64,000 nucleotides of DNA from a virus, in the IMG/VR virus record IMGVR_UViG_3300042923_001106, positions 64,001 to 128,000 of that record; one strand, given 5' to 3'. The position numbers and the translations under genes are program-made. This document shows positions 1 to 64,000 of this stretch, one piece after another. Each line of letters begins with the position of its first letter. Within the stretch, counting starts at the first letter, position 1. The notes beneath the pieces are model-generated. The model did no database searches, was not told the origin of the DNA, and worked only from the letters and a program-made list of their open reading frames with translations.

Positions 1-253
1 CTTTAATTTTCGGTTTAACCGCAACAGTATTTTTTCGTTCCATTTTTGCCTCTTTAATCTCTTTCTCATAACGTTTTCTTACTTCGCTATTCCATCTGAA
101 CCCAGCTGCTGCCGAAGTCCTTTCGAGGCGTTCTGCGACCTCCAAAAATGCCTTTAATTGTGTACTGCCATCTCTTATATGTTGAAGTACAGTTTCAGCT
201 AAAAGTAAGTCGTCCTCTAAAGTCCATTGATCTTTTCTTTCCAATTGTTCCAC
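1..253 (-). CDS. rsfA: RsfA-family transcriptional regulator (3' end runs off the window)
   Basis: Manual translation from GTG at 253: [60 protein letters not shown], matching the RsfA N-terminal Myb-like signature. Not in the ORF track. Confidence 0.85.
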
Positions 254-340
254 CTCAACTTTTAAGTTATTGTTATCCAGTATATTCATTTATGTGAACT
301 ATATTCATTGGGACAAAATGTAGTTGACAAAATTTAAAAT

Positions 341-354
341 AGAACAAATGTTCT
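341..354. promoter_or_regulatory. LexA/DinR (SOS) box between rsfA and mazF
   Basis: AGAAC-AAAT-GTTCT matches the Firmicutes GAAC-N4-GTTC box; lies between TTGACA (324-329) and TGnTATAAT (359-367). Confidence 0.75.
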
Positions 355-439
355 ATTGTGTTATAATCATTTACACTATATAATAGGTACATGGATATAA
401 ATAAATGATAATAATACTATTATACAAGGAGTCGATATT

Positions 440-853
440 ATGGCGGTTGCAATGATGGAAAGAGCATCAATTAATATTCATCAAACTAACTTTACTGCAC
501 CAAAAACAATCCATAGAGGCGATATCTATTTTGCGGATTTAGGCGATGGAAGAGGATCAATTCAAGGAGGAGTTCGGCCAGTACTTATTATTCAAAATGA
601 TATTGGAAATCGATTCAGCCCTACCGTTATCATCGCGCCTATTACAGCTCAAATTCAAAAAGCGAAGCTGCCGACTCATGTAGTGCTATCGGCAATAAAG
701 TATGGACTCGAAAGAGATTCTGTTGTACTGTTTGAGCAAATACAGACAATAAATAAGTCCGAACTTGGTGATAAGATTGCGCATATCAGTAGCCGAGACA
801 TGAAGGAGATCATTCAAAGTGCAATGCAGATTAGTATTGGTTTGGTCCACTAA
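440..853 (+). CDS. mazF: MazF/PemK-family endoribonuclease (EndoA-like), no adjacent antitoxin
   Basis: RGDIYFADL...QGGVRPVLIIQNDIGNRFSPTVIIAPITAQIQKAKLPTHV closely follows B. subtilis EndoA; catalytic Arg (RP) and Thr (IT) retained. Confidence 0.95.
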   Translation: MAVAMMERASINIHQTNFTAPKTIHRGDIYFADLGDGRGSIQGGVRPVLIIQNDIGNRFSPTVIIAPITAQIQKAKLPTHVVLSAIKYGLERDSVVLFEQIQTINKSELGDKIAHISSRDMKEIIQSAMQISIGLVH

Positions 854-887
854 TAAAAAGGGATTGATCTGATATGTCGAGGATAAC

Positions 888-922
888 TTAGCCTGATTGG
901 TGTATGACACTGGTCAGGCTAA
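888..922. other. Stem-loop downstream of mazF
   Basis: TTAGCCTGA...TCAGGCTAA inverted repeat; no clear U-tract. Confidence 0.5.
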
Positions 923-946
923 AATTATAAAACAGGAAATTTATAG

Positions 947-975
947 TTGACTTAAATAAAATAAAAGTATATAAT
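947..975 (+). promoter_or_regulatory. SigA-type promoter at the head of the accessory gene array
   Basis: TTGACT-17 bp-TATAAT. Confidence 0.8.
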
Positions 976-1030
976 AAAATTAATCAAAATCATATTACAT
1001 AAGATCAAATGAAACTATTATTTTTATTGG

Positions 1031-1258
1031 GTGGTGAAGAAGATGAACACAATAATTGAACTTAAGAATGTGTGGATCAATAAGTCATCAACTAAAGAAG
1101 ATTTTTATTTCTGGAGTGCTCGGTATTTAAGTGGAAAGTACGGTGAGGATTATCAGAAAGCAGCGAGAGAAATTGGTGAAATGATTGTAGAACTTCAACT
1201 TACTCGAATCCAATCAAACAAGATTTGGGCAAAAGCGAAGGCGATGCATTCAAGATGA
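1031..1258 (+). CDS. Hypothetical phage protein
   Basis: ORF downstream of promoter; stop lies inside a junction motif. Confidence 0.6.
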   Translation: MVKKMNTIIELKNVWINKSSTKEDFYFWSARYLSGKYGEDYQKAAREIGEMIVELQLTRIQSNKIWAKAKAMHSR

Positions 1259-1289
1259 AATAATCCTTTCAATTGGGAGATGATGAAAC

Positions 1290-1481
1290 ATGGCAAAGAA
1301 ACCGAAATGCAAAGTGTGTGATCGTGAAATTGACACTAGAAAATACTCGCATTATAAATTCGGCCATGACTTCGTGTGTTATGTTGAAGCCACAGAGGAT
1401 TGCGTTGTTCAATACACTGGACAACATTTCAGAGAAAAGGGCGATGGATCTGGTCGTTTGAGTGGTGATGATTATGAGTAG
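1290..1481 (+). CDS. Small CxxC-containing hypothetical protein
   Basis: RBS GGGAG; CKVC...C...C motif. Confidence 0.55.
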   Translation: MAKKPKCKVCDREIDTRKYSHYKFGHDFVCYVEATEDCVVQYTGQHFREKGDGSGRLSGDDYE

Positions 1482-1803
1482 GATAACAATCAAGGAATAT
1501 AGAGCGTCCAAAGGCGGAGATTACGATTGTTATAAGTTATCTAACGGTCAAAAGTATTGGTTATGGCTAAAGGCTCCCTTTAGAGGTGGGGATGCGGCAC
1601 TTGTACATATAGTTACGGACGACGACAAAGAGGTTGGGACTGTGTTCCTAGAGAAAAACATCAGCAGCGTGAGGATGGGCTTTGAGGGAACAGGTAAATT
1701 AATTGAGGTTCCGATAACAGTAATGCAAGATGTTAGGCCGAATAAGAAGTATTACTTTGATAAGATTGTAAGAAACCTATTAATAAAGGAGATGAATCAT
1801 TGA
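1462..1803 (+). CDS. Hypothetical protein
   Basis: ORF overlapping both neighbours (coupled); true start may be ATG 1474. Confidence 0.6.
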   Translation: MVMIMSRITIKEYRASKGGDYDCYKLSNGQKYWLWLKAPFRGGDAALVHIVTDDDKEVGTVFLEKNISSVRMGFEGTGKLIEVPITVMQDVRPNKKYYFDKIVRNLLIKEMNH

Positions 1804-2225
1804 GCACACTTGAACAAGCAATAATCGTCGCTGCCGATGGGCATCAAGGTCAATATGATAAAGCCGGACTACCGTACATATTCCATCCATTACGAGTAAT
1901 GATGGCTTTAACCACCGAAGAAGAACAGATCGTTGGGGTATTGCACGATGTTCTAGAAGATACGGTTATTACAGAAGATAGGTTAAGGTACTTCGGATTT
2001 TCTGAATTGATTATCGAGGCTGTGAAAAGCGTGACAAGACGTGAAGGAGAAAGTTATTCAGTATTTATTCGTCGGTGTAAGGAAAATGAAATCGGTGTAA
2101 AAGTTAAGATCGTGGATCTGAAGGATAATATGAACATCTCTAGGATTCCCAATCCGTCTCAAGAAGACTTCAGACGGATTGAAAAATACAAAAAGGCACT
2201 AGCAATATTGCTTGACGAAGAATGA
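1800..2225 (+). CDS. HD-domain small alarmone ((p)ppGpp) hydrolase-like protein
   Basis: AADGHQGQYDKAGLPYIFHPLRV, LHDVLEDT and VKIVDLKDN are RelA/SpoT/Mesh1 hydrolase motifs; no synthetase domain. Confidence 0.85.
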   Translation: MSTLEQAIIVAADGHQGQYDKAGLPYIFHPLRVMMALTTEEEQIVGVLHDVLEDTVITEDRLRYFGFSELIIEAVKSVTRREGESYSVFIRRCKENEIGVKVKIVDLKDNMNISRIPNPSQEDFRRIEKYKKALAILLDEE

Positions 2226-2551
2226 AACGAATCTTTTATTGAGAGAGGATGAATAAAAAAAAATGAAACTGAAATTCGTGCAAACTCCACATAATTCCAT
2301 TCGGGTATGGATGCTATTCGATGAGGATCATAAAGATGTAATGATAAAATCGAGAGAATTTAACTTTTTCCAATTCATCTGAATATGGGGTGGATTTGAC
2401 AAAGTGGAAAGAGACATGTTTTCGTGGGAATTACCATTGTCGATAAAAGATTATATCAAGAAAAAATTCGCCCATTACCCAGATTGCCAAATCAATATAT
2501 TGTGATTAATATAAAAATGTGAGTTCAATTGAGAATGGGTGAGCTGGACGA

Positions 2552-2965
2552 ATGAACGCTAAGGGGTATCGTCACACGTTGGATGATTTAATTAAGGCAG
2601 AAGTTAAAAAAAGAAAACAAAACATCGTTAGCAATGCTTCTGTGCAAGGAGTTATGCAGGATTTGGCTGATTACTGCAAAATAACAACTGATGCAATTTA
2701 TAATTATAGAAAACATAAAGCCATTCCTCTATTAGCTATAGCTTACAGAATGGCTGAGTATTTTGGAGTAACTGTTTTGGAATTGTACCAAATCGAAAAT
2801 TACGAAACAGCTTTAGGCAAAAGAAATGAACAGGGAATAGGTAGAGGGAGGAAAAAAGAAGATTATAATAAGAATTGCAGAGAATGTGGTGAAATTGGTT
2901 ATGCGAAAGGCTTTTGTTTGAAGCACTATCAACAGCACAGAAGATTCAAATTAAATAAATTATGA
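2552..2965 (+). CDS. XRE-like HTH protein with C-terminal Cys/His motif
   Basis: DLADYCKITTDAIYNY...IAYRMAEYFGVTVLELY HTH pattern; CRECG...KGFCLKHY tail. Confidence 0.65.
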   Translation: MNAKGYRHTLDDLIKAEVKKRKQNIVSNASVQGVMQDLADYCKITTDAIYNYRKHKAIPLLAIAYRMAEYFGVTVLELYQIENYETALGKRNEQGIGRGRKKEDYNKNCRECGEIGYAKGFCLKHYQQHRRFKLNKL

Positions 2966-2971
2966 TTCAAG

Positions 2972-3241
2972 TTGCGTCTATTATCAAAAATGCTAACAGA
3001 AGACGAACTAAATAAAATGAATATTTTAATGGGAGATGAAAAAATGACAAAGCAAAATTATACACTGAAAAACGGTAAGTCAATAACTGTAGGTACTCAA
3101 AACTTCATAAATGGAACTATTCCAGTAATTATCAATGGGAATATGAAAATGAATCATACTATGGTTCAGGATTCAAATGGAGACCTAGGATTTTGGTGTG
3201 ACGGTGAGTTTGTATATTTTAGAGATTTAAGCAGTCAATGA
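2972..3241 (+). CDS. Hypothetical protein
   Basis: ORF ending in a junction motif; true start probably ATG 3043 after GGAG. Confidence 0.5.
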   Translation: MRLLSKMLTEDELNKMNILMGDEKMTKQNYTLKNGKSITVGTQNFINGTIPVIINGNMKMNHTMVQDSNGDLGFWCDGEFVYFRDLSSQ

Positions 3242-3278
3242 ATGGATTCTTTTATAATCCAAGTGGAGGAGATATAGA

Positions 3279-3539
3279 ATGTCTGAGAAAAACCCTTTAA
3301 TTAGTCTATATGGCGATGATGCATTTAACTTAGTTTTAATAGAAGTGAAAGAGTTAGCAGTAAATTCAAATATTCCATTCGATAAAAAGTATGTTGATTT
3401 AGGAATATCATTCTTGATGATGAAGGCTAAGGATGCAATTGAAGGAAAGAGGAAGCGAGGTAGTTTACGCCAGTTAGTATGCGAAAGTTTCGGAGAAGCT
3501 GCTATGTTCAAATACAATGTTAATGATGGAGTATTATAA
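3279..3539 (+). CDS. Hypothetical protein
   Basis: Strong RBS GGAGGAG; flanked by junction motifs. Confidence 0.65.
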   Translation: MSEKNPLISLYGDDAFNLVLIEVKELAVNSNIPFDKKYVDLGISFLMMKAKDAIEGKRKRGSLRQLVCESFGEAAMFKYNVNDGVL

Positions 3540-3764
3540 GAGCAAATGAAAGAAGTATTTTAAGAGGTGATGAAACGAAAAATGAAAAACGTAAAAGAAA
3601 TGAATCCTGCTGAACTTATTGATGAATTAGAGACACTTACATTGAAACGATGGAATGCAAACTACACAGAAGGCTATAGACTTGATAATCGGTTAAGAGA
3701 ACTTAGAATTGAAATGATGGAGAGAATGAAATAAGTCATTTATTTGGAAAGGTGAGTTATAAAT

Positions 3765-4157
3765 ATGAATGTTTACAAAAGCCTTGGAGAAATTGTGAGT
3801 GATTATAATGCGGGTGTCTACAAGAGTACGCTGCCTTATCCTACCGGCAGATTTAGAGAGGATCATGTCTTTGATGAAGACCAATCAATAAAATGGAATA
3901 AAGATGAGGTTGTAAGAAGAAATAGCGAATACGACCAGAAAAGAAATGAGTACCGTGCTGATAACAATAGATTAGATAAGTTACTCAAAGATGATGTAAC
4001 TTACAACTTGATTTATGATTTTGACTTGAATCAAGAACAGGCCGAATATACTTATGACATTGCATATACTGAAAAGCATTCTAGTATGACTGACGTATTC
4101 TATTATGCGGTTGAATTAGCAGAGTATTTTGTGAAAATGAAAGTACTTGAAAGATGA
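3765..4157 (+). CDS. Hypothetical phage protein
   Basis: RBS AAGGTG; acidic composition typical of the array. Confidence 0.65.
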   Translation: MNVYKSLGEIVSDYNAGVYKSTLPYPTGRFREDHVFDEDQSIKWNKDEVVRRNSEYDQKRNEYRADNNRLDKLLKDDVTYNLIYDFDLNQEQAEYTYDIAYTEKHSSMTDVFYYAVELAEYFVKMKVLER

Positions 4158-4473
4158 TAAAAGAGCGATTTTAATGGGAGGTGTGTTAGAGGATACGGAT
4201 TGCCCGATTGATTTTGATTATAACAGATGCTCTTCAAAGGACTTCGGTTTGCAGTGTGATACATGTGTTCATGCTCCAGAGTTTCAAATTTATCAGCACG
4301 GTCTAATGTGGGTTGTATCAGACGATAAATACATTGCAACCGGCAAGACAAGAGATGGAGCAATTGACAACTTCATTGAACTATTAAATAAAGAGTATGC
4401 TCGGTTGAAGCAAAAGGTCGATCAGGATATTCAAGAATCAAGAACGAAGCATCGGAAACTATGGAATTACTGA
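4147..4473 (+). CDS. Hypothetical protein
   Basis: ORF followed by a junction motif; start uncertain (GGGAGGTG RBS inside the ORF). Confidence 0.55.
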   Translation: MKDDKRAILMGGVLEDTDCPIDFDYNRCSSKDFGLQCDTCVHAPEFQIYQHGLMWVVSDDKYIATGKTRDGAIDNFIELLNKEYARLKQKVDQDIQESRTKHRKLWNY

Positions 4474-4521
4474 GCAAATGAAAAAGCAATTTTATTTAAT
4501 AAAACTATTCAATATAAATTA

Positions 4522-4839
4522 ATGAATAAAGAGGTGCGCTGCATGACAATTATTCGTAAACGATTTATTGAACGAGACTATCTTTTTAAAAAGATCATGC
4601 TGAATAGCGAAGCAATTACGGAATCCATGGCCAATGAATTGTTGGACGACATGAAATGCCCATTTGCTGATTATACTTTTTATTTCATTCCCATTGGAGC
4701 AGGATGGAGAACGGAAATCAAAGATAACGATTCAGGAATGCTTGTGTCAGTAGCAAATATAACAGGATTTGCAAATGATTTTTATATTAAACAACTAATC
4801 GAACTTACAAAGAACAAACTCCAACAACAAATTGCGTGA
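4522..4839 (+). CDS. Hypothetical protein
   Basis: ORF; RBS GAGGTG suggests ATG 4543. Confidence 0.55.
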   Translation: MNKEVRCMTIIRKRFIERDYLFKKIMLNSEAITESMANELLDDMKCPFADYTFYFIPIGAGWRTEIKDNDSGMLVSVANITGFANDFYIKQLIELTKNKLQQQIA

Positions 4840-5033
4840 GGTGGATGTGTATGAGTATAGTTGACTTCGCAAAGAACATTTTAAAGGTTCCTCTGAATTT
4901 CTACCAAGTAGAACTTCTTGAATTGCTGCAGATCAGCGGAGATAGTGCCTTTTACTCTTCGCGTCCACGCACACACGGCATGCTACTGATCCATGAGATT
5001 TACCAAAAATACAAGAACGCAGATTCAATGTAA
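4836..5033 (+). CDS. Hypothetical protein
   Basis: Coupled ORF with GAGGTG RBS. Confidence 0.5.
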   Translation: MRWMCMSIVDFAKNILKVPLNFYQVELLELLQISGDSAFYSSRPRTHGMLLIHEIYQKYKNADSM

Positions 5034-5051
5034 TCTTCTGATAAGGAGAGG

Positions 5052-5243
5052 TTGGAGTCAGTGAGATGTAATGTATTCAGAAGATTAATGGATAGAATCA
5101 AGAGACAGAAGATACATGCTTCGGTAAATCGTATATGTGAAATTCAATCAGAGGAAATAAACTTGCTGAGGGCTGAGAACCAATTGCTAAAGAGAATGAT
5201 AGCAATGTTGGAGGAGGAAAATAAAAAAAAGAATAAAGACTAA
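5052..5243 (+). CDS. Small coiled-coil protein
   Basis: RBS AAGGAGAGG; heptad-like C-terminus. Confidence 0.5.
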   Translation: MESVRCNVFRRLMDRIKRQKIHASVNRICEIQSEEINLLRAENQLLKRMIAMLEEENKKKNKD

Positions 5244-5282
5244 GGTTACGGTTCATGTGCCAATAGTCCATAAGAGGCTCAG

Positions 5283-5346
5283 GTATACAAAAAGTATACG
5301 AGTATACAGTAGAATACCATTGATTTTATAAGGAGTGAAAGTATAC
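5283..5346. promoter_or_regulatory. Four GTATAC palindromes upstream of the coiled-coil regulator (probable operator array)
   Basis: GTATAC at 5283, 5294, 5302 and 5341. Confidence 0.5.
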
Positions 5347-5350
5347 CTTT

Positions 5351-6181
5351 ATGTCAGATATCCAGAAGCATACGACAATTAAAGTAAACGATGACATTAA
5401 AGATCGAATCAATACTTTGGTCGAAGAGTTGGGTGCCAGTAGTCAAAAAGATGCGATGGATTATTTGTTAGGTTTACATGCAGTCAAAAGAGAAATTGAG
5501 AGCGGTAAAGAAATTCCTCGGATCACTGACATGAAGTATCACTTTGCTCGTATCGAAGGTATTTTCACTGAGTTTGTACTAACATCAAGAGACCGTGAGG
5601 TTTTTGATGCTGAGACCATTAGTATACTGAAACAAACTATAGAAGATCAAAAGATCCAACTGTATGACAAGTCGATTGAGAATAGTAGTCTGAGAGAAAA
5701 TTATGATCAATCTATGCAAGAGTTGACTACTAGGCACGAAAATGAAATATCTGTTTACTCTGCTGAATTTGACAGAGTAAAAGGTGTAAGTGCTCTTGTT
5801 AAAGAAAATACAGCCAAAGAACTTAAACAGATGGAGCAGCTGGTCGAGCAGTATAAGGAGTCAAAAGAGCAAGCTGAGAAGTTAGTCAAGTTAGCACAAG
5901 AAGCAAGCGAAAATGCTCAAAATAAACTTAATGAATATTCAAATAAGGTGAAGGAATATGACTTGCTTCAACAAGTGAATGAGGATCTGAAAAGCAAATT
6001 ATCAGAAATTAAGAATTTGCTTAAAGGAAAAGAGTATGAATGCAAAGAAGCGATATTGGCTACCGAGAGAAAGCGTCTCGAACAGGTTGGTAAATTGCGT
6101 GAAGAGTTAGCGTCTCAAAGAGAAATATATGCTGAACTCAAGATCGAATCGTCTCGGTTAAGAGGAGCACACGATAAATAA
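5351..6181 (+). CDS. Coiled-coil protein with putative N-terminal ribbon-helix-helix DNA-binding domain
   Basis: TTIKVNDDIKDRINTLVEELGASSQKDAMDYLL has an RHH-like pattern, followed by a long E/K/Q-rich helix. Confidence 0.6.
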   Translation: MSDIQKHTTIKVNDDIKDRINTLVEELGASSQKDAMDYLLGLHAVKREIESGKEIPRITDMKYHFARIEGIFTEFVLTSRDREVFDAETISILKQTIEDQKIQLYDKSIENSSLRENYDQSMQELTTRHENEISVYSAEFDRVKGVSALVKENTAKELKQMEQLVEQYKESKEQAEKLVKLAQEASENAQNKLNEYSNKVKEYDLLQQVNEDLKSKLSEIKNLLKGKEYECKEAILATERKRLEQVGKLREELASQREIYAELKIESSRLRGAHDK

Positions 6182-6210
6182 AATAAATAACAGAATGGGA
6201 GTTACTATAA

Positions 6211-6510
6211 ATGAAACTTGAAAAGTACCTTGAGGAAAACCATCCTGATGTGCTTGGTCAATATCGTGCATTTATTAGAAAAGATACACTTCCCAAAATC
6301 GGGGCTACTGTAAAGACCATTCGAGGTGGATTTGGTGACTGGAAGGGTGGACGGCATCTTAGAGTTGTAGGTTATGGATATAAGGGAGAGAAAAGTGGTG
6401 GCGCGTCATGGGGAGATAACTTCATCGTCTTAAGAGGGGATAGTCGGAAGGATGAGTACCTTTCAAGAATGGACGAATGGTGGAATGACTTTGTTATTGT
6501 GAATGAATGA
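6211..6510 (+). CDS. Hypothetical phage protein
   Basis: RBS GGGAG. Confidence 0.6.
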   Translation: MKLEKYLEENHPDVLGQYRAFIRKDTLPKIGATVKTIRGGFGDWKGGRHLRVVGYGYKGEKSGGASWGDNFIVLRGDSRKDEYLSRMDEWWNDFVIVNE

Positions 6511-7004
6511 AATCACTATTTCATCGGAGGAATATGATGGAACAAATTAGCAAATACCACTATAAAACTTACGTAGGTTTCAAAGAGGATAATGGATATA
6601 GAATGAGTTGGAATTCAAGTCATCCAGATCTTGAGCCAACAGAAACATTCAGTTTAGGTTATACAGATGTTTATTGTGTCTATTGTTGTGGTCAAGCGTA
6701 TCCAATTCAAGCAGGACTAAAAGGAGTTGTATACGGCTACACCAAAAACTATGATGTGACCGGTTATACATGTATCTGTGAAGCAGCCGAGAATGAAAAG
6801 TTACAAAGAAAAGAATTGAAGGAGTTACAAGAAAGACATAAAAAAGAAGAATTAGAACTGATGAGAAAGTTTCAACCACTTCTAAAGCAGGATAAACGGA
6901 AACGTCTTGAATTGAAGCATAAACGAGAATTGTATGAGCTTGAAAATGATGAGAAATACGAAAGACAGATGTCGTTGAGAAGTAATGAAGTAGTTAGGAA
7001 ATAA
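6507..7004 (+). CDS. Hypothetical protein with Cys cluster and coiled coil
   Basis: YCVYCC...CIC motif; stop lies inside a junction motif. Confidence 0.6.
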   Translation: MKSLFHRRNMMEQISKYHYKTYVGFKEDNGYRMSWNSSHPDLEPTETFSLGYTDVYCVYCCGQAYPIQAGLKGVVYGYTKNYDVTGYTCICEAAENEKLQRKELKELQERHKKEELELMRKFQPLLKQDKRKRLELKHKRELYELENDEKYERQMSLRSNEVVRK

Positions 7005-7024
7005 AATCGGTATTTTATCGAGAG

Positions 7025-7228
7025 GTGATAATGAAAATGAGTGATGAACAGGTGGCGTCACTATATAAATTTTATGTTAAAGAGACGATACGGTTGCTCA
7101 ACATTAAATGTAGAACCAAAAATAGAAGAATTAAATTTAAACTATTTGCAAGGATTATGAAATTAAAAGATAAATATGATTGGACTTATGATGAGATTTA
7201 TAGACGTAGACTATTACAATTCAAATGA
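7025..7228 (+). CDS. Small basic hypothetical protein
   Basis: Exactly bracketed by junction motifs at 7001 and 7225. Confidence 0.55.
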   Translation: MIMKMSDEQVASLYKFYVKETIRLLNIKCRTKNRRIKFKLFARIMKLKDKYDWTYDEIYRRRLLQFK

Positions 7229-9053
7229 AATTTGTGTTTCATCTTACGATTTAAAATAAAATAAACCAAAGGGAGAACTAGTAAATGGAATTTAAACAAT
7301 TCAAAGAAATGCTGCAAACAAATTTTCAACAAATGTCGAAAGAAGTAACACACTTATTTGAAGTGAACTTGGATAAGGATGAACTCTGGAACTTGTACTT
7401 AGACAGTTTTCCAGATGGAACTAATTTGATTTTCAGAGAACGAAGAGAATATGACTGTTCTTGCTGTAGACAATTTGTAAAAAATATTGGCAATGCGGTT
7501 GTGATCAAGAACAATAAAGTAACGACCATCTGGGATTTCGAGACGGATGATGTTAAATTTCAACCTGTTCTTGATGCGCTATCATCGTTTGTCAAATCTA
7601 AAGTTGTTTCTGACGTATACATTAGCAAATTTAAGAAAATGGGAACAGATAAAAATTTCGAAGAGGTTAACGGTGGTGCAAAGGAATGGCAACATCTTTA
7701 TCTTGAACTACCTGATAAGTATGTAGATAAAAGTTCGCGTTCTGAGGGTGACATTAAGGGAACTTACCGTGACACGAGAAACGTCTTCAAAAGATCCTTA
7801 GATGAAATTACTGAAGAAAGTCTTCTGACCGTGTTGGAACTCATTTCACAAAACTCGCTCTATAAGGGTGAAGAGTGGAAAGCAGCGTTAACAGAGTTCC
7901 ACAAGCATAAAAAAGAATACGATAAACTCCAGACACAACAAGAGAAGTCAAATTATGCTTGGGAGCAATCCGTAAAAGTTGGTGGCGCTATTGGCAGAAT
8001 CCGAAACCATAGCATGGGCACATTGTTGATTAACCTGAGCGAAGGAATGGATCTTGATACAGCCGTCAGGAAGTATGAAGTAATTGTTGCTCCGTCCAAT
8101 TACAAAAGACCGAAAGCAATCTTTACTAAGAAAATGTTGGATGATGCAAAAGAAACATTGCAACAACTTGGATATATGAATTCTCTTAATCGGCGTTTTG
8201 CCACTCTCGACGATATTACAGTGAATAATATCCTTTTCTCCAACAAAGATTCTGCGAAGCGAATTAGCGGCTCCGACGTGTTCGATGAAATGTTGGGCGA
8301 AGTTGCTATTAATCCGAAGAAATTTTCTAAAGTTGAAGAGATCCCGATTGAAGCATTTATCAAAGAAGTGCTGCCGACATCTAAGGAAGTCGAGGTTTTC
8401 CTAGAAAACAAACACTCTAACAACATGGTTTCCTTGATTGCTCCAGAGAATAGGGATGATAAAACTATGTTTAAATGGGGAAACGGTTTTAGTTGGGCAT
8501 ACTCTGGAAACATTACCGACAGTGCAATGAAAGAGCGAGTGAAGTCGGCAGGTGGCAATGTAGAAGGTGTATTGCGGTTCTCGATTCAATGGAATGACGG
8601 AAATTTCAACGGTAATGATTTCGACGCTCACTGTATCGAGCCAAGTGGCAATCAAATTTATTACGGTAGCAAGAAAAACTGGGCCACTACTGGTGAATTG
8701 GATGTAGATATCATTCGTCCCGAAAGAAGCAAGCCAGCAGTTGAAAATATTACATGGACAAATAGAGATAAGATGGCAAAGGGAACTTATAAATTCTTTG
8801 TTCACTGCTACTCTAACAATGGCGGTCGGGATGGATTTAAGGCAGAGATCGAGTTCGGTGGACAAATTTATTCGTTTGAATACAACAAAGAACTTCGTCA
8901 AGGTGAGAAGGTGCATGTTGCAGAAGTTAATTTCGATCAAGATGGGTTTACAGTTAATGAAAAACTGCCTTCCAATGTATCATCTCGCGACATTTGGAAT
9001 GTAAAATCGAATCAATTTGTTCCGGTTTCGGTCGTCATGTATTCGCCTAACTA

Positions 9054-10774
9054 GGGCTTGCTGAACAAAGTTTTCTCGAGCTAAGCCCAACGAACATTTC
9101 CGTAAACCAAGAATCTGAAAAAAAGAAAAAAGAGAGCCCGTAGTCGGCGCTCCAAGTTCATGACCAAGAATTGGAGGGTGATTACGGTTTGACTGGAATC
9201 GGATCGGCGTGTTCGAATAAGACCAAGCCCAAATCGACGTTTGCCTTCTCCGAATTTCCCTTCGATGGCATTTCGATCTGCAGCGTCTTGGCGTTCTTGC
9301 TTTCGATGATCCTGTTCCTGATTCACTTTTGTGGGTCTACCTAGCTTGGGACCACTTAGCCGAATTCCTAGTGCCTTGCAATAGTTTAAGTTTTCTCGGT
9401 TTCGGTAGATCTTATCGGCCAAGATGACAGCTGGATAGTAGCCATGACGCTCTTTGTATGCTTCAACCGATCCCTGTAATGTGGTCGACTCATTAAAATT
9501 ATCCCATTGCATCGTTTCGATCCAAGTGTATCCGCCCACCAAACTGGCCGCAACCTTGGCACCAAATTCAACTGGTGTTCCTGCTTTTCCCCGGACGATG
9601 GGGCGTACATGAGGCTGCTCGATGCTCACGATACGATCCGCGACGGAATGGGTTTGGTTTTTCATCATCTCGCTCTGTTGCCGAACCAGTTCATGGATGA
9701 CAAGGAGGTGGTGATAGTGGGTTTTGCTGAGTACGGTGAGCGGTGTGTGTTCGAGCAGCTTTTCGATGATTCGCAAGTCTCTACCCACATAGGAAAGCTG
9801 CTTCTTGACTGCTTTTTTAATTGTCTTCCCTTTCACTTTGCGCTGCTTGGATACGTTCAGAAAAGCTTTTCGAGCTTCCTCACGATAGGTCCGTGGCTTT
9901 TCCATTTGGCCGATGTGCGGTTGGTGCAGGGTATCGATGATACGTTCTAGGATCTCTCGAGCATGATTCAGCAAGCCCAAGTCCGTCGGATACTTGATGT
10001 CAGCTGGCGCACACGTCGCATCCAGCATTAACGTTCCCAGGTTGGTTTCGTTCTCACCGGACTTTGGTGGTAAGACTTTGAGTGTTTTCATCGGTTTCCG
10101 CACTTTTTTTAGAGGGGATTCGGCCACCTCTGGAACCGTAAGGGCGTCTCCAACCTCCAACGTCAATTGACCGCTGTCAGGATCGTCATCGTCCTTGTCC
10201 TTACTGGCCTTTTCTTGGCGTTGGGCAGCAGCTTCTTGCTCGGCTTTCAAACCTTCCTTGGCAATCACATCATTGACTTCGGCCAGAACATCGGCACCCA
10301 AACGCACTCGAAAATGAGTCATGAGGGAATGATGGAACGGCTCTTGATCGATATAACCCACATACCCAAGGAAGAACTGAAGGTATGGATTTTCCATGAT
10401 CTGCAGGGTTGTTTCCCGATCACTCAAACCAAGTCTTTCCTTGATGATCAACGCTCCAAGTGCGATTCGAACCGAATACGCTTCTTGACCTAGGAGTGGT
10501 GACCTGAACGAATCGGTATACTTCTCTTCCACCTTGTCCCACGGGATCATCTTGGCAAGTTGAACCCAACGATTATTAGGATTCAGTTTCCCACCGAAAG
10601 GCAGATGGAAATCTTCTATAAGTTTTGGCGTACTTTCACTCATTTTAAACATTATTTATTCACTCCGTATGCAAGGTTTTTGGCCGATTTCCGTCTTTTT
10701 CCTTGCATATAAATTCGACAGAATGAGCTCAAACCCCTTGTGGGAGTAAGAAATTATATTTGTTCAGCAAGCCC
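9054..10774 (-). mobile_element. IS5-family insertion sequence, apparently intact
   Basis: 16-bp perfect terminal inverted repeats GGGCTTGCTGAACAAA; TAACTA target duplication at 9048-9053 and 10775-10780; visibly higher GC than its flanks. Confidence 0.95.
9081..10652 (-). CDS. IS5-family DDE transposase
   Basis: LDATCAPADIKYPTD, ILADKIY and RNAIEGKFGEGKRRFGL motifs; DUF772-like N-terminus. Confidence 0.95.
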   Translation of the reverse strand: MFKMSESTPKLIEDFHLPFGGKLNPNNRWVQLAKMIPWDKVEEKYTDSFRSPLLGQEAYSVRIALGALIIKERLGLSDRETTLQIMENPYLQFFLGYVGYIDQEPFHHSLMTHFRVRLGADVLAEVNDVIAKEGLKAEQEAAAQRQEKASKDKDDDDPDSGQLTLEVGDALTVPEVAESPLKKVRKPMKTLKVLPPKSGENETNLGTLMLDATCAPADIKYPTDLGLLNHAREILERIIDTLHQPHIGQMEKPRTYREEARKAFLNVSKQRKVKGKTIKKAVKKQLSYVGRDLRIIEKLLEHTPLTVLSKTHYHHLLVIHELVRQQSEMMKNQTHSVADRIVSIEQPHVRPIVRGKAGTPVEFGAKVAASLVGGYTWIETMQWDNFNESTTLQGSVEAYKERHGYYPAVILADKIYRNRENLNYCKALGIRLSGPKLGRPTKVNQEQDHRKQERQDAADRNAIEGKFGEGKRRFGLGLIRTRRSDSSQTVITLQFLVMNLERRLRALFFLFFRFLVYGNVRWA

Positions 10775-11077
10775 TAACTATTGGGATGAGCAGCATGGCA
10801 TTGGACATAAGCATTATTTCTTCATGTTGAAAGATTGCGTTAATCCTGAAAATCCAAATGGATTTTATAATGAATTCTTGAAGGAGGAGTTAGTTCAACA
10901 CAAACGAGTATTTGAAGCGTTGGGCGGCAAGATGGCAGTTAAAGATGTAGATGATCAATTGTCAGGCGTTGGATTCTCTTCGACAAAACGAAATGAGCTA
11001 TTGGTAAAAGTAAAAGGGCAAACCGAACGAGTATTGCAAATTAAATTCTAAATTAAACTAAGGAGATGTTTTAGATT

Positions 11078-11467
11078 ATGACAAATGCAAATATGTTTGA
11101 GGTAGCAGTTCGGACTAAGATGCGGTTTACGTTTAAAGGCGTAATTTCTGTAGAGGATCTGTGGGATTTGTCGGTTGAGAATTTGGATGCAATTTTCAAA
11201 ACACTCAATTCGCAACTGAAGCAAGTAAAAGAAGAAAGTTTATTGAGCACAAAAACGAAAGAAGACAAAGAACTGGACGTAAAAATCGAAATCGTAAAAT
11301 ACATTGTTAACGTGAAATTGGAAGAGCGAGATAAGCAGCAAAAAGCGAAAGAGCAAAAGGAAAAGAAGCAGAAGATTCTTGAGCTAATCTCTAACAAACA
11401 AGATGAAGCCTTGCAAAATAAATCCGTTGAAGAACTTCAAGCAATGCTTAACGAATTGGATAACTAA
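11078..11467 (+). CDS. Coiled-coil phage protein, probable partner of the IS-interrupted gene
   Basis: RBS AAGGAG; F..GVISVEDLWDLS...LDAI pattern followed by a coiled coil. Confidence 0.7.
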   Translation: MTNANMFEVAVRTKMRFTFKGVISVEDLWDLSVENLDAIFKTLNSQLKQVKEESLLSTKTKEDKELDVKIEIVKYIVNVKLEERDKQQKAKEQKEKKQKILELISNKQDEALQNKSVEELQAMLNELDN

Positions 11468-11479
11468 GTGATGGAAAGT

Positions 11480-11504
11480 GGGTGGTGGTTTCTTACCACT
11501 GCCC
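11480..11504 (+). terminator. GC-rich hairpin after 11467
   Basis: GGGTGGTGGT-ttctt-ACCACTGCCC; no U-tract. Confidence 0.45.
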
Positions 11505-11542
11505 CATGAAACTCGTCATTCGAGGGAAAAGGAGAATAAAAA

Positions 11543-11806
11543 ATGACAAAAGATGAATGTAAACAAAAATATTGCGAGTTTATTGATTCACTGACTACAG
11601 AAGAATTTCAAAGATATTTAGATGATGATGACGAATATCCTGATTTCTTTTATGGGCTACACTCAAATGTTGAAGACCTAGCTACTGTACTTGTAAGAGA
11701 AATAGATAATAACAAAAGACCAATAGAGATCATCTTATATCCTAAAAATATTCATGGTGAGTTAGAGTTTGCAATTGATATTTGGCACAAATATGAAAGC
11801 AAATAA
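11543..11806 (+). CDS. Acidic hypothetical protein
   Basis: RBS AAGGAG; stop lies inside a junction motif. Confidence 0.6.
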   Translation: MTKDECKQKYCEFIDSLTTEEFQRYLDDDDEYPDFFYGLHSNVEDLATVLVREIDNNKRPIEIILYPKNIHGELEFAIDIWHKYESK

Positions 11807-11833
11807 AATTCGTAATTCATAGGAGGAGTTTAA

Positions 11834-12379
11834 ATGAATAAACAATATCAAAAAATCGAATTTACGTGGGGCGGAAATATAGAAACGGCGGTTAATAAAT
11901 TACTGAGTTTTAAAGAGAAAGGAATTCTTGCTTGCGGTGAGTTTAACGGAGTAACCCTGTATTCTGACACGGTTACAATGGACGGAGCATACAATTCGAT
12001 TATAGGGCAGACCAAAAGCGAATTTGATGAGTCGCAAAGAAAATGGAGAGAAGACCATGAGCGCAGAGAAAAAGAGTTCAAAGAGAGCATTCCGACGCTA
12101 AGTGAAGAGTGGATGATTAAAGGTAAAGAAGTGTTGTCTGAGGATAAATGGGAACTATGGGATCGAATTGTTCCAGTTAGGCTTAATGATTTGTATCGTG
12201 GGATGGAGTTGGGATGTTGCTTAGACATTGTAAAAATTCTAAACAATGATGGTAGTCTCGATGAGGCGAAAAAGGCAATCGAAGATCAAAATCATTCGGG
12301 AATGTCTTTTGGATTGGTCTGCTCTATGGTCAGAGAGTTTAGTGACCGAGGAAATGAATTCGTAAGTTACGTCAGGTAA
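11834..12379 (+). CDS. Hypothetical phage protein
   Basis: RBS AGGAGGAG; bracketed by junction motifs. Confidence 0.7.
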   Translation: MNKQYQKIEFTWGGNIETAVNKLLSFKEKGILACGEFNGVTLYSDTVTMDGAYNSIIGQTKSEFDESQRKWREDHERREKEFKESIPTLSEEWMIKGKEVLSEDKWELWDRIVPVRLNDLYRGMELGCCLDIVKILNNDGSLDEAKKAIEDQNHSGMSFGLVCSMVREFSDRGNEFVSYVR

Positions 12380-12502
12380 GGTTATCAAATAAAATCCGCA
12401 TTTTATAAAATAAAAATATAGAGTATTAATTAAATTTGATTAAGAATACCTCTTATACATAACATATCAGTCACCTTAGAGAATGACAAAAAAATCAAAG
12501 AG

Positions 12503-12697
12503 GTGATTTTTATTGGACGGTATTTATTGGAGAAAATGATTGGCTACGATCCGAACACTAAAGTTGAAACTTGGCAAAAGGTAATGGAGAGCGATGATTT
12601 GGATACTCTAAAAGAATTTCTTGGTAATAATTATCGAATCATTGATCGTGCAACCGGCGGATATGGAAGAGAAATATTTAGGAGTGAGTTAGAGTAA
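12503..12697 (+). CDS. Hypothetical protein
   Basis: ORF ending at a bidirectional terminator. Confidence 0.5.
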   Translation: MIFIGRYLLEKMIGYDPNTKVETWQKVMESDDLDTLKEFLGNNYRIIDRATGGYGREIFRSELE

Positions 12698-12702
12698 CAA
12701 AA

Positions 12703-12728
12703 ATCCTGCTGATGAGATTCAGCAGGAT
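12703..12728. terminator. Bidirectional terminator between convergent genes
   Basis: ATCCTGCTGA-tgagat-TCAGCAGGAT, preceded by an A-run. Confidence 0.75.
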
Positions 12729-12738
12729 GTACATAATT

Positions 12739-12930
12739 CTAGGATTCTTCTACATCGTCGAATGATATAAATGTATCTAGAACTTCGAATGTTACATTAT
12801 CCTCAACTTCGGTAGCATTTAGATAATCATAGTTTATCATTGCTTGATTTAACGCTTCTTCGGGTGAATTTGCTGGGATTCGAAGTGTTATGTATTTCGT
12901 ATAAGTTCCGTAAACAATGTACTCTTCCAC
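12739..12930 (-). CDS. Small acidic protein (track labels it +, but it is on the minus strand)
   Basis: Reverse complement of ACTCTTCCAC at 12921-12930 gives GTG GAA GAG T (MEEY...); AGGAG RBS on the minus strand. Confidence 0.7.
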   Translation of the reverse strand: MEEYIVYGTYTKYITLRIPANSPEEALNQAMINYDYLNATEVEDNVTFEVLDTFISFDDVEES

Positions 12931-12947
12931 TGATTATTCGCTCCTTT

Positions 12948-13037
12948 TGTGTCCTTGTGTCCTTTGATTGTTATATTAATCTAAATGTGTCCTTGTGTCA
13001 ATATTTTCTTGGAAACGAGGACACGAAATGATATAAT
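12948..13037. promoter_or_regulatory. Divergent promoter region with TGTGTCCT repeats
   Basis: TGTGTCCTTGTGTC at 12948 and 12986; inverted AGGACAC at 13018; TTGGAA-17-TATAAT (13009-13037) with extended -10. Confidence 0.65.
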
Positions 13038-13062
13038 GTAGATAATCGGAGGTTGATTAGAA

Positions 13063-13863
13063 ATGTACAACAAAGACACTCTTGGCGAAATTTTAACAGA
13101 ATACAGGGAACAGAATGGGTTAGGGCTTCGGGAAGCAGCAGAAAAGATCGGGATCAGTTATTCATATTTAGGTAAGATTGAAAGGCAAGATGTTAGACCA
13201 CCTAAAGAGACTGTAATCAAAATTGCTGAAACATTGGGACTTTCAGTATATAGGCTACTAAATTCATCCGGATATGTAGTAGACATTTTGAAGGATGTTC
13301 GCACGGTTGATCTAAATTTAACTCATGTTGAGCTTCTTGAAGTATTGGAAAAACATAGAATTTATGCCACTATGTATTTAAGACAAGAGGTTTATAAAGT
13401 AGAGCCAAATTATCGAAAGTTTTGCGACAAAATAAATTTTGAATATGAGAGATTCTATGACATTACTACAAATGAAAGATATACTACATTGCACGAGGCA
13501 GCGACTTTATGTCTTTTTTTAAATGTTAATTTTAGCGATGTATTTCAAATAAAAAAAGTAAATTATGACGTTAAATTTATTGGCATGCAAAAAGAAGAAG
13601 ACGTAGCACTTCAATGTCACATGATGATAGAGAAATTCAAAATTAAAAGTCGTGAGAAAAAAAATGAGAGTTCAGATGAGATTGCGGTAACTGCAGAAAA
13701 TGATAACTCAAGAAAGATTAATTTTTCAACTCATGCAATTTCTCAAGAGTTAATTAATTCAGATATGAAGAAGTATCTGCTAGATATTAATGATGATGAA
13801 CTTTATTACTTAGTTCGACAACTTCAGTTATATCGACAGTTAAGATTGAAAATAGGTAAATAA
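13063..13863 (+). CDS. XRE-family HTH regulator, possibly with a second degenerate HTH
   Basis: LTEYREQNGLGLREAAEKIGISYSYLGKIERQDVRPPKETVIKIAETLGL. Confidence 0.85.
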   Translation: MYNKDTLGEILTEYREQNGLGLREAAEKIGISYSYLGKIERQDVRPPKETVIKIAETLGLSVYRLLNSSGYVVDILKDVRTVDLNLTHVELLEVLEKHRIYATMYLRQEVYKVEPNYRKFCDKINFEYERFYDITTNERYTTLHEAATLCLFLNVNFSDVFQIKKVNYDVKFIGMQKEEDVALQCHMMIEKFKIKSREKKNESSDEIAVTAENDNSRKINFSTHAISQELINSDMKKYLLDINDDELYYLVRQLQLYRQLRLKIGK

Positions 13864-13903
13864 AATCCTGATTTCATACTAACAATAAAAGGAGAATGAA
13901 AAA

Positions 13904-14206
13904 ATGACAGAGTTAATTAGTTATCCAGAACACGAAAAATTGAAAAAGGTAAGAGATAAATCACAAGCGATTGGAGAATTCCTTGTGTGGCTACAAGAAA
14001 GATATACGCTCTGTAGTTATTTACCTGTCAGTACCAGATTGACCGAGGAGGGGCATATTGAGATTGTAGAAGATGAACGCGCCAGACATCCTTTCCATGT
14101 GCCCGTAACAAAAAATATCGAAGACTACTTATCCGATTATTTTGGAATCGATCAAGAGAAATTGGAAAAAGAAAAACGTCAAGCGTTAGCGGCACTAAGG
14201 CAATAA
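13904..14206 (+). CDS. Hypothetical phage protein
   Basis: RBS AAGGAG; bracketed by junction motifs. Confidence 0.65.
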   Translation: MTELISYPEHEKLKKVRDKSQAIGEFLVWLQERYTLCSYLPVSTRLTEEGHIEIVEDERARHPFHVPVTKNIEDYLSDYFGIDQEKLEKEKRQALAALRQ

Positions 14207-14242
14207 AACACGGAATTTATTGGGAAAGGAAGAGAATACAAA

Positions 14243-14428
14243 ATGAATGGTGCAGAAGTCCAAATCAGAGACAAAACATCCAGATTTGATGGGATGGTTG
14301 GAAGGATTGTGAAAGTCCAGAAGACACTGCAAGGAAACGATCTTTATATAGTAGCAATGAATCCATTCATCTCTGAGTCATTCTTTCCTGATGAAGTGTT
14401 TGTTTTAGATGATCCAATAAAAAACTGA
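14243..14428 (+). CDS. Small KOW/SH3-like protein
   Basis: GAEVQIR...FDGMVGRIVKV pattern; bracketed by junction motifs. Confidence 0.5.
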   Translation: MNGAEVQIRDKTSRFDGMVGRIVKVQKTLQGNDLYIVAMNPFISESFFPDEVFVLDDPIKN

Positions 14429-14448
14429 TTTTATGGGGAGGAATCAGA

Positions 14449-14757
14449 ATGTTAACGATTGAGGCACTTGTTAATAAAGGATTTAATCGGACAGTGTATG
14501 AGGATCAAACTGGAAAACCAGTTTTTTATACTAGAGAATTTAACGAGTTAAGCGATGTTAAAAGGTTACATAAATACTTGGGGGAAAGTATTGGTGAGTT
14601 TGATTTTGATTACGATGGACTTCGTTGTGTGGTTGAAATTGTAGAGGATTTAAGTGAAGGCCAGTACCTATTTACGGAGAAAAAAATTGAATTCGGATAT
14701 AGTACTCACGACAGACTTTCGACAGAAGATTTTCAACAATTGTTAGATATTTTGTAA
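14449..14757 (+). CDS. Hypothetical protein
   Basis: RBS GGGGAGG; bracketed by junction motifs. Confidence 0.65.
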   Translation: MLTIEALVNKGFNRTVYEDQTGKPVFYTREFNELSDVKRLHKYLGESIGEFDFDYDGLRCVVEIVEDLSEGQYLFTEKKIEFGYSTHDRLSTEDFQQLLDIL

Positions 14758-14793
14758 AGTGATAAAACGGAGATTTCATTCGAATACAAAGGA

Positions 14794-15168
14794 GTGATTA
14801 ATGTGAAGTTAATGGAAGTATCTCTAGCCTTAGTTGTTAAGCTGGTTATGCAGGACTTGGATAACTATATAGAAGGAAAAGAAGAATACTTAACAACTAA
14901 TATCAGAGATGATATTGATCATTGGTTCGAATGGGCTGTATCTGATGATGTTACAGATAAAGAGAAAGAGATAATACTAAACGAACTTCACGAATGTCTT
15001 AACGATATGCGAGTGTGGGCTGAAGATGAGGAAGAGTACAGTGAAATCTTGAACAAAATTAATAGGTATTTTGAAGAGAAATTAGAGAACTCAGAAGAAG
15101 TAGGTGTGTTTAAAGATATTGTTATCAATTACTACAAAGAACAAATAGCAGAAGAATGGAATATCTGA
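14794..15168 (+). CDS. Acidic hypothetical protein
   Basis: Bracketed by junction motifs at 14762 and 15171. Confidence 0.6.
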   Translation: MINVKLMEVSLALVVKLVMQDLDNYIEGKEEYLTTNIRDDIDHWFEWAVSDDVTDKEKEIILNELHECLNDMRVWAEDEEEYSEILNKINRYFEEKLENSEEVGVFKDIVINYYKEQIAEEWNI

Positions 15169-15414
15169 GAATAAAAGATTGGTTTCATGGGGAGTGGATG
15201 ATTTGGAGGAATTATTGGCTGTAATCGAGCGATACAAAGAAACATTTAAGCGAAAAGAAAGATTGCTTAAACCATATCGTGATAAAAAAGAACGACAGAA
15301 GATTTACTTATAAATGAATCAATCTCAATGTTAATTTTGGAGGCCGAAATACGTCAATTGAAAGAAATCATCGAGGATCTTGAACATGTTGTTAGCAGAT
15401 AAAAGACTCGTTTC

Positions 15415-15648
15415 ATGGGGAGGGTGAATAGCTTGAGGAGTAAGGTGCCAACTAATATTAAAGAGGCAATCAGAAAAGCAGCGAAATATAATGCTAAGGC
15501 AAAACAGTATGAGGATATTGTTGAACGTTGGTTTGCAGCAAATGGAGTTGAAGAGAATGATAGCTTCAGGGATACATTTATTGATTGTGTGCAACAAAGT
15601 CCCGATCCTGAAAGGGCAATTGAGGTTTTTGAAAGATACTTAAACTAG
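15415..15648 (+). CDS. Hypothetical phage protein
   Basis: Follows a junction motif; true start probably TTG 15433 after GGAGGG. Confidence 0.55.
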   Translation: MGRVNSLRSKVPTNIKEAIRKAAKYNAKAKQYEDIVERWFAANGVEENDSFRDTFIDCVQQSPDPERAIEVFERYLN

Positions 15649-15685
15649 GAAGAGGTGATTTTCAATAAAGATTTCACATTGGGAG

Positions 15686-15910
15686 ATGTTGCTGTTAATT
15701 TATCAGAATCAATTAGAATCCTTCCCTGTGTACAAAATACAGTGCCACAAAACACTTCTACGTACATGTCTTAAGAATGGATGGGTAGAAGAAAAGGAAA
15801 ACGATACTGTTATTGTAACTGACGCAGGTCTTGAGGCGGCAATGATTGAAATAGCTCCGCTTTATGAGCGCAATAAGGCAGCACAAATCGGACAAACATT
15901 TTCAGGATAA
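15686..15910 (+). CDS. Small winged-helix-like protein (track labels it -, but it is on the plus strand)
   Basis: ATG TTG CTG TTA read directly at 15686; CLKNGWVEEKENDTVIVTDAG resembles a wing; stop lies inside a junction motif. Confidence 0.55.
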   Translation: MLLLIYQNQLESFPVYKIQCHKTLLRTCLKNGWVEEKENDTVIVTDAGLEAAMIEIAPLYERNKAAQIGQTFSG

Positions 15911-15953
15911 AATACTAGTTTTATTTTGAAATAAACACAAAGGAGATGACGGC

Positions 15954-16193
15954 ATGGCGCTTATGGAAGGGGAAAATATAGCACCAAAAACGGCTGCTGA
16001 AGCCAAAAAATTGATTGGGAAGCATGTCCGCTATTTAAGGAGTCAAGACATTGATAAATCTGGAAGAGGTTATTTCTTCCCAAGGTTCGGAATAATTTCT
16101 GAGGTTCATGGAAGAAACATATTTATGGAAAATGGAACAGATATTCAATTGAGCGAGTTGGTTGAGATGGTTGAGATTCAAGTGACTGAATGA
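15954..16193 (+). CDS. Hypothetical phage protein
   Basis: RBS AAGGAG. Confidence 0.6.
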   Translation: MALMEGENIAPKTAAEAKKLIGKHVRYLRSQDIDKSGRGYFFPRFGIISEVHGRNIFMENGTDIQLSELVEMVEIQVTE

Positions 16194-16224
16194 AAGAAAG
16201 AACTGTTTTATCTGGGAGGATGAA

Positions 16225-16680
16225 ATGGAATCGTTGAATGGACTGTTCCTAGAAAAAATGAAAATGTTAGTTCATTGCCATACTGGTCTGCCTCTAATAG
16301 AATTTGATAATGACTACTACGAAAAAACCACAATGTTTATGGGTTATAACTTTGGTGAAAAACTTATAGCATATAATCTACCAATGTACGAACTTAATAA
16401 GAGTCAAATTCCTGAATTAGCACATCTTTCATTAGAGGAGTTTTTTGAAATAGCAGTTTATCACGAAATAGGACACCATCTTGATTACATTGCAAACCCG
16501 AATAGGAAGATATACAGAGAAATGCATGTTAACGATGCGACCAATGAGTTTATTCTTGAAGGTGAACTCAATGCTTATAAATATGGTAGGGATCTTGTGC
16601 CCGACTCCCTAATAAGTTATTACGATATTTTGAACCAATTCAACATAGAGAAGTACAATGAAGTGGCAAATGAAACCTGA
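16225..16680 (+). CDS. Putative HEXXH zinc metallopeptidase (ImmA/IrrE-like fold)
   Basis: AVYHEIGHHLD plus downstream ELNAYKYG. Confidence 0.65.
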   Translation: MESLNGLFLEKMKMLVHCHTGLPLIEFDNDYYEKTTMFMGYNFGEKLIAYNLPMYELNKSQIPELAHLSLEEFFEIAVYHEIGHHLDYIANPNRKIYREMHVNDATNEFILEGELNAYKYGRDLVPDSLISYYDILNQFNIEKYNEVANET

Positions 16681-16918
16681 ATTTCATTCTCAGTTTAAAA
16701 AAGAAATGAGGACTACAAATATGAAGTTTTCAAAAGAAGAATTAGAAGACATGGAAAATGCGATTGATATCGATGTGGAAACAAATAAGGCTTTCTGTCC
16801 TCGTTGTGGTACTGAAATATTAATAAGACAAGAATTTAATAAATGCCCAGATGTAGCGTGTGGGTGGAGACAGTACATGAGAAATAAAAAGACTAGCGAA
16901 AAGTATTATGGTTCTTAA
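16658..16918 (+). CDS. Zinc-ribbon protein
   Basis: CPRCG...CPDVACGW. Confidence 0.5.
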   Translation: MKWQMKPEFHSQFKKEMRTTNMKFSKEELEDMENAIDIDVETNKAFCPRCGTEILIRQEFNKCPDVACGWRQYMRNKKTSEKYYGS

Positions 16919-16976
16919 TTAATGGATCGAGGCTATGAAAACTGACTTTTATCAGTTGGCAAGGAGGTATTTTTAA

Positions 16977-17195
16977 ATGGTCGCAGTGAAAGAAGCACTT
17001 TGTACCAACGATGTGATCAACATAGGAAATTCAAGAATTTCAGTTGCTTTCTACAAGGGTAGATCGTACCCAGTTTATATAGAAGACGATGGCCGAAGTA
17101 TTTGGGCTTTTAATGAAAAAGGGATTGATCAGATGTTACGTGACTTTGAAACGCCGGATACCTTTTTTGACAATCATTTTAGTATCGTTGACTAA
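16977..17195 (+). CDS. Hypothetical protein
   Basis: RBS AAGGAGG. Confidence 0.6.
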   Translation: MVAVKEALCTNDVINIGNSRISVAFYKGRSYPVYIEDDGRSIWAFNEKGIDQMLRDFETPDTFFDNHFSIVD

Positions 17196-17463
17196 AAACA
17201 TTATAGGTTGTCGGGTTGTAATCAATTTTTCAATCAATCATAACAAGATTGAAAGGTGGGCTAGTCTGAACAAACTTTTCATATTCGCATTCTCATCTGC
17301 TATAGGATCAATCGTAATGATAATACTAAATCTAATTTTCTACGGTAACACGCTGGCAACGGGTATATTAGCAGCATCAACAGCGCTAAATAGTGCAATG
17401 CTTTGGACTTTTCATAGAGAAGAAACTGTCGATGCGCTGAAGAGAATATTTTGGAGAAAATAA
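17089..17463 (+). CDS. Small two-TM membrane protein (true start probably near 17266)
   Basis: Two hydrophobic segments in the C-terminal 65 aa; AAGGTG RBS precedes CTG 17266. Confidence 0.45.
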   Translation: MAEVFGLLMKKGLIRCYVTLKRRIPFLTIILVSLTKNIIGCRVVINFSINHNKIERWASLNKLFIFAFSSAIGSIVMIILNLIFYGNTLATGILAASTALNSAMLWTFHREETVDALKRIFWRK

Positions 17464-17508
17464 AACTTGCTCTTATAGAAATTCTAAGTTAAAGGGGATG
17501 TTCTTAAA

Positions 17509-17952
17509 GTGAATAGTTATCTCGAAAGATACATTGAAAATCTTACGGGTAGAACTTTTTTCAAAAGCGTAGTGCAAATGGAAGATAAGCTTATTATTTT
17601 CTTTTATAACTCATACCAAGAGTTTCGGGAAGACAAAAACACTACTCAGATCACTGAGGAAGATTATCAGGAGTACTTTACACAGAACACCATTGAAAAA
17701 ATCTTGGTAGGTGAACCGGCGAGGATTATGAGGGAGTTTCCCTTTATTGATTCAGTAGAGATTAAAATGCCAAAATATGCAACCGAAATCAAAAGGGACC
17801 TACTGAATGAGTTTCTGGGTTTTCGAATTGAACAAACAAGTGTTTTTGATGGTACTTGGAGAAGTCAATTTTCAGATGTGTACATTTATAATAAAACCAA
17901 GCGGAAGCAATTTATTACCGAGTTCGTTAATATCGATAAAGAAGATCAATAA
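17509..17952 (+). CDS. Hypothetical protein
   Basis: RBS AAGGGG; stop lies inside a junction motif. Confidence 0.65.
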   Translation: MNSYLERYIENLTGRTFFKSVVQMEDKLIIFFYNSYQEFREDKNTTQITEEDYQEYFTQNTIEKILVGEPARIMREFPFIDSVEIKMPKYATEIKRDLLNEFLGFRIEQTSVFDGTWRSQFSDVYIYNKTKRKQFITEFVNIDKEDQ

Positions 17953-17984
17953 AAGTTCCACTTTTATCGGACGAATGGAGGGTA

Positions 17985-18272
17985 TTGAAATTGTCCACAT
18001 CATTAGTTGTTCTTCTAGTAATTTTCATTATCGTTATCTTTATTTTCGGAAAATCGAATAAGCGGCGTTTTGGACGTAGGGGATATACAAAGGGCTACAA
18101 TAGAAATAGTTATGATGAAACAAGACAACAAAGAGAACAAGAAAGGACCATCAGATATTTGGAAAGGCAGCAAGAGAGAGAAGAAAGATATTCAAAGAGG
18201 CATGGCCAAAGTTATAATTTTCGGAACAATAAGTCTAAATTTGGTCAAACAAACAAGAGCAGATTTAAATAA
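17985..18272 (+). CDS. Single-pass membrane protein with R/Q-rich tail
   Basis: N-terminal hydrophobic helix; bracketed by junction motifs. Confidence 0.6.
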   Translation: MKLSTSLVVLLVIFIIVIFIFGKSNKRRFGRRGYTKGYNRNSYDETRQQREQERTIRYLERQQEREERYSKRHGQSYNFRNNKSKFGQTNKSRFK

Positions 18273-18302
18273 AAGGTCAATTTCATGTGATGGGGTGATA
18301 AG

Positions 18303-18590
18303 ATGAAGCAATCTGACTATAATCGAGCAGCAAGAAAAATTGCCAGAGCGAATGCTGCTTTATGGGATGCTATTGGTCTAATTAACGAAGCATTATCAGA
18401 TCCAGTTATCAGTAAACTCCTTGAGGAACATGATAATGACAAACAAAAACTTTTTGAGAAGTTAGCTACTGCTTATGAAAAGATCAATAAGAAGTATGAT
18501 GGTTTTATAGATGCTGGAATGCATGGTAGAGATATTGATGATTTTGATAATTTTACAACCAAGTTTGCGGAAGTGTTGGAAACCGAATAA
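18303..18590 (+). CDS. Hypothetical protein
   Basis: Exactly bracketed by junction motifs at 18269 and 18587. Confidence 0.65.
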   Translation: MKQSDYNRAARKIARANAALWDAIGLINEALSDPVISKLLEEHDNDKQKLFEKLATAYEKINKKYDGFIDAGMHGRDIDDFDNFTTKFAEVLETE

Positions 18591-18639
18591 AATGTCAGTT
18601 TCATTTTTTTAAGTAACAGTAAATTAAAGGAGTAGGTTT

Positions 18640-18909
18640 ATGAAACAGACAGTAGCTTTAACCGTATTGTTGGGAATTCTCTCATTAATTATTATCGGAT
18701 GCTCTACCACACAACAGACAAAACAATTTATAGAAGTTCGTGTCAATAAGGATATGGTAACTCTTAACATCGATCATATAGTAAGTATTCAACCTAACGG
18801 CGATAATGGAGCAGTTATACTAATGGATACGTCAAATGGCATGAATGGCGGACACTTGAATATATCTGAAAGTTACGATGTAATTATTAAACGATTATCC
18901 AAACAGTAA
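18640..18909 (+). CDS. Putative lipoprotein
   Basis: Signal peptide ending LIIIG-C (lipobox-like). Confidence 0.6.
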   Translation: MKQTVALTVLLGILSLIIIGCSTTQQTKQFIEVRVNKDMVTLNIDHIVSIQPNGDNGAVILMDTSNGMNGGHLNISESYDVIIKRLSKQ

Positions 18910-18940
18910 GATGAAGTAAATAAAAAATCCATTTCATTAG

Positions 18941-19429
18941 GTGAGAGGGGAAAAGATGAATACCAGACAGCGTTTGTTTACTACCCAATATAGGGAACTT
19001 TTGGATTGTGAGTGGAAAATTATCTTCGATCCAGTTAATTTTGAAGCGAAGATTGTTAATGAAAACGGTAAAGAAATAGATGGCGTTCCACTGAGTCTAA
19101 TGTTGGGCGAAATCGACGATTACGGCAAAAGAAAGCATGAGGAAAAGAGTGATAAGATCCGCAAACAACCACTAGATGAGTTCACGAAAAAGAGATTAGA
19201 GATAGAGGATTATGTCTTAATCAAGGATGAAACGGATAGGATTGGTAGAAGGGTTTTTGAAGTCTACCATGACCAGAATGATATTTTAACGTTAGATTGT
19301 TTTTCGGTTTCAAAATCTAATAACCTCGTTTATCAGGAGTTTACTGCTCATCTGCTTGTAGATGAGGTTGAAAAAATATTACCAACATTGAATGAATTCG
19401 TTCGGAAGAAAATGAGATCTAAAGAATAA
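18941..19429 (+). CDS. Hypothetical protein
   Basis: Bracketed by junction motifs. Confidence 0.6.
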   Translation: MRGEKMNTRQRLFTTQYRELLDCEWKIIFDPVNFEAKIVNENGKEIDGVPLSLMLGEIDDYGKRKHEEKSDKIRKQPLDEFTKKRLEIEDYVLIKDETDRIGRRVFEVYHDQNDILTLDCFSVSKSNNLVYQEFTAHLLVDEVEKILPTLNEFVRKKMRSKE

Positions 19430-19481
19430 TATAGATTATGAAAAGTTCATTTTATAATCTCTTAATTGGAGGCGTTGTTGA

Positions 19482-19886
19482 ATGGAACTGGATACTAAAC
19501 AAAGAGTCCTACTTGCTCTTTATACAGAATATCAAAAAGATTTGCCAGAAATGAGAAGTATCAAACCAGACGTATTAGAGTTGGAACCAGATGTATTTCA
19601 TATTGCTATTATGAAACTAGAAACTGAGGGGTATATTACTGATACAACTCCAATAAGGACGTTGGGCATGAGACATCCTGCTTATCGAATTGATAGCGTA
19701 AAATTAACTAGAGACGGAATTGAATATGTAGAATCAAAATTGAATATTGATCCAACATCAAGTGGCAATGAAAAGGCAAGAGGTGTTTGGAGAAAAGTTG
19801 GTGAATGGGGATTGGAACAGTTTAAAGACGTTATTGCGAAAATAGCAGCAGAGGCGATTAAAGGGCAGTTCGATACTAAATCCTAA
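19482..19886 (+). CDS. YjcQ-like winged-helix protein
   Basis: LLALYTEYQKD...FHIAIMKLETEGYI...KLTRDGIEYVE pattern. Confidence 0.6.
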   Translation: MELDTKQRVLLALYTEYQKDLPEMRSIKPDVLELEPDVFHIAIMKLETEGYITDTTPIRTLGMRHPAYRIDSVKLTRDGIEYVESKLNIDPTSSGNEKARGVWRKVGEWGLEQFKDVIAKIAAEAIKGQFDTKS

Positions 19887-19902
19887 CTAGGAGATACAAT
19901 CA

Positions 19903-20373
19903 ATGAAATACACCTATGATTACTTTAGCAGAAATCGTGAGATTACACTAAGAAAATTATTAAATATTGAAGGTTCATATTCATCCATTTCAATCCGCGA
20001 ATTTTATGGAGAAGGTAAAAACCCAAATGAAAATCGCGCTATAAACTCTCTAGATCGAGGATTGTATATAATACAAAAGGGCAATTCCAGTGCTTCTGTT
20101 GATGATCTATTGAATTGTAACTTTAGTGATATTTTAAAAATAAGGAATGCTGGTAAGGGCTCTCATATAATTATTTTGAATGGAATTCTCGATTATTTTA
20201 AACTTGGGAAAATTATCGATGAACCAGAATTAATACGGTCGTACAAATGTGAAATAGATAAATTGATCCAGAGTTGTGATAATGACTCGTTAAAAGAAAT
20301 TATTTATTTACTTTTTGAAGAGCTGTCAATTATTGAAGCAGAAAAAGCATTAAGAAAAATAAAAGACAAGTAA
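19903..20373 (+). CDS. Protein with an RNA polymerase alpha-CTD-like domain
   Basis: RAINSL...SVDDLLNCNFSDILKIRNAGKGS aligns by eye with the alpha-CTD motif RxxNCL...TVxDLL...LLKIRNxGxKS. Confidence 0.55.
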   Translation: MKYTYDYFSRNREITLRKLLNIEGSYSSISIREFYGEGKNPNENRAINSLDRGLYIIQKGNSSASVDDLLNCNFSDILKIRNAGKGSHIIILNGILDYFKLGKIIDEPELIRSYKCEIDKLIQSCDNDSLKEIIYLLFEELSIIEAEKALRKIKDK

Positions 20374-20415
20374 TGAAAATACTATTTTATTTCTTTCTAT
20401 AGAAAGGAATTTTAA

Positions 20416-21018
20416 ATGAAGAGAATTAGTTTCAAAACGGGGTCAATAATTGGGTCTATATTATTGCTTTCTGCTTGTTTAGTTTCAGGTATATGGGCCT
20501 TCCAGAGTAGAAATGAAATCAAACAACTAAAAGTGTCTTTGCAGAGTAAGGAGAATGCTTTAGTACAATCTGAGGAGAAAATTATAAATATTCAGAACCA
20601 AAATCTAGAGATCGCTGAGTTATTTGAGTTTCTTTCAGAAACCCAAACCACAATGAATCTTGGGAAAAAGATGGTTAGTGATATCAATTCGCAAAAAGTT
20701 GGTGAAATCGATTTTAATAAGTACACTTATCCCACAGAGAAACGAATAGAGCTAGTCGATGCTTTTGTTAACTACCAAAAGAAGTACACAAAAGATCGAT
20801 TAGAAAAAATCTATATACAAATCGGGCAAAAAGAAGAGGAAGTATCTAAACATCAAAAAATGATTGAAGATTATCTTAACTTTGCAGTAAATTTCAGGGA
20901 CCGAAAGAATGAACCTTTAGGAATCTTGCGGCTTAATGATCTTTTAGCAGCTCTACAAGTAGAAAAAGCTATCTCAGCAACTCAAGAAAAAATTCATGGT
21001 CTACTGCAAAATAAGTAA
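20416..21018 (+). CDS. Membrane-anchored or secreted coiled-coil protein
   Basis: N-terminal hydrophobic helix; bracketed by junction motifs. Confidence 0.6.
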   Translation: MKRISFKTGSIIGSILLLSACLVSGIWAFQSRNEIKQLKVSLQSKENALVQSEEKIINIQNQNLEIAELFEFLSETQTTMNLGKKMVSDINSQKVGEIDFNKYTYPTEKRIELVDAFVNYQKKYTKDRLEKIYIQIGQKEEEVSKHQKMIEDYLNFAVNFRDRKNEPLGILRLNDLLAALQVEKAISATQEKIHGLLQNK

Positions 21019-21057
21019 ATGAAAAGACTCTTTCATGGGGAAGTAGGAGGTGCATAA

Positions 21058-21318
21058 ATGAGACTTACAGATAAAACGGGTGCTTGGGATAGATTAAAAA
21101 GATGGGAAGGAAAGTATAAAAAGTTTGAAGTATCAATTAGTCAGGGCAGTAGTGATCCACTTAGAGGCATTGTAGACTGCTATTACTTCGTGGTAATTTG
21201 CAACGAACCTGATTTAAGACACAATTCTTTGTGGACTAAGGATAAATACAGTTCAAAAGAAGAGGCTGAACAAGCAGCAATTAACTGGATTGATGAAAAA
21301 CTGAAGGCAATAAAATAA
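21058..21318 (+). CDS. Hypothetical protein
   Basis: RBS AGGAGGTG. Confidence 0.65.
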   Translation: MRLTDKTGAWDRLKRWEGKYKKFEVSISQGSSDPLRGIVDCYYFVVICNEPDLRHNSLWTKDKYSSKEEAEQAAINWIDEKLKAIK

Positions 21319-21585
21319 CGGTGTTGTAGAAAGGGAGAGGGGAAAATGTATAAGGTTGGAGATTGGGTTAAAACATCTCAGACATCAAGCGACTTTATAA
21401 GAATAATTGAACTCAGCGAATCAGACTCTAAAGGTGGGACACCTGTACGGGTATCATAGCAAATACTCTAAGAGAAGGAAACCAGCGGGGTTCAATACAA
21501 ATATAAATGAGAACAAGTCAGAAATGTACAAAGGGTAGAAGCGAATAATAAAATAACTTTCATAGGGAAATAGGAGGCATTAAAT

Positions 21586-22407
21586 TTGAGCAAAGCTAAA
21601 AAGAAAATCGATGTAAACTCAGAAGAATTTAAAGTGCAGCAACACAGGGATAATCTTATACGTATTGAGGAACGATTGATTCACATTCCAGAGCCAACTG
21701 TTACTTTTGAGATTGGAGAAAGTGTAAGGGTGGGTAGTCTTGAAGATGAGATTGTTTTTTCAATTCTTCATGGTGGCAAAATTCTTGAAATCGATTATAC
21801 CTCTGTTAAGTCAAATTACGGAAATCCAATTCGCGAGGAGCATCAAAAGGGGTATTGGACATGGACAGAGACAAGAAAGAAAAATGACAATGTTAATTCT
21901 CTAATTGAAAACGACGATATCCGTTTGAACTACTCTCAAACCCATCTACGTGGATTGCTAACTAAAGTCTATCATTTTGGCGTAGATTTTAATCCTGATT
22001 ATCAGCGTGATTACGTTTGGGATGAGAGCGACAAAGTTAAGTTAATTGATGCAATATACAAAAATGTAGACATTGGGAAGTTCGCCTTTGTTCGGGTATC
22101 CGATAGAAAGTGGGAAGATAACGGGCATATCTACAGTTATGAAATTCTAGACGGTAAGCAGCGACTCAGAGCAATTCTCGATTATTATGAAAATCGTTTC
22201 CCGTACAAAGGATTTTATTTCAATGACTTATCACGCAGGGATCAAAATCATATGATGGAATACAGTGTTAATGTGGCCGAAGTATCCGAGCTAACTTACG
22301 AGCAAACGTTACGATACTTCCTGATGCTCAACACTAGTGGACGGATTATGAGTGAAGAACATCTAGACAAGGTTCGTCAATTGCTTGATCAAGAGACGAT
22401 GAAATAA
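21586..22407 (+). CDS. DUF262 (GmrSD/ParB-like) domain protein
   Basis: NPDYQRDYVW, LIDAIYKNVDIGKF, ILDGKQRL and FLMLNTSG motifs. Confidence 0.85.
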   Translation: MSKAKKKIDVNSEEFKVQQHRDNLIRIEERLIHIPEPTVTFEIGESVRVGSLEDEIVFSILHGGKILEIDYTSVKSNYGNPIREEHQKGYWTWTETRKKNDNVNSLIENDDIRLNYSQTHLRGLLTKVYHFGVDFNPDYQRDYVWDESDKVKLIDAIYKNVDIGKFAFVRVSDRKWEDNGHIYSYEILDGKQRLRAILDYYENRFPYKGFYFNDLSRRDQNHMMEYSVNVAEVSELTYEQTLRYFLMLNTSGRIMSEEHLDKVRQLLDQETMK

Positions 22408-22434
22408 CGGTTTCATTGAGAGGTAGGGTTAATA

Positions 22435-22638
22435 ATGATTGAGTTCAAGAGAACATCTGTACACGAAGTTGGAGGCTGTAATTATTGTGATCAAGGCAAA
22501 CTGAGCTTCGGTGGACATAATTTAGTGTATCCATATGATGAGGTATTTGAGATTCGCGGCAATAGAACGAGAACAACAATATGCGCGGACTGCTTAGAAG
22601 AGTTAGTTAGTAAGAATCCGTTAAAAATGAATTTATGA
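22435..22638 (+). CDS. Zinc-finger protein
   Basis: CNYC...ICADC. Confidence 0.55.
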   Translation: MIEFKRTSVHEVGGCNYCDQGKLSFGGHNLVYPYDEVFEIRGNRTRTTICADCLEELVSKNPLKMNL

Positions 22639-22651
22639 GGAGTTACAATAT

Positions 22652-22855
22652 ATGATTTGGATGTACACAATAGTAAAAAGAGTAGAAGATAGATTTGGTA
22701 ATAAGTGGACAATTGATGGTAAAATATATGAGCCGTTCACAGATAGGAGTTTGAGTTATGTATTGAACCAGTACGGAGCAGAAGGTTGGGAATTGGTTAC
22801 TAAGGAAGACGGAAATACTTATATTTTCAAGAAGTTGCATCAAGATGATGAATGA
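22652..22855 (+). CDS. DUF4177-like small protein
   Basis: LNQYGAEGWELV. Confidence 0.5.
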   Translation: MIWMYTIVKRVEDRFGNKWTIDGKIYEPFTDRSLSYVLNQYGAEGWELVTKEDGNTYIFKKLHQDDE

Positions 22856-22885
22856 CAAATAAACGATGATTTTATGGGATGAGAG

Positions 22886-23200
22886 GTGAGTAATGTGGAG
22901 TATGGAGTTTTCAATGGAAGAGAATTGATTCAAACATTTGAAAATGATGAGGAAGGTAAGGAGATCGCACTCAATTTATTTAAGGAATCAGGAGAAGTAT
23001 ATTTTTGTAGAAGATTACACTTTGATGAGTTAACAGAAGATTCTAAAATTCGCAGACTAAAAAATCGACTTGATGAGTTAAACGAATTTCTGGATCGAGC
23101 CAAAGAATCTGGTAGAACATATAGGTCGGACACATCAATAAATGCCGATGAACTTGAATGGCTGCTTAACTTAGCACAAAAACAATTACAGATGAAATGA
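22886..23200 (+). CDS. Hypothetical protein
   Basis: Bracketed by junction motifs. Confidence 0.55.
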   Translation: MSNVEYGVFNGRELIQTFENDEEGKEIALNLFKESGEVYFCRRLHFDELTEDSKIRRLKNRLDELNEFLDRAKESGRTYRSDTSINADELEWLLNLAQKQLQMK

Positions 23201-23222
23201 CGACTTCAAAGGAAGTGAGAAA

Positions 23223-23768
23223 TTGCAAATGCTGCTACGTAAATCATTTCATTTTGAGAAGCAGAAGTATATGTTTACAGTGGAAACAGATGGTGTCTTT
23301 TTAGTGTTGAATTGTTACAAGGGCGGAAGTGAGAAAAACGAAGCGGTTCTAATTGAACGATTTTCTCCAATAGAGAAGAAAATTATGAATGTTATTGATG
23401 ATACGATTGGTCACTCAATGGTTACTGATTTACGAAAAGACACAAAGAGAATGAGTGATTATGTCAGAAAATACTATAAAGTTCCTTTCCCAGAAGTAAA
23501 TGAACTCTTGGTTCTGGATGAAGAGATAGAAAAAAATGGGTATTCGGTTTACGAAGATATTTTGGTGTTGGAGTACTTGGAAAATAAAGAAATACCATTT
23601 GTAACTTTTGAGTATGAAGGTAAAAAGTACGTGTTTACTTCAAAAAATAAACTGGATGAATTTCAAGAAGTATTAATGAAAGAAGTTACAAAAAAGAAAA
23701 ACGAAATTAAGCAGATCCAAGATTTAGAGATGGACATTTTTTATAAGTCAAAGCGCATCTTCGGATAG
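23223..23768 (+). CDS. Hypothetical protein
   Basis: Bracketed by near-match junction motifs. Confidence 0.6.
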   Translation: MQMLLRKSFHFEKQKYMFTVETDGVFLVLNCYKGGSEKNEAVLIERFSPIEKKIMNVIDDTIGHSMVTDLRKDTKRMSDYVRKYYKVPFPEVNELLVLDEEIEKNGYSVYEDILVLEYLENKEIPFVTFEYEGKKYVFTSKNKLDEFQEVLMKEVTKKKNEIKQIQDLEMDIFYKSKRIFG

Positions 23769-23832
23769 AGAGATAAAGATTTTTGAGCAATTCCGATGAG
23801 AACATGCTTTTATCTGATAAAAGGTTAGGAAG

Positions 23833-24276
23833 GTGTGGCGAAAAGTGAAAACTAAAGATTACATTAAGATGCTGCAAGTAGGAAAAAATCCAGTTGTTCG
23901 TTTCACTAAATTGATTGATACATTTGAATGCGAAGTGGACGAAGGAATGCTGGCCAGAGCGGTATCTGTGAGGGACGAGGGAGACGGAACAACAAAAGTT
24001 GTATTCGAAGTAAAAGAGTTTGAATCGACAAATATTCCATTTATGAAACTCGACTATTTTGATAAAGATGGAGATCCGACCTTGAGATGGATCGACACAA
24101 ACTTTTATCCCAAAGACGGTATTGAATATTTTTATATTGAAACTGATGGTGAAACACCCTTTGAAATTATTGATGACAACGTTGCTTTGAATGATTATAG
24201 AAACAGCGGATCAAGTCTAAGCTATATTCAATGGCTAGAGGAGCAGTATTTGAAATTATCAAAGAAGCATATCTAA
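23833..24276 (+). CDS. Hypothetical phage protein
   Basis: RBS AGGAAGGTG. Confidence 0.6.
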   Translation: MWRKVKTKDYIKMLQVGKNPVVRFTKLIDTFECEVDEGMLARAVSVRDEGDGTTKVVFEVKEFESTNIPFMKLDYFDKDGDPTLRWIDTNFYPKDGIEYFYIETDGETPFEIIDDNVALNDYRNSGSSLSYIQWLEEQYLKLSKKHI

Positions 24277-24301
24277 ACCTTTTACCAAGGATGAGAGCGG
24301 T

Positions 24302-24568
24302 ATGACTATAGATAAATGTACAATTGAAGGCTGCACTGATCCTGTTAAAGCCAAAGGCTTGTGTAGCATGCACCATCAAAGGTTAAGACGTACCGGAAGT
24401 GTAGAAGCAAAAAAACCAAAAGAAACACAAAGGATCGCCAATAGAAGCTCGAACAAGTCGTTCCTGTTAAAAAAATGTAATGCATATGGATGTAATGAAT
24501 ACGCCTCAAGCATGGGACTCTGTAAAAAGCACTTGGAAGAATGGGATTGCGGGATTAAAATACGATAG
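24302..24568 (+). CDS. Tandem Cys/His zinc-motif protein
   Basis: CTIEGC...KAKGLCSMHH and CNAYGC...MGLCKKH repeats, a motif often found N-terminal to phage HNH nucleases. Confidence 0.6.
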   Translation: MTIDKCTIEGCTDPVKAKGLCSMHHQRLRRTGSVEAKKPKETQRIANRSSNKSFLLKKCNAYGCNEYASSMGLCKKHLEEWDCGIKIR

Positions 24569-24657
24569 CTGATTTGTAAATGATTGTTGATCATTTTATG
24601 AGTGTTTATGAAGTGTGACAGTGAAAGGTAATTTTATTTGAGGCGAGAATAACTAAC

Positions 24658-25110
24658 ATGTCTGTCAATGTGATTCAAGGTGATTTACTCAATGCTCCAG
24701 AAAACATAATTGGACATCAGGTTAATTGTCAGGCCGTAATGGGATCAGGTGTAGCTAGAGCTTTGAGGGACAAGTATTCCGATTTATACTCAGCATACAC
24801 AGAGTTTTGTACGGGAAACTCACCAAAAGAATTATTAGGACAGTTGCAAATTGTACCAGTCGCAAAAGACAAATATGTGGCTAATCTATTTGGTCAGCTG
24901 AATTTTGGACGATCTAACATTACATACACTAATTACGACGCTCTGAAAGAGGCATTACTTGCATTAAAAGAATGCGCCAAAGAAAATGGATATACTGTTG
25001 CGCTTCCATATAATATCGGCTGCGGATTGGCCAACGGTAGATGGGCAATTGTTGAAAAGATACTCGAAGATGTTTTTTCGGACTATGATGTGGTATTGTA
25101 CAAAATTTAA
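24658..25110 (+). CDS. Macro domain (ADP-ribose processing) protein
   Basis: GDLLNA..IIGHQVNCQAVMGSGVA...VANLFGQ...ALPYNIGCGLANGRW. Confidence 0.9.
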   Translation: MSVNVIQGDLLNAPENIIGHQVNCQAVMGSGVARALRDKYSDLYSAYTEFCTGNSPKELLGQLQIVPVAKDKYVANLFGQLNFGRSNITYTNYDALKEALLALKECAKENGYTVALPYNIGCGLANGRWAIVEKILEDVFSDYDVVLYKI

Positions 25111-25127
25111 TAATACTACACAATTTC

Positions 25128-25526
25128 ATGGAGGACAGAAGGATGAATCCAAAAGAAATTGGTAAGAGAATAGTGTATGTTCTACAGCTTGAAAATGATT
25201 ATTTTTATGTTGGACAAACGCCATATTTAGTTAAAAGATTGGATGAACATAAAAGGAACAAAGGATCTGTCTGGACTAAGATTCATAAGTACGAATACCT
25301 GATTGAAACTTATGATGCGGGGTCATGTACATCGAAAGATGCAGAGGCCCTTGAGAATGAAGTAGTCATAAAGTATATGAAAGACAAAGGATGGAGGAGA
25401 GTTAGGGGAGGTAATTTAAGTGCTATTGATGAGAAGGAAATATTGAGAGTACTATTGAAATTTCCGAAAAAGTATAACCTAGATCAAGAATTTATAAATA
25501 TTCTAACTGCCAGTCAATCTGAATAA
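25128..25526 (+). CDS. GIY-YIG nuclease
   Basis: VYVLQLENDYFYVGQT...RLDEH...LENE...RVRGG. Confidence 0.85.
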   Translation: MEDRRMNPKEIGKRIVYVLQLENDYFYVGQTPYLVKRLDEHKRNKGSVWTKIHKYEYLIETYDAGSCTSKDAEALENEVVIKYMKDKGWRRVRGGNLSAIDEKEILRVLLKFPKKYNLDQEFINILTASQSE

Positions 25527-25563
25527 AACAACAATTTCAATTGATTGTAAAGGAGTATGAAAT

Positions 25564-25872
25564 TTGAATAAAATAGAAAGAAATTATTTATTTGAACTAT
25601 ACAATAACTCTAATTTTGTCCCTAACATCAAAAACAATATGGATATTGGAGCAGCTACTAGTCAGAGATATGACTTAATGGAACAGTCCAAATTAATCAA
25701 ATCACTTTCATACGCTATTCTTATGTTAGGTTCAGAAGATGATAAGGAATATTGGAAAGAAGAATGCGATGAAGCATTGCATGAATTAATGGAGTTTCGA
25801 AAACATAGAGAGGAGGAAAATTGGAATCCTAGAACAACATATGGATACACAGTAAATTTAAGTGGTTGGTAA
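25564..25872 (+). CDS. Hypothetical protein
   Basis: RBS AAGGAG. Confidence 0.55.
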   Translation: MNKIERNYLFELYNNSNFVPNIKNNMDIGAATSQRYDLMEQSKLIKSLSYAILMLGSEDDKEYWKEECDEALHELMEFRKHREEENWNPRTTYGYTVNLSGW

Positions 25873-26110
25873 TATGATAAAACAAATAATTCATGGGGAG
25901 TTGACGTACATGCAAGAGTTTAAATTTAAAGGGAAAGTTGTTACCGATCCTATTGACGAAAATAATGTAGCATGGTTAATAGAAGATTCTTTTGGAGTAC
26001 GACACAATGCAGCAGACCTTCTAACTGGAATTGATCTCCTGAGTAATAGTTTCCGCACTGAAGATGGAGATGAAGTAGAGATTATAGTTCATAAGAAGGT
26101 CATAAAATAA
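25862..26110 (+). CDS. Hypothetical protein
   Basis: Ends in a junction motif; start probably ATG 25910. Confidence 0.5.
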   Translation: MVGNMIKQIIHGELTYMQEFKFKGKVVTDPIDENNVAWLIEDSFGVRHNAADLLTGIDLLSNSFRTEDGDEVEIIVHKKVIK

Positions 26111-26361
26111 TACTTTTATAGGGTGGTGATAAAGTGGCTACGAGCAAGGAACTTGAAGAAGAGCGAAAAACAATTGCAATGCGAGTTTTTCAATTGCATG
26201 GTGTTGCTGTTGATGTTGGCGGATATAATACTAGACAGTTAAAAGATATTGAAAGAATGCTCGATCAGTCTTACACTTATCATAAATTAAATGATACAAA
26301 AAATGAATAAAACAATTCTTTCATTTGGGCAGTCGGAACTTAATAACGATGGGAGACTAAT

Positions 26362-26793
26362 ATGGGAATGTATTATAGTTTGAGATGTAAGCTGAAATTA
26401 AAAAAAGATTTCGTACCATTGATCCAATCATTATTAGATAGTGACAATGATGATGAATGGAGTAATTTAAAAACTGAGATTGATTCGATAAGAGAATACT
26501 CTAAAGCTGATCGAGCATCTTTTATACCGTTTGGAGGGTTGGCATATTCGCCAGAGTTGTGGCAGTCAGAAGAGGATGAGTGGTGCAATGAGATAGTGAA
26601 TGACACTTGGACTTTCCAATGCAGTATAAAGACACTAAGTACAATCGAGTCGTTTTTTCAAAATGTAGTCCCAATTATTACGGAAGTATCATTGCATATT
26701 GAATTATTTTATGAAGAAGATAATAATTCAACGTTTTACAAACTAATCGAAGGTGCGGTCATTGAAACAGGCGAAATGATCACATATGATTGA
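26362..26793 (+). CDS. Hypothetical phage protein
   Basis: RBS GGGAG; MGMY..LR N-terminus. Confidence 0.65.
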   Translation: MGMYYSLRCKLKLKKDFVPLIQSLLDSDNDDEWSNLKTEIDSIREYSKADRASFIPFGGLAYSPELWQSEEDEWCNEIVNDTWTFQCSIKTLSTIESFFQNVVPIITEVSLHIELFYEEDNNSTFYKLIEGAVIETGEMITYD

Positions 26794-26857
26794 CTTTCAG
26801 ATGAAACAGCGATCTTAATTAACGAATACTCTCTGTAAATAATTCTCTAGCATTATA

Positions 26858-26876
26858 CGAACATACGTTCTATAAT
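26858..26876 (+). promoter_or_regulatory. LexA box abutting a TATAAT -10 element
   Basis: CGAAC-ATAC-GTTC directly followed by TATAAT (26871-26876). Confidence 0.75.
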
Positions 26877-26984
26877 AGCGATATAGCCACTACACTATTT
26901 AAGTGGAACCCAGAGATGTCAGTTTCGTACCTTTTTGACTCAATTAGGAGCAATAAAATAGCGTTTTTATAGGAGGGAAATAAA

Positions 26985-27425
26985 ATGACAATTCGTGCTA
27001 TCGAGAACCCAACTTGGAGTAATGGAATCAAGGAAACATTGACACCATACTCTACATCGTTCGAGTTTGAAGGAGTGCCTGACGATAATCCTTTAGACAG
27101 ATATGAGTGGTTCGAGCTTGTTAACGAAGACGGAGCAACTCAGGGAGTCGGTTGGATTGAAATAGACAAATTTATGGGGAAAGTGGAATGTGAAATATCG
27201 TTATGCGTAAATAGTAACCATAGGACAGTTCGAGGAATTGGAGTGAGATTGTTAGAACATTTAGAAGATGTGGCTACTAATAAATCTGCAGATATCTTTT
27301 TGGCAATTGTTAAGATGAGTAACCCTGAACATGATCAGGTTGTAAGTTGGTTTGAAAGAAGAGGATATACAATCGATCCAGAAGAATCCTCCAATACTAA
27401 CACTTGTCTGAAGAAACATATGTAA
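26985..27425 (+). CDS. GNAT-family acetyltransferase
   Basis: ISLCVNSNHRTVRGIGVRLL (motif A) and SWFERRGY. Confidence 0.8.
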   Translation: MTIRAIENPTWSNGIKETLTPYSTSFEFEGVPDDNPLDRYEWFELVNEDGATQGVGWIEIDKFMGKVECEISLCVNSNHRTVRGIGVRLLEHLEDVATNKSADIFLAIVKMSNPEHDQVVSWFERRGYTIDPEESSNTNTCLKKHM

Positions 27426-27681
27426 TAAAATTGGCATTTCATTTCATTTGATCATTGGAGAGTTCCAAGTTTTGAAGAGTATGATGAATATATAAATCGG
27501 CACCTGTAAAACGGGACTATTTTCCTATTATAAATAAACAAAAAGTAATTTGAAAAATAAAACTAATACATATATCCTCAATAATATGAAAATAAAAATT
27601 GAGGTGTTTATGTGTTTGTTTTATTTTTTAATATTTGTGATATAATATATACCAAAGGGTAAAAAATGAGGAGTTGAGGTA

Positions 27682-36843: not shown

Positions 36844-37436
36844 CAATCGAGGGCTTAGATAAATCAGGGAAAGCAACCCAATCTAATATGTTGTATAAAA
36901 AAATTGAACAATATGGCTATAAAGTTGCCAAAAGTGAATTCCACCGATACGACACGAATACTGGAAAACTCATTATGGATTGGTTAACTCGAAAATGGGA
37001 TGTGAGTCAAAAGTCTATTGAATTGATTATGGCTGCCGACAAGCAAGCACAGCAGGAATGGTTTTCTCAACTCGATAAAGAAGGTTACGACTACCTTATT
37101 CTAGACAGGTACACGCTAAGTCAAGCTGCATATGGTGTAGCCAATGGGATTCAAGGATCATGGATAATTGAGTTGCAAAAGTATATGCGCAAACCTGATT
37201 TAGACATAGTAATCGACATTCCTGCTGAAATCAGTATGAGTCGAAAGGGTAAACACAACAACGGTCAAAACGATAAGTATGAATCCGACTTAGAAATGTT
37301 GAAGCGTGTTCGGGAGAACTATAAATCTTTTTCTACATACTACTCAGCACCCGTAAAGAAAATAGTTGATGGTACAAAATCGATTGAGGAAATACATAAT
37401 GAAATCTTTAATATTGTTCTGGGGGTAGGAAGTTGA
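36831..37436 (+). CDS. tmk: Thymidylate (dTMP) kinase; P-loop lies upstream of the first ATG, probable ATC start
   Basis: In-frame IKIIAIEGLDKSGKATQ from ATC 36831 after GGAGGG; LILDRY and PDLDIVIDI motifs. Confidence 0.85.
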   Translation: MKIIAIEGLDKSGKATQSNMLYKKIEQYGYKVAKSEFHRYDTNTGKLIMDWLTRKWDVSQKSIELIMAADKQAQQEWFSQLDKEGYDYLILDRYTLSQAAYGVANGIQGSWIIELQKYMRKPDLDIVIDIPAEISMSRKGKHNNGQNDKYESDLEMLKRVRENYKSFSTYYSAPVKKIVDGTKSIEEIHNEIFNIVLGVGS

Positions 37437-37744
37437 GCACAAAAGTAGTTTACATTTCAGGGCCAATGACTGGCGTAAAGGCCAATAATTTTCATGAATT
37501 TAATCGTGTAGCAGCCATTTTAAGGAATAGCGGATATGAAGTTATCAATCCTGCAGATCATGGGTGTTCGGAAAGTTTATCATGGTCAGATTATATGAGG
37601 ATGGATATTGCGGATCTCATTGAGTGCGATCTAATTGCTACTCTTGATGGGTGGGAACTCTCAAAAGGAGCAAGATTAGAGGTACATATAGCAAAAGAAT
37701 TAGGAATGGATGTTTTGGATTATCGTGAGCTGATCAACAAATAA
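37433..37744 (+). CDS. DUF4406 (nucleoside deoxyribosyltransferase-like fold) protein
   Basis: VYISGPMTG...INPAD...DYMRMDI..L..CD.I..L.GWE.SKGARLE...A..LG. Confidence 0.85.
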   Translation: MSTKVVYISGPMTGVKANNFHEFNRVAAILRNSGYEVINPADHGCSESLSWSDYMRMDIADLIECDLIATLDGWELSKGARLEVHIAKELGMDVLDYRELINK

Positions 37745-37757
37745 AATATATTTTTTA

Positions 37758-38054
37758 TTGGATAGAGAAAAGGAGAATTTGAAAATGGAAAACATTAAAT
37801 TGGTGGCAGAAAAACTTAAAGAAATTGAGGAGTTCGTAAAGAAAAATCTAAGTACTCATTATGATGATGTGCTTGAACATGTTGAATACAAACTAGATGC
37901 CGTGAAACAGATTGCTCAAGCCAACCATATTCCTTTGATCGTTACTGCGGAGGATATTATCAACAAGTACCGTGAAGAAGAAGAATCATCTGAATATGAG
38001 GAAGAGAGTAGTAGTTATTATTATGAAGAAGAATCATCTTATTATGAAGAATAG
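37758..38054 (+). CDS. Hypothetical protein with E/S/Y low-complexity tail
   Basis: EEEESSEYEEESSSYYYEEESSYYEE; true start probably TTG 37778. Confidence 0.55.
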   Translation: MDREKENLKMENIKLVAEKLKEIEEFVKKNLSTHYDDVLEHVEYKLDAVKQIAQANHIPLIVTAEDIINKYREEEESSEYEEESSSYYYEEESSYYEE

Positions 38055-38065
38055 GAGATTAACAA

Positions 38066-39049
38066 ATGATCGTTATAGGATCTAAGGCACTAACTTTTCG
38101 GTTAGAACAAACAGAAGAAGTTGTTGAACGGTGGTATAAAACGGACTATGACGTTTTGATGAGTATCGATGAATTCAAATCGTGGTGTAGCAGGTATAAA
38201 GAAGAGATAATTAAACTCTACCCAACGCAGGAGAATAAGTATAAAGCCATTCTTTCTAAATATGGTAGGAAGAAACAATACGAAATCGAGATTGGATATG
38301 AAGGAACATCTGCAGAATTCTTATTGAAACACGAACAGAATGTTACCGACTGTGCTGTATTTGGTTACTTTGGCGAATTGTTCAATGCACTCAGCCTTCA
38401 ATATCAGTTTTTAACCAAACGCTCTCATTTGATTTATCCGGTACATTTCGAGAAAAATATGAACGACTACCATCTTATAAAGTCGCTCATTGGAGATTTC
38501 AAAAGAGATGAGCTAATGCAGGAGTATTATAAATTGCGCGCTGCCGAGGCAAAGGAACGGTACAGTCGATTTAAGACGCCAAAATTGAATGTTACAAACG
38601 AAGACTTCTTTAGTTCAAAGTTGGCAGTTGAAAATTACTTTGTACATGACGACATTCATGAGGTAATGAAGCATCACGATGTCCCTGTTTATGAAATGAT
38701 GAAGCGAGATTTTGGATTGGCCAAATGTGAAAAAGATATGTTCTTTGCATTGCCTTATGATTATCAAATTCAAGCTGTTCAAGAAGAAGCGTACACTATA
38801 GCCTTAGAAAGATACATAGTACCCCAAGCAGGAGAGGATTGGCAGAATTACTTAAATTGCTATAAGAAAGCACTAATGCGAATCTGCACAACCCTTTGTT
38901 CTGGATGGTTCAGGAGCTTTGCTATCGAAAACTATAATGTTATAGTCGAAAGGTACAATCCTGATTTTGTGAAGAGGTTTAAGGCAGCTTTTGATACAGG
39001 AGAAATTAAGGCACTCGAAGACAAAGTTGTTCCAGAAATGATTGCTTAA
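38066..39049 (+). CDS. Phage protein with a nucleotidyltransferase-like N-terminus
   Basis: MIVIGSKAL...DYDV (GS + DxD); later HDDIH and EEAY..ALER. Confidence 0.5.
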   Translation: MIVIGSKALTFRLEQTEEVVERWYKTDYDVLMSIDEFKSWCSRYKEEIIKLYPTQENKYKAILSKYGRKKQYEIEIGYEGTSAEFLLKHEQNVTDCAVFGYFGELFNALSLQYQFLTKRSHLIYPVHFEKNMNDYHLIKSLIGDFKRDELMQEYYKLRAAEAKERYSRFKTPKLNVTNEDFFSSKLAVENYFVHDDIHEVMKHHDVPVYEMMKRDFGLAKCEKDMFFALPYDYQIQAVQEEAYTIALERYIVPQAGEDWQNYLNCYKKALMRICTTLCSGWFRSFAIENYNVIVERYNPDFVKRFKAAFDTGEIKALEDKVVPEMIA

Positions 39050-39094
39050 TTAATTTTATATTAAATAAAATGTTTTAATATACGGAGGAGTGAT

Positions 39095-40108
39095 ATGAAA
39101 TAAAGATAGTAGGATTATTTAGTGGGGCCGGTGGTTTAGAATTAGGGTTTAAAAAACAAGGATTCGAATTTGAGTATGCTCTTGACTACATGCCAGCAGC
39201 CTGTGAAACAAATAAACGAAATCTTGGAAATCATATCGTTTGTAAAGACATAAGGCATGTTAGTGCAAGAGAAATTCCAAAAGGCAGTGGATACATTTAC
39301 CTGATCGGGGCATCTTGCAGAGGATTTAGTAACTCGAATATGAAGACGTCATTTTTGGAGAATCCAGATAATGAACTTACATATGATTGGATAAATAAAG
39401 TAAAACATAACAAACCGGATATTATTATATCTGAAAACGTACCACAAATCCTTACAAAATTTAATGGAGCTTTCGCACAAGAGATAATTGACAATTTATC
39501 AGATGTTTATCATATAGAGGTGAAAGTTCTAAACGCTGCTGACTACGGAGTCGCCCAAGACAGAAAACGTTGCATTATGATTGGCAGCCGTATTGGTGCA
39601 ATTAAACATCCTGAGCCGACACATAAAACTTGGAAGACTGTTGGGGAAGCGCTTGAGGGATTACATGATGGAGTTCCTAATCAGACGAATATCCGTAAGT
39701 CTTCTAGTGAGGTGATACAGCGATTTAAGCAAGTTCCGCAGGGTGGAAATTGGAGAAACATTGGAGAGTTCGCAGGAAAGGATAAACATTCGATTCTGTA
39801 CCGTCGATTAACTTTTGATGAGACTTAGTCCTACGTTCCCTCATGCTGGAAAGAATCTCGTGCTGCATCCTTCAAATGATCGAATTCTTTCAGTTCGTGA
39901 GTGTGCAAGAATCATGAGTTTTCCCGATGATTTTGTTTTCTATGGTGGACTTACCGACATGTATCAGCAAGTTGCAAATGCAGTTCCTCCATTGATGGCG
40001 GAGGCAATTGCAAAAGAAGTCAGAAAATTAATAAATATAAGCAATACATATAAGAACAAGTTTAGTATTCAAAGAATAAATGAAGATTCAATGCAGGACG
40101 CTAATTAA
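39095..40108 (+). pseudogene. DNA (cytosine-5) methyltransferase with two apparent frameshifts
   Basis: Motif I LFSGAGG lies upstream of ATG 39190 and out of frame with ATG 39095 (ATG AAA TAA); ENV motif VI and Q.RKR motif VIII present; motifs IX-X (LSVRECARIMSFPDDF, QVANAVPP) are in a second frame after about 39822; motif IV reads GASC. Confidence 0.85.
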
Positions 40109-40145
40109 TCGGGGAATAAAATAATGTTTTTATTAGGAGAAGGTA

Positions 40146-40523
40146 ATGAGAGAGGAAAAACAGACGATTTATATCACAGATGATGGTAAGGCATTTACTG
40201 ATAAAAAAGAAGCAACGATTCATGAAACTAAGTTAAATAATGTTAAAAATTACTTAGTCAGATACTCTCCTGATTTAACCGAAGGAAGAGGATTTCAGGC
40301 AGCAGGGATCGTTATGGTTCATGCTAAGGGTTCGCATAAGGAGTTTGTTGAACATTGGTGTTATAAAAAGTTTGGAAACAGAATCGATTTTTGCATGGGA
40401 GCGTATGGCTCAAACGCAATCACTGACTCTTGGGATATCAAAGAAGCAAGTGAAGACGATTTAAGAAAGTACGATATCCTATATAGGATTGAAGAAAACT
40501 TTGTAACAAAAATATGGAATTAG
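40146..40523 (+). CDS. Hypothetical phage protein
   Basis: RBS AGGAG after a junction motif. Confidence 0.65.
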   Translation: MREEKQTIYITDDGKAFTDKKEATIHETKLNNVKNYLVRYSPDLTEGRGFQAAGIVMVHAKGSHKEFVEHWCYKKFGNRIDFCMGAYGSNAITDSWDIKEASEDDLRKYDILYRIEENFVTKIWN

Positions 40524-40556
40524 ACAATATAATCGGCTTTTCGTTGGGAGGGGTAT

Positions 40557-40847
40557 ATGGCACATTATTATGATCGCGAATATGACTTGAAAGAAATGAA
40601 AGAGAGAGCGCATAAGAAGATAGACTTTTACAAAGTTGAAACTACAAAAATTAATCAATTCCTAAAAGAAACTAACTTGCACAGCATTGATATACCTGAA
40701 CCAATAAGTAGGCATATTGATAATATTTTATCAAATTTCGGACATTATGTCGCTAATGAAAATACGTGGATCGGTAAGGCAAATCTAATGCTCAGTCTAG
40801 GAAAGAGATATCTTGATTTTGATGATTATCATGAGCACTTTAAGTGA
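40557..40847 (+). CDS. Hypothetical protein
   Basis: RBS GGGAGG; followed by a junction motif. Confidence 0.6.
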   Translation: MAHYYDREYDLKEMKERAHKKIDFYKVETTKINQFLKETNLHSIDIPEPISRHIDNILSNFGHYVANENTWIGKANLMLSLGKRYLDFDDYHEHFK

Positions 40848-40887
40848 ATGAAATTGGACATTTATTTGGAATAAGAGGGTAGATAAC

Positions 40888-41154
40888 GTGATCGAAAAGA
40901 GACTAGATAATGAGGGTTGCATTCTAACTATACATAGTGCTGTCAGAAACGATACGATGAAAGTCTATTGGAACGCAGACACACCAGAGAGAAGTAAGGA
41001 AATATCAAACGGCGAAGAAATATTTATTTTTGTACAATCTTTTCATTCGAAAAGAATGGAATCAAATTCAATTTCATTGTCTATGGATGAGGCTGAGTGT
41101 CTGAGAGACGTATTAGATCATATGATAAGTGAACTTAAGAAGATGCAAAACTAA
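40888..41154 (+). CDS. Hypothetical protein
   Basis: Bracketed by junction motifs. Confidence 0.6.
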   Translation: MIEKRLDNEGCILTIHSAVRNDTMKVYWNADTPERSKEISNGEEIFIFVQSFHSKRMESNSISLSMDEAECLRDVLDHMISELKKMQN

Positions 41155-41200
41155 GACCAATGAAACTGGAGTTTCATTGGATGATAAATCGGAGGATCAT

Positions 41201-41390
41201 TTGAGACTAGATATAATGACTGATATTGAAACACTAGGGACTAAACAAGACGCAACAATCTTTCAAATCTCTGCTGTAGCGTTCGATATCATGACTGGAG
41301 AACACATTTCAACATTCAATCAGATCGCTGATATTGAGAAGAATGCTATTGTACGTGTAGACGGCTCAACAATTAAATGGTGGCTGAATA
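41201..41390 (+). pseudogene. DEDDh 3'-5' exonuclease (DUF5051-like), truncated by an IS1634 insertion
   Basis: MTDIETLG...IFQISAVAFD...STIKWW, then an abrupt switch into IS sequence. Confidence 0.8.
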
Positions 41391-41898
41391 CTAACAACTC
41401 ACATTCCGCACCCCTATGACTCTAAAAATGGCGAATTTTGGTGTATGCTAGAGTCATAGAAATGAGAGTCGGGAGCGAAGTGTGGGCATGCAAATCGAAA
41501 ATTTTTATGAAGTCGGCTATCTTCCTTTACTAAGCGGAATCATGAACGATTTGGGACTCCGCAAGAAGATCGATCAATTTGTACCTGTCGATTCGCAGTG
41601 TTGGACTACTGCAGGCGAAGCCGTCCAGTTGTTGTTGCTCGACATGCTGAGCGGTCGAAATGCCCTGATGAATGTAGACAAATGGGCAGCGGAGCAGGAC
41701 TTGGATCAACTGCTCCGCCCCGGTCTGCAAGCGTCCTGGTTCAACGATGACGCACTCGGCCGCCATTTGGACCGGCTGTATGAGGCGGATATCCATCAAA
41801 TCTACTCCGCTTTCCAACTGCACGTGTACCAGCACGAGCGCATCCCGATGGGCGTCTTCCACGGCGATACGACGAGCATGTCTGTCTATGGCGATTAT
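41391..41898 (+). mobile_element. IS1634-family remnant (left end plus transposase N-terminus only; ends approximate)
   Basis: ORF 41482-41916 has a DUF4277-like LGLRKKID...FNDDALGRHLDRL and FHGDTTSMSVYG, then breaks off; high GC; no right end found. Confidence 0.8.
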
Positions 41899-42207
41899 AG
41901 GTCAGGTTATTGTTAAGACACTTATGCAGGGAGCCGGTAGTCTTGTAATTGGTAAACTAAACAAGCAATAAAAGGGTCATTTCATTGCGATAGGAGATAG
42001 AAAATGATTTATTTAGTAATCAAGAGAAAAATATATAATGATACATACACTGTACGTTACGCACTAGTAAATAAAGAATTAGCAGAGAGTTTTGTAAAGT
42101 GGGCAAACCACGACAACCAAGACGAGGATACGGTTTATGAATTATTAGAACAATACGTTATAAAATGATGATGAAATTAAGATTGCATTGGAATAGTAGG
42201 AGGAGAA

Positions 42208-42438
42208 ATGAGTAAAGTTACATTCGGAAATAATATCGGAGCAAAGCAATGGAGTTTCATGCTCGATAAAGAGAATAAGATTCTACATACGGCATGGTTT
42301 CCTCTGATCGAAGTCAATGGAAAGATGGCGACAATTAAGGACGACAATTATCCAGTTGGCATCAAGGAGGCTGAGAGCAGATATAAAGCTAGAAAGATGG
42401 CGCAAGAGTTTTTGAATCGAGTAAAAGAAGAAACATGA
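42208..42438 (+). CDS. Hypothetical protein
   Basis: RBS AGGAGGAG. Confidence 0.6.
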   Translation: MSKVTFGNNIGAKQWSFMLDKENKILHTAWFPLIEVNGKMATIKDDNYPVGIKEAESRYKARKMAQEFLNRVKEET

Positions 42439-42469
42439 AGAAATATGATTTCGTGGGAAGAGGTGTAAG

Positions 42470-42742
42470 GTGATTAATAATAAGCCAACAAATGAGGAAT
42501 TGATAAAGTGGAAACAACATCTTCAAGAACTGGACGATGAAAAGTACCCAATTGCAATAGCTGCGGTAATGGAGTCCAAAGAGAAATATACAGAAGGTGA
42601 AGCATATACTTCTGTATATTTCTTGCAAAGAAAAGTAAGAGTAGGATACTCGCAAGGTCAACGACTCATCGAGCGTATGGTACAAGATAATATTCTTCAA
42701 CCAGAAATAAAAGAGAATTATATAAGGTACAAGATCCGATAA
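42470..42742 (+). CDS. Protein with an FtsK gamma-like winged helix
   Basis: SVYFLQRKVRVGYSQGQRLIERMVQDNIL matches the FtsK gamma pattern SxSxLQRxxRIGYxRAxRLIxxL. Confidence 0.65.
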   Translation: MINNKPTNEELIKWKQHLQELDDEKYPIAIAAVMESKEKYTEGEAYTSVYFLQRKVRVGYSQGQRLIERMVQDNILQPEIKENYIRYKIR

Positions 42743-42796
42743 AAGGTAGATTGCATAAGAAAAGGAACTGCCAAGTACGACAGCTCCAATCAGATA

Positions 42797-42910
42797 TTAC
42801 TTAAAGAAGAATCCTATGATACTCGCAAGACTCAGTTTGAATCGGAATTTCTTGGTTTCTGTGGTCTTATTCGGTTCTTTTACGGTTGTTCTCTCGTAAA
42901 CATATTCCAT
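42797..42910 (-). CDS. Small antisense-strand peptide, 37 aa
   Basis: Manual translation MEYVYERTTVKEPNKTTETKKFRFKLSLASIIGFFFK; GAGGGGG RBS; hairpin plus U-run downstream on the minus strand. Confidence 0.55.
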   Translation of the reverse strand: MEYVYERTTVKEPNKTTETKKFRFKLSLASIIGFFFK

Positions 42911-43354
42911 ATCTTTATCCCCCCTCGCAAACTAATTATCGTTGTCTCACTCTATATAGTTGCAACGAGAGGGTAAATTATTCAATTTGGCAGACCTAAT
43001 ATTGTTCAAGGTTGTTCAGGTACTTTTATTATAGATGATAAGCGATTTTCCGTACACTATTAAAATTCAATACAAGTTAGTTGCATATAAGAGATTTGAT
43101 CAGTATTTGTATTGCGTTTCCGAAGAAGGTTTGAAACTTCTTGAGAGGATTTTTGAAGTGAGGATTACTGAGCTAGAATAGCCCATTAAAATACGGGCTT
43201 CATGGGGTGAGAAAAATGAAGTTGGGATATGCAGTAGTAGGTAAGTTATATGGAGAACCGTGGGAGAGCATGATTTACGAGGATGCTGAAGAATGTGATA
43301 GTGCTTATCGCGATCTAGTTAACGACAGTGATTATAGTGACTTAAAGAGATGTA

Positions 43355-43681
43355 ATGTTTATATCCATTACGAAGAATGGCGATGAAAGACGGATTTTAT
43401 TTACTAGCGAAATAGGAAAAAATCACTGGAGGGAGTCTATGATAGGCAAGATTTCAGTAAGAGGCTGTATCGTTGCATTATCTGATGGTAACCTATCTGG
43501 ACCTAGTGTACGTGTCTATTCATCAGACAATAGAATTATTCTTGATAGATATTATACACAAATGTCCACCGCAATCGAACAGTACGGATACATCTTACTA
43601 TCTCTATATGAGGGAATCGATTCATTCAGGTTAACGTCTAAAGTGTTGCCAAGTGACAACATCAAATGGGCTAGCATTTAG
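43355..43681 (+). CDS. Hypothetical protein
   Basis: ORF followed by a junction motif. Confidence 0.5.
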   Translation: MFISITKNGDERRILFTSEIGKNHWRESMIGKISVRGCIVALSDGNLSGPSVRVYSSDNRIILDRYYTQMSTAIEQYGYILLSLYEGIDSFRLTSKVLPSDNIKWASI

Positions 43682-43726
43682 AAAACAAATGAAAATTCAT
43701 TTTCATTTGCCGGGAAGGATGATGCA

Positions 43727-43930
43727 ATGACGTACAACAATGTAAAGTATTGTAGTTTTGACTGTGAGGAAATAGGTGGAGTCTGCGATAACTGCATCCA
43801 TTACGACTTCAATGGTGACGAGGAAGGCATATATGTTGGAGATGGCTATTGTAACTATCACGAAGATCACTCAGAACCGCACAATGGGTGCGAAGATTTT
43901 GTTTGTCTTGGGGTGAGAAATAATGAATAA
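43727..43930 (+). CDS. Small Cys-rich protein
   Basis: C..C..C..C...C...C pattern. Confidence 0.5.
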   Translation: MTYNNVKYCSFDCEEIGGVCDNCIHYDFNGDEEGIYVGDGYCNYHEDHSEPHNGCEDFVCLGVRNNE

Positions 43931-44267
43931 AATTATAAAATACATAAATGAAACCGAAATATCGGCAGTGGTCGATTCTATTGTCAAAAACAACAAAGAT
44001 ATCTGGAGTGTAATCGAACAGATTAAGGAGTCTAGGATAGAGTATCAGAAAAAGTCGCAGGAGCTGCAGAATGAACTCGTTAAGTTGTTACCCGACTACA
44101 AAGTGGGTATGATCCTCGAGGCTAAAGAAGACTGTCTGAACAATTGGCGTAAGGGTGATCGTGTAGAAATAACACTCGTCAAAGGAAATGATTGTGTTTT
44201 AGATGGTGCGGCTGCTATCGATGAGAAATGGATTCGTAAGTATTTTATGATCATTGGGAGCAAATGA
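43923..44267 (+). CDS. Hypothetical protein with SH3-like C-terminus
   Basis: YKVGMIL...KGDRVEI pattern. Confidence 0.55.
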   Translation: MNKIIKYINETEISAVVDSIVKNNKDIWSVIEQIKESRIEYQKKSQELQNELVKLLPDYKVGMILEAKEDCLNNWRKGDRVEITLVKGNDCVLDGAAAIDEKWIRKYFMIIGSK

Positions 44268-44301
44268 AGTGCAGTGTGTATTTTTAGAAAGGAGATAGTG
44301 A

Positions 44302-45054
44302 TTGTTAGAAATAAACAAAATATATAATGAGGATTGCATTGGATTAAACGGAATGCGTTTGATCCAAGATAAATCAATTAACTTAATTCTCGCTGACCTA
44401 CCCTACGAGGAAACGCAAAATGTTTGGGATTCTGTTATTACACCTGAAATAATGTGGAATGAGTATAAAAGAATCATTAAAGATAACGGGGTTATTGCAC
44501 TTACTGCATCGTTTCAATTTGCTTCAAAGATATATGAGTCTAGAAAGGTTCCGTTTCGATATGATATAGTTTGGCGCAAAAATAAGAGCACAGGATTCTT
44601 AAATGCTAAGAAAATGCCACTACGTCAACACGAACTAATTCTCATTTTTTACCGCAAACTGCCAGTTTATAATCCGCAAAAAACTACAGGTCATAAACCA
44701 GCGAATTCATATACTAAACATACTGGTGATGGTAGCAATTATGGAAAAACTAAAATCGGGGTATCTGGTGGAGGACAGACAGATAGATATCCAACAAGTG
44801 TATGGGATATACCTGTGATGAATAATGACTCGAAAGATAAATGGCATCCCACACAAAAACCTGTAGAGCTATTCGAAAGAATTATTAAAACATACTCCAA
44901 TCAAGGCGATTTGGTATTGGATAACGCTAGTGGGTCAGGAACTACTGCTGAAGCTTGCATGAATACTCAGAGGGATTATATCTGCTTCGAAAAAGATAGA
45001 ACATACTGGGAAAAATCGATTGCACGTATTCATCGATTGAATAATAATACATAA
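44302..45054 (+). CDS. DNA N4-C/N6-A methyltransferase (beta class), orphan
   Basis: LILADLPY (motif IV), HPTQKP, VLDNASGSGTT (motif I). Confidence 0.92.
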   Translation: MLEINKIYNEDCIGLNGMRLIQDKSINLILADLPYEETQNVWDSVITPEIMWNEYKRIIKDNGVIALTASFQFASKIYESRKVPFRYDIVWRKNKSTGFLNAKKMPLRQHELILIFYRKLPVYNPQKTTGHKPANSYTKHTGDGSNYGKTKIGVSGGGQTDRYPTSVWDIPVMNNDSKDKWHPTQKPVELFERIIKTYSNQGDLVLDNASGSGTTAEACMNTQRDYICFEKDRTYWEKSIARIHRLNNNT

Positions 45055-45091
45055 TTTATGCAAATAAAATGTTAGTTTAATTGGAGGAAGT

Positions 45092-45334
45092 ATGGGAGAG
45101 AACAATTTGACTTTGATTATTGGGGATGATTGGGAAGGCATTTATCACGATGGACTACTGATTTATGAGGGACATGAAGTGCAAAGAAGAGAGTTAGTAA
45201 ACTTAATGAAAAGCCATGAAACATTTAATGTGGAATTTAAAGCGCTCAATGATATGGGGATTGATTGGTTGCATGAGGAAGGAAGTTTACCTGAATACAT
45301 ATCTGGAATCCCATATCAGTGTATCGAGCAATAA
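45092..45334 (+). CDS. Hypothetical protein
   Basis: Exactly bracketed by junction motifs. Confidence 0.6.
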   Translation: MGENNLTLIIGDDWEGIYHDGLLIYEGHEVQRRELVNLMKSHETFNVEFKALNDMGIDWLHEEGSLPEYISGIPYQCIEQ

Positions 45335-45359
45335 AACCTGTATTTCATAGGGAGGAAAA

Positions 45360-45716
45360 ATGGAACAAATACAAAATCACGAAATTAAAGACATCTGGAG
45401 AATTAGAGACGGCTTACTGGTTGAGGTGTTTAAGTACAAATCTATTGGTCATCACAGTTATACTAAGAAGCAAGAAAAACGTGTTATGGGTTGCAAAGGA
45501 TTGACAGTACTAACGTCTAGTTATACAGACTCATATAGCAAGAAAACTTATTCCAAAGGAACACTTCTTTACAATAGTTGTCCAGTTGAACCGTTGGATG
45601 ATAAGAGTCAATTTAAATTTGAAATTAAGTCGAGCGGCGGATCAATCTTTGGTTCGGTTAATGAAATTGAAAAAGTGTTAAAAGACATTGAAAACTTGAT
45701 GAGAAAATATCAATAA
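45360..45716 (+). CDS. Hypothetical protein
   Basis: RBS GGGAGG after a junction motif. Confidence 0.65.
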   Translation: MEQIQNHEIKDIWRIRDGLLVEVFKYKSIGHHSYTKKQEKRVMGCKGLTVLTSSYTDSYSKKTYSKGTLLYNSCPVEPLDDKSQFKFEIKSSGGSIFGSVNEIEKVLKDIENLMRKYQ

Positions 45717-45741
45717 AAATTGGATTAATACTGGAGTCGAT

Positions 45742-46062
45742 TTGTTGATTAGAAGATTTAAAACAACTGTTATCCGAGAAGACGAATACATAATTGAGAT
45801 CGATGATGAAGTTATTGACGAAGAATGGATGAAAAAGTATAGTGAGGACTTTAGAAACATTCCTTCGCTCAAAGGACATATTGAAAATCTAGCTTGGAAT
45901 CGAATGGTCAATGGCGAGGACTTTTATGAAGGATATGGAAACGTGTTGCATGACGGAGCAATAGCTTGGCAAGCAACCGGATATGTTGAGAAAGGTATTA
46001 ACATTAAAGTTGTAAATAAGGATGATATTGAAGTATTTGCCGAAGAGATGTTAAGGATTTAA
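45742..46062 (+). CDS. Hypothetical phage protein
   Basis: RBS GGAG; acidic. Confidence 0.6.
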   Translation: MLIRRFKTTVIREDEYIIEIDDEVIDEEWMKKYSEDFRNIPSLKGHIENLAWNRMVNGEDFYEGYGNVLHDGAIAWQATGYVEKGINIKVVNKDDIEVFAEEMLRI

Positions 46063-46144
46063 TATTGGATTCAAAAGTTGATTATAGTAACGAAATCTTA
46101 CTTAATGATTATCAAAATTATTAATAAAAAATAAAAGGAGTGTA

Positions 46145-46405
46145 TTGAAAATGATTTTACATCCTGATGGACGAGTAGAGGGTACAGCCGAAGAGTTGAT
46201 TATGTGGAAAGAAATGCTGTCAAAAAAAGTAGAACAGGAATATTACAAGAAGTTCACCTCGAGTGGAAAAGGTTATACACCATGGATTACTGGAACAACT
46301 AGTGTTAGCACTGGAAACTGTCCAAATGAAGGTGGACCATGTTATTGTACAGGCGCATGCAGAGGTGGGACTATTACGTATGGCGGAAAGGAGGCGAATC
46401 ATTGA
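46145..46405 (+). CDS. Hypothetical protein with CPxxGxPCxCTGAC motif
   Basis: RBS AAGGAG. Confidence 0.55.
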   Translation: MKMILHPDGRVEGTAEELIMWKEMLSKKVEQEYYKKFTSSGKGYTPWITGTTSVSTGNCPNEGGPCYCTGACRGGTITYGGKEANH

Positions 46406-46767
46406 ATAAAGAAACACAATTAAGGGCGGAGAACCAAAAGTATAAAATTATTGCAGCGTTGCGCGAGGCTGGTGCAAGTGGCTTAACGAATGCACAGCTC
46501 TCCAAAATTGCACTTCGATACAATGCTCGAATTCAAGAAATGTATGTTCTCGGCTTTGGCATAAGCACAGTCCCAATGTCAGGCGGACTAACTAGATATG
46601 TATTAAACTCAGAACCTAAATCGATACATAGCAAGCCCGATCACGCTTTGAATATCCTCATTAAAGAGATAGATAAGTGCGGAGGCAATGTTGATAAGGA
46701 ACAGTTGCTAGGCTTATTGGAAGCTAATAATTTCACAGTGAGACGTAAAGTTGGTTCATTCAGTTAA
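46402..46767 (+). CDS. Winged-helix-like protein
   Basis: TTG 46402 after AAGGAGG; LTNAQLSKIALRYNARIQEM...GFGI pattern. Confidence 0.6.
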   Translation: MNKETQLRAENQKYKIIAALREAGASGLTNAQLSKIALRYNARIQEMYVLGFGISTVPMSGGLTRYVLNSEPKSIHSKPDHALNILIKEIDKCGGNVDKEQLLGLLEANNFTVRRKVGSFS

Positions 46768-46811
46768 AATAAATGAATAGAAAAAGAATTTAATGGACGA
46801 GGAGTGGTCTA

Positions 46812-47363
46812 ATGAGTAAATTCTTTACTGATTTGAAGGAAGTTTTAATCAATGCAGGTAGTCAAAACAATATTAATGCTTGCGGGTATTATAATGCACT
46901 CCTTCAAAATAGTAATATGCTGGATGAAATCATTGAATCATATAAAATAAACAATATGTATATAACATGGCATCCTGATGATACCGGTGATTACACTGAC
47001 GGTTTGATTCTAATTTCGTTTAGAGATTATCGCGATGGAAATTTCAAGTATAAAATACAACTTACATCGGAGCAGTCATGGGACGGATATTGTGAGTGTA
47101 CTCCTGAAACACCGCACTACAACCCAAAATATGATTGTTCGGGATACTGTGACTGGTATATCCCAACATTTTCAATTGAAAAACACACAGATATTGGACA
47201 TGAGAAATTTAAAGGTTATGCAAAAGATATGTGGGAATTAGACGCTCAATGGCAAGAAGAACTTGGAATCCACGAAGATGATAAAACAGCTGAACAAATT
47301 GCAAATATTAATCTTCAAATTGAACAACTTCTGAAGCGTAAAGAGGCGCTTAGAAATAAATAA
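46812..47363 (+). CDS. Hypothetical phage protein
   Basis: Bracketed by junction motifs. Confidence 0.65.
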   Translation: MSKFFTDLKEVLINAGSQNNINACGYYNALLQNSNMLDEIIESYKINNMYITWHPDDTGDYTDGLILISFRDYRDGNFKYKIQLTSEQSWDGYCECTPETPHYNPKYDCSGYCDWYIPTFSIEKHTDIGHEKFKGYAKDMWELDAQWQEELGIHEDDKTAEQIANINLQIEQLLKRKEALRNK

Positions 47364-47389
47364 ATTCGTGATTTCATTGAGGAGAGAAA

Positions 47390-47719
47390 ATGAAAAAGAT
47401 ATTTTTTGACATTGATAATGGAGAAGTAGTGAAACCGAGAAATATCACAGCGCCAGCATATTTAGCTGTGATAGAAGATGAAAGTTTAAAAATTACCGAA
47501 CTGTACTCATGTTTTAGCAAATTTAAGCTTGAAGCATACGGTTATAAGTGGGAGAATGCTATGCTTCATCAGGATTGTTTTGAGTGGGTTAACTATTCAT
47601 GGTTGATGAAGAGTTTACGAAAATATATATTGTTGATTGCGAAGCGCAGTGATAAAGATGACTATGAAGATGAGTATAGAGAGCATTATAGGTATTTGAG
47701 ATTCTGGAAGAGGCATTGA
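47390..47719 (+). CDS. Hypothetical protein
   Basis: Exactly bracketed by junction motifs. Confidence 0.6.
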   Translation: MKKIFFDIDNGEVVKPRNITAPAYLAVIEDESLKITELYSCFSKFKLEAYGYKWENAMLHQDCFEWVNYSWLMKSLRKYILLIAKRSDKDDYEDEYREHYRYLRFWKRH

Positions 47720-47749
47720 AATTGTAATTTTATAAAGAGGTGTATTTGA

Positions 47750-47947
47750 ATGATGGGAAAAGTTAAATGGTTCATCCAAGAACTTGGATACGGCTACTTT
47801 ACTTCGGATGACGGAATAGATATTTTTGTATCAGTTAAAAACCCTTTCGAACAGTCGTTTATACAAGGAGACAGAGTAAAGTTTGATCTAATTGAGTGCC
47901 AATATGGTGGTCTGACAGCTATAAACACTGAGAAGATAAAAATATAA
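47750..47947 (+). CDS. Cold-shock domain protein (divergent)
   Basis: GKVKWF...GYGYF (RNP1), DIFV (RNP2), GDRVKF. Confidence 0.85.
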   Translation: MMGKVKWFIQELGYGYFTSDDGIDIFVSVKNPFEQSFIQGDRVKFDLIECQYGGLTAINTEKIKI

Positions 47948-47976
47948 TTTATCTACAAATTGAAGGAGAGATAGAT

Positions 47977-48288
47977 TTGTTAAAGATTGAGGATAAAAAT
48001 ATTACAGGTTTTACAGTTAAAGTTTTAAATAAAAAAGTAGTTATTGAAATGCCAATTGCCAATCTGGTTAGAGGTTTTAATCTGAGTCCTAATAATTATG
48101 GCGAATGTAAGATTAAACGAGGTAAAAGACAAGAATTTGCGAAATGGTTGGTTGAAAATCTTTTAGATGAAGCAAACGTGGATACAGGTGATAATTTTAT
48201 TGTAACTATGCTAGACAGTGTCTATGAAAGAGCATATGAAGGCGCAGAAGACGAGTTTGTTAAGTACGGATATGACGTTGAAGAGTAA
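47977..48288 (+). CDS. Hypothetical phage protein
   Basis: RBS AAGGAG. Confidence 0.6.
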   Translation: MLKIEDKNITGFTVKVLNKKVVIEMPIANLVRGFNLSPNNYGECKIKRGKRQEFAKWLVENLLDEANVDTGDNFIVTMLDSVYERAYEGAEDEFVKYGYDVEE

Positions 48289-48327
48289 ATAAAATAGGAA
48301 ATTTATCTGCCGAGCAAGGAGGGAGTA

Positions 48328-48438
48328 ATCATTATTGACCCGACTCAAGATGGTATATCTCACATAAATATCTATAGCCAAGGCAAGACAGAGCTTGGAC
48401 GGATGTTAAGCAACTTCTATGGGTATGGATGGAGGTAA
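48328..48438 (+). pseudogene. Truncated N-terminal fragment of a phage protein, cut by the HNH gene
   Basis: IIIDPTQDGISHINIYSQGKTELGRMLSNF, then a stop; strong RBS AAGGAGG but only ATC/ATT starts. Family recognition is from memory. Confidence 0.55.
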
Positions 48439-49084
48439 AATTATTACAAAATATATTGATATAACAGGTGAAAAATTTGGTAGGTGGACAGTTATTGAAA
48501 GAGGAAAAAATGACAAAAACGGCAAAGCGATGTGGTTATGTCAATGTGAATGCGGAAGTCAACCAAGAGAAGTAAACAGTTCGAGTTTAAGAAATGGCGT
48601 ATCAAATAGTTGTGGTTGTCTAAATCTGGAGAAAATTAGTAGTAGGTTTAAACTACACGGAAAATCAAAGACCAGATTGAATAATATTTGGTTTAACATG
48701 AAACAGCGTTGTTATAATTCAAAAAATCCAAATTACGCTGATTATGGTGGTAGAGGCATTAAGATTTGCGATGAATGGCTTAATGATTTTTTAAATTTCT
48801 ATAATTGGTCAATTGAGAATGGACATTCGGATGAATTAAGTATTGAAAGAATAAATGTAAATGGAGATTATGATAAACATAATTGTAAATGGGCAACTGA
48901 TTTAGAACAGGCAAACAATAAAAGAAATAATGTTTACATTACAATTAACAATGTGACTAGAACTGCGGCTCAATGGGAGAAAGATAGCGGAATAAATAAA
49001 TCGACTTTTAGAAATAGAATTCGAAGAGGACTTCAAGGCGAAGAATTGTTGAGTATTAATAGAAGTAAAAATATAAAGTTATAG
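48419..49084 (+). CDS. Free-standing HNH-type homing endonuclease-like protein
   Basis: WLCQCECG, YGGRGIKICDEW, LSIERINVNGDY...NCKWAT..EQANN. Confidence 0.8.
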   Translation: MGMDGGKIITKYIDITGEKFGRWTVIERGKNDKNGKAMWLCQCECGSQPREVNSSSLRNGVSNSCGCLNLEKISSRFKLHGKSKTRLNNIWFNMKQRCYNSKNPNYADYGGRGIKICDEWLNDFLNFYNWSIENGHSDELSIERINVNGDYDKHNCKWATDLEQANNKRNNVYITINNVTRTAAQWEKDSGINKSTFRNRIRRGLQGEELLSINRSKNIKL

Positions 49085-49193
49085 TTAATTGAAGCCATTA
49101 GAAATGGTATTTGATTCAGGAACACACTTAGTGAATACTAAAAATATCAATAAAGTTTTGCTCGAATGAATGAGCAAATAAAAGGAGACAATT

Positions 49194-49844
49194 TTGGATA
49201 AGGTTAAATTAAAATATATAAAAATACGGCTTGAATTAGAAAAACAACAATTGACAGATATGCTTCCTGAAGAATTCAGAGAAAGGTTTCAAAAACTTGC
49301 ATATATAGCCGGTGGATGTATTTACTCAATTTATAATAACACAGAACCAAAAGATTATGATTTCTTTTTACGTGATAGTAAATTAGCCAATGATTTGAGA
49401 AAATATTTTATTTCACTATCAGGTTATCACGGGAAAACAGTGTCAGGTGGTATGTATAAAGATAGTTTCTTAGTAGTAACTGAAAATGCCGTTACACTCG
49501 GAAAGCATCAGATAATCACTCGTTGGGTAGGTGAACCGATGGAAGTTTGTGGAGAATTCGATTTTTGCCATCTTCAGTACTACTACGATGGCAACGAAAT
49601 TGAAACAATCAGTGATTTTGAATTTCTAGAAAGTAAGACATTGCGATACAACGAGAGTCGTGCGCGGGACATCGTTGGTTCGGTAATGAGGCTGAATAAA
49701 TTCGTTGAACGGGGGATGAAAGCCCCGCAAAAAGAAGTGAGTAAAATGTTGCTCAAATTAAAAGAAGTCGGGTTCAATGAGCGCGAAGTTGAAATTTTAG
49801 AAGAAGCAAAAGAAAGGTCTGATACAGATCATTTTGGTTCGTGA
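49194..49844 (+). CDS. Phage protein with a nucleotidyltransferase-like signature
   Basis: YIAGGCIYS...KDYDFF (GG + DxD); FDFCH. Confidence 0.55.
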   Translation: MDKVKLKYIKIRLELEKQQLTDMLPEEFRERFQKLAYIAGGCIYSIYNNTEPKDYDFFLRDSKLANDLRKYFISLSGYHGKTVSGGMYKDSFLVVTENAVTLGKHQIITRWVGEPMEVCGEFDFCHLQYYYDGNEIETISDFEFLESKTLRYNESRARDIVGSVMRLNKFVERGMKAPQKEVSKMLLKLKEVGFNEREVEILEEAKERSDTDHFGS

Positions 49845-50047
49845 GGTGCATAATGGTTAATCATTTTGTTTTAACAGATGAAGAGTTAGTTGACGAATTA
49901 ATTGATCTTATCGAGTGCTCGGTCGAAGTCGACTACGATCTTGTTGACAATGACTTTGACATCAATACTGACTGCAGTTTTCATTACAAGAGAAACAGAG
50001 AGTATCACGAAATTCGTAAAGAACTGTTATATAGATTGAGCAAATAA
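49841..50047 (+). CDS. Acidic hypothetical protein
   Basis: Coupled ORF; followed by a junction motif. Confidence 0.5.
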   Translation: MRCIMVNHFVLTDEELVDELIDLIECSVEVDYDLVDNDFDINTDCSFHYKRNREYHEIRKELLYRLSK

Positions 50048-50092
50048 AATAAAAGAGTATTTTCATTGACCTAAGAATAGGGAGGAAACGAG

Positions 50093-50986
50093 TTGAAAGC
50101 AAGTACAAATGAAGATTTCAAATTGATTGCAATTAAAACAAAAGATAGAGTATACATTTCTGACAATATTACTAATTCGAGTTATTTCAATTCACAAATT
50201 AAATATTTCCTATTCGATGAAACGGAAGCAAAAAGTACATATAAGAGCGACTGGTACGAGGTTTCCGCGATTCCCAATAAAATAGAAAAGAGAATTCCTA
50301 AGCAAGTTATTAAATCTTGGTATGAGTTGAAGGAGGCACATTATAATACTAGTTTACCAAGAGTACTTTATAGCAAAGATTTCGCGGAAGATGGAGAATA
50401 CGAATCAGTTTATGGACTTTATCAGATTAAAAATGAATATGATGAAGGTGGATTAGAATCTATTAAATTTCAACTAAACGTTATTGAAGAACTCGATGAT
50501 TTTGTTATTACAAGAAGTGACTACGAACTACAACATCCAATTCTTGATAAGATTCAAACACATCCGATTTTACTCACAACTAAACACTGTAGCCTAAGCA
50601 GAGAAGATAGTTATAAAATTGTACGTAAATATATTAAAGAAAATATTAATCATAAATATGCAACCATTACAAGTGACTATGATTTTTGCTTTACAGTTGC
50701 AAAGAAAATTGACCATGATCCTGAACCTTATCAAGTTAATGTAGGCAAAAGAAAACCGAAGTATGAAACAAGATATCAGAGAACACGAACAGTAAAGACT
50801 TACGAAATTGCCCCAAAAGCATATCAAAACTATCCTGTAATTGAGCCATTTCAAGGTAAAAATGAACAGGACCTAAAAAATAATATTCAATCATATTTGG
50901 ATGAAGTTATGGCAGTTATTAATAAACCACTTGTTGAATGTGAGCATTGCAAAGGATTGGGGGTTGTAAAGACAAATGAAATTTAA
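50093..50986 (+). CDS. Hypothetical phage protein with C-terminal zinc ribbon
   Basis: RBS GGGAGG; CEHCKGLG. Confidence 0.7.
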   Translation: MKASTNEDFKLIAIKTKDRVYISDNITNSSYFNSQIKYFLFDETEAKSTYKSDWYEVSAIPNKIEKRIPKQVIKSWYELKEAHYNTSLPRVLYSKDFAEDGEYESVYGLYQIKNEYDEGGLESIKFQLNVIEELDDFVITRSDYELQHPILDKIQTHPILLTTKHCSLSREDSYKIVRKYIKENINHKYATITSDYDFCFTVAKKIDHDPEPYQVNVGKRKPKYETRYQRTRTVKTYEIAPKAYQNYPVIEPFQGKNEQDLKNNIQSYLDEVMAVINKPLVECEHCKGLGVVKTNEI

Positions 50987-51245
50987 GACAAGTTTTCTGA
51001 GAAAAGAACTTGATTTGCCTGATGCCGCGATTAAAGACGAGATTACTGATACTTCCCGATGGAGTATCCATCATAGAATTGTTTTTGAACATAATGGCAT
51101 ATTTTATCAAACCTACTATTCTGTCGGAGCAACAGAGATGCAAGATGAAGGTCCATGGGAGCATGAGTCAGAAGTTGATTGTGTTGAGGTTGAATTAAAA
51201 CCGACAACCGTTATGAAGTGGGTTCCTGTTAAAAATAATAAATAA
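50976..51245 (+). CDS. Hypothetical phage protein
   Basis: DTSRWSIHH..VF...Y..GATEMQDE.PW pattern. Confidence 0.65.
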   Translation: MKFKTSFLRKELDLPDAAIKDEITDTSRWSIHHRIVFEHNGIFYQTYYSVGATEMQDEGPWEHESEVDCVEVELKPTTVMKWVPVKNNK

Positions 51246-51325
51246 AACTATGCAATAATAAATATATGTGATAATATTAAAATGAAGGTGAATGCCCCTT
51301 TCATATTAATATAAATATTAGGGAG

Positions 51326-51550
51326 ATGAAACAAGTGAATATTGAGTCAATGCAAGTAGTGTCCGAACGTAACGGTTTTGTCATACGTGAAGACAAGGAT
51401 AATCGTTTCAAGTATGTTGTTTATCATCCTAATTTCGATGGTGTATATATCGATGCATTTAAGTACCTAGAAGAAGCTGAAGAGTTTTGCGATGAAGAAG
51501 ACCCAGTTGTTTGTGCCGAAGATATTCAAAATGGCTTCCTATGTACATAA
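51326..51550 (+). CDS. Hypothetical protein
   Basis: RBS GGGAG. Confidence 0.55.
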   Translation: MKQVNIESMQVVSERNGFVIREDKDNRFKYVVYHPNFDGVYIDAFKYLEEAEEFCDEEDPVVCAEDIQNGFLCT

Positions 51551-51688
51551 TTTACGATTGCTTTAAAAAAGAAAACATTCGGATTTATAAGGTTTTTGAA
51601 GATTTTCCCTTCATTGAGTATTTATCTCGAGACGACATAAATACTGGCGGATTTTACATGATTACAACTGAAGAGAGGGGAATAAAGA

Positions 51689-52522
51689 ATTAAACTTGAT
51701 ATCACAGGACAAAAATTTGGGAAACTCACTGCAATTAAATATGTTGGCAAAGATAATCGACGTGGATCATTGTGGTTATGCGAATGTAATTGCGAACAAA
51801 AGACTCAAAAAATCTGCAAACTAGGCAAATTAAAAAGTGGAGGAGTTAAAAGTTGCGGTTGTTTAGGAACTAATAACACCCACAGCCTTTCTAATCATAG
51901 GCTATACAAGATTTGGAGCGGTATGAAGATTCGCTGTTATGACCGCAATGAACCTAATTATCCTAATTACGGAGGCAGGGGCATTAAAGTTTGTGATGAA
52001 TGGTTTAATAAAGAAAATGGTTTCATTAATTTTTATAATTGGGCAATAGAAAATGAATACCGAGGTGATCTATCAATTGATCGAATCGATGTTAACGGGA
52101 ACTATGAACCTTCGAATTGCAGATGGGCCACAAGGAAGGTCCAAGGAAATAATAAAAGAAACAATAGAGTAATAGAAATAAACGGAGAAGAAAAGACAAT
52201 AACTGAGTGGGCTGATGAATATAAGTTAAATCCTTCCACATTTATCCACAGAATAAAGCTAGGTATATCCGGAGACCTGTTGTTATCCCCTGCTGGCTCG
52301 GTTCCTAAAATACCTTCTCATACTCGCAAAATAGTTCAGTTAACATTAGATGGCAAATTCATAAGAGAATATAATTCTTCTATGGAGGCGGAGAGGGTGA
52401 ATGAAGGCGTGAGGGCAAATTGTATAACAAGAGCCTGTCAAGGAAAAATAAGACATCATAAAGGATATAGGTGGATTTATAAAGAAAACTATAATGCAAA
52501 GAATGAAAACGATGAGAATTAA
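51689..52522 (+). CDS. HNH-type homing endonuclease-like protein with NUMOD1-like C-terminal domain; probable ATT start
   Basis: Paralog of 48419-49084; in-frame KLDITGQKFGKLTAI upstream of TTG 51770; C-terminal IVQLTLDGKFIREYNS...KGYRW. Confidence 0.8.
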   Translation: MKLDITGQKFGKLTAIKYVGKDNRRGSLWLCECNCEQKTQKICKLGKLKSGGVKSCGCLGTNNTHSLSNHRLYKIWSGMKIRCYDRNEPNYPNYGGRGIKVCDEWFNKENGFINFYNWAIENEYRGDLSIDRIDVNGNYEPSNCRWATRKVQGNNKRNNRVIEINGEEKTITEWADEYKLNPSTFIHRIKLGISGDLLLSPAGSVPKIPSHTRKIVQLTLDGKFIREYNSSMEAERVNEGVRANCITRACQGKIRHHKGYRWIYKENYNAKNENDEN

Positions 52523-52621
52523 TGAATTTTAAAAGTCCAGTTATGTATCTTGGAATCCAAGAGAGCCTTGAAAGATAAAGCTGATATATGGTCGAAAATA
52601 CATATATAACCGGTTGATATA

Positions 52622-52643
52622 CGAACGTTTGTTCGATTATAAT
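52622..52643 (+). promoter_or_regulatory. Perfect LexA box plus -10 element
   Basis: CGAAC-GTTT-GTTCG, then TATAAT at 52638-52643. Confidence 0.85.
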
Positions 52644-52659
52644 AAAGAAAAACCAGCAG

Positions 52660-53052
52660 GTGATACATATGACCAAACCGGTACAATCTGAGGAAGAACT
52701 CAGCCTTATAAAAGAATATGTCCTTTACTCTGTTATCATGGATACTATAGAGAAAGACATTGTAACAATGAAGGAAGTTAAACTGAAGATGGCAGAAGTA
52801 TACACTCGTTCGCTTCGAAAAGTACAGAATGCTGCAACCGAAAAACATTCTCGGGTTAGAAAAGAACTGAGGAATCGTGGAATCAAGGTTTATGAAGAAA
52901 TTCGAGACAGGGAACATCTTAAATCAAAATTTATTTGCCGAGGCTATCATGGCGAGTTGCTGATTTTGTGGAACGTAATAAAAGTTGAAGTTGAGGAGCG
53001 ACTATATACGTATATGGATATCGATCCAAATGAAGATACATTGATACCATGA
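52660..53052 (+). CDS. SOS-controlled hypothetical protein
   Basis: First ORF after the LexA box. Confidence 0.65.
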   Translation: MIHMTKPVQSEEELSLIKEYVLYSVIMDTIEKDIVTMKEVKLKMAEVYTRSLRKVQNAATEKHSRVRKELRNRGIKVYEEIRDREHLKSKFICRGYHGELLILWNVIKVEVEERLYTYMDIDPNEDTLIP

Positions 53053-53098
53053 ATTTATTTTCATGAAATATAATGGATAGATTTTTTATCCAAACGAG

Positions 53099-53443
53099 GT
53101 GAAAATCATGATAAGCAAAAAACTTAGCGGTAATGGTTTATGGGAGTCCTCAAGAATGGTGCTTCCAGAACATAGGATCAGGATGTTTAAACATAATGAA
53201 GAAAGAGGGTACAAGGAAAAGCCAAGTTTGCATGAAGATGAGTTGGAGATGTTATTTCAGAATATAAATTACTCCATCAATCAAAGAGAAATAGTAAGCA
53301 TGACAGTATTCGGAGTAGGACAAGACCGGGTTATTAATGGTGTTGTTACGTACATCAATTATGACAAAAAGAAGCTGAGAATTGAATTTGATGATGGTTA
53401 TGAGTTTGTAGATTTTGATGAGATTATAAATGTGCGTATGTAA
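53099..53443 (+). CDS. yolD: YolD-like protein (accessory factor of Y-family mutagenic polymerases)
   Basis: GNGLWESSRMVLPEH signature; SH3-like C-terminus. Confidence 0.8.
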   Translation: MKIMISKKLSGNGLWESSRMVLPEHRIRMFKHNEERGYKEKPSLHEDELEMLFQNINYSINQREIVSMTVFGVGQDRVINGVVTYINYDKKKLRIEFDDGYEFVDFDEIINVRM

Positions 53444-53498
53444 TGCTCAATAATGGTCAATAAAAGAGACATTTTATTAGATGAAAGCGAGGTGAAAG

Positions 53499-53798
53499 AT
53501 GAAGTTAACATCTGATTTGATTTCACGAAGAAACAGTTACTCACTCTGGAAGTACGAAGATGCAGTTAAAGCAATTCATCATTGGGAGACGGATAAATAT
53601 CAGAGCGGTAGGTTATCTGTAAGTGAATGTAAGACATGCTACTATTTAAAGAATGGAGCAAGTTTACAAGCATTCACTAACTACATATGCAAGAACTGCA
53701 ATCAAGAAAAAAATCACCATGATTCTTCTACGCCAGATTATTGTCCTGATTGCTGTAAAGAACATAATGTTTGTCGAAGATGTGGAGCGGACGTTTGA
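53499..53798 (+). CDS. Multi-zinc-finger protein
   Basis: Four CxxC pairs. Confidence 0.6.
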   Translation: MKLTSDLISRRNSYSLWKYEDAVKAIHHWETDKYQSGRLSVSECKTCYYLKNGASLQAFTNYICKNCNQEKNHHDSSTPDYCPDCCKEHNVCRRCGADV

Positions 53799-53843
53799 CT
53801 TGTCGTTTTACACGATTACCCAAGAAATAAGCGAGGTGATACT

Positions 53844-54071
53844 ATGTATCAACAATATGATGAGGAATATGATAAGCGTTATGAACTCGAAGCATATTTG
53901 GCTGTAGATGTTGCCGAAAATGGGGATCGTGCCAGAATTGCAAAGAATTACTTTAGCAAAAGCGAACTACCGGCGCTTGATAAAATTGCGACTAAACTAA
54001 AAGAAAATGGGTTTGACACCTTCGAGATTCGAGAGATTACTGAATTGAAACGAAGATACTCCATTATGTAA
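53844..54071 (+). CDS. Hypothetical protein
   Basis: RBS GAGGTG. Confidence 0.55.
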   Translation: MYQQYDEEYDKRYELEAYLAVDVAENGDRARIAKNYFSKSELPALDKIATKLKENGFDTFEIREITELKRRYSIM

Positions 54072-54095
54072 AAGTATATAATAAATGATAATCCA

Positions 54096-54737
54096 TTGGT
54101 GAGAGGCGAAGGGTTTTTGACCAAAAACAAGGAATTGATTAACCGTAGGGCGTTTAAAGGGGAATTTTATGATGAGATTAACGATGGCATCAGTGAGAAA
54201 TATCAAGCAATATATCCTAATAGTAAAATAAGAGTTGAATACATCTTAGATAGAGAATTGTTCCTTTGGCAAGTGTATATTGACGGTCATACATATTCAG
54301 AAGACGGAAAAATTATCGAAGCATTAATTCATGTTGACACATTCAAGAATCTAACTGCAATTAAACTGTTCTCTTCAATAAGTTTGTCAGAGTATGAAGC
54401 AGAATACAATGATTATAGTGAAGATAATTATAAATTGTTGAGACAAGGTATCAATGATTTGGTGATGGAGTTTTCGGCCAAGGGAGTTATTTTTGAAGAG
54501 AACGAAGTAAGCACTGGAGGCTATCGAGTTGTTTTCTACCATCCTGAATTCAGCTCAAGAAATTCATACATGAGTTCTTGGGATAGGGAACGGATGAAGG
54601 AGAGTTTACACTATGATCTATACCGTAGTTCAAGTTATGGACATTTTAATGTGCAGCCAATTTCAAAAGCAACTGTAAAAAGTAAACTTAGCGATGTTAG
54701 GAGAAGTATTAAACGGTTACTTGAAAAGAAACAATAG
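54096..54737 (+). CDS. Hypothetical protein
   Basis: Long ORF; start uncertain. Confidence 0.55.
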   Translation: MVRGEGFLTKNKELINRRAFKGEFYDEINDGISEKYQAIYPNSKIRVEYILDRELFLWQVYIDGHTYSEDGKIIEALIHVDTFKNLTAIKLFSSISLSEYEAEYNDYSEDNYKLLRQGINDLVMEFSAKGVIFEENEVSTGGYRVVFYHPEFSSRNSYMSSWDRERMKESLHYDLYRSSSYGHFNVQPISKATVKSKLSDVRRSIKRLLEKKQ

Positions 54738-54767
54738 ACGATCCTTTCATTAACTTTGAGGTGAGGT

Positions 54768-54965
54768 ATGGATAGATTCATTCGTGTTATTTTTTTAAGT
54801 TTTCTTATGGTGCTATTTGAGGAACTTAGTGATCAAGCATATGAAAAAGGTCAAACTTGGTCTGGAATTTCTTTGTTTGCAATTGTATTATTTTTTGGTT
54901 ATTTGTTGCTATCAAGAGCATATCAAGATGGAAAGAAAGATGCTGAAAAGAAATCGAGGTGGTAA
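54768..54965 (+). CDS. Small two-TM membrane protein
   Basis: RBS GAGGTGAGG; two hydrophobic helices. Confidence 0.55.
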   Translation: MDRFIRVIFLSFLMVLFEELSDQAYEKGQTWSGISLFAIVLFFGYLLLSRAYQDGKKDAEKKSRW

Positions 54966-54966
54966 G

Positions 54967-55503
54967 ATGGCATCTGTTTTTTGCCAGTATTGTAAGGTAA
55001 AAGACGAGAAGAATTTGATGAAAAGAGGAATCACAAAAACCGGCTATATACATAACACTTGTATTCCTCGATGGGAGAAAGATCAGGAATATAAGAAAAT
55101 AGAAAATGAACAATGGAGTTCACTTTATGAGTATCTTCGCTCCCTACATAATGCCCTAGATATTCCTCCACGAAATATTAAACGACTTAGAGAAATTAAA
55201 GAAAATAAAAATATTTCATATAAATTAATGATTGATGCATATAAAGTTGCAGAAGATAAAATTAAGTGGTTTATTCGCGAAGTACTTCAGGACGGGAACA
55301 ATGCAGAAGATATAAATAAGGTAATAACGGTTATGATGAATTCAGGGTTGAATCAAGCGGCAAGAGAAGAACAAATGAGAAAAAGGCAGCAACAAGAAAA
55401 AGAAAAACTGATGGCACAGGAGACAAGTAACGATATGTCTCATGATAATTTAATAAATAAAAAAAATACAAAAGATATACTGGATATATCGGAGTTTCTT
55501 TAA
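54967..55503 (+). CDS. Zinc-ribbon replication accessory protein (helicase-loader position, like SPbeta yorH)
   Basis: CQYC...HNTC N-terminus; DISEFL C-terminus; directly upstream of the helicase. Confidence 0.55.
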   Translation: MASVFCQYCKVKDEKNLMKRGITKTGYIHNTCIPRWEKDQEYKKIENEQWSSLYEYLRSLHNALDIPPRNIKRLREIKENKNISYKLMIDAYKVAEDKIKWFIREVLQDGNNAEDINKVITVMMNSGLNQAAREEQMRKRQQQEKEKLMAQETSNDMSHDNLINKKNTKDILDISEFL

Positions 55504-55522
55504 TGCTCAGGAGGGGTAAGTT

Positions 55523-57019
55523 ATCGCAGAATATATCAAAGAGTTTGTTGACCCGTCTGGAGTTCATGAATCCTTATTCGTAGGGTATTTATGGAAAACT
55601 CCAAGTCTATACTCTAAATATAAAGTCCATAAAACAGAGAAGGACACATTTACAAAACCAGTATGGTATTTTTACTATTATATAGGAAAAGAAATGTATG
55701 AGAATGGTATGCGTACTTTTGACGACGCTTCTGTTTATTCATATCTTACTTCGAAGCCGAAAGAAAATGGAAAAAAATCATACTTTGAATATTACAACGA
55801 ACACGGTGGATGGTCCACTATTGAAGAGATCTTAAATGAATGTGATCCAGATAAAGGGAATGTAGACTATCATTTTAGTGAAGTTCAAAAATATGAAAGT
55901 TTGCGTATGTTTCAAAAGGAAGGCTTTATCAATGTACTGAGTTCGGATTTGATCAGCAAATTAACAAACATGAATCTGATCCAACTACAGCAATTCATGC
56001 AACTCAAGGTTAAGTCTGGATTCTCACAAGTGAATTCTGGGGAAATAGTTATCTCGTATTTGGGCGATGATCTAAGTGAGACCATTAAAGAATTAAAAAA
56101 TGGAGAACAGGCAGGAATTCCTTTATTTGAATCACCAAGACTCAATAGAAAAATAAACGGACAAAAACTAGGGAATTTAAATTACTTGATATTGCCTTCA
56201 GGTGTAGGTAAATCAAGTATATTGACAGAGAAAGCGGTAATGAGTCTATATGAAAATGACGAAAAAGGAATCATTTTTGCTAACGAGGAGGGGATAAAAC
56301 GTTGGAGATCCAGACTGCTTGTTACTGTGGCAGCAAGGGTATTAAAAAAGCCGGTCGCAAGAGACGTTGTTAATCGAGGATTTGGTGACGAGGTTGAGGC
56401 GATTCTGCATGAAGCAAGAGAATGGATTGAATCGCATCGAAAAGAGAACATACTCTTTATCAATCTAAAGAAATATAGAATCCAAGACGTAATAAGTAAT
56501 ATTGAATTGTATAGGCCAAAGGGATACAAACACATATATTTTGATACTTTTAAACCTGATTTAACGCAGCAGATTGAAAGATGGTTGGCATTTTCTAATT
56601 CAGCGCAATATTTGTATGACACTATAAAAGACGATGCCTACAATTGTCATTGTCTAGCTACTGTACAATTAAAAATTGGTAAAGAATTTAGATACATTGA
56701 TCTTGATTGTATCGGAAAATCGGTCGAAATCTCAGAGGTCGGTGCTGTAATAATGGCCGGACGCTTAATGTTTGATGATGAATATAAAGTAGAAGGACAC
56801 AAAAACAGGCTTAATCCGTACAATTGGGAGAAGGATGAACTCAACGGAAAGTGGTTTAAGAAAGAGTATAGACTTGATCCAGAGAAAAAATATCTAATTC
56901 TCTTCCTGCCAAAAAATCGTGAAGGGAGTGAAGATGAGCAGATCATCTTTGAAGTGAATTATGATTTTAACATATGGAGAGAAGTATCTCTAGTCCAAGT
57001 ACCAAACAATGGAAGGTAA
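55523..57019 (+). CDS. DnaB-like replicative helicase; probable ATC start 57 codons upstream of the track ATG
   Basis: Walker A LPSGVGKSS, YFDTFK, ATVQL; open frame from ATC 55523 after AGGAGGGG, with an in-frame TAA just upstream. Confidence 0.85.
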   Translation: MAEYIKEFVDPSGVHESLFVGYLWKTPSLYSKYKVHKTEKDTFTKPVWYFYYYIGKEMYENGMRTFDDASVYSYLTSKPKENGKKSYFEYYNEHGGWSTIEEILNECDPDKGNVDYHFSEVQKYESLRMFQKEGFINVLSSDLISKLTNMNLIQLQQFMQLKVKSGFSQVNSGEIVISYLGDDLSETIKELKNGEQAGIPLFESPRLNRKINGQKLGNLNYLILPSGVGKSSILTEKAVMSLYENDEKGIIFANEEGIKRWRSRLLVTVAARVLKKPVARDVVNRGFGDEVEAILHEAREWIESHRKENILFINLKKYRIQDVISNIELYRPKGYKHIYFDTFKPDLTQQIERWLAFSNSAQYLYDTIKDDAYNCHCLATVQLKIGKEFRYIDLDCIGKSVEISEVGAVIMAGRLMFDDEYKVEGHKNRLNPYNWEKDELNGKWFKKEYRLDPEKKYLILFLPKNREGSEDEQIIFEVNYDFNIWREVSLVQVPNNGR

Positions 57020-57036
57020 TCCTCTAAGGGAGGAGC

Positions 57037-58116
57037 ATGATGAGTGATGTTCTAACAGAAATAAGAAAAAAATTGTTACAAGATGACAATATACATACAT
57101 TGCTTGAAAAGGCAGAGTGTGAAAATATAAAACGTCGAAGCAACAGGTATGAAGCAACGTTGCCAAGCAGGTTTAATTCAGATAACGATAGAGCCGTGCA
57201 AGTGTATTTAAATGAATCAATAACCTGTAAAATAAGAAGTCGAACCTTTTTAGGAAAAGGTATTTATGACTTAATTTCATATATTGTATTTGGATGTATA
57301 GAAATAAAAGAAATAAATAAATGCCTTCCGAAATCAAAAAGATGGATTTGTGAGCAATTGGGTTTTTTTGAGTATCTAAATAACTCATGGTATCATGAAA
57401 AGCCAAAGGAAGACCCGTTAAAATGGTTAAAAGATTTAAAGAGGAAACGAAACAAGGAAATTAAGATAATTGAAAATACCGTGCTAGATGATACTGTATT
57501 TAATCAGTACATTATGTATCCTTACATTAATTATTTGAAAGAAGGCATCGACTATAACACGCAGCTCGAGTTTCAAATCGGTCTTGACCTAGTTAGTGAA
57601 CGCGTAATCTTTCCTATACATAATAAATACGGAGACTTGATTGGAATAAAGGGTAGAACTCTAGATCCAGATTACAAAACTAAAAAAATCCCGAAGTTTA
57701 TGCATTTATATAATGTAAATATGATTTCCGAGCTGTACAACTGGCATCGCGCGCTTTACTACATAATGGAGCAGAAAGAAATCATATTTTACGAAGCTGA
57801 AAAAACTTGCTGGCTAAGTACTCAATGGGGATATAGAAATTGCGTTGCTTTGGGGAGCAGTGAGATAACCGAGTGGCATGTCCAGATGGTCAAGGAACTT
57901 GGCTTAGATATCCGAATCGTGTTGGGTTACGACAAAGATAAGGAAGCAAAGGAAATAAAGGAAGCAGCTAAGATGTTTGGATTCACTCACTCAATCAACG
58001 TTATGTGGGATGGGAGGAATGCATTTTCTGCAGAGAAGAAGCACTCTCCAACGGATTTAGGCAAAGATGCATTTGACCAACTATACAATGACAGGTATAA
58101 ATACAAAATAACATGA
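57037..58116 (+). CDS. DNA primase (TOPRIM), SPbeta yorJ-like
   Basis: RVIFPI, IGIKGR, IIFYEAEK, VLGYDKD, D.TD motifs. Confidence 0.85.
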   Translation: MMSDVLTEIRKKLLQDDNIHTLLEKAECENIKRRSNRYEATLPSRFNSDNDRAVQVYLNESITCKIRSRTFLGKGIYDLISYIVFGCIEIKEINKCLPKSKRWICEQLGFFEYLNNSWYHEKPKEDPLKWLKDLKRKRNKEIKIIENTVLDDTVFNQYIMYPYINYLKEGIDYNTQLEFQIGLDLVSERVIFPIHNKYGDLIGIKGRTLDPDYKTKKIPKFMHLYNVNMISELYNWHRALYYIMEQKEIIFYEAEKTCWLSTQWGYRNCVALGSSEITEWHVQMVKELGLDIRIVLGYDKDKEAKEIKEAAKMFGFTHSINVMWDGRNAFSAEKKHSPTDLGKDAFDQLYNDRYKYKIT

Positions 58117-58144
58117 CAAATAAAATCGATATTTCATTCAATGG

Positions 58145-58183
58145 TAGCAAGCACAACTTGGAAAATAGTGCTTGCTATTCTTT
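58145..58183 (+). terminator. Intrinsic terminator after the primase
   Basis: TAGCAAGCAC...GTGCTTGCTA-TTCTTT. Confidence 0.65.
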
Positions 58184-58378
58184 GTATCTTGATATAAAAT
58201 AAAAGTATGAAATAAACTAATTGATGAGGAGGCGGACTAAATATTCGATGTTTGTCTGGTGGATCATTGGAATATGTATTTACTTCTGTTTAGTAGTACT
58301 TATCGCAAAATGCTGTGGAGGAAATACAACTTTCGATTATAAAATAAAACATAATAATACATATGGGGAGAATGAGCG

Positions 58379-58711
58379 ATGAAGTTGTATCAATTGGGCA
58401 AAGGGGTATATAAAACTTACCGGGAAACAGTTAAAGGGAATCAAAATATCACTCCACAACAAGCACAAAAGAAATTGACTCGAAACATTATACTGGCTTT
58501 TAAAGTTTCAAAAAGCAATAATGAAAATTTAAAGCAACGGTACTTCTATGGTAACTTGCACATACTCGTAGTTGGAAATAAAATCGTCTGGATCAAAAAT
58601 ATTAAGCAGAATGGCAACTGGTTTTATAAGGATCAGAAAAAGTATGATGAATTGAATGTGCTGCTTGGTATTGAAAATGATTCTGAAACTATTAATCAAA
58701 GAGTCAGTTAA
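58379..58711 (+). CDS. Hypothetical phage protein
   Basis: RBS GGGGAG. Confidence 0.6.
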   Translation: MKLYQLGKGVYKTYRETVKGNQNITPQQAQKKLTRNIILAFKVSKSNNENLKQRYFYGNLHILVVGNKIVWIKNIKQNGNWFYKDQKKYDELNVLLGIENDSETINQRVS

Positions 58712-58726
58712 TAAGAGGGAGAAAAC

Positions 58727-58957
58727 ATGAGTGAGGCACTAAAAAATGCCCTATACGATGTAGTAGAAAAAGCAAAGAAATACGATGCGATTATACATCT
58801 TAGAAAAAATGGAGAAATCCATTGTGATTTTTGCGGTAAGTGTCAATGCGATGTTAAGAAGTTAGTAGCTGGACCAAGAGTTTTTATTTGCGACGAATGC
58901 ATAGAACTATGTGTTGAAGTTATTAAAGAAGAGAAAGTGAATGAGGAAGACAAATAA
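58727..58957 (+). CDS. Stand-alone ClpX-type C4 zinc-finger protein
   Basis: HCDFCGK...[27 protein letters not shown]. Confidence 0.9.
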
Positions 58958-58999
58958 AATTATGCTTTCATTGAAGAAAGGGGCGCCTATTGGAAAAAT

Positions 59000-59434
59000 A
59001 TGAGGGATACAAGGGAAATTAAATTCCGGGGACGCCGAATTTGCAATGGTGAGTGGGTATACGGTTGGTTGTATTCAATCGTTCCATATGGAAATCCTCA
59101 TGAGCGTGGTTTTATGATCAAAGAGGATATAGGAGACGATTATGAGGTCGATCCCGAATCAGTAGGTCAATATAGCGGCGTTAACGATGACGACAAGGAT
59201 GAAGAGTTATTTTCTGGAGACATCATACAGGTGGGATACGACGGCGAAACGATTGTCTGTGAAGTGATGAGAGAAGGTCCGGGATTCTTGCTGGCATCAG
59301 GCGAATTTGATGACGGATATATCTGGATCAGTGAAATAGTAGAATCGCTTGATGGCAAGTTTTATATACCTGATTCGGAATTGTTGGGAAATCGCTGGGA
59401 GCATCCTCATCTATTAGGAGGGAACCAAGCATGA
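59000..59434 (+). CDS. yopX: YopX-family protein
   Basis: REIKFRG...GEWVYG...VGQYSGVND...LFSGDI...ELLGNRWEHPHLL. Confidence 0.9.
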   Translation: MRDTREIKFRGRRICNGEWVYGWLYSIVPYGNPHERGFMIKEDIGDDYEVDPESVGQYSGVNDDDKDEELFSGDIIQVGYDGETIVCEVMREGPGFLLASGEFDDGYIWISEIVESLDGKFYIPDSELLGNRWEHPHLLGGNQA

Positions 59435-59817
59435 GGATAGACGATATGAAGCCGGGACCGGAATTGAATGCGGAATTTGCGAAAGCACTCGGAAAGCCGA
59501 ATTTGCGCAAATATAACCACTGCTATGTTTGGGACAATGTGGGGTACGTCAACGGAAAACCAGTTGGATCAGTAATGGGAACGATCGATGTTCCAGAATA
59601 CTCCACAACATGGGACGGAATGAGCGAAGTTGTTGGGGAGATGCAACGACGGGGATACAGATATTTGCTCCATGACACTCATAACGGCATATCGCTTGCG
59701 CAGTTTCAAAAATATAATGCAGAATACGAACTGACTGGGTTCGGCAGGAGTGAAGGAAAAACGGCCCCTCACGCTGTAACGTTGGCAGCTATTAGGGCTC
59801 TACAAGGGGAGCAATAA
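59431..59817 (+). CDS. Phage ABA-sandwich (BC1872-like) domain protein
   Basis: GPELNAE.A...PEYST.W.GM..VV..M...APHAV.LAA..A pattern. Confidence 0.6.
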   Translation: MRIDDMKPGPELNAEFAKALGKPNLRKYNHCYVWDNVGYVNGKPVGSVMGTIDVPEYSTTWDGMSEVVGEMQRRGYRYLLHDTHNGISLAQFQKYNAEYELTGFGRSEGKTAPHAVTLAAIRALQGEQ

Positions 59818-59821
59818 ACGT

Positions 59822-59998
59822 ATGAAGACGCTATGTACACGTTGTAAAAAGCCGGTTTATAAAAATCGAAACCACTGGACAGATGTACACGGAAATCGCA
59901 AGCATATTCGCTGCCAAAAAGAAGAAGAACAGGAGCGCCGTGAACGAGATAAAAGAACATCTCGCATGGAGGCTCTACAAGGGGAGGATACCCAATGA
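59822..59998 (+). CDS. Small CxxC...HxxC protein (58 aa, below track cutoff)
   Basis: MKTLCTRCKKP...HIRC...MEALQGEDTQ; bracketed by the 16-bp direct repeat. Confidence 0.5.
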   Translation: MKTLCTRCKKPVYKNRNHWTDVHGNRKHIRCQKEEEQERRERDKRTSRMEALQGEDTQ

Positions 59999-60222
59999 GT
60001 AAAAAAGGCGGAGATATACTTTGTGATCTCTGGAGCCGAGTCGATCAAGCGGATTTTGACACCATGATTACGGAAGCATTCAAGAAGATTCCTACGAAAA
60101 TCCAAAAGAAATTCATTGCAGAAATTCTTGAAAATAATATTTGGGATTTGAACGGAAAGCCTGATGATAGAACTTTATCCGAGTGCTGGGAATTTGTTGA
60201 TGCAGGGGAGGATACCCGATGA
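59995..60222 (+). CDS. Hypothetical protein
   Basis: ATGA-coupled at junction motif 2. Confidence 0.6.
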   Translation: MSKKGGDILCDLWSRVDQADFDTMITEAFKKIPTKIQKKFIAEILENNIWDLNGKPDDRTLSECWEFVDAGEDTR

Positions 60223-60416
60223 ATAACTGTGGAGTATGCAATCATCACTTAGACATCAACCATGCCCAATTAAGACGATTCGAATTGGATGGGACTCTTA
60301 CGCCGTACCATATGGGTTGTGAGGGTGAGGCGCGGAAACTTAAGCCTTGTGTAGACTGCGGCCAACATCGACTATTATGCAGCGATTGTGCAGAGGTAGG
60401 GGAGGATACCCAATGA
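60219..60416 (+). CDS. Cys-rich hypothetical protein
   Basis: ATGA-coupled at junction motif 2. Confidence 0.55.
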   Translation: MNNCGVCNHHLDINHAQLRRFELDGTLTPYHMGCEGEARKLKPCVDCGQHRLLCSDCAEVGEDTQ

Positions 60417-60610
60417 ATATTATACCAATCATCAGAAATGAAAGAGGTAGCCTGACGCTTAATAGGGCTGATTTGGATATCATCATTGGTCAGATTATTG
60501 ATATATGCAGAACAGAAAAGGAACTGGAATGGGTTCAAGATCAATTAATAGGCTGCATTGAATCCATGGTGGAAGGAAAATTGGAAGAGTTGGAGGATAC
60601 CCAACCATGA
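60413..60610 (+). CDS. Hypothetical protein
   Basis: ATG 60413 at junction motif 2 (track start 60347 is too early). Confidence 0.55.
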   Translation: MNIIPIIRNERGSLTLNRADLDIIIGQIIDICRTEKELEWVQDQLIGCIESMVEGKLEELEDTQP

Positions 60611-60810
60611 AATACGCGATAAAGTTCCAAGGCGAATATATGCGCCAAAGATACGGATCAGATTGCTTTACCGACGATCTTGGTTTCGCTGTCCTATTCG
60701 ATTCTCGGGAAGAAGCTGTATCCGAACTTTTCGGTGATGAGCATGTCGTTGAAATACAAGAAGACGAAGAAGGCGGAATCTGGGAGGATACAGCAAATGG
60801 AATGGATTAA
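60607..60810 (+). CDS. Hypothetical protein
   Basis: ATGA-coupled. Confidence 0.55.
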   Translation: MKYAIKFQGEYMRQRYGSDCFTDDLGFAVLFDSREEAVSELFGDEHVVEIQEDEEGGIWEDTANGMD

Positions 60811-61114
60811 TTGCAGCGACAGAATGCCGGAACCGGCTCAACGTGTACTTGCAGTATTCCCAACAGGGTATAAGGGTGTCAGGCATATTTCCTTAGTCAT
60901 TTACGTTCCGGCCAAATCAGTAAAGGCGGAAGATTTGTGGGACGACGACAGTGATTGTGTTGAATACGACGAAGAGAAGGATTGCTTCTACGTCGAAGAA
61001 GGTTGGTATGAATCGTCTTACGAGTCGGAAAAGGATTGGCGTTTGAATTACGAGGTAACTCACTGGATGCCATTACCTCATGTTCCAGTGGCACAAGGGG
61101 AGGATAAAGGGTGA
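60797..61114 (+). CDS. DUF551-like phage protein
   Basis: MEWINCSDRMPE...VTHWMPLP. Confidence 0.8.
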   Translation: MEWINCSDRMPEPAQRVLAVFPTGYKGVRHISLVIYVPAKSVKAEDLWDDDSDCVEYDEEKDCFYVEEGWYESSYESEKDWRLNYEVTHWMPLPHVPVAQGEDKG

Positions 61115-61371
61115 AACAGCCAAACATAAAAATATTCGGAAAAACTCATAAAGTCGTTCAAATCGAATTTAACGACGATGGCTTAATCCAAAAGATCATA
61201 TATAAGGCAAATCAACACAATAACAGAATAGTATTCCGACGAGACGATATGGTGGATGAATCGCTCGTACGGAAATACAAAATCCACGAGCCAACAAATC
61301 ATCCATACCACAACTATGCTCATGCGCCTGATCTGGAGTCTTTATTGGTACAAGGGGAGGATACCCAATGA
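61111..61371 (+). CDS. Hypothetical phage protein
   Basis: GTGA-coupled; ends QGEDTQ. Confidence 0.6.
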   Translation: MKQPNIKIFGKTHKVVQIEFNDDGLIQKIIYKANQHNNRIVFRRDDMVDESLVRKYKIHEPTNHPYHNYAHAPDLESLLVQGEDTQ

Positions 61372-61633
61372 AGCGTGAACTGATTATATCCGGTTCGGTA
61401 GAAAAATGTTGGGCTTGCAAGGGTCGAGGATATTCGGGATCTGAAAACCATCCCGAATGCGTAGTTTGTAGTGGATATGGTTGGTTGCCGAAGGGAGAAG
61501 AAGATGCCGAGACGCCATCCAGATGAAGTTAAGCAAAAATGCGGACGATGCAGCCGAGAGAGATACGAACTCGTTAAATGTGGCGGAATATATGTATGTT
61601 GGAACTGCTGCAACTACCTAAAAAAGTCGGGGG

Positions 61634-61990
61634 ATGATACCCATGGAACCAGTAAGTAATGCTGATAAGTTGAGAGATAAAGCACCGGAAGATATAGACG
61701 ATGTCCTATCCGAACTCGAAGACTTGAGCAAATTTTGGAAAGAGGCAATGAGGGAGCAAGCCGAGGAATATATTGAATCTCTCCAATCCATACAGCAGGA
61801 AAGGGATAAACTGCTTCGCAAACTGAACTATAAAGACTTGATTATCTCAAATGCGGTGGAATTAGTTGAGGATCGAGAAAAAGTGCTTTCGGAATTGCGA
61901 CCATTCGTTTCACCAGAGCATCAAAAATTAATAGATTCAGTGGTGGACAACGGGAGTTTCAATGTCGGAGTAGGGGAGGAAAGGACATGA
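61634..61990 (+). CDS. Coiled-coil hypothetical protein
   Basis: Start probably ATG 61643. Confidence 0.55.
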   Translation: MIPMEPVSNADKLRDKAPEDIDDVLSELEDLSKFWKEAMREQAEEYIESLQSIQQERDKLLRKLNYKDLIISNAVELVEDREKVLSELRPFVSPEHQKLIDSVVDNGSFNVGVGEERT

Positions 61991-62253
61991 CCGAATTGAC
62001 GGAACAGCGAAAACGGGAGATCGCTGAGATGGCCCGGAGGGATTTAAACGCTCATGCATGGTTATGCGAACAAGAGCAGGAAGAATATGCCACTGAGGTT
62101 CTTTCCCTCCAACAACAGGTAAACACGCTGACGAAACAGATTGAGGCAGCGTTAACCGATTTGGAAGCATATAAACCTTTAACGGCTATAGTCGTCCTTA
62201 AAAGTGCCATACAGTCTATAAAGGAATCCCCGAGGGAGGAGCAAGGGAAATGA
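61987..62253 (+). CDS. Hypothetical protein
   Basis: ATGA-coupled. Confidence 0.55.
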   Translation: MTELTEQRKREIAEMARRDLNAHAWLCEQEQEEYATEVLSLQQQVNTLTKQIEAALTDLEAYKPLTAIVVLKSAIQSIKESPREEQGK

Positions 62254-62516
62254 TTAAATTGACATATTTTGAAGGTGACGCGCTGTATATTGCGCCAGAT
62301 CGAATTATCGCCGTTTATGATGATATTTCCGCGACAACGATAAGTTGCGGTGGAGAACTTTTCAGCGTGGAAGAAAAGCCAGAAGAAGTAGTACGCAAGA
62401 TCATGGATTACAAACTGGCTATGATTGAATACCGTTCGAAATTCCAAAACAATAAATCTGTTGCTGACATATTGTGGGGAATGAATAAACTGGCCGGATT
62501 GGAGCAGACCCCATGA
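62250..62516 (+). CDS. FlbD/SwrD-like protein
   Basis: MIKLT..G...YI.PD.I..V......T.I..G....V.EKPEEVV.KI..YK pattern. Confidence 0.65.
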   Translation: MIKLTYFEGDALYIAPDRIIAVYDDISATTISCGGELFSVEEKPEEVVRKIMDYKLAMIEYRSKFQNNKSVADILWGMNKLAGLEQTP

Positions 62517-62917
62517 TAGTACGAATCACATTTGGCGACCGAGTAATGATGTTTGGAGATAGCTATAAGCCGTGGCACATGCAGATGGACGAATATATGC
62601 GGCGATGTGCAGAAGGATTGCCAAGACCGGAAAGGGTTGAAGTATCAAAATCAAAGTGGATCGGGTGGGGTGGCTTAAAGTGGTGTTCATCGGATAACTT
62701 TCAGCATGAGTTGAACCGTGAAGGGTGCCAAGAAAGCGATCCAGACAATTCTCGGCCACGTAAATACGCTGATATGGAGTTTGCTCCGGCAAAAGGAAAG
62801 GTGTTGGGGAAAGTATACGATGCATGGGAGTCTGGTCAGCGATTGATGAAAATCGGGAAATTAAATGATGAAGAATATAGGTTGTATCAGCGCGGAGAAT
62901 TGAAAATAACTGTCTAG
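62513..62917 (+). CDS. Hypothetical phage protein
   Basis: ATGA-coupled. Confidence 0.6.
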   Translation: MIVRITFGDRVMMFGDSYKPWHMQMDEYMRRCAEGLPRPERVEVSKSKWIGWGGLKWCSSDNFQHELNREGCQESDPDNSRPRKYADMEFAPAKGKVLGKVYDAWESGQRLMKIGKLNDEEYRLYQRGELKITV

Positions 62918-62948
62918 GCCCAATAGGGGATAAAGGGAGAGAAAATGA

Positions 62949-63137
62949 ATGGCTAAATATGTGTTTTTTGCATCGACTGGGTATGTTGGATCAAGCCGTG
63001 AAGAAACTGTAGAAATTCCGGACGAGGAACTTGAGGGCATGTCTGAGAACGAACAAACTGCGTACGTTGATAAAAATTATTATCAGGATTGGTTGGCGGG
63101 AAACACTGAATTATCATTTTGGAAAGTCGACGAGTAA
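62949..63137 (+). CDS. Small acidic phage protein
   Basis: RBS GGGAG; STGYVGS.REE.VEI pattern. Confidence 0.6.
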   Translation: MAKYVFFASTGYVGSSREETVEIPDEELEGMSENEQTAYVDKNYYQDWLAGNTELSFWKVDE

Positions 63138-63461
63138 AGGAGAATCCCCATGGAACAGATAGAGGGGTAGAAGGGTAACGTACCTATAACCCCCTTTATC
63201 GGCCCCCACTTCGTTAAGCGGATTCGGTCGAGTCGTAGGATTAGTCAAAGGACGAAAGATGAACACCAATACAATGCGAGAAACTGCCGCAAGGGCTACG
63301 ATGTGTGTACTGCAAAACAATGGAAAAGAATAAGTTAGCGAAAGCAAAAAGTTGGTTTGGACAAGGGGAATACAATGTTAATTTGATGATTTCCGCTGGG
63401 GTAATAACGGAATATCGAATTCTACAAATGTACGAAAAAGAAGTAGAAGGCAAGTAGCATT

Positions 63462-63644
63462 TTGAATAATTTGTCCGTAAGGGGTGAAACAGGGATGGAT
63501 GAAAAGAAGTGTCCTAACGAGTGTGGAGATTTAGAAAATGTTAGAGGTCATATCGAAACGAATGACGGAAGAACGTATTTCAAAGTGGATATTTTATATT
63601 GTCCTGATTGTCATTACATTCAAAACGTAGATGCCAACTTGTAA
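63462..63644 (+). CDS. Zinc-ribbon protein
   Basis: CPNECG...CPDC; start probably ATG 63495. Confidence 0.45.
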   Translation: MNNLSVRGETGMDEKKCPNECGDLENVRGHIETNDGRTYFKVDILYCPDCHYIQNVDANL

Positions 63645-63667
63645 CATTTTGAAAAGGCGGTGTAGAT

Positions 63668-63850
63668 GTGGAATTTAAGTATTTACCTCTTGATTTTTAC
63701 TCGGTGGATTATTGGAAGGGGCGGATTGAAAAATCGTCCTCTACAAAATATGAATTTGTAGTAGATCATACTGAGTTAGTGTTAGAGCAAAATGTTAGTC
63801 CAACTGAGAAATTAAAGGCGATTCAAGCGCTTATTAATGCAACAAAATGA
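63668..63850 (+). CDS. Hypothetical protein
   Basis: RBS AAGGCGGTG. Confidence 0.45.
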   Translation: MEFKYLPLDFYSVDYWKGRIEKSSSTKYEFVVDHTELVLEQNVSPTEKLKAIQALINATK

Positions 63851-64000
63851 ATAAAAAGTTACATCATAAGGCCGAACGGCCACCGAGTTGACCGAAATAC
63901 TCAGGCGTAGCCGGTGGCCGGATCAATCCATTTTGGAGGTAACCCAAGACGATTTGAATTGCGTGAGATTGTAAAGTGGCTGTTCATTGAACCATTCTTG

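Follow-up and report, generated by a model that had tools for sequence, protein, structure and literature searches.

The loxP and FRT sites and their variants consist of inverted identical 13-bp arms around an asymmetric 6–8-bp centre, and recombination is restricted to sites whose centres are identical; in recombinase-mediated cassette exchange, pairs of lox or FRT sites with different spacers therefore allow an ordered exchange of the intervening DNA. On Acinetobacter plasmids, many recombinase-type sites with a 6-bp centre (pdif sites) flank the accessory-gene modules of a mobile replicon (dif modules), and dif-type sites combine two different 11-bp arms, for XerC and XerD, and are served by host enzymes. 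Promoter-early stem-loop (PeSL) elements combine an early promoter with a terminator stem-loop and are exploited by homologous recombination. The stoperators of cluster A mycobacteriophages (L5 gp71) are asymmetric, oriented with transcription and alike in all copies, and we know of no role for them in gene exchange. For lambdoid phages, the modular theory of phage evolution proposed short boundary or 'linker' sequences as crossover points at gene boundaries between unrelated modules. Here we analyze an 18-bp palindrome, ATRAAA-N6-TTTYAT, in a 64,000-nt window (positions 64,001 to 128,000) of the 183-kb record of an SPbeta-like Paenibacillus phage; a literature search found no publication describing this palindrome. 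On balance, genome comparison suggests that the copies probably serve SPbeta-like phages as recombination joints that are ordered, centre-specific and individually barcoded.

Architecture and enrichment of the palindrome

The window contains 37 exact copies of the palindrome, against 0.29 ± 0.64 expected (100 dinucleotide shuffles, maximum 4), and 24 one-mismatch copies, about 20 of which lie at gene junctions and count as real. The initial annotation, made by eye, had arrived at some 55 copies with 34 of them exact and had predicted less than one exact copy by chance, and the present counts confirm this observation. Across the whole phage record there are 76 exact copies (0.8 expected) and about 33 near-exact copies besides; one-mismatch copies on the contig number 48 against 15 expected, and two-mismatch copies show no excess over chance (131 versus 157 expected). 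Conservation extends by one symmetric base on each side, with an A at −1 in 55 and a T at +18 in 44 of the 76 exact copies.

The R position of one arm and the Y position of the other vary without association (A..C in 25 copies, A..T in 22, G..T in 17 and G..C in 12; Fisher p = 0.35), and therefore sequence rather than pairing is read and the element is a palindrome and not a hairpin. The centres, described earlier as almost always different within the window, are distinct throughout the genome: among all 124, no two are identical or reverse complements of one another, and none is palindromic (P = 0.0014 for all three counts being zero). The palindrome is a double-stranded DNA site with two identical 6–7-bp arms and an asymmetric 6-bp centre that occurs once per genome. 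It was also considered as a promoter or terminator and rejected, with 65 promoter-like matches versus 67.7 expected and 7 terminator-like matches versus 5.6.

The same arm statistics bear on the view that the motif acts in RNA, as a short hairpin or single-stranded word pair that serves as a processing, stability or translation signal before each RBS. Such a signal would account for the constant position between a stop codon and the following RBS along the direction of transcription, and the array has few promoters, so that long transcripts are likely. However, the arms do not covary, the commonest combination (A..C) is a mismatch in a 6-bp A/U stem that would be barely stable in any case, and a symmetric DNA site fits at least as well because the same geometry is found at the few − strand sites. 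An RNA signal also leaves the conservation of unique centres between genomes unexplained, and we regard it as very improbable.

Placement in the genome and relation to the phage repressor

The + strand early block (contig 43.8–169 kb) carries 107 junction copies that occupy 100 of 234 gene junctions, such that a palindrome is present between about 40% of the small early genes, usually 10–30 nt upstream of the following start codon. The late − strand block (contig 169 kb via the end to 42 kb) holds only 5 copies, and the few palindromes among − strand genes have the same geometry. Exactly one gene lies in half of the intervals between palindromes. The left arm had been noted to supply the upstream stop codon, and in 46 of the 107 copies its TRA does end an open frame that is 40 codons or longer; this feature is real but only mildly above chance, since one in three is expected from frame alone. 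Stop codons inside the left arm are found in the window at the exact copies 6507..6524, 7001..7018 and 58954..58971 and at the one-mismatch copy 11803..11820.

Further one-mismatch copies begin at 927, 1255, 3012, 3238, 3546, 3726 and 4157 (927..4174) and one occupies the gene junction 48289..48306, with exact copies at the junctions 4478..4495, 7225..7242, 12389..12406, 50049..50066 and 53460..53477. Within the run 13860..15924 (exact at 13860, 14417, 14762, 15171, 15399 and 15907, one-mismatch at 14203) a single small gene separates each copy from the next. Other groups span 16194..16952 (one-mismatch at 16194, exact at 16670 and 16935), 18269..18937 (exact at 18269, 18587 and 18920) and 41160..43706 (exact at 41160, 41968, 43383 and 43689, one-mismatch at 42171 and 42739), and an exact copy at 58120..58137 directly follows a primase-like gene.

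Co-adapted modules lack palindromes on the inside, in agreement with recombination joints; this holds for the regulator block and the replication genes, as well as for almost the entire structural block. The copy-free gaps claimed for the window are real, as not one copy occurs at 27443–32787 (the regulator/Agr block) or at 32806–37740; exact copies at 26953 and 27425 (26953..27442) are the last before the first gap. This regulator block includes a DndB-like gene, a YopQ homologue (27682..28989, + strand), and the gene for an MrpR/YopR/SroF-family repressor homologue (28993..29991, + strand) that has a recombinase fold but is no longer a recombinase. The repressor product is a clear MrpR homologue (PF22822, E = 5e-22; PF22823, E = 4e-19), and the initial annotation had put it forward for ChIP-seq and EMSA as a possible binder of the palindrome.

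The presence of this homologue in the window raises the alternative that the palindrome is the equivalent of SPBRE, the operator of this repressor family, and silences the prophage one gene at a time. Recombinase core sites have the same geometry of inverted arms around 6 bp, the known SPBRE binder has a recombinase fold, SPBRE lies near the RBS at some SPbeta promoters too, and the SPBRE/SroF box is, like the palindrome, an intergenic early-region repeat of SPbeta-like phages. Yet SroF binds as a monomer to a long (24–26 bp) non-palindromic box (PMC10516654; bioRxiv 10.1101/2025.11.27.690993), and both elements coexist in SPbeta, which holds the SPBRE decamer AATATGTATA at exactly the ten genes with published ChAP-seq peaks, whereas its 34–36 palindromes are separate from SPBRE and none is among those peaks. 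SPBRE is an asymmetric element of some ten promoters, and a monomer reads 24 of the 26 bp of the box, whereas the palindrome is symmetric, has 35–110 copies per genome and lies away from promoters. The palindrome is unchanged in phages whose repressors are only 29–35% identical, and at sigma-A-type promoters the present phage carries a different, asymmetric repeat that is a better SPBRE analogue. Moreover, locus L003 of P. chitinolyticus bears a homologue of the repressor and no palindromes, and a host genome with only a prophage remnant is at background (8 copies versus 6 for a control pattern). An operator role is hardly credible on these grounds, and the repressor falls away as the proposed binder, its family reading a different, asymmetric box as a monomer.

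Conservation of centres between related phages

The motif is a property of phage DNA. In the 5.8-Mb genome of P. medicaginis 41 of 44 copies are inside a 150-kb prophage, a count on which a host motif was rejected, and motif density in prophage DNA is about 250-fold that in DNA of the host. Core copies outnumber the control pattern in SPbeta (36 versus 3), Geobacillus E3 (42 versus 10) and Alicyclobacillus KKP_3916 (14 versus 1).

A close relative (loci L002 and L015) has 17 exact centres in common with the present phage (null 2.0, maximum 8 in 2000 shuffles), of which 16 are collinear and none match in reverse complement. Nine of the common sites are 18-bp islands: neither blastn nor tblastx detects homology in the 300 nt on either side, and identity drops to background precisely where the 18-mer ends. 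Islands in the window include the exact copies 19438..19455, whose centre matches L002:1227 with neither flank homologous, and 22399..22416 (L002:2565), the one-mismatch copies 23796..23813 (L002:4945) and 40848..40865 (L002:19782), and the exact copy at 45331, whose centre and that of the one-mismatch copy at 45064 (45064..45348) are both present in order in the close relative (contig positions 26696 and 27659). Four consecutive copies at 25523, 25877, 26102 and 26307 (25523..26324) have their centres in the same order in L002 (6344, 6540, 6830 and 7110) around single intervening genes that are non-homologous. An exact pair around one gene at 20373 and 21019 forms a site-gene-site unit (20373..21036) that is a homologous block in L002 (1688–2355), with unrelated DNA beyond both sites. 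A 5.3-kb block common to L002 stops 3 nt past the exact copy 32788..32805, another block of L002 homology stops at the outer edge of the exact copy 37741..37758, and the centre of the exact copy 40116..40133 is also found at L002:19371 with homology in the left flank only.

At nine junctions with one homologous flank, none of 54 centre positions differ where the flank is 80% identical (P about 8e-6), and the R/Y positions of the same junctions differ at 10 of 18. Homologous genes located at other positions have unrelated centres beside them, and the centre is therefore tied to the position rather than to the gene. We also observed a gene 70% identical in both phages that sits between different site pairs, and one extra gene of the present phage that has a degenerate copy on one side and an intact copy on the other, the two centres being similar.

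The distant P. medicaginis prophage (repressor 54% identical) has 16 exact centres in common with the present phage (null 5.3 ± 2.2, maximum 13), about 11 of them collinear. The centres of 3012, 3238 and 3546 are consecutive there too, with different spacing and genes, those of the one-mismatch copies 47360 and 47716 (47360..47733) are adjacent there as well, and that of the exact copy 2222..2239 is present out of order. The model family shows the same pattern. Phages Goe14 and SPbeta have 9 of 13 centres in common (null 0.46) with insertions and deletions that end at the site edge, and homology to SPbeta ends in seven SPbeta-type genomes at the last base of site 116414–116431; some insertions and deletions have just one end at a palindrome. 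SPbeta and the present phage have no centres in common (0 versus 1.8 expected), indicating that barcodes do not persist at the largest distances. In laboratory phi3Ts–SPbeta hybrids, 15 of 16 crossovers are in long homology; these hybrids, the one-ended insertions and deletions and the loss of barcodes with distance all count against recombination joints.

Across relatives, homology begins or ends at the outer edge of the 18-mer and single genes between two sites are replaced. Breakpoints that coincide with sites and a low density in host DNA are the reverse of the two sequence-testable outcomes that the initial annotation had named as counting against recombination sites. Mosaic boundaries of phages fall at gene junctions anyway, and a junction here is approximately a site plus an RBS, so that coincidence of block ends with sites is weak evidence alone; the case for joints rests on the islands and the conservation of centres.

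These two lines of evidence also separate joints from a site that mainly docks a dimeric phage DNA-binding protein regulating or organizing the early region, as a stoperator-like roadblock, a silencer or a ParB/DndB-like loading site, for instance for the YopQ homologue. Crossovers at the sites would on this view be incidental, arising because no sequence other than these 18 bp is conserved between unrelated genes. Strictly conserved symmetric arms with independent half-sites, a constant position shortly before the RBS, confinement to the early block, recognition conserved across genera and a DndB-like protein adjoining the repressor in every relative examined all agree with docking. Docking does not, however, predict 124 unique asymmetric centres, the lack of centre changes beside 80%-identical flanks or collinear centres despite replacement of both neighbouring genes, there is no link to promoters or terminators, and a global silencer should cover the replication and regulator operons where sites are missing. 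We consider docking as the main function unlikely.

A true integron-like system, as first proposed for this locus, would capture single-gene cassettes, excise them as circles and reorder them through structure-specific recombination at attC-like sites. The single-gene intervals, the 70%-identical gene between different site pairs and the extra gene between similar centres could be read in this way, but the phage lacks an attI/Pc arrangement, an integron-type integrase was not identified, and the sites are 18 bp and sequence-defined without arm covariation instead of single-strand-folded attC sites of 57–141 bp defined by structure. The sites span 125 kb and not one array beside an integrase gene, and centres collinear between genomes are the opposite of free reordering, making an integron extremely improbable. 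The broader proposal of recombination sites stands in that the sites behave as joints in relatives, and gives way in that collinear centres and position-for-position replacement do not fit capture at one site or free reordering.

Candidate machinery and comparison with known systems

Because sites keep their own centres in order while neighbouring genes are replaced, the copies are most likely fixed crossover points for gene swaps between phages. At such joints a two-fold symmetric protein would read the identical arms, and exchange between related phages, for instance an infecting phage and the prophage already in the cell, would be productive only at sites with the same centre. Whatever lies between two joints, in many cases one RBS-plus-ORF unit, would consequently be swappable for the content of the other phage at the same position, and different joints of one genome would be unable to pair, thus avoiding gene deletion or inversion between them. 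We infer both that recombination occurs within the site and that it requires identity of the centre.

The enzyme may be a phage tyrosine recombinase that cleaves at the borders of the centre, an assignment we make tentatively. One candidate is a YomM-like protein (contig 13680–14663, − strand) in which R, K, HxxR, H and Y are all present, a tyrosine recombinase elsewhere in the element with its catalytic residues complete, of the kind the initial annotation had suggested seeking, and a second candidate is a YopP-like protein (contig 40338–41378). In YopP-like proteins and SPbeta YomM a Lys replaces the second catalytic Arg in an alignment that, at 15–32% identity, is not fully reliable, and a conserved arm of only 6–7 bp is short for a tyrosine recombinase. 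Short-homology annealing by the Sak4/YorF/resolvase machinery of the phage itself, while a separate protein that possibly nicks or cuts binds the arms, is a less probable candidate process.

The nearest laboratory analogue of such joints are the lox and FRT spacer sets, which are man-made and have 13-bp arms against 6–7 conserved bp in the palindrome, for which the two recombinases above are candidates. The pdif sites and dif modules likewise place many recombinase-type sites with a 6-bp centre around discrete accessory-gene modules, but both arms of the palindrome are the same and the host chromosome is without the motif beyond background. Stoperators resemble the palindromes as dozens of short sites in tiny intergenic gaps of a temperate phage and differ in having no private centres, and lambdoid linkers are similarly short conserved sequences at gene boundaries, but sporadic and without a common symmetric architecture. 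The PeSL cassettes of T4-type phages are reported to be short conserved intergenic motifs that recur across the variable small-gene regions of a large phage, and insertions, deletions and replacements between relatives are reported to start and end at the motif (PMC2839356, PMC4122927), as they do at the palindrome. Unlike PeSL, the palindrome carries no promoter or terminator signal and is a strict two-fold symmetric 18-mer with private centres ordered between genomes.

Palindromic sites at the gene junctions of an SPbeta-like phage

The virus record is a single molecule of 183,208 bp, of which the window covers bases 64,001–128,000. The + strand carries the genes between 43.8 and 169 kb of this contig, which are early or accessory; the remainder, running from 169 kb across the end of the record to 42 kb, is a block of − strand genes, among them those for very large tail-type proteins. 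About 26 proteins of the contig match SPbeta in a tblastn comparison with the whole SPbeta genome, including the tape measure, YomM, YopP, YopQ, YopR, YorF, the Sak4-like YorG, the polymerase, the dUTPase, YotM and the large serine integrase, and the closest homologues of the repressor are found in Paenibacillus prophages at 50–58% identity, with one Logan contig at 95%. Judged from these protein matches, the source is a large SPbeta-like phage of Paenibacillus. A search of the phage collection for near-identical DNA returned none, and a pattern scan of viral_contigs and genome_contigs found no close relatives of the repressor.

The palindrome array described in the initial annotation is real. 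Exact copies of ATRAAA-N6-TTTYAT number 37 in the window versus 0.29 expected and 76 on the contig versus 0.8 expected; one-mismatch copies are likewise in excess (48 versus 15 expected), two-mismatch copies occur at chance level, and the total for this phage comes to about 110 copies per genome. In a sequence logo the 18-mer gains a single symmetric base at either end, and beyond these no signal stands at a fixed distance from the site, neither a −35 nor a −10 element. The site thus measures 18–20 bp, with arms of 6–7 bp and fixed sequence around a 6-bp centre. Copies are dispersed across ~125 kb and occupy 100 of the 234 + strand gene junctions (107 copies), with a median site-to-site spacing of 570 bp and exactly one gene in half of the intervals. 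The few copies among − strand genes keep the same stop–site–RBS geometry with its direction reversed. The idea that the left arm supplies the upstream stop codon is true for 46 of the 107 copies, where a TAA or TGA in the arm closes the upstream frame, a share slightly above the one-third expected from frame alone. A raised-G+C block with many overlapping mini-genes (window 59400–62520) holds zero palindromes, which start again at the block borders.

The left-arm purine and right-arm pyrimidine vary independently, the commonest arm combination is A with C, which are unable to pair, and the centre has no self-complementarity. This lack of pairing covariation between the arms rules out a hairpin in RNA or single-stranded DNA. 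Identical half-sites read independently are characteristic of duplex DNA bound by a protein with two-fold symmetry.

Several other features of the genome were apparent. A 523-aa DDE transposase gene (window 9081–10652, − strand; DUF772 and DDE_Tnp_1_2) lies in a stretch of raised G+C (0.44 versus ~0.35) and looks like an insertion sequence within the early gene array. A gene for a protein with a DarA C-terminal domain (contig 44506–45888) precedes one for a 1006-aa protein in which N6-methylase and SNF2/DEAD helicase domains are fused (contig 51853–54873), and the two resemble the Dar anti-restriction proteins of phage P1. A 916-aa protein with no Pfam match (contig 35562–38312, − strand) aligns with the prophage of the 5.8-Mb P. 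medicaginis genome at 22.5% identity over 515 aa (tblastn), and the P. lutrae prophage remnant carries an 853-aa gene with PF05183. We suspect that the 916-aa protein is a YonO-type single-chain RNA polymerase of SPbeta-like phages, but it gave no yonO match in tblastn against the whole SPbeta genome.

Site centres as position addresses

Comparison between genomes indicates that the centres behave as position addresses. Among the 124 centres of the genome there are zero duplicates, zero reverse-complement pairs and zero palindromes (joint P = 0.0014 by letter shuffling). Homology blocks shared with L002, a contig of the close relative with the 95% identical repressor, end at the outer edge of the site and include the centre. 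Over the 30 kb available from this relative (L002 and L015), 17 centres match exactly versus 2 expected and a maximum of 8 in 2000 shuffles; 16 of these are collinear and zero are in reverse complement. Nine matches form islands that lack detectable DNA or translated similarity within 300 nt on both sides, and bases −1 and +19 are exactly where per-position identity falls to the background level. Four centres (window sites 25523, 25877, 26102 and 26307) follow in the same order in L002, and neither sequence nor length agrees for the single genes that separate them. Where one homologous flank anchors the junction (nine cases), the centres differ at 0 of 54 positions compared with 80% identity across the adjacent 150 nt (P ~8e-6), and 10 of the 18 free R/Y positions differ. 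These private centres are better conserved than the adjoining genes. When a homologous gene occupies another position, the centres on its flanks are unrelated, and the centre therefore belongs to the position and not to the gene.

The same pattern extends to the P. medicaginis prophage, a distant relative with almost no DNA similarity, which shares 16 centres with this phage (5.3 ± 2.2 expected, maximum 13). About 11 of these are collinear, including three consecutive centres (window 3012, 3238 and 3546) whose spacing and intervening content differ. At the greatest distance compared, SPbeta and this phage have zero centres in common. A favoured repertoire of centres as the cause of matches between genomes is ruled out by the absence of duplicates within the genome, and an assembly artefact in the Logan contig is unlikely because the same pattern occurs in an NCBI genome (G001) and in GenBank phages. 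Logan is a 31-mer assembly, in which copies of an 18-bp repeat that differ in their centres cannot cause mis-joins.

Within the SPbeta family, Goe14 and SPbeta have 9 of 13 centres in common (null 0.46), and the yopZ–yoqC indel, the yoqR–yoqS indel and a 1.2-kb insertion each have an end on the border of a site. Seven SPbeta-type genomes lose homology with SPbeta at the last base of the site at 116414–116431 (16414–16431 of the SPbeta stretch L007), possibly through a single ancestral event. Among laboratory hybrids of phi3Ts and SPbeta, 15 of 16 crossovers fell in long homology and one non-homologous joint was described as "following yosA" (bioRxiv 10.1101/2020.05.06.055103). The palindrome at SPbeta 116414–116431 is ~90 bp from the end of yosA, taking the joint location as described in that preprint. 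Since the hybrids mostly crossed in long homology, use of the joints, if real, would be a rarer route that is relevant where flanks are unrelated.

Operator, promoter and host-factor readings of the palindrome

The initial annotation had put forward the protein encoded at window 28993–29991 as a possible palindrome binder, which proved wrong. The protein is a clear MrpR/YopR/SroF homologue, and the operator of this repressor family is a different, asymmetric box. MrpR binds the SPBRE repeat at ten SPbeta promoters (PMC10516654), and we located the SPBRE core decamer in SPbeta at yonP, yonT, yonX, aimR, yopM, yopV, yorE, yorM, yorZ and yosX, exactly the ten published peaks. SPbeta also holds 34 copies of TAAAA-N6-TTTTA (2.8 expected) and 14 of the full 18-mer (0.5 expected), placed at gene junctions such as those of yoqG, yoqS, yoqY, yorT, mtbP, yosC, yosF and yosR, often with a stop codon in the left arm. 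SPbeta thus contains two different repeats, and its palindromes are not among the repressor peaks and are distinct from the ten SPBRE sites. SroF occupies its long asymmetric box as a monomer (bioRxiv 10.1101/2025.11.27.690993); the SPBRE/SroF box comprises a 15-bp motif, and 24 of its 26 bp are read. In contrast to the asymmetric SPBRE/SroF box, which for SPBRE is present in ~10 copies per genome at early-gene promoters, the palindrome is two-fold symmetric and reaches ~110 copies without promoter association. We dropped the reading of the palindrome as an MrpR operator because SPbeta carries both SPBRE and the palindrome and SroF reads an asymmetric box as a monomer.

A better SPBRE analogue than the palindrome is a second A/T-rich asymmetric repeat of ~16 bp, with a core resembling AATAAAATAAA then (T/A)GTAT, which is probably the operator of this phage's MrpR-like repressor. 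This repeat occurs at window 953–985 and at contig 40255, 43115, 43719, 48626/48644 and 148576/148594, next to the −35 and −10 elements of strong sigma-A-type promoters or in the gap separating them and in places in tandem, and resembles the SPbeta SPBRE core (..ATGTAT..).

Directly 3′ of the repressor pair, window 30153–31923 encodes an Agr-like unit of a membrane protein, AgrB, a 41-aa peptide gene and a LytTR-only protein, with neither kinase nor receiver. The unit is also present in the close relative L002, AgrB recurs in the P. medicaginis prophage, and in SPbeta arbitrium genes are located near the repressor operon, on its upstream side. DndB-like and MrpR-like genes are kept as a pair in host chromosomes without the remaining early region in a P. 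chitinolyticus locus (L003) and in the P. lutrae prophage remnant (L018), where the pair abuts host genes; no palindromes occur near the pair in either.

Promoter-like and terminator-like matches stand at shuffle level across window 11–28 kb, where ~28 sites lie, and we rejected a promoter or terminator reading of the palindrome on this basis. The motif is also not equally dense in host core DNA. Of the 44 exact copies in the P. medicaginis genome, 41 fall inside one 150-kb prophage and three in the other 5.65 Mb, and in the P. lutrae genome, with a prophage remnant only, the palindrome is at background level. Enrichment of the core palindrome recurs in Geobacillus virus E3 and Alicyclobacillus phage KKP_3916. 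We rejected a host-factor site because the motif does not exceed background in the host chromosome outside the prophage, and its confinement to phages across the family makes it unlikely that a host factor with its own regulon is involved. Whatever reads the site must be common to these phages, although their repressors are only 29–35% identical.

Candidate enzymes, possible exchange and known systems

The initial annotation had looked to a catalytically intact tyrosine recombinase elsewhere in the element, and a candidate was found in the late block: a YomM-like protein (contig 13680–14663, − strand) with all catalytic residues, as judged from a generic Pfam hit (PF00589) and a single alignment with structures of the Xer type. 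A palindrome at contig 13659–13676, one of only five late-block copies, lies 3 nt past its stop codon, and in the distant P. medicaginis prophage the centre of this site recurs close to the homologue of the gene. A YopP-like protein is present as well, with an apparent Lys in place of the second catalytic Arg by alignment, and so is a Sak4-like protein 59% identical to YorG, which with YorF paralogues and a resolvase is among the best conserved early proteins. Recombinase-like genes occur at contig 13.7, 40.3 and 93 kb, and none heads an array.

The data call for a protein that reads the arms and a process that needs or preserves centre identity, and same-centre recombination supplies both. 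If recombination were confined to sites with the same centre, compatible pairs within one genome would delete or invert genes, accounting for unique centres; asymmetric centres would give each site a direction; and a mutated joint would be cut off from the shared gene pool, keeping centres constant between genomes. Such recombination would also explain why sites are missing inside co-adapted modules. Tyrosine recombinases act on inverted arms around a 6–8-bp centre, and the YomM-like or YopP-like protein would be the candidate for this route. Alternatively, the phage annealing machinery (the Sak4-like protein, YorF paralogues and resolvase) may use the 18–20 bp of identity while a separate protein binds or cuts the arms.

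The reading as recombination sites is supported by homology that ends at site edges in relatives, in a modified form of ordered, addressable joints and not an integron; the capture and free reordering of genes first envisaged did not stand, since centres are collinear. We tentatively propose, as a possibility we hold with considerable doubt, a natural cassette-exchange system in which a conserved phage enzyme would read the arms of 35–110 sites per genome and rejoin only sites with the same centre, such that co-infecting or resident relatives could swap single accessory genes position for position. The enzyme would be a YomM/YopP-type tyrosine recombinase, or a cutter cleaving inside the variable centre and leaving site-specific ends, and the swappable cargo would include defence and counter-defence genes, with genome order kept.

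Why phage mosaics break precisely at gene borders is a long-standing question, usually answered by random illegitimate recombination followed by selection or by sporadic "linker" homologies. The sites described here are regular, addressable joints across one phage family with Bacillus, Geobacillus, Alicyclobacillus and Paenibacillus hosts, and our literature search found no description of this palindrome. Two of its members, SPbeta and phi3T, are amenable to genetics in B. subtilis and make the idea directly testable. Should an enzyme be responsible, it would represent a novel type of site-specific exchange system and might serve as a multi-site tool for genome engineering; even without such an enzyme, the sites explain entry and exit points of accessory, defence and anti-defence genes and provide a coordinate system for comparing SPbeta-like genomes.

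Comparison with known systems further delimits the proposal. Integron attC sites are imperfect inverted repeats of 57–141 bp defined by folded single-strand structure rather than sequence, whereas the sites here are 18–20 bp with fixed arm sequence and no pairing covariation. In an integron, a single array adjoins the integrase gene, attI and the cassette promoter; these sites spread over ~125 kb with no promoter excess. The integron-like architecture first suggested is thus not borne out, as the sites are sequence-defined and dispersed and no recombinase gene heads an array. PeSL cassettes of T4-type phages, composites of an early promoter and a terminator stem-loop, similarly place end points of insertion, deletion and replacement between close relatives at the motif, but that composite is absent here, with promoter and terminator matches at shuffle level (window 11–28 kb). 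Xer/dif and pdif sites have two different 11-bp arms, one on the XerC side and one on the XerD side, and are acted on by host XerC/XerD; in contrast, both arms here are the same word and host DNA outside the prophage is at background level. The geometry matches tyrosine-recombinase core sites of the lox/FRT/dif type, with inverted arms around a 6–8-bp centre, although the arms are 6–7 bp compared to the usual 9–13 bp. Sites of that type have asymmetric centres and recombine only with partners of identical centre; here 0 of 124 centres are palindromic or duplicated and the centres of equivalent sites are identical between phages, a pattern compatible with such a requirement. If the proposal is true, these joints would differ from integrons, Xer modules and general homologous recombination in forming a recombination grid that is both dedicated and addressable.
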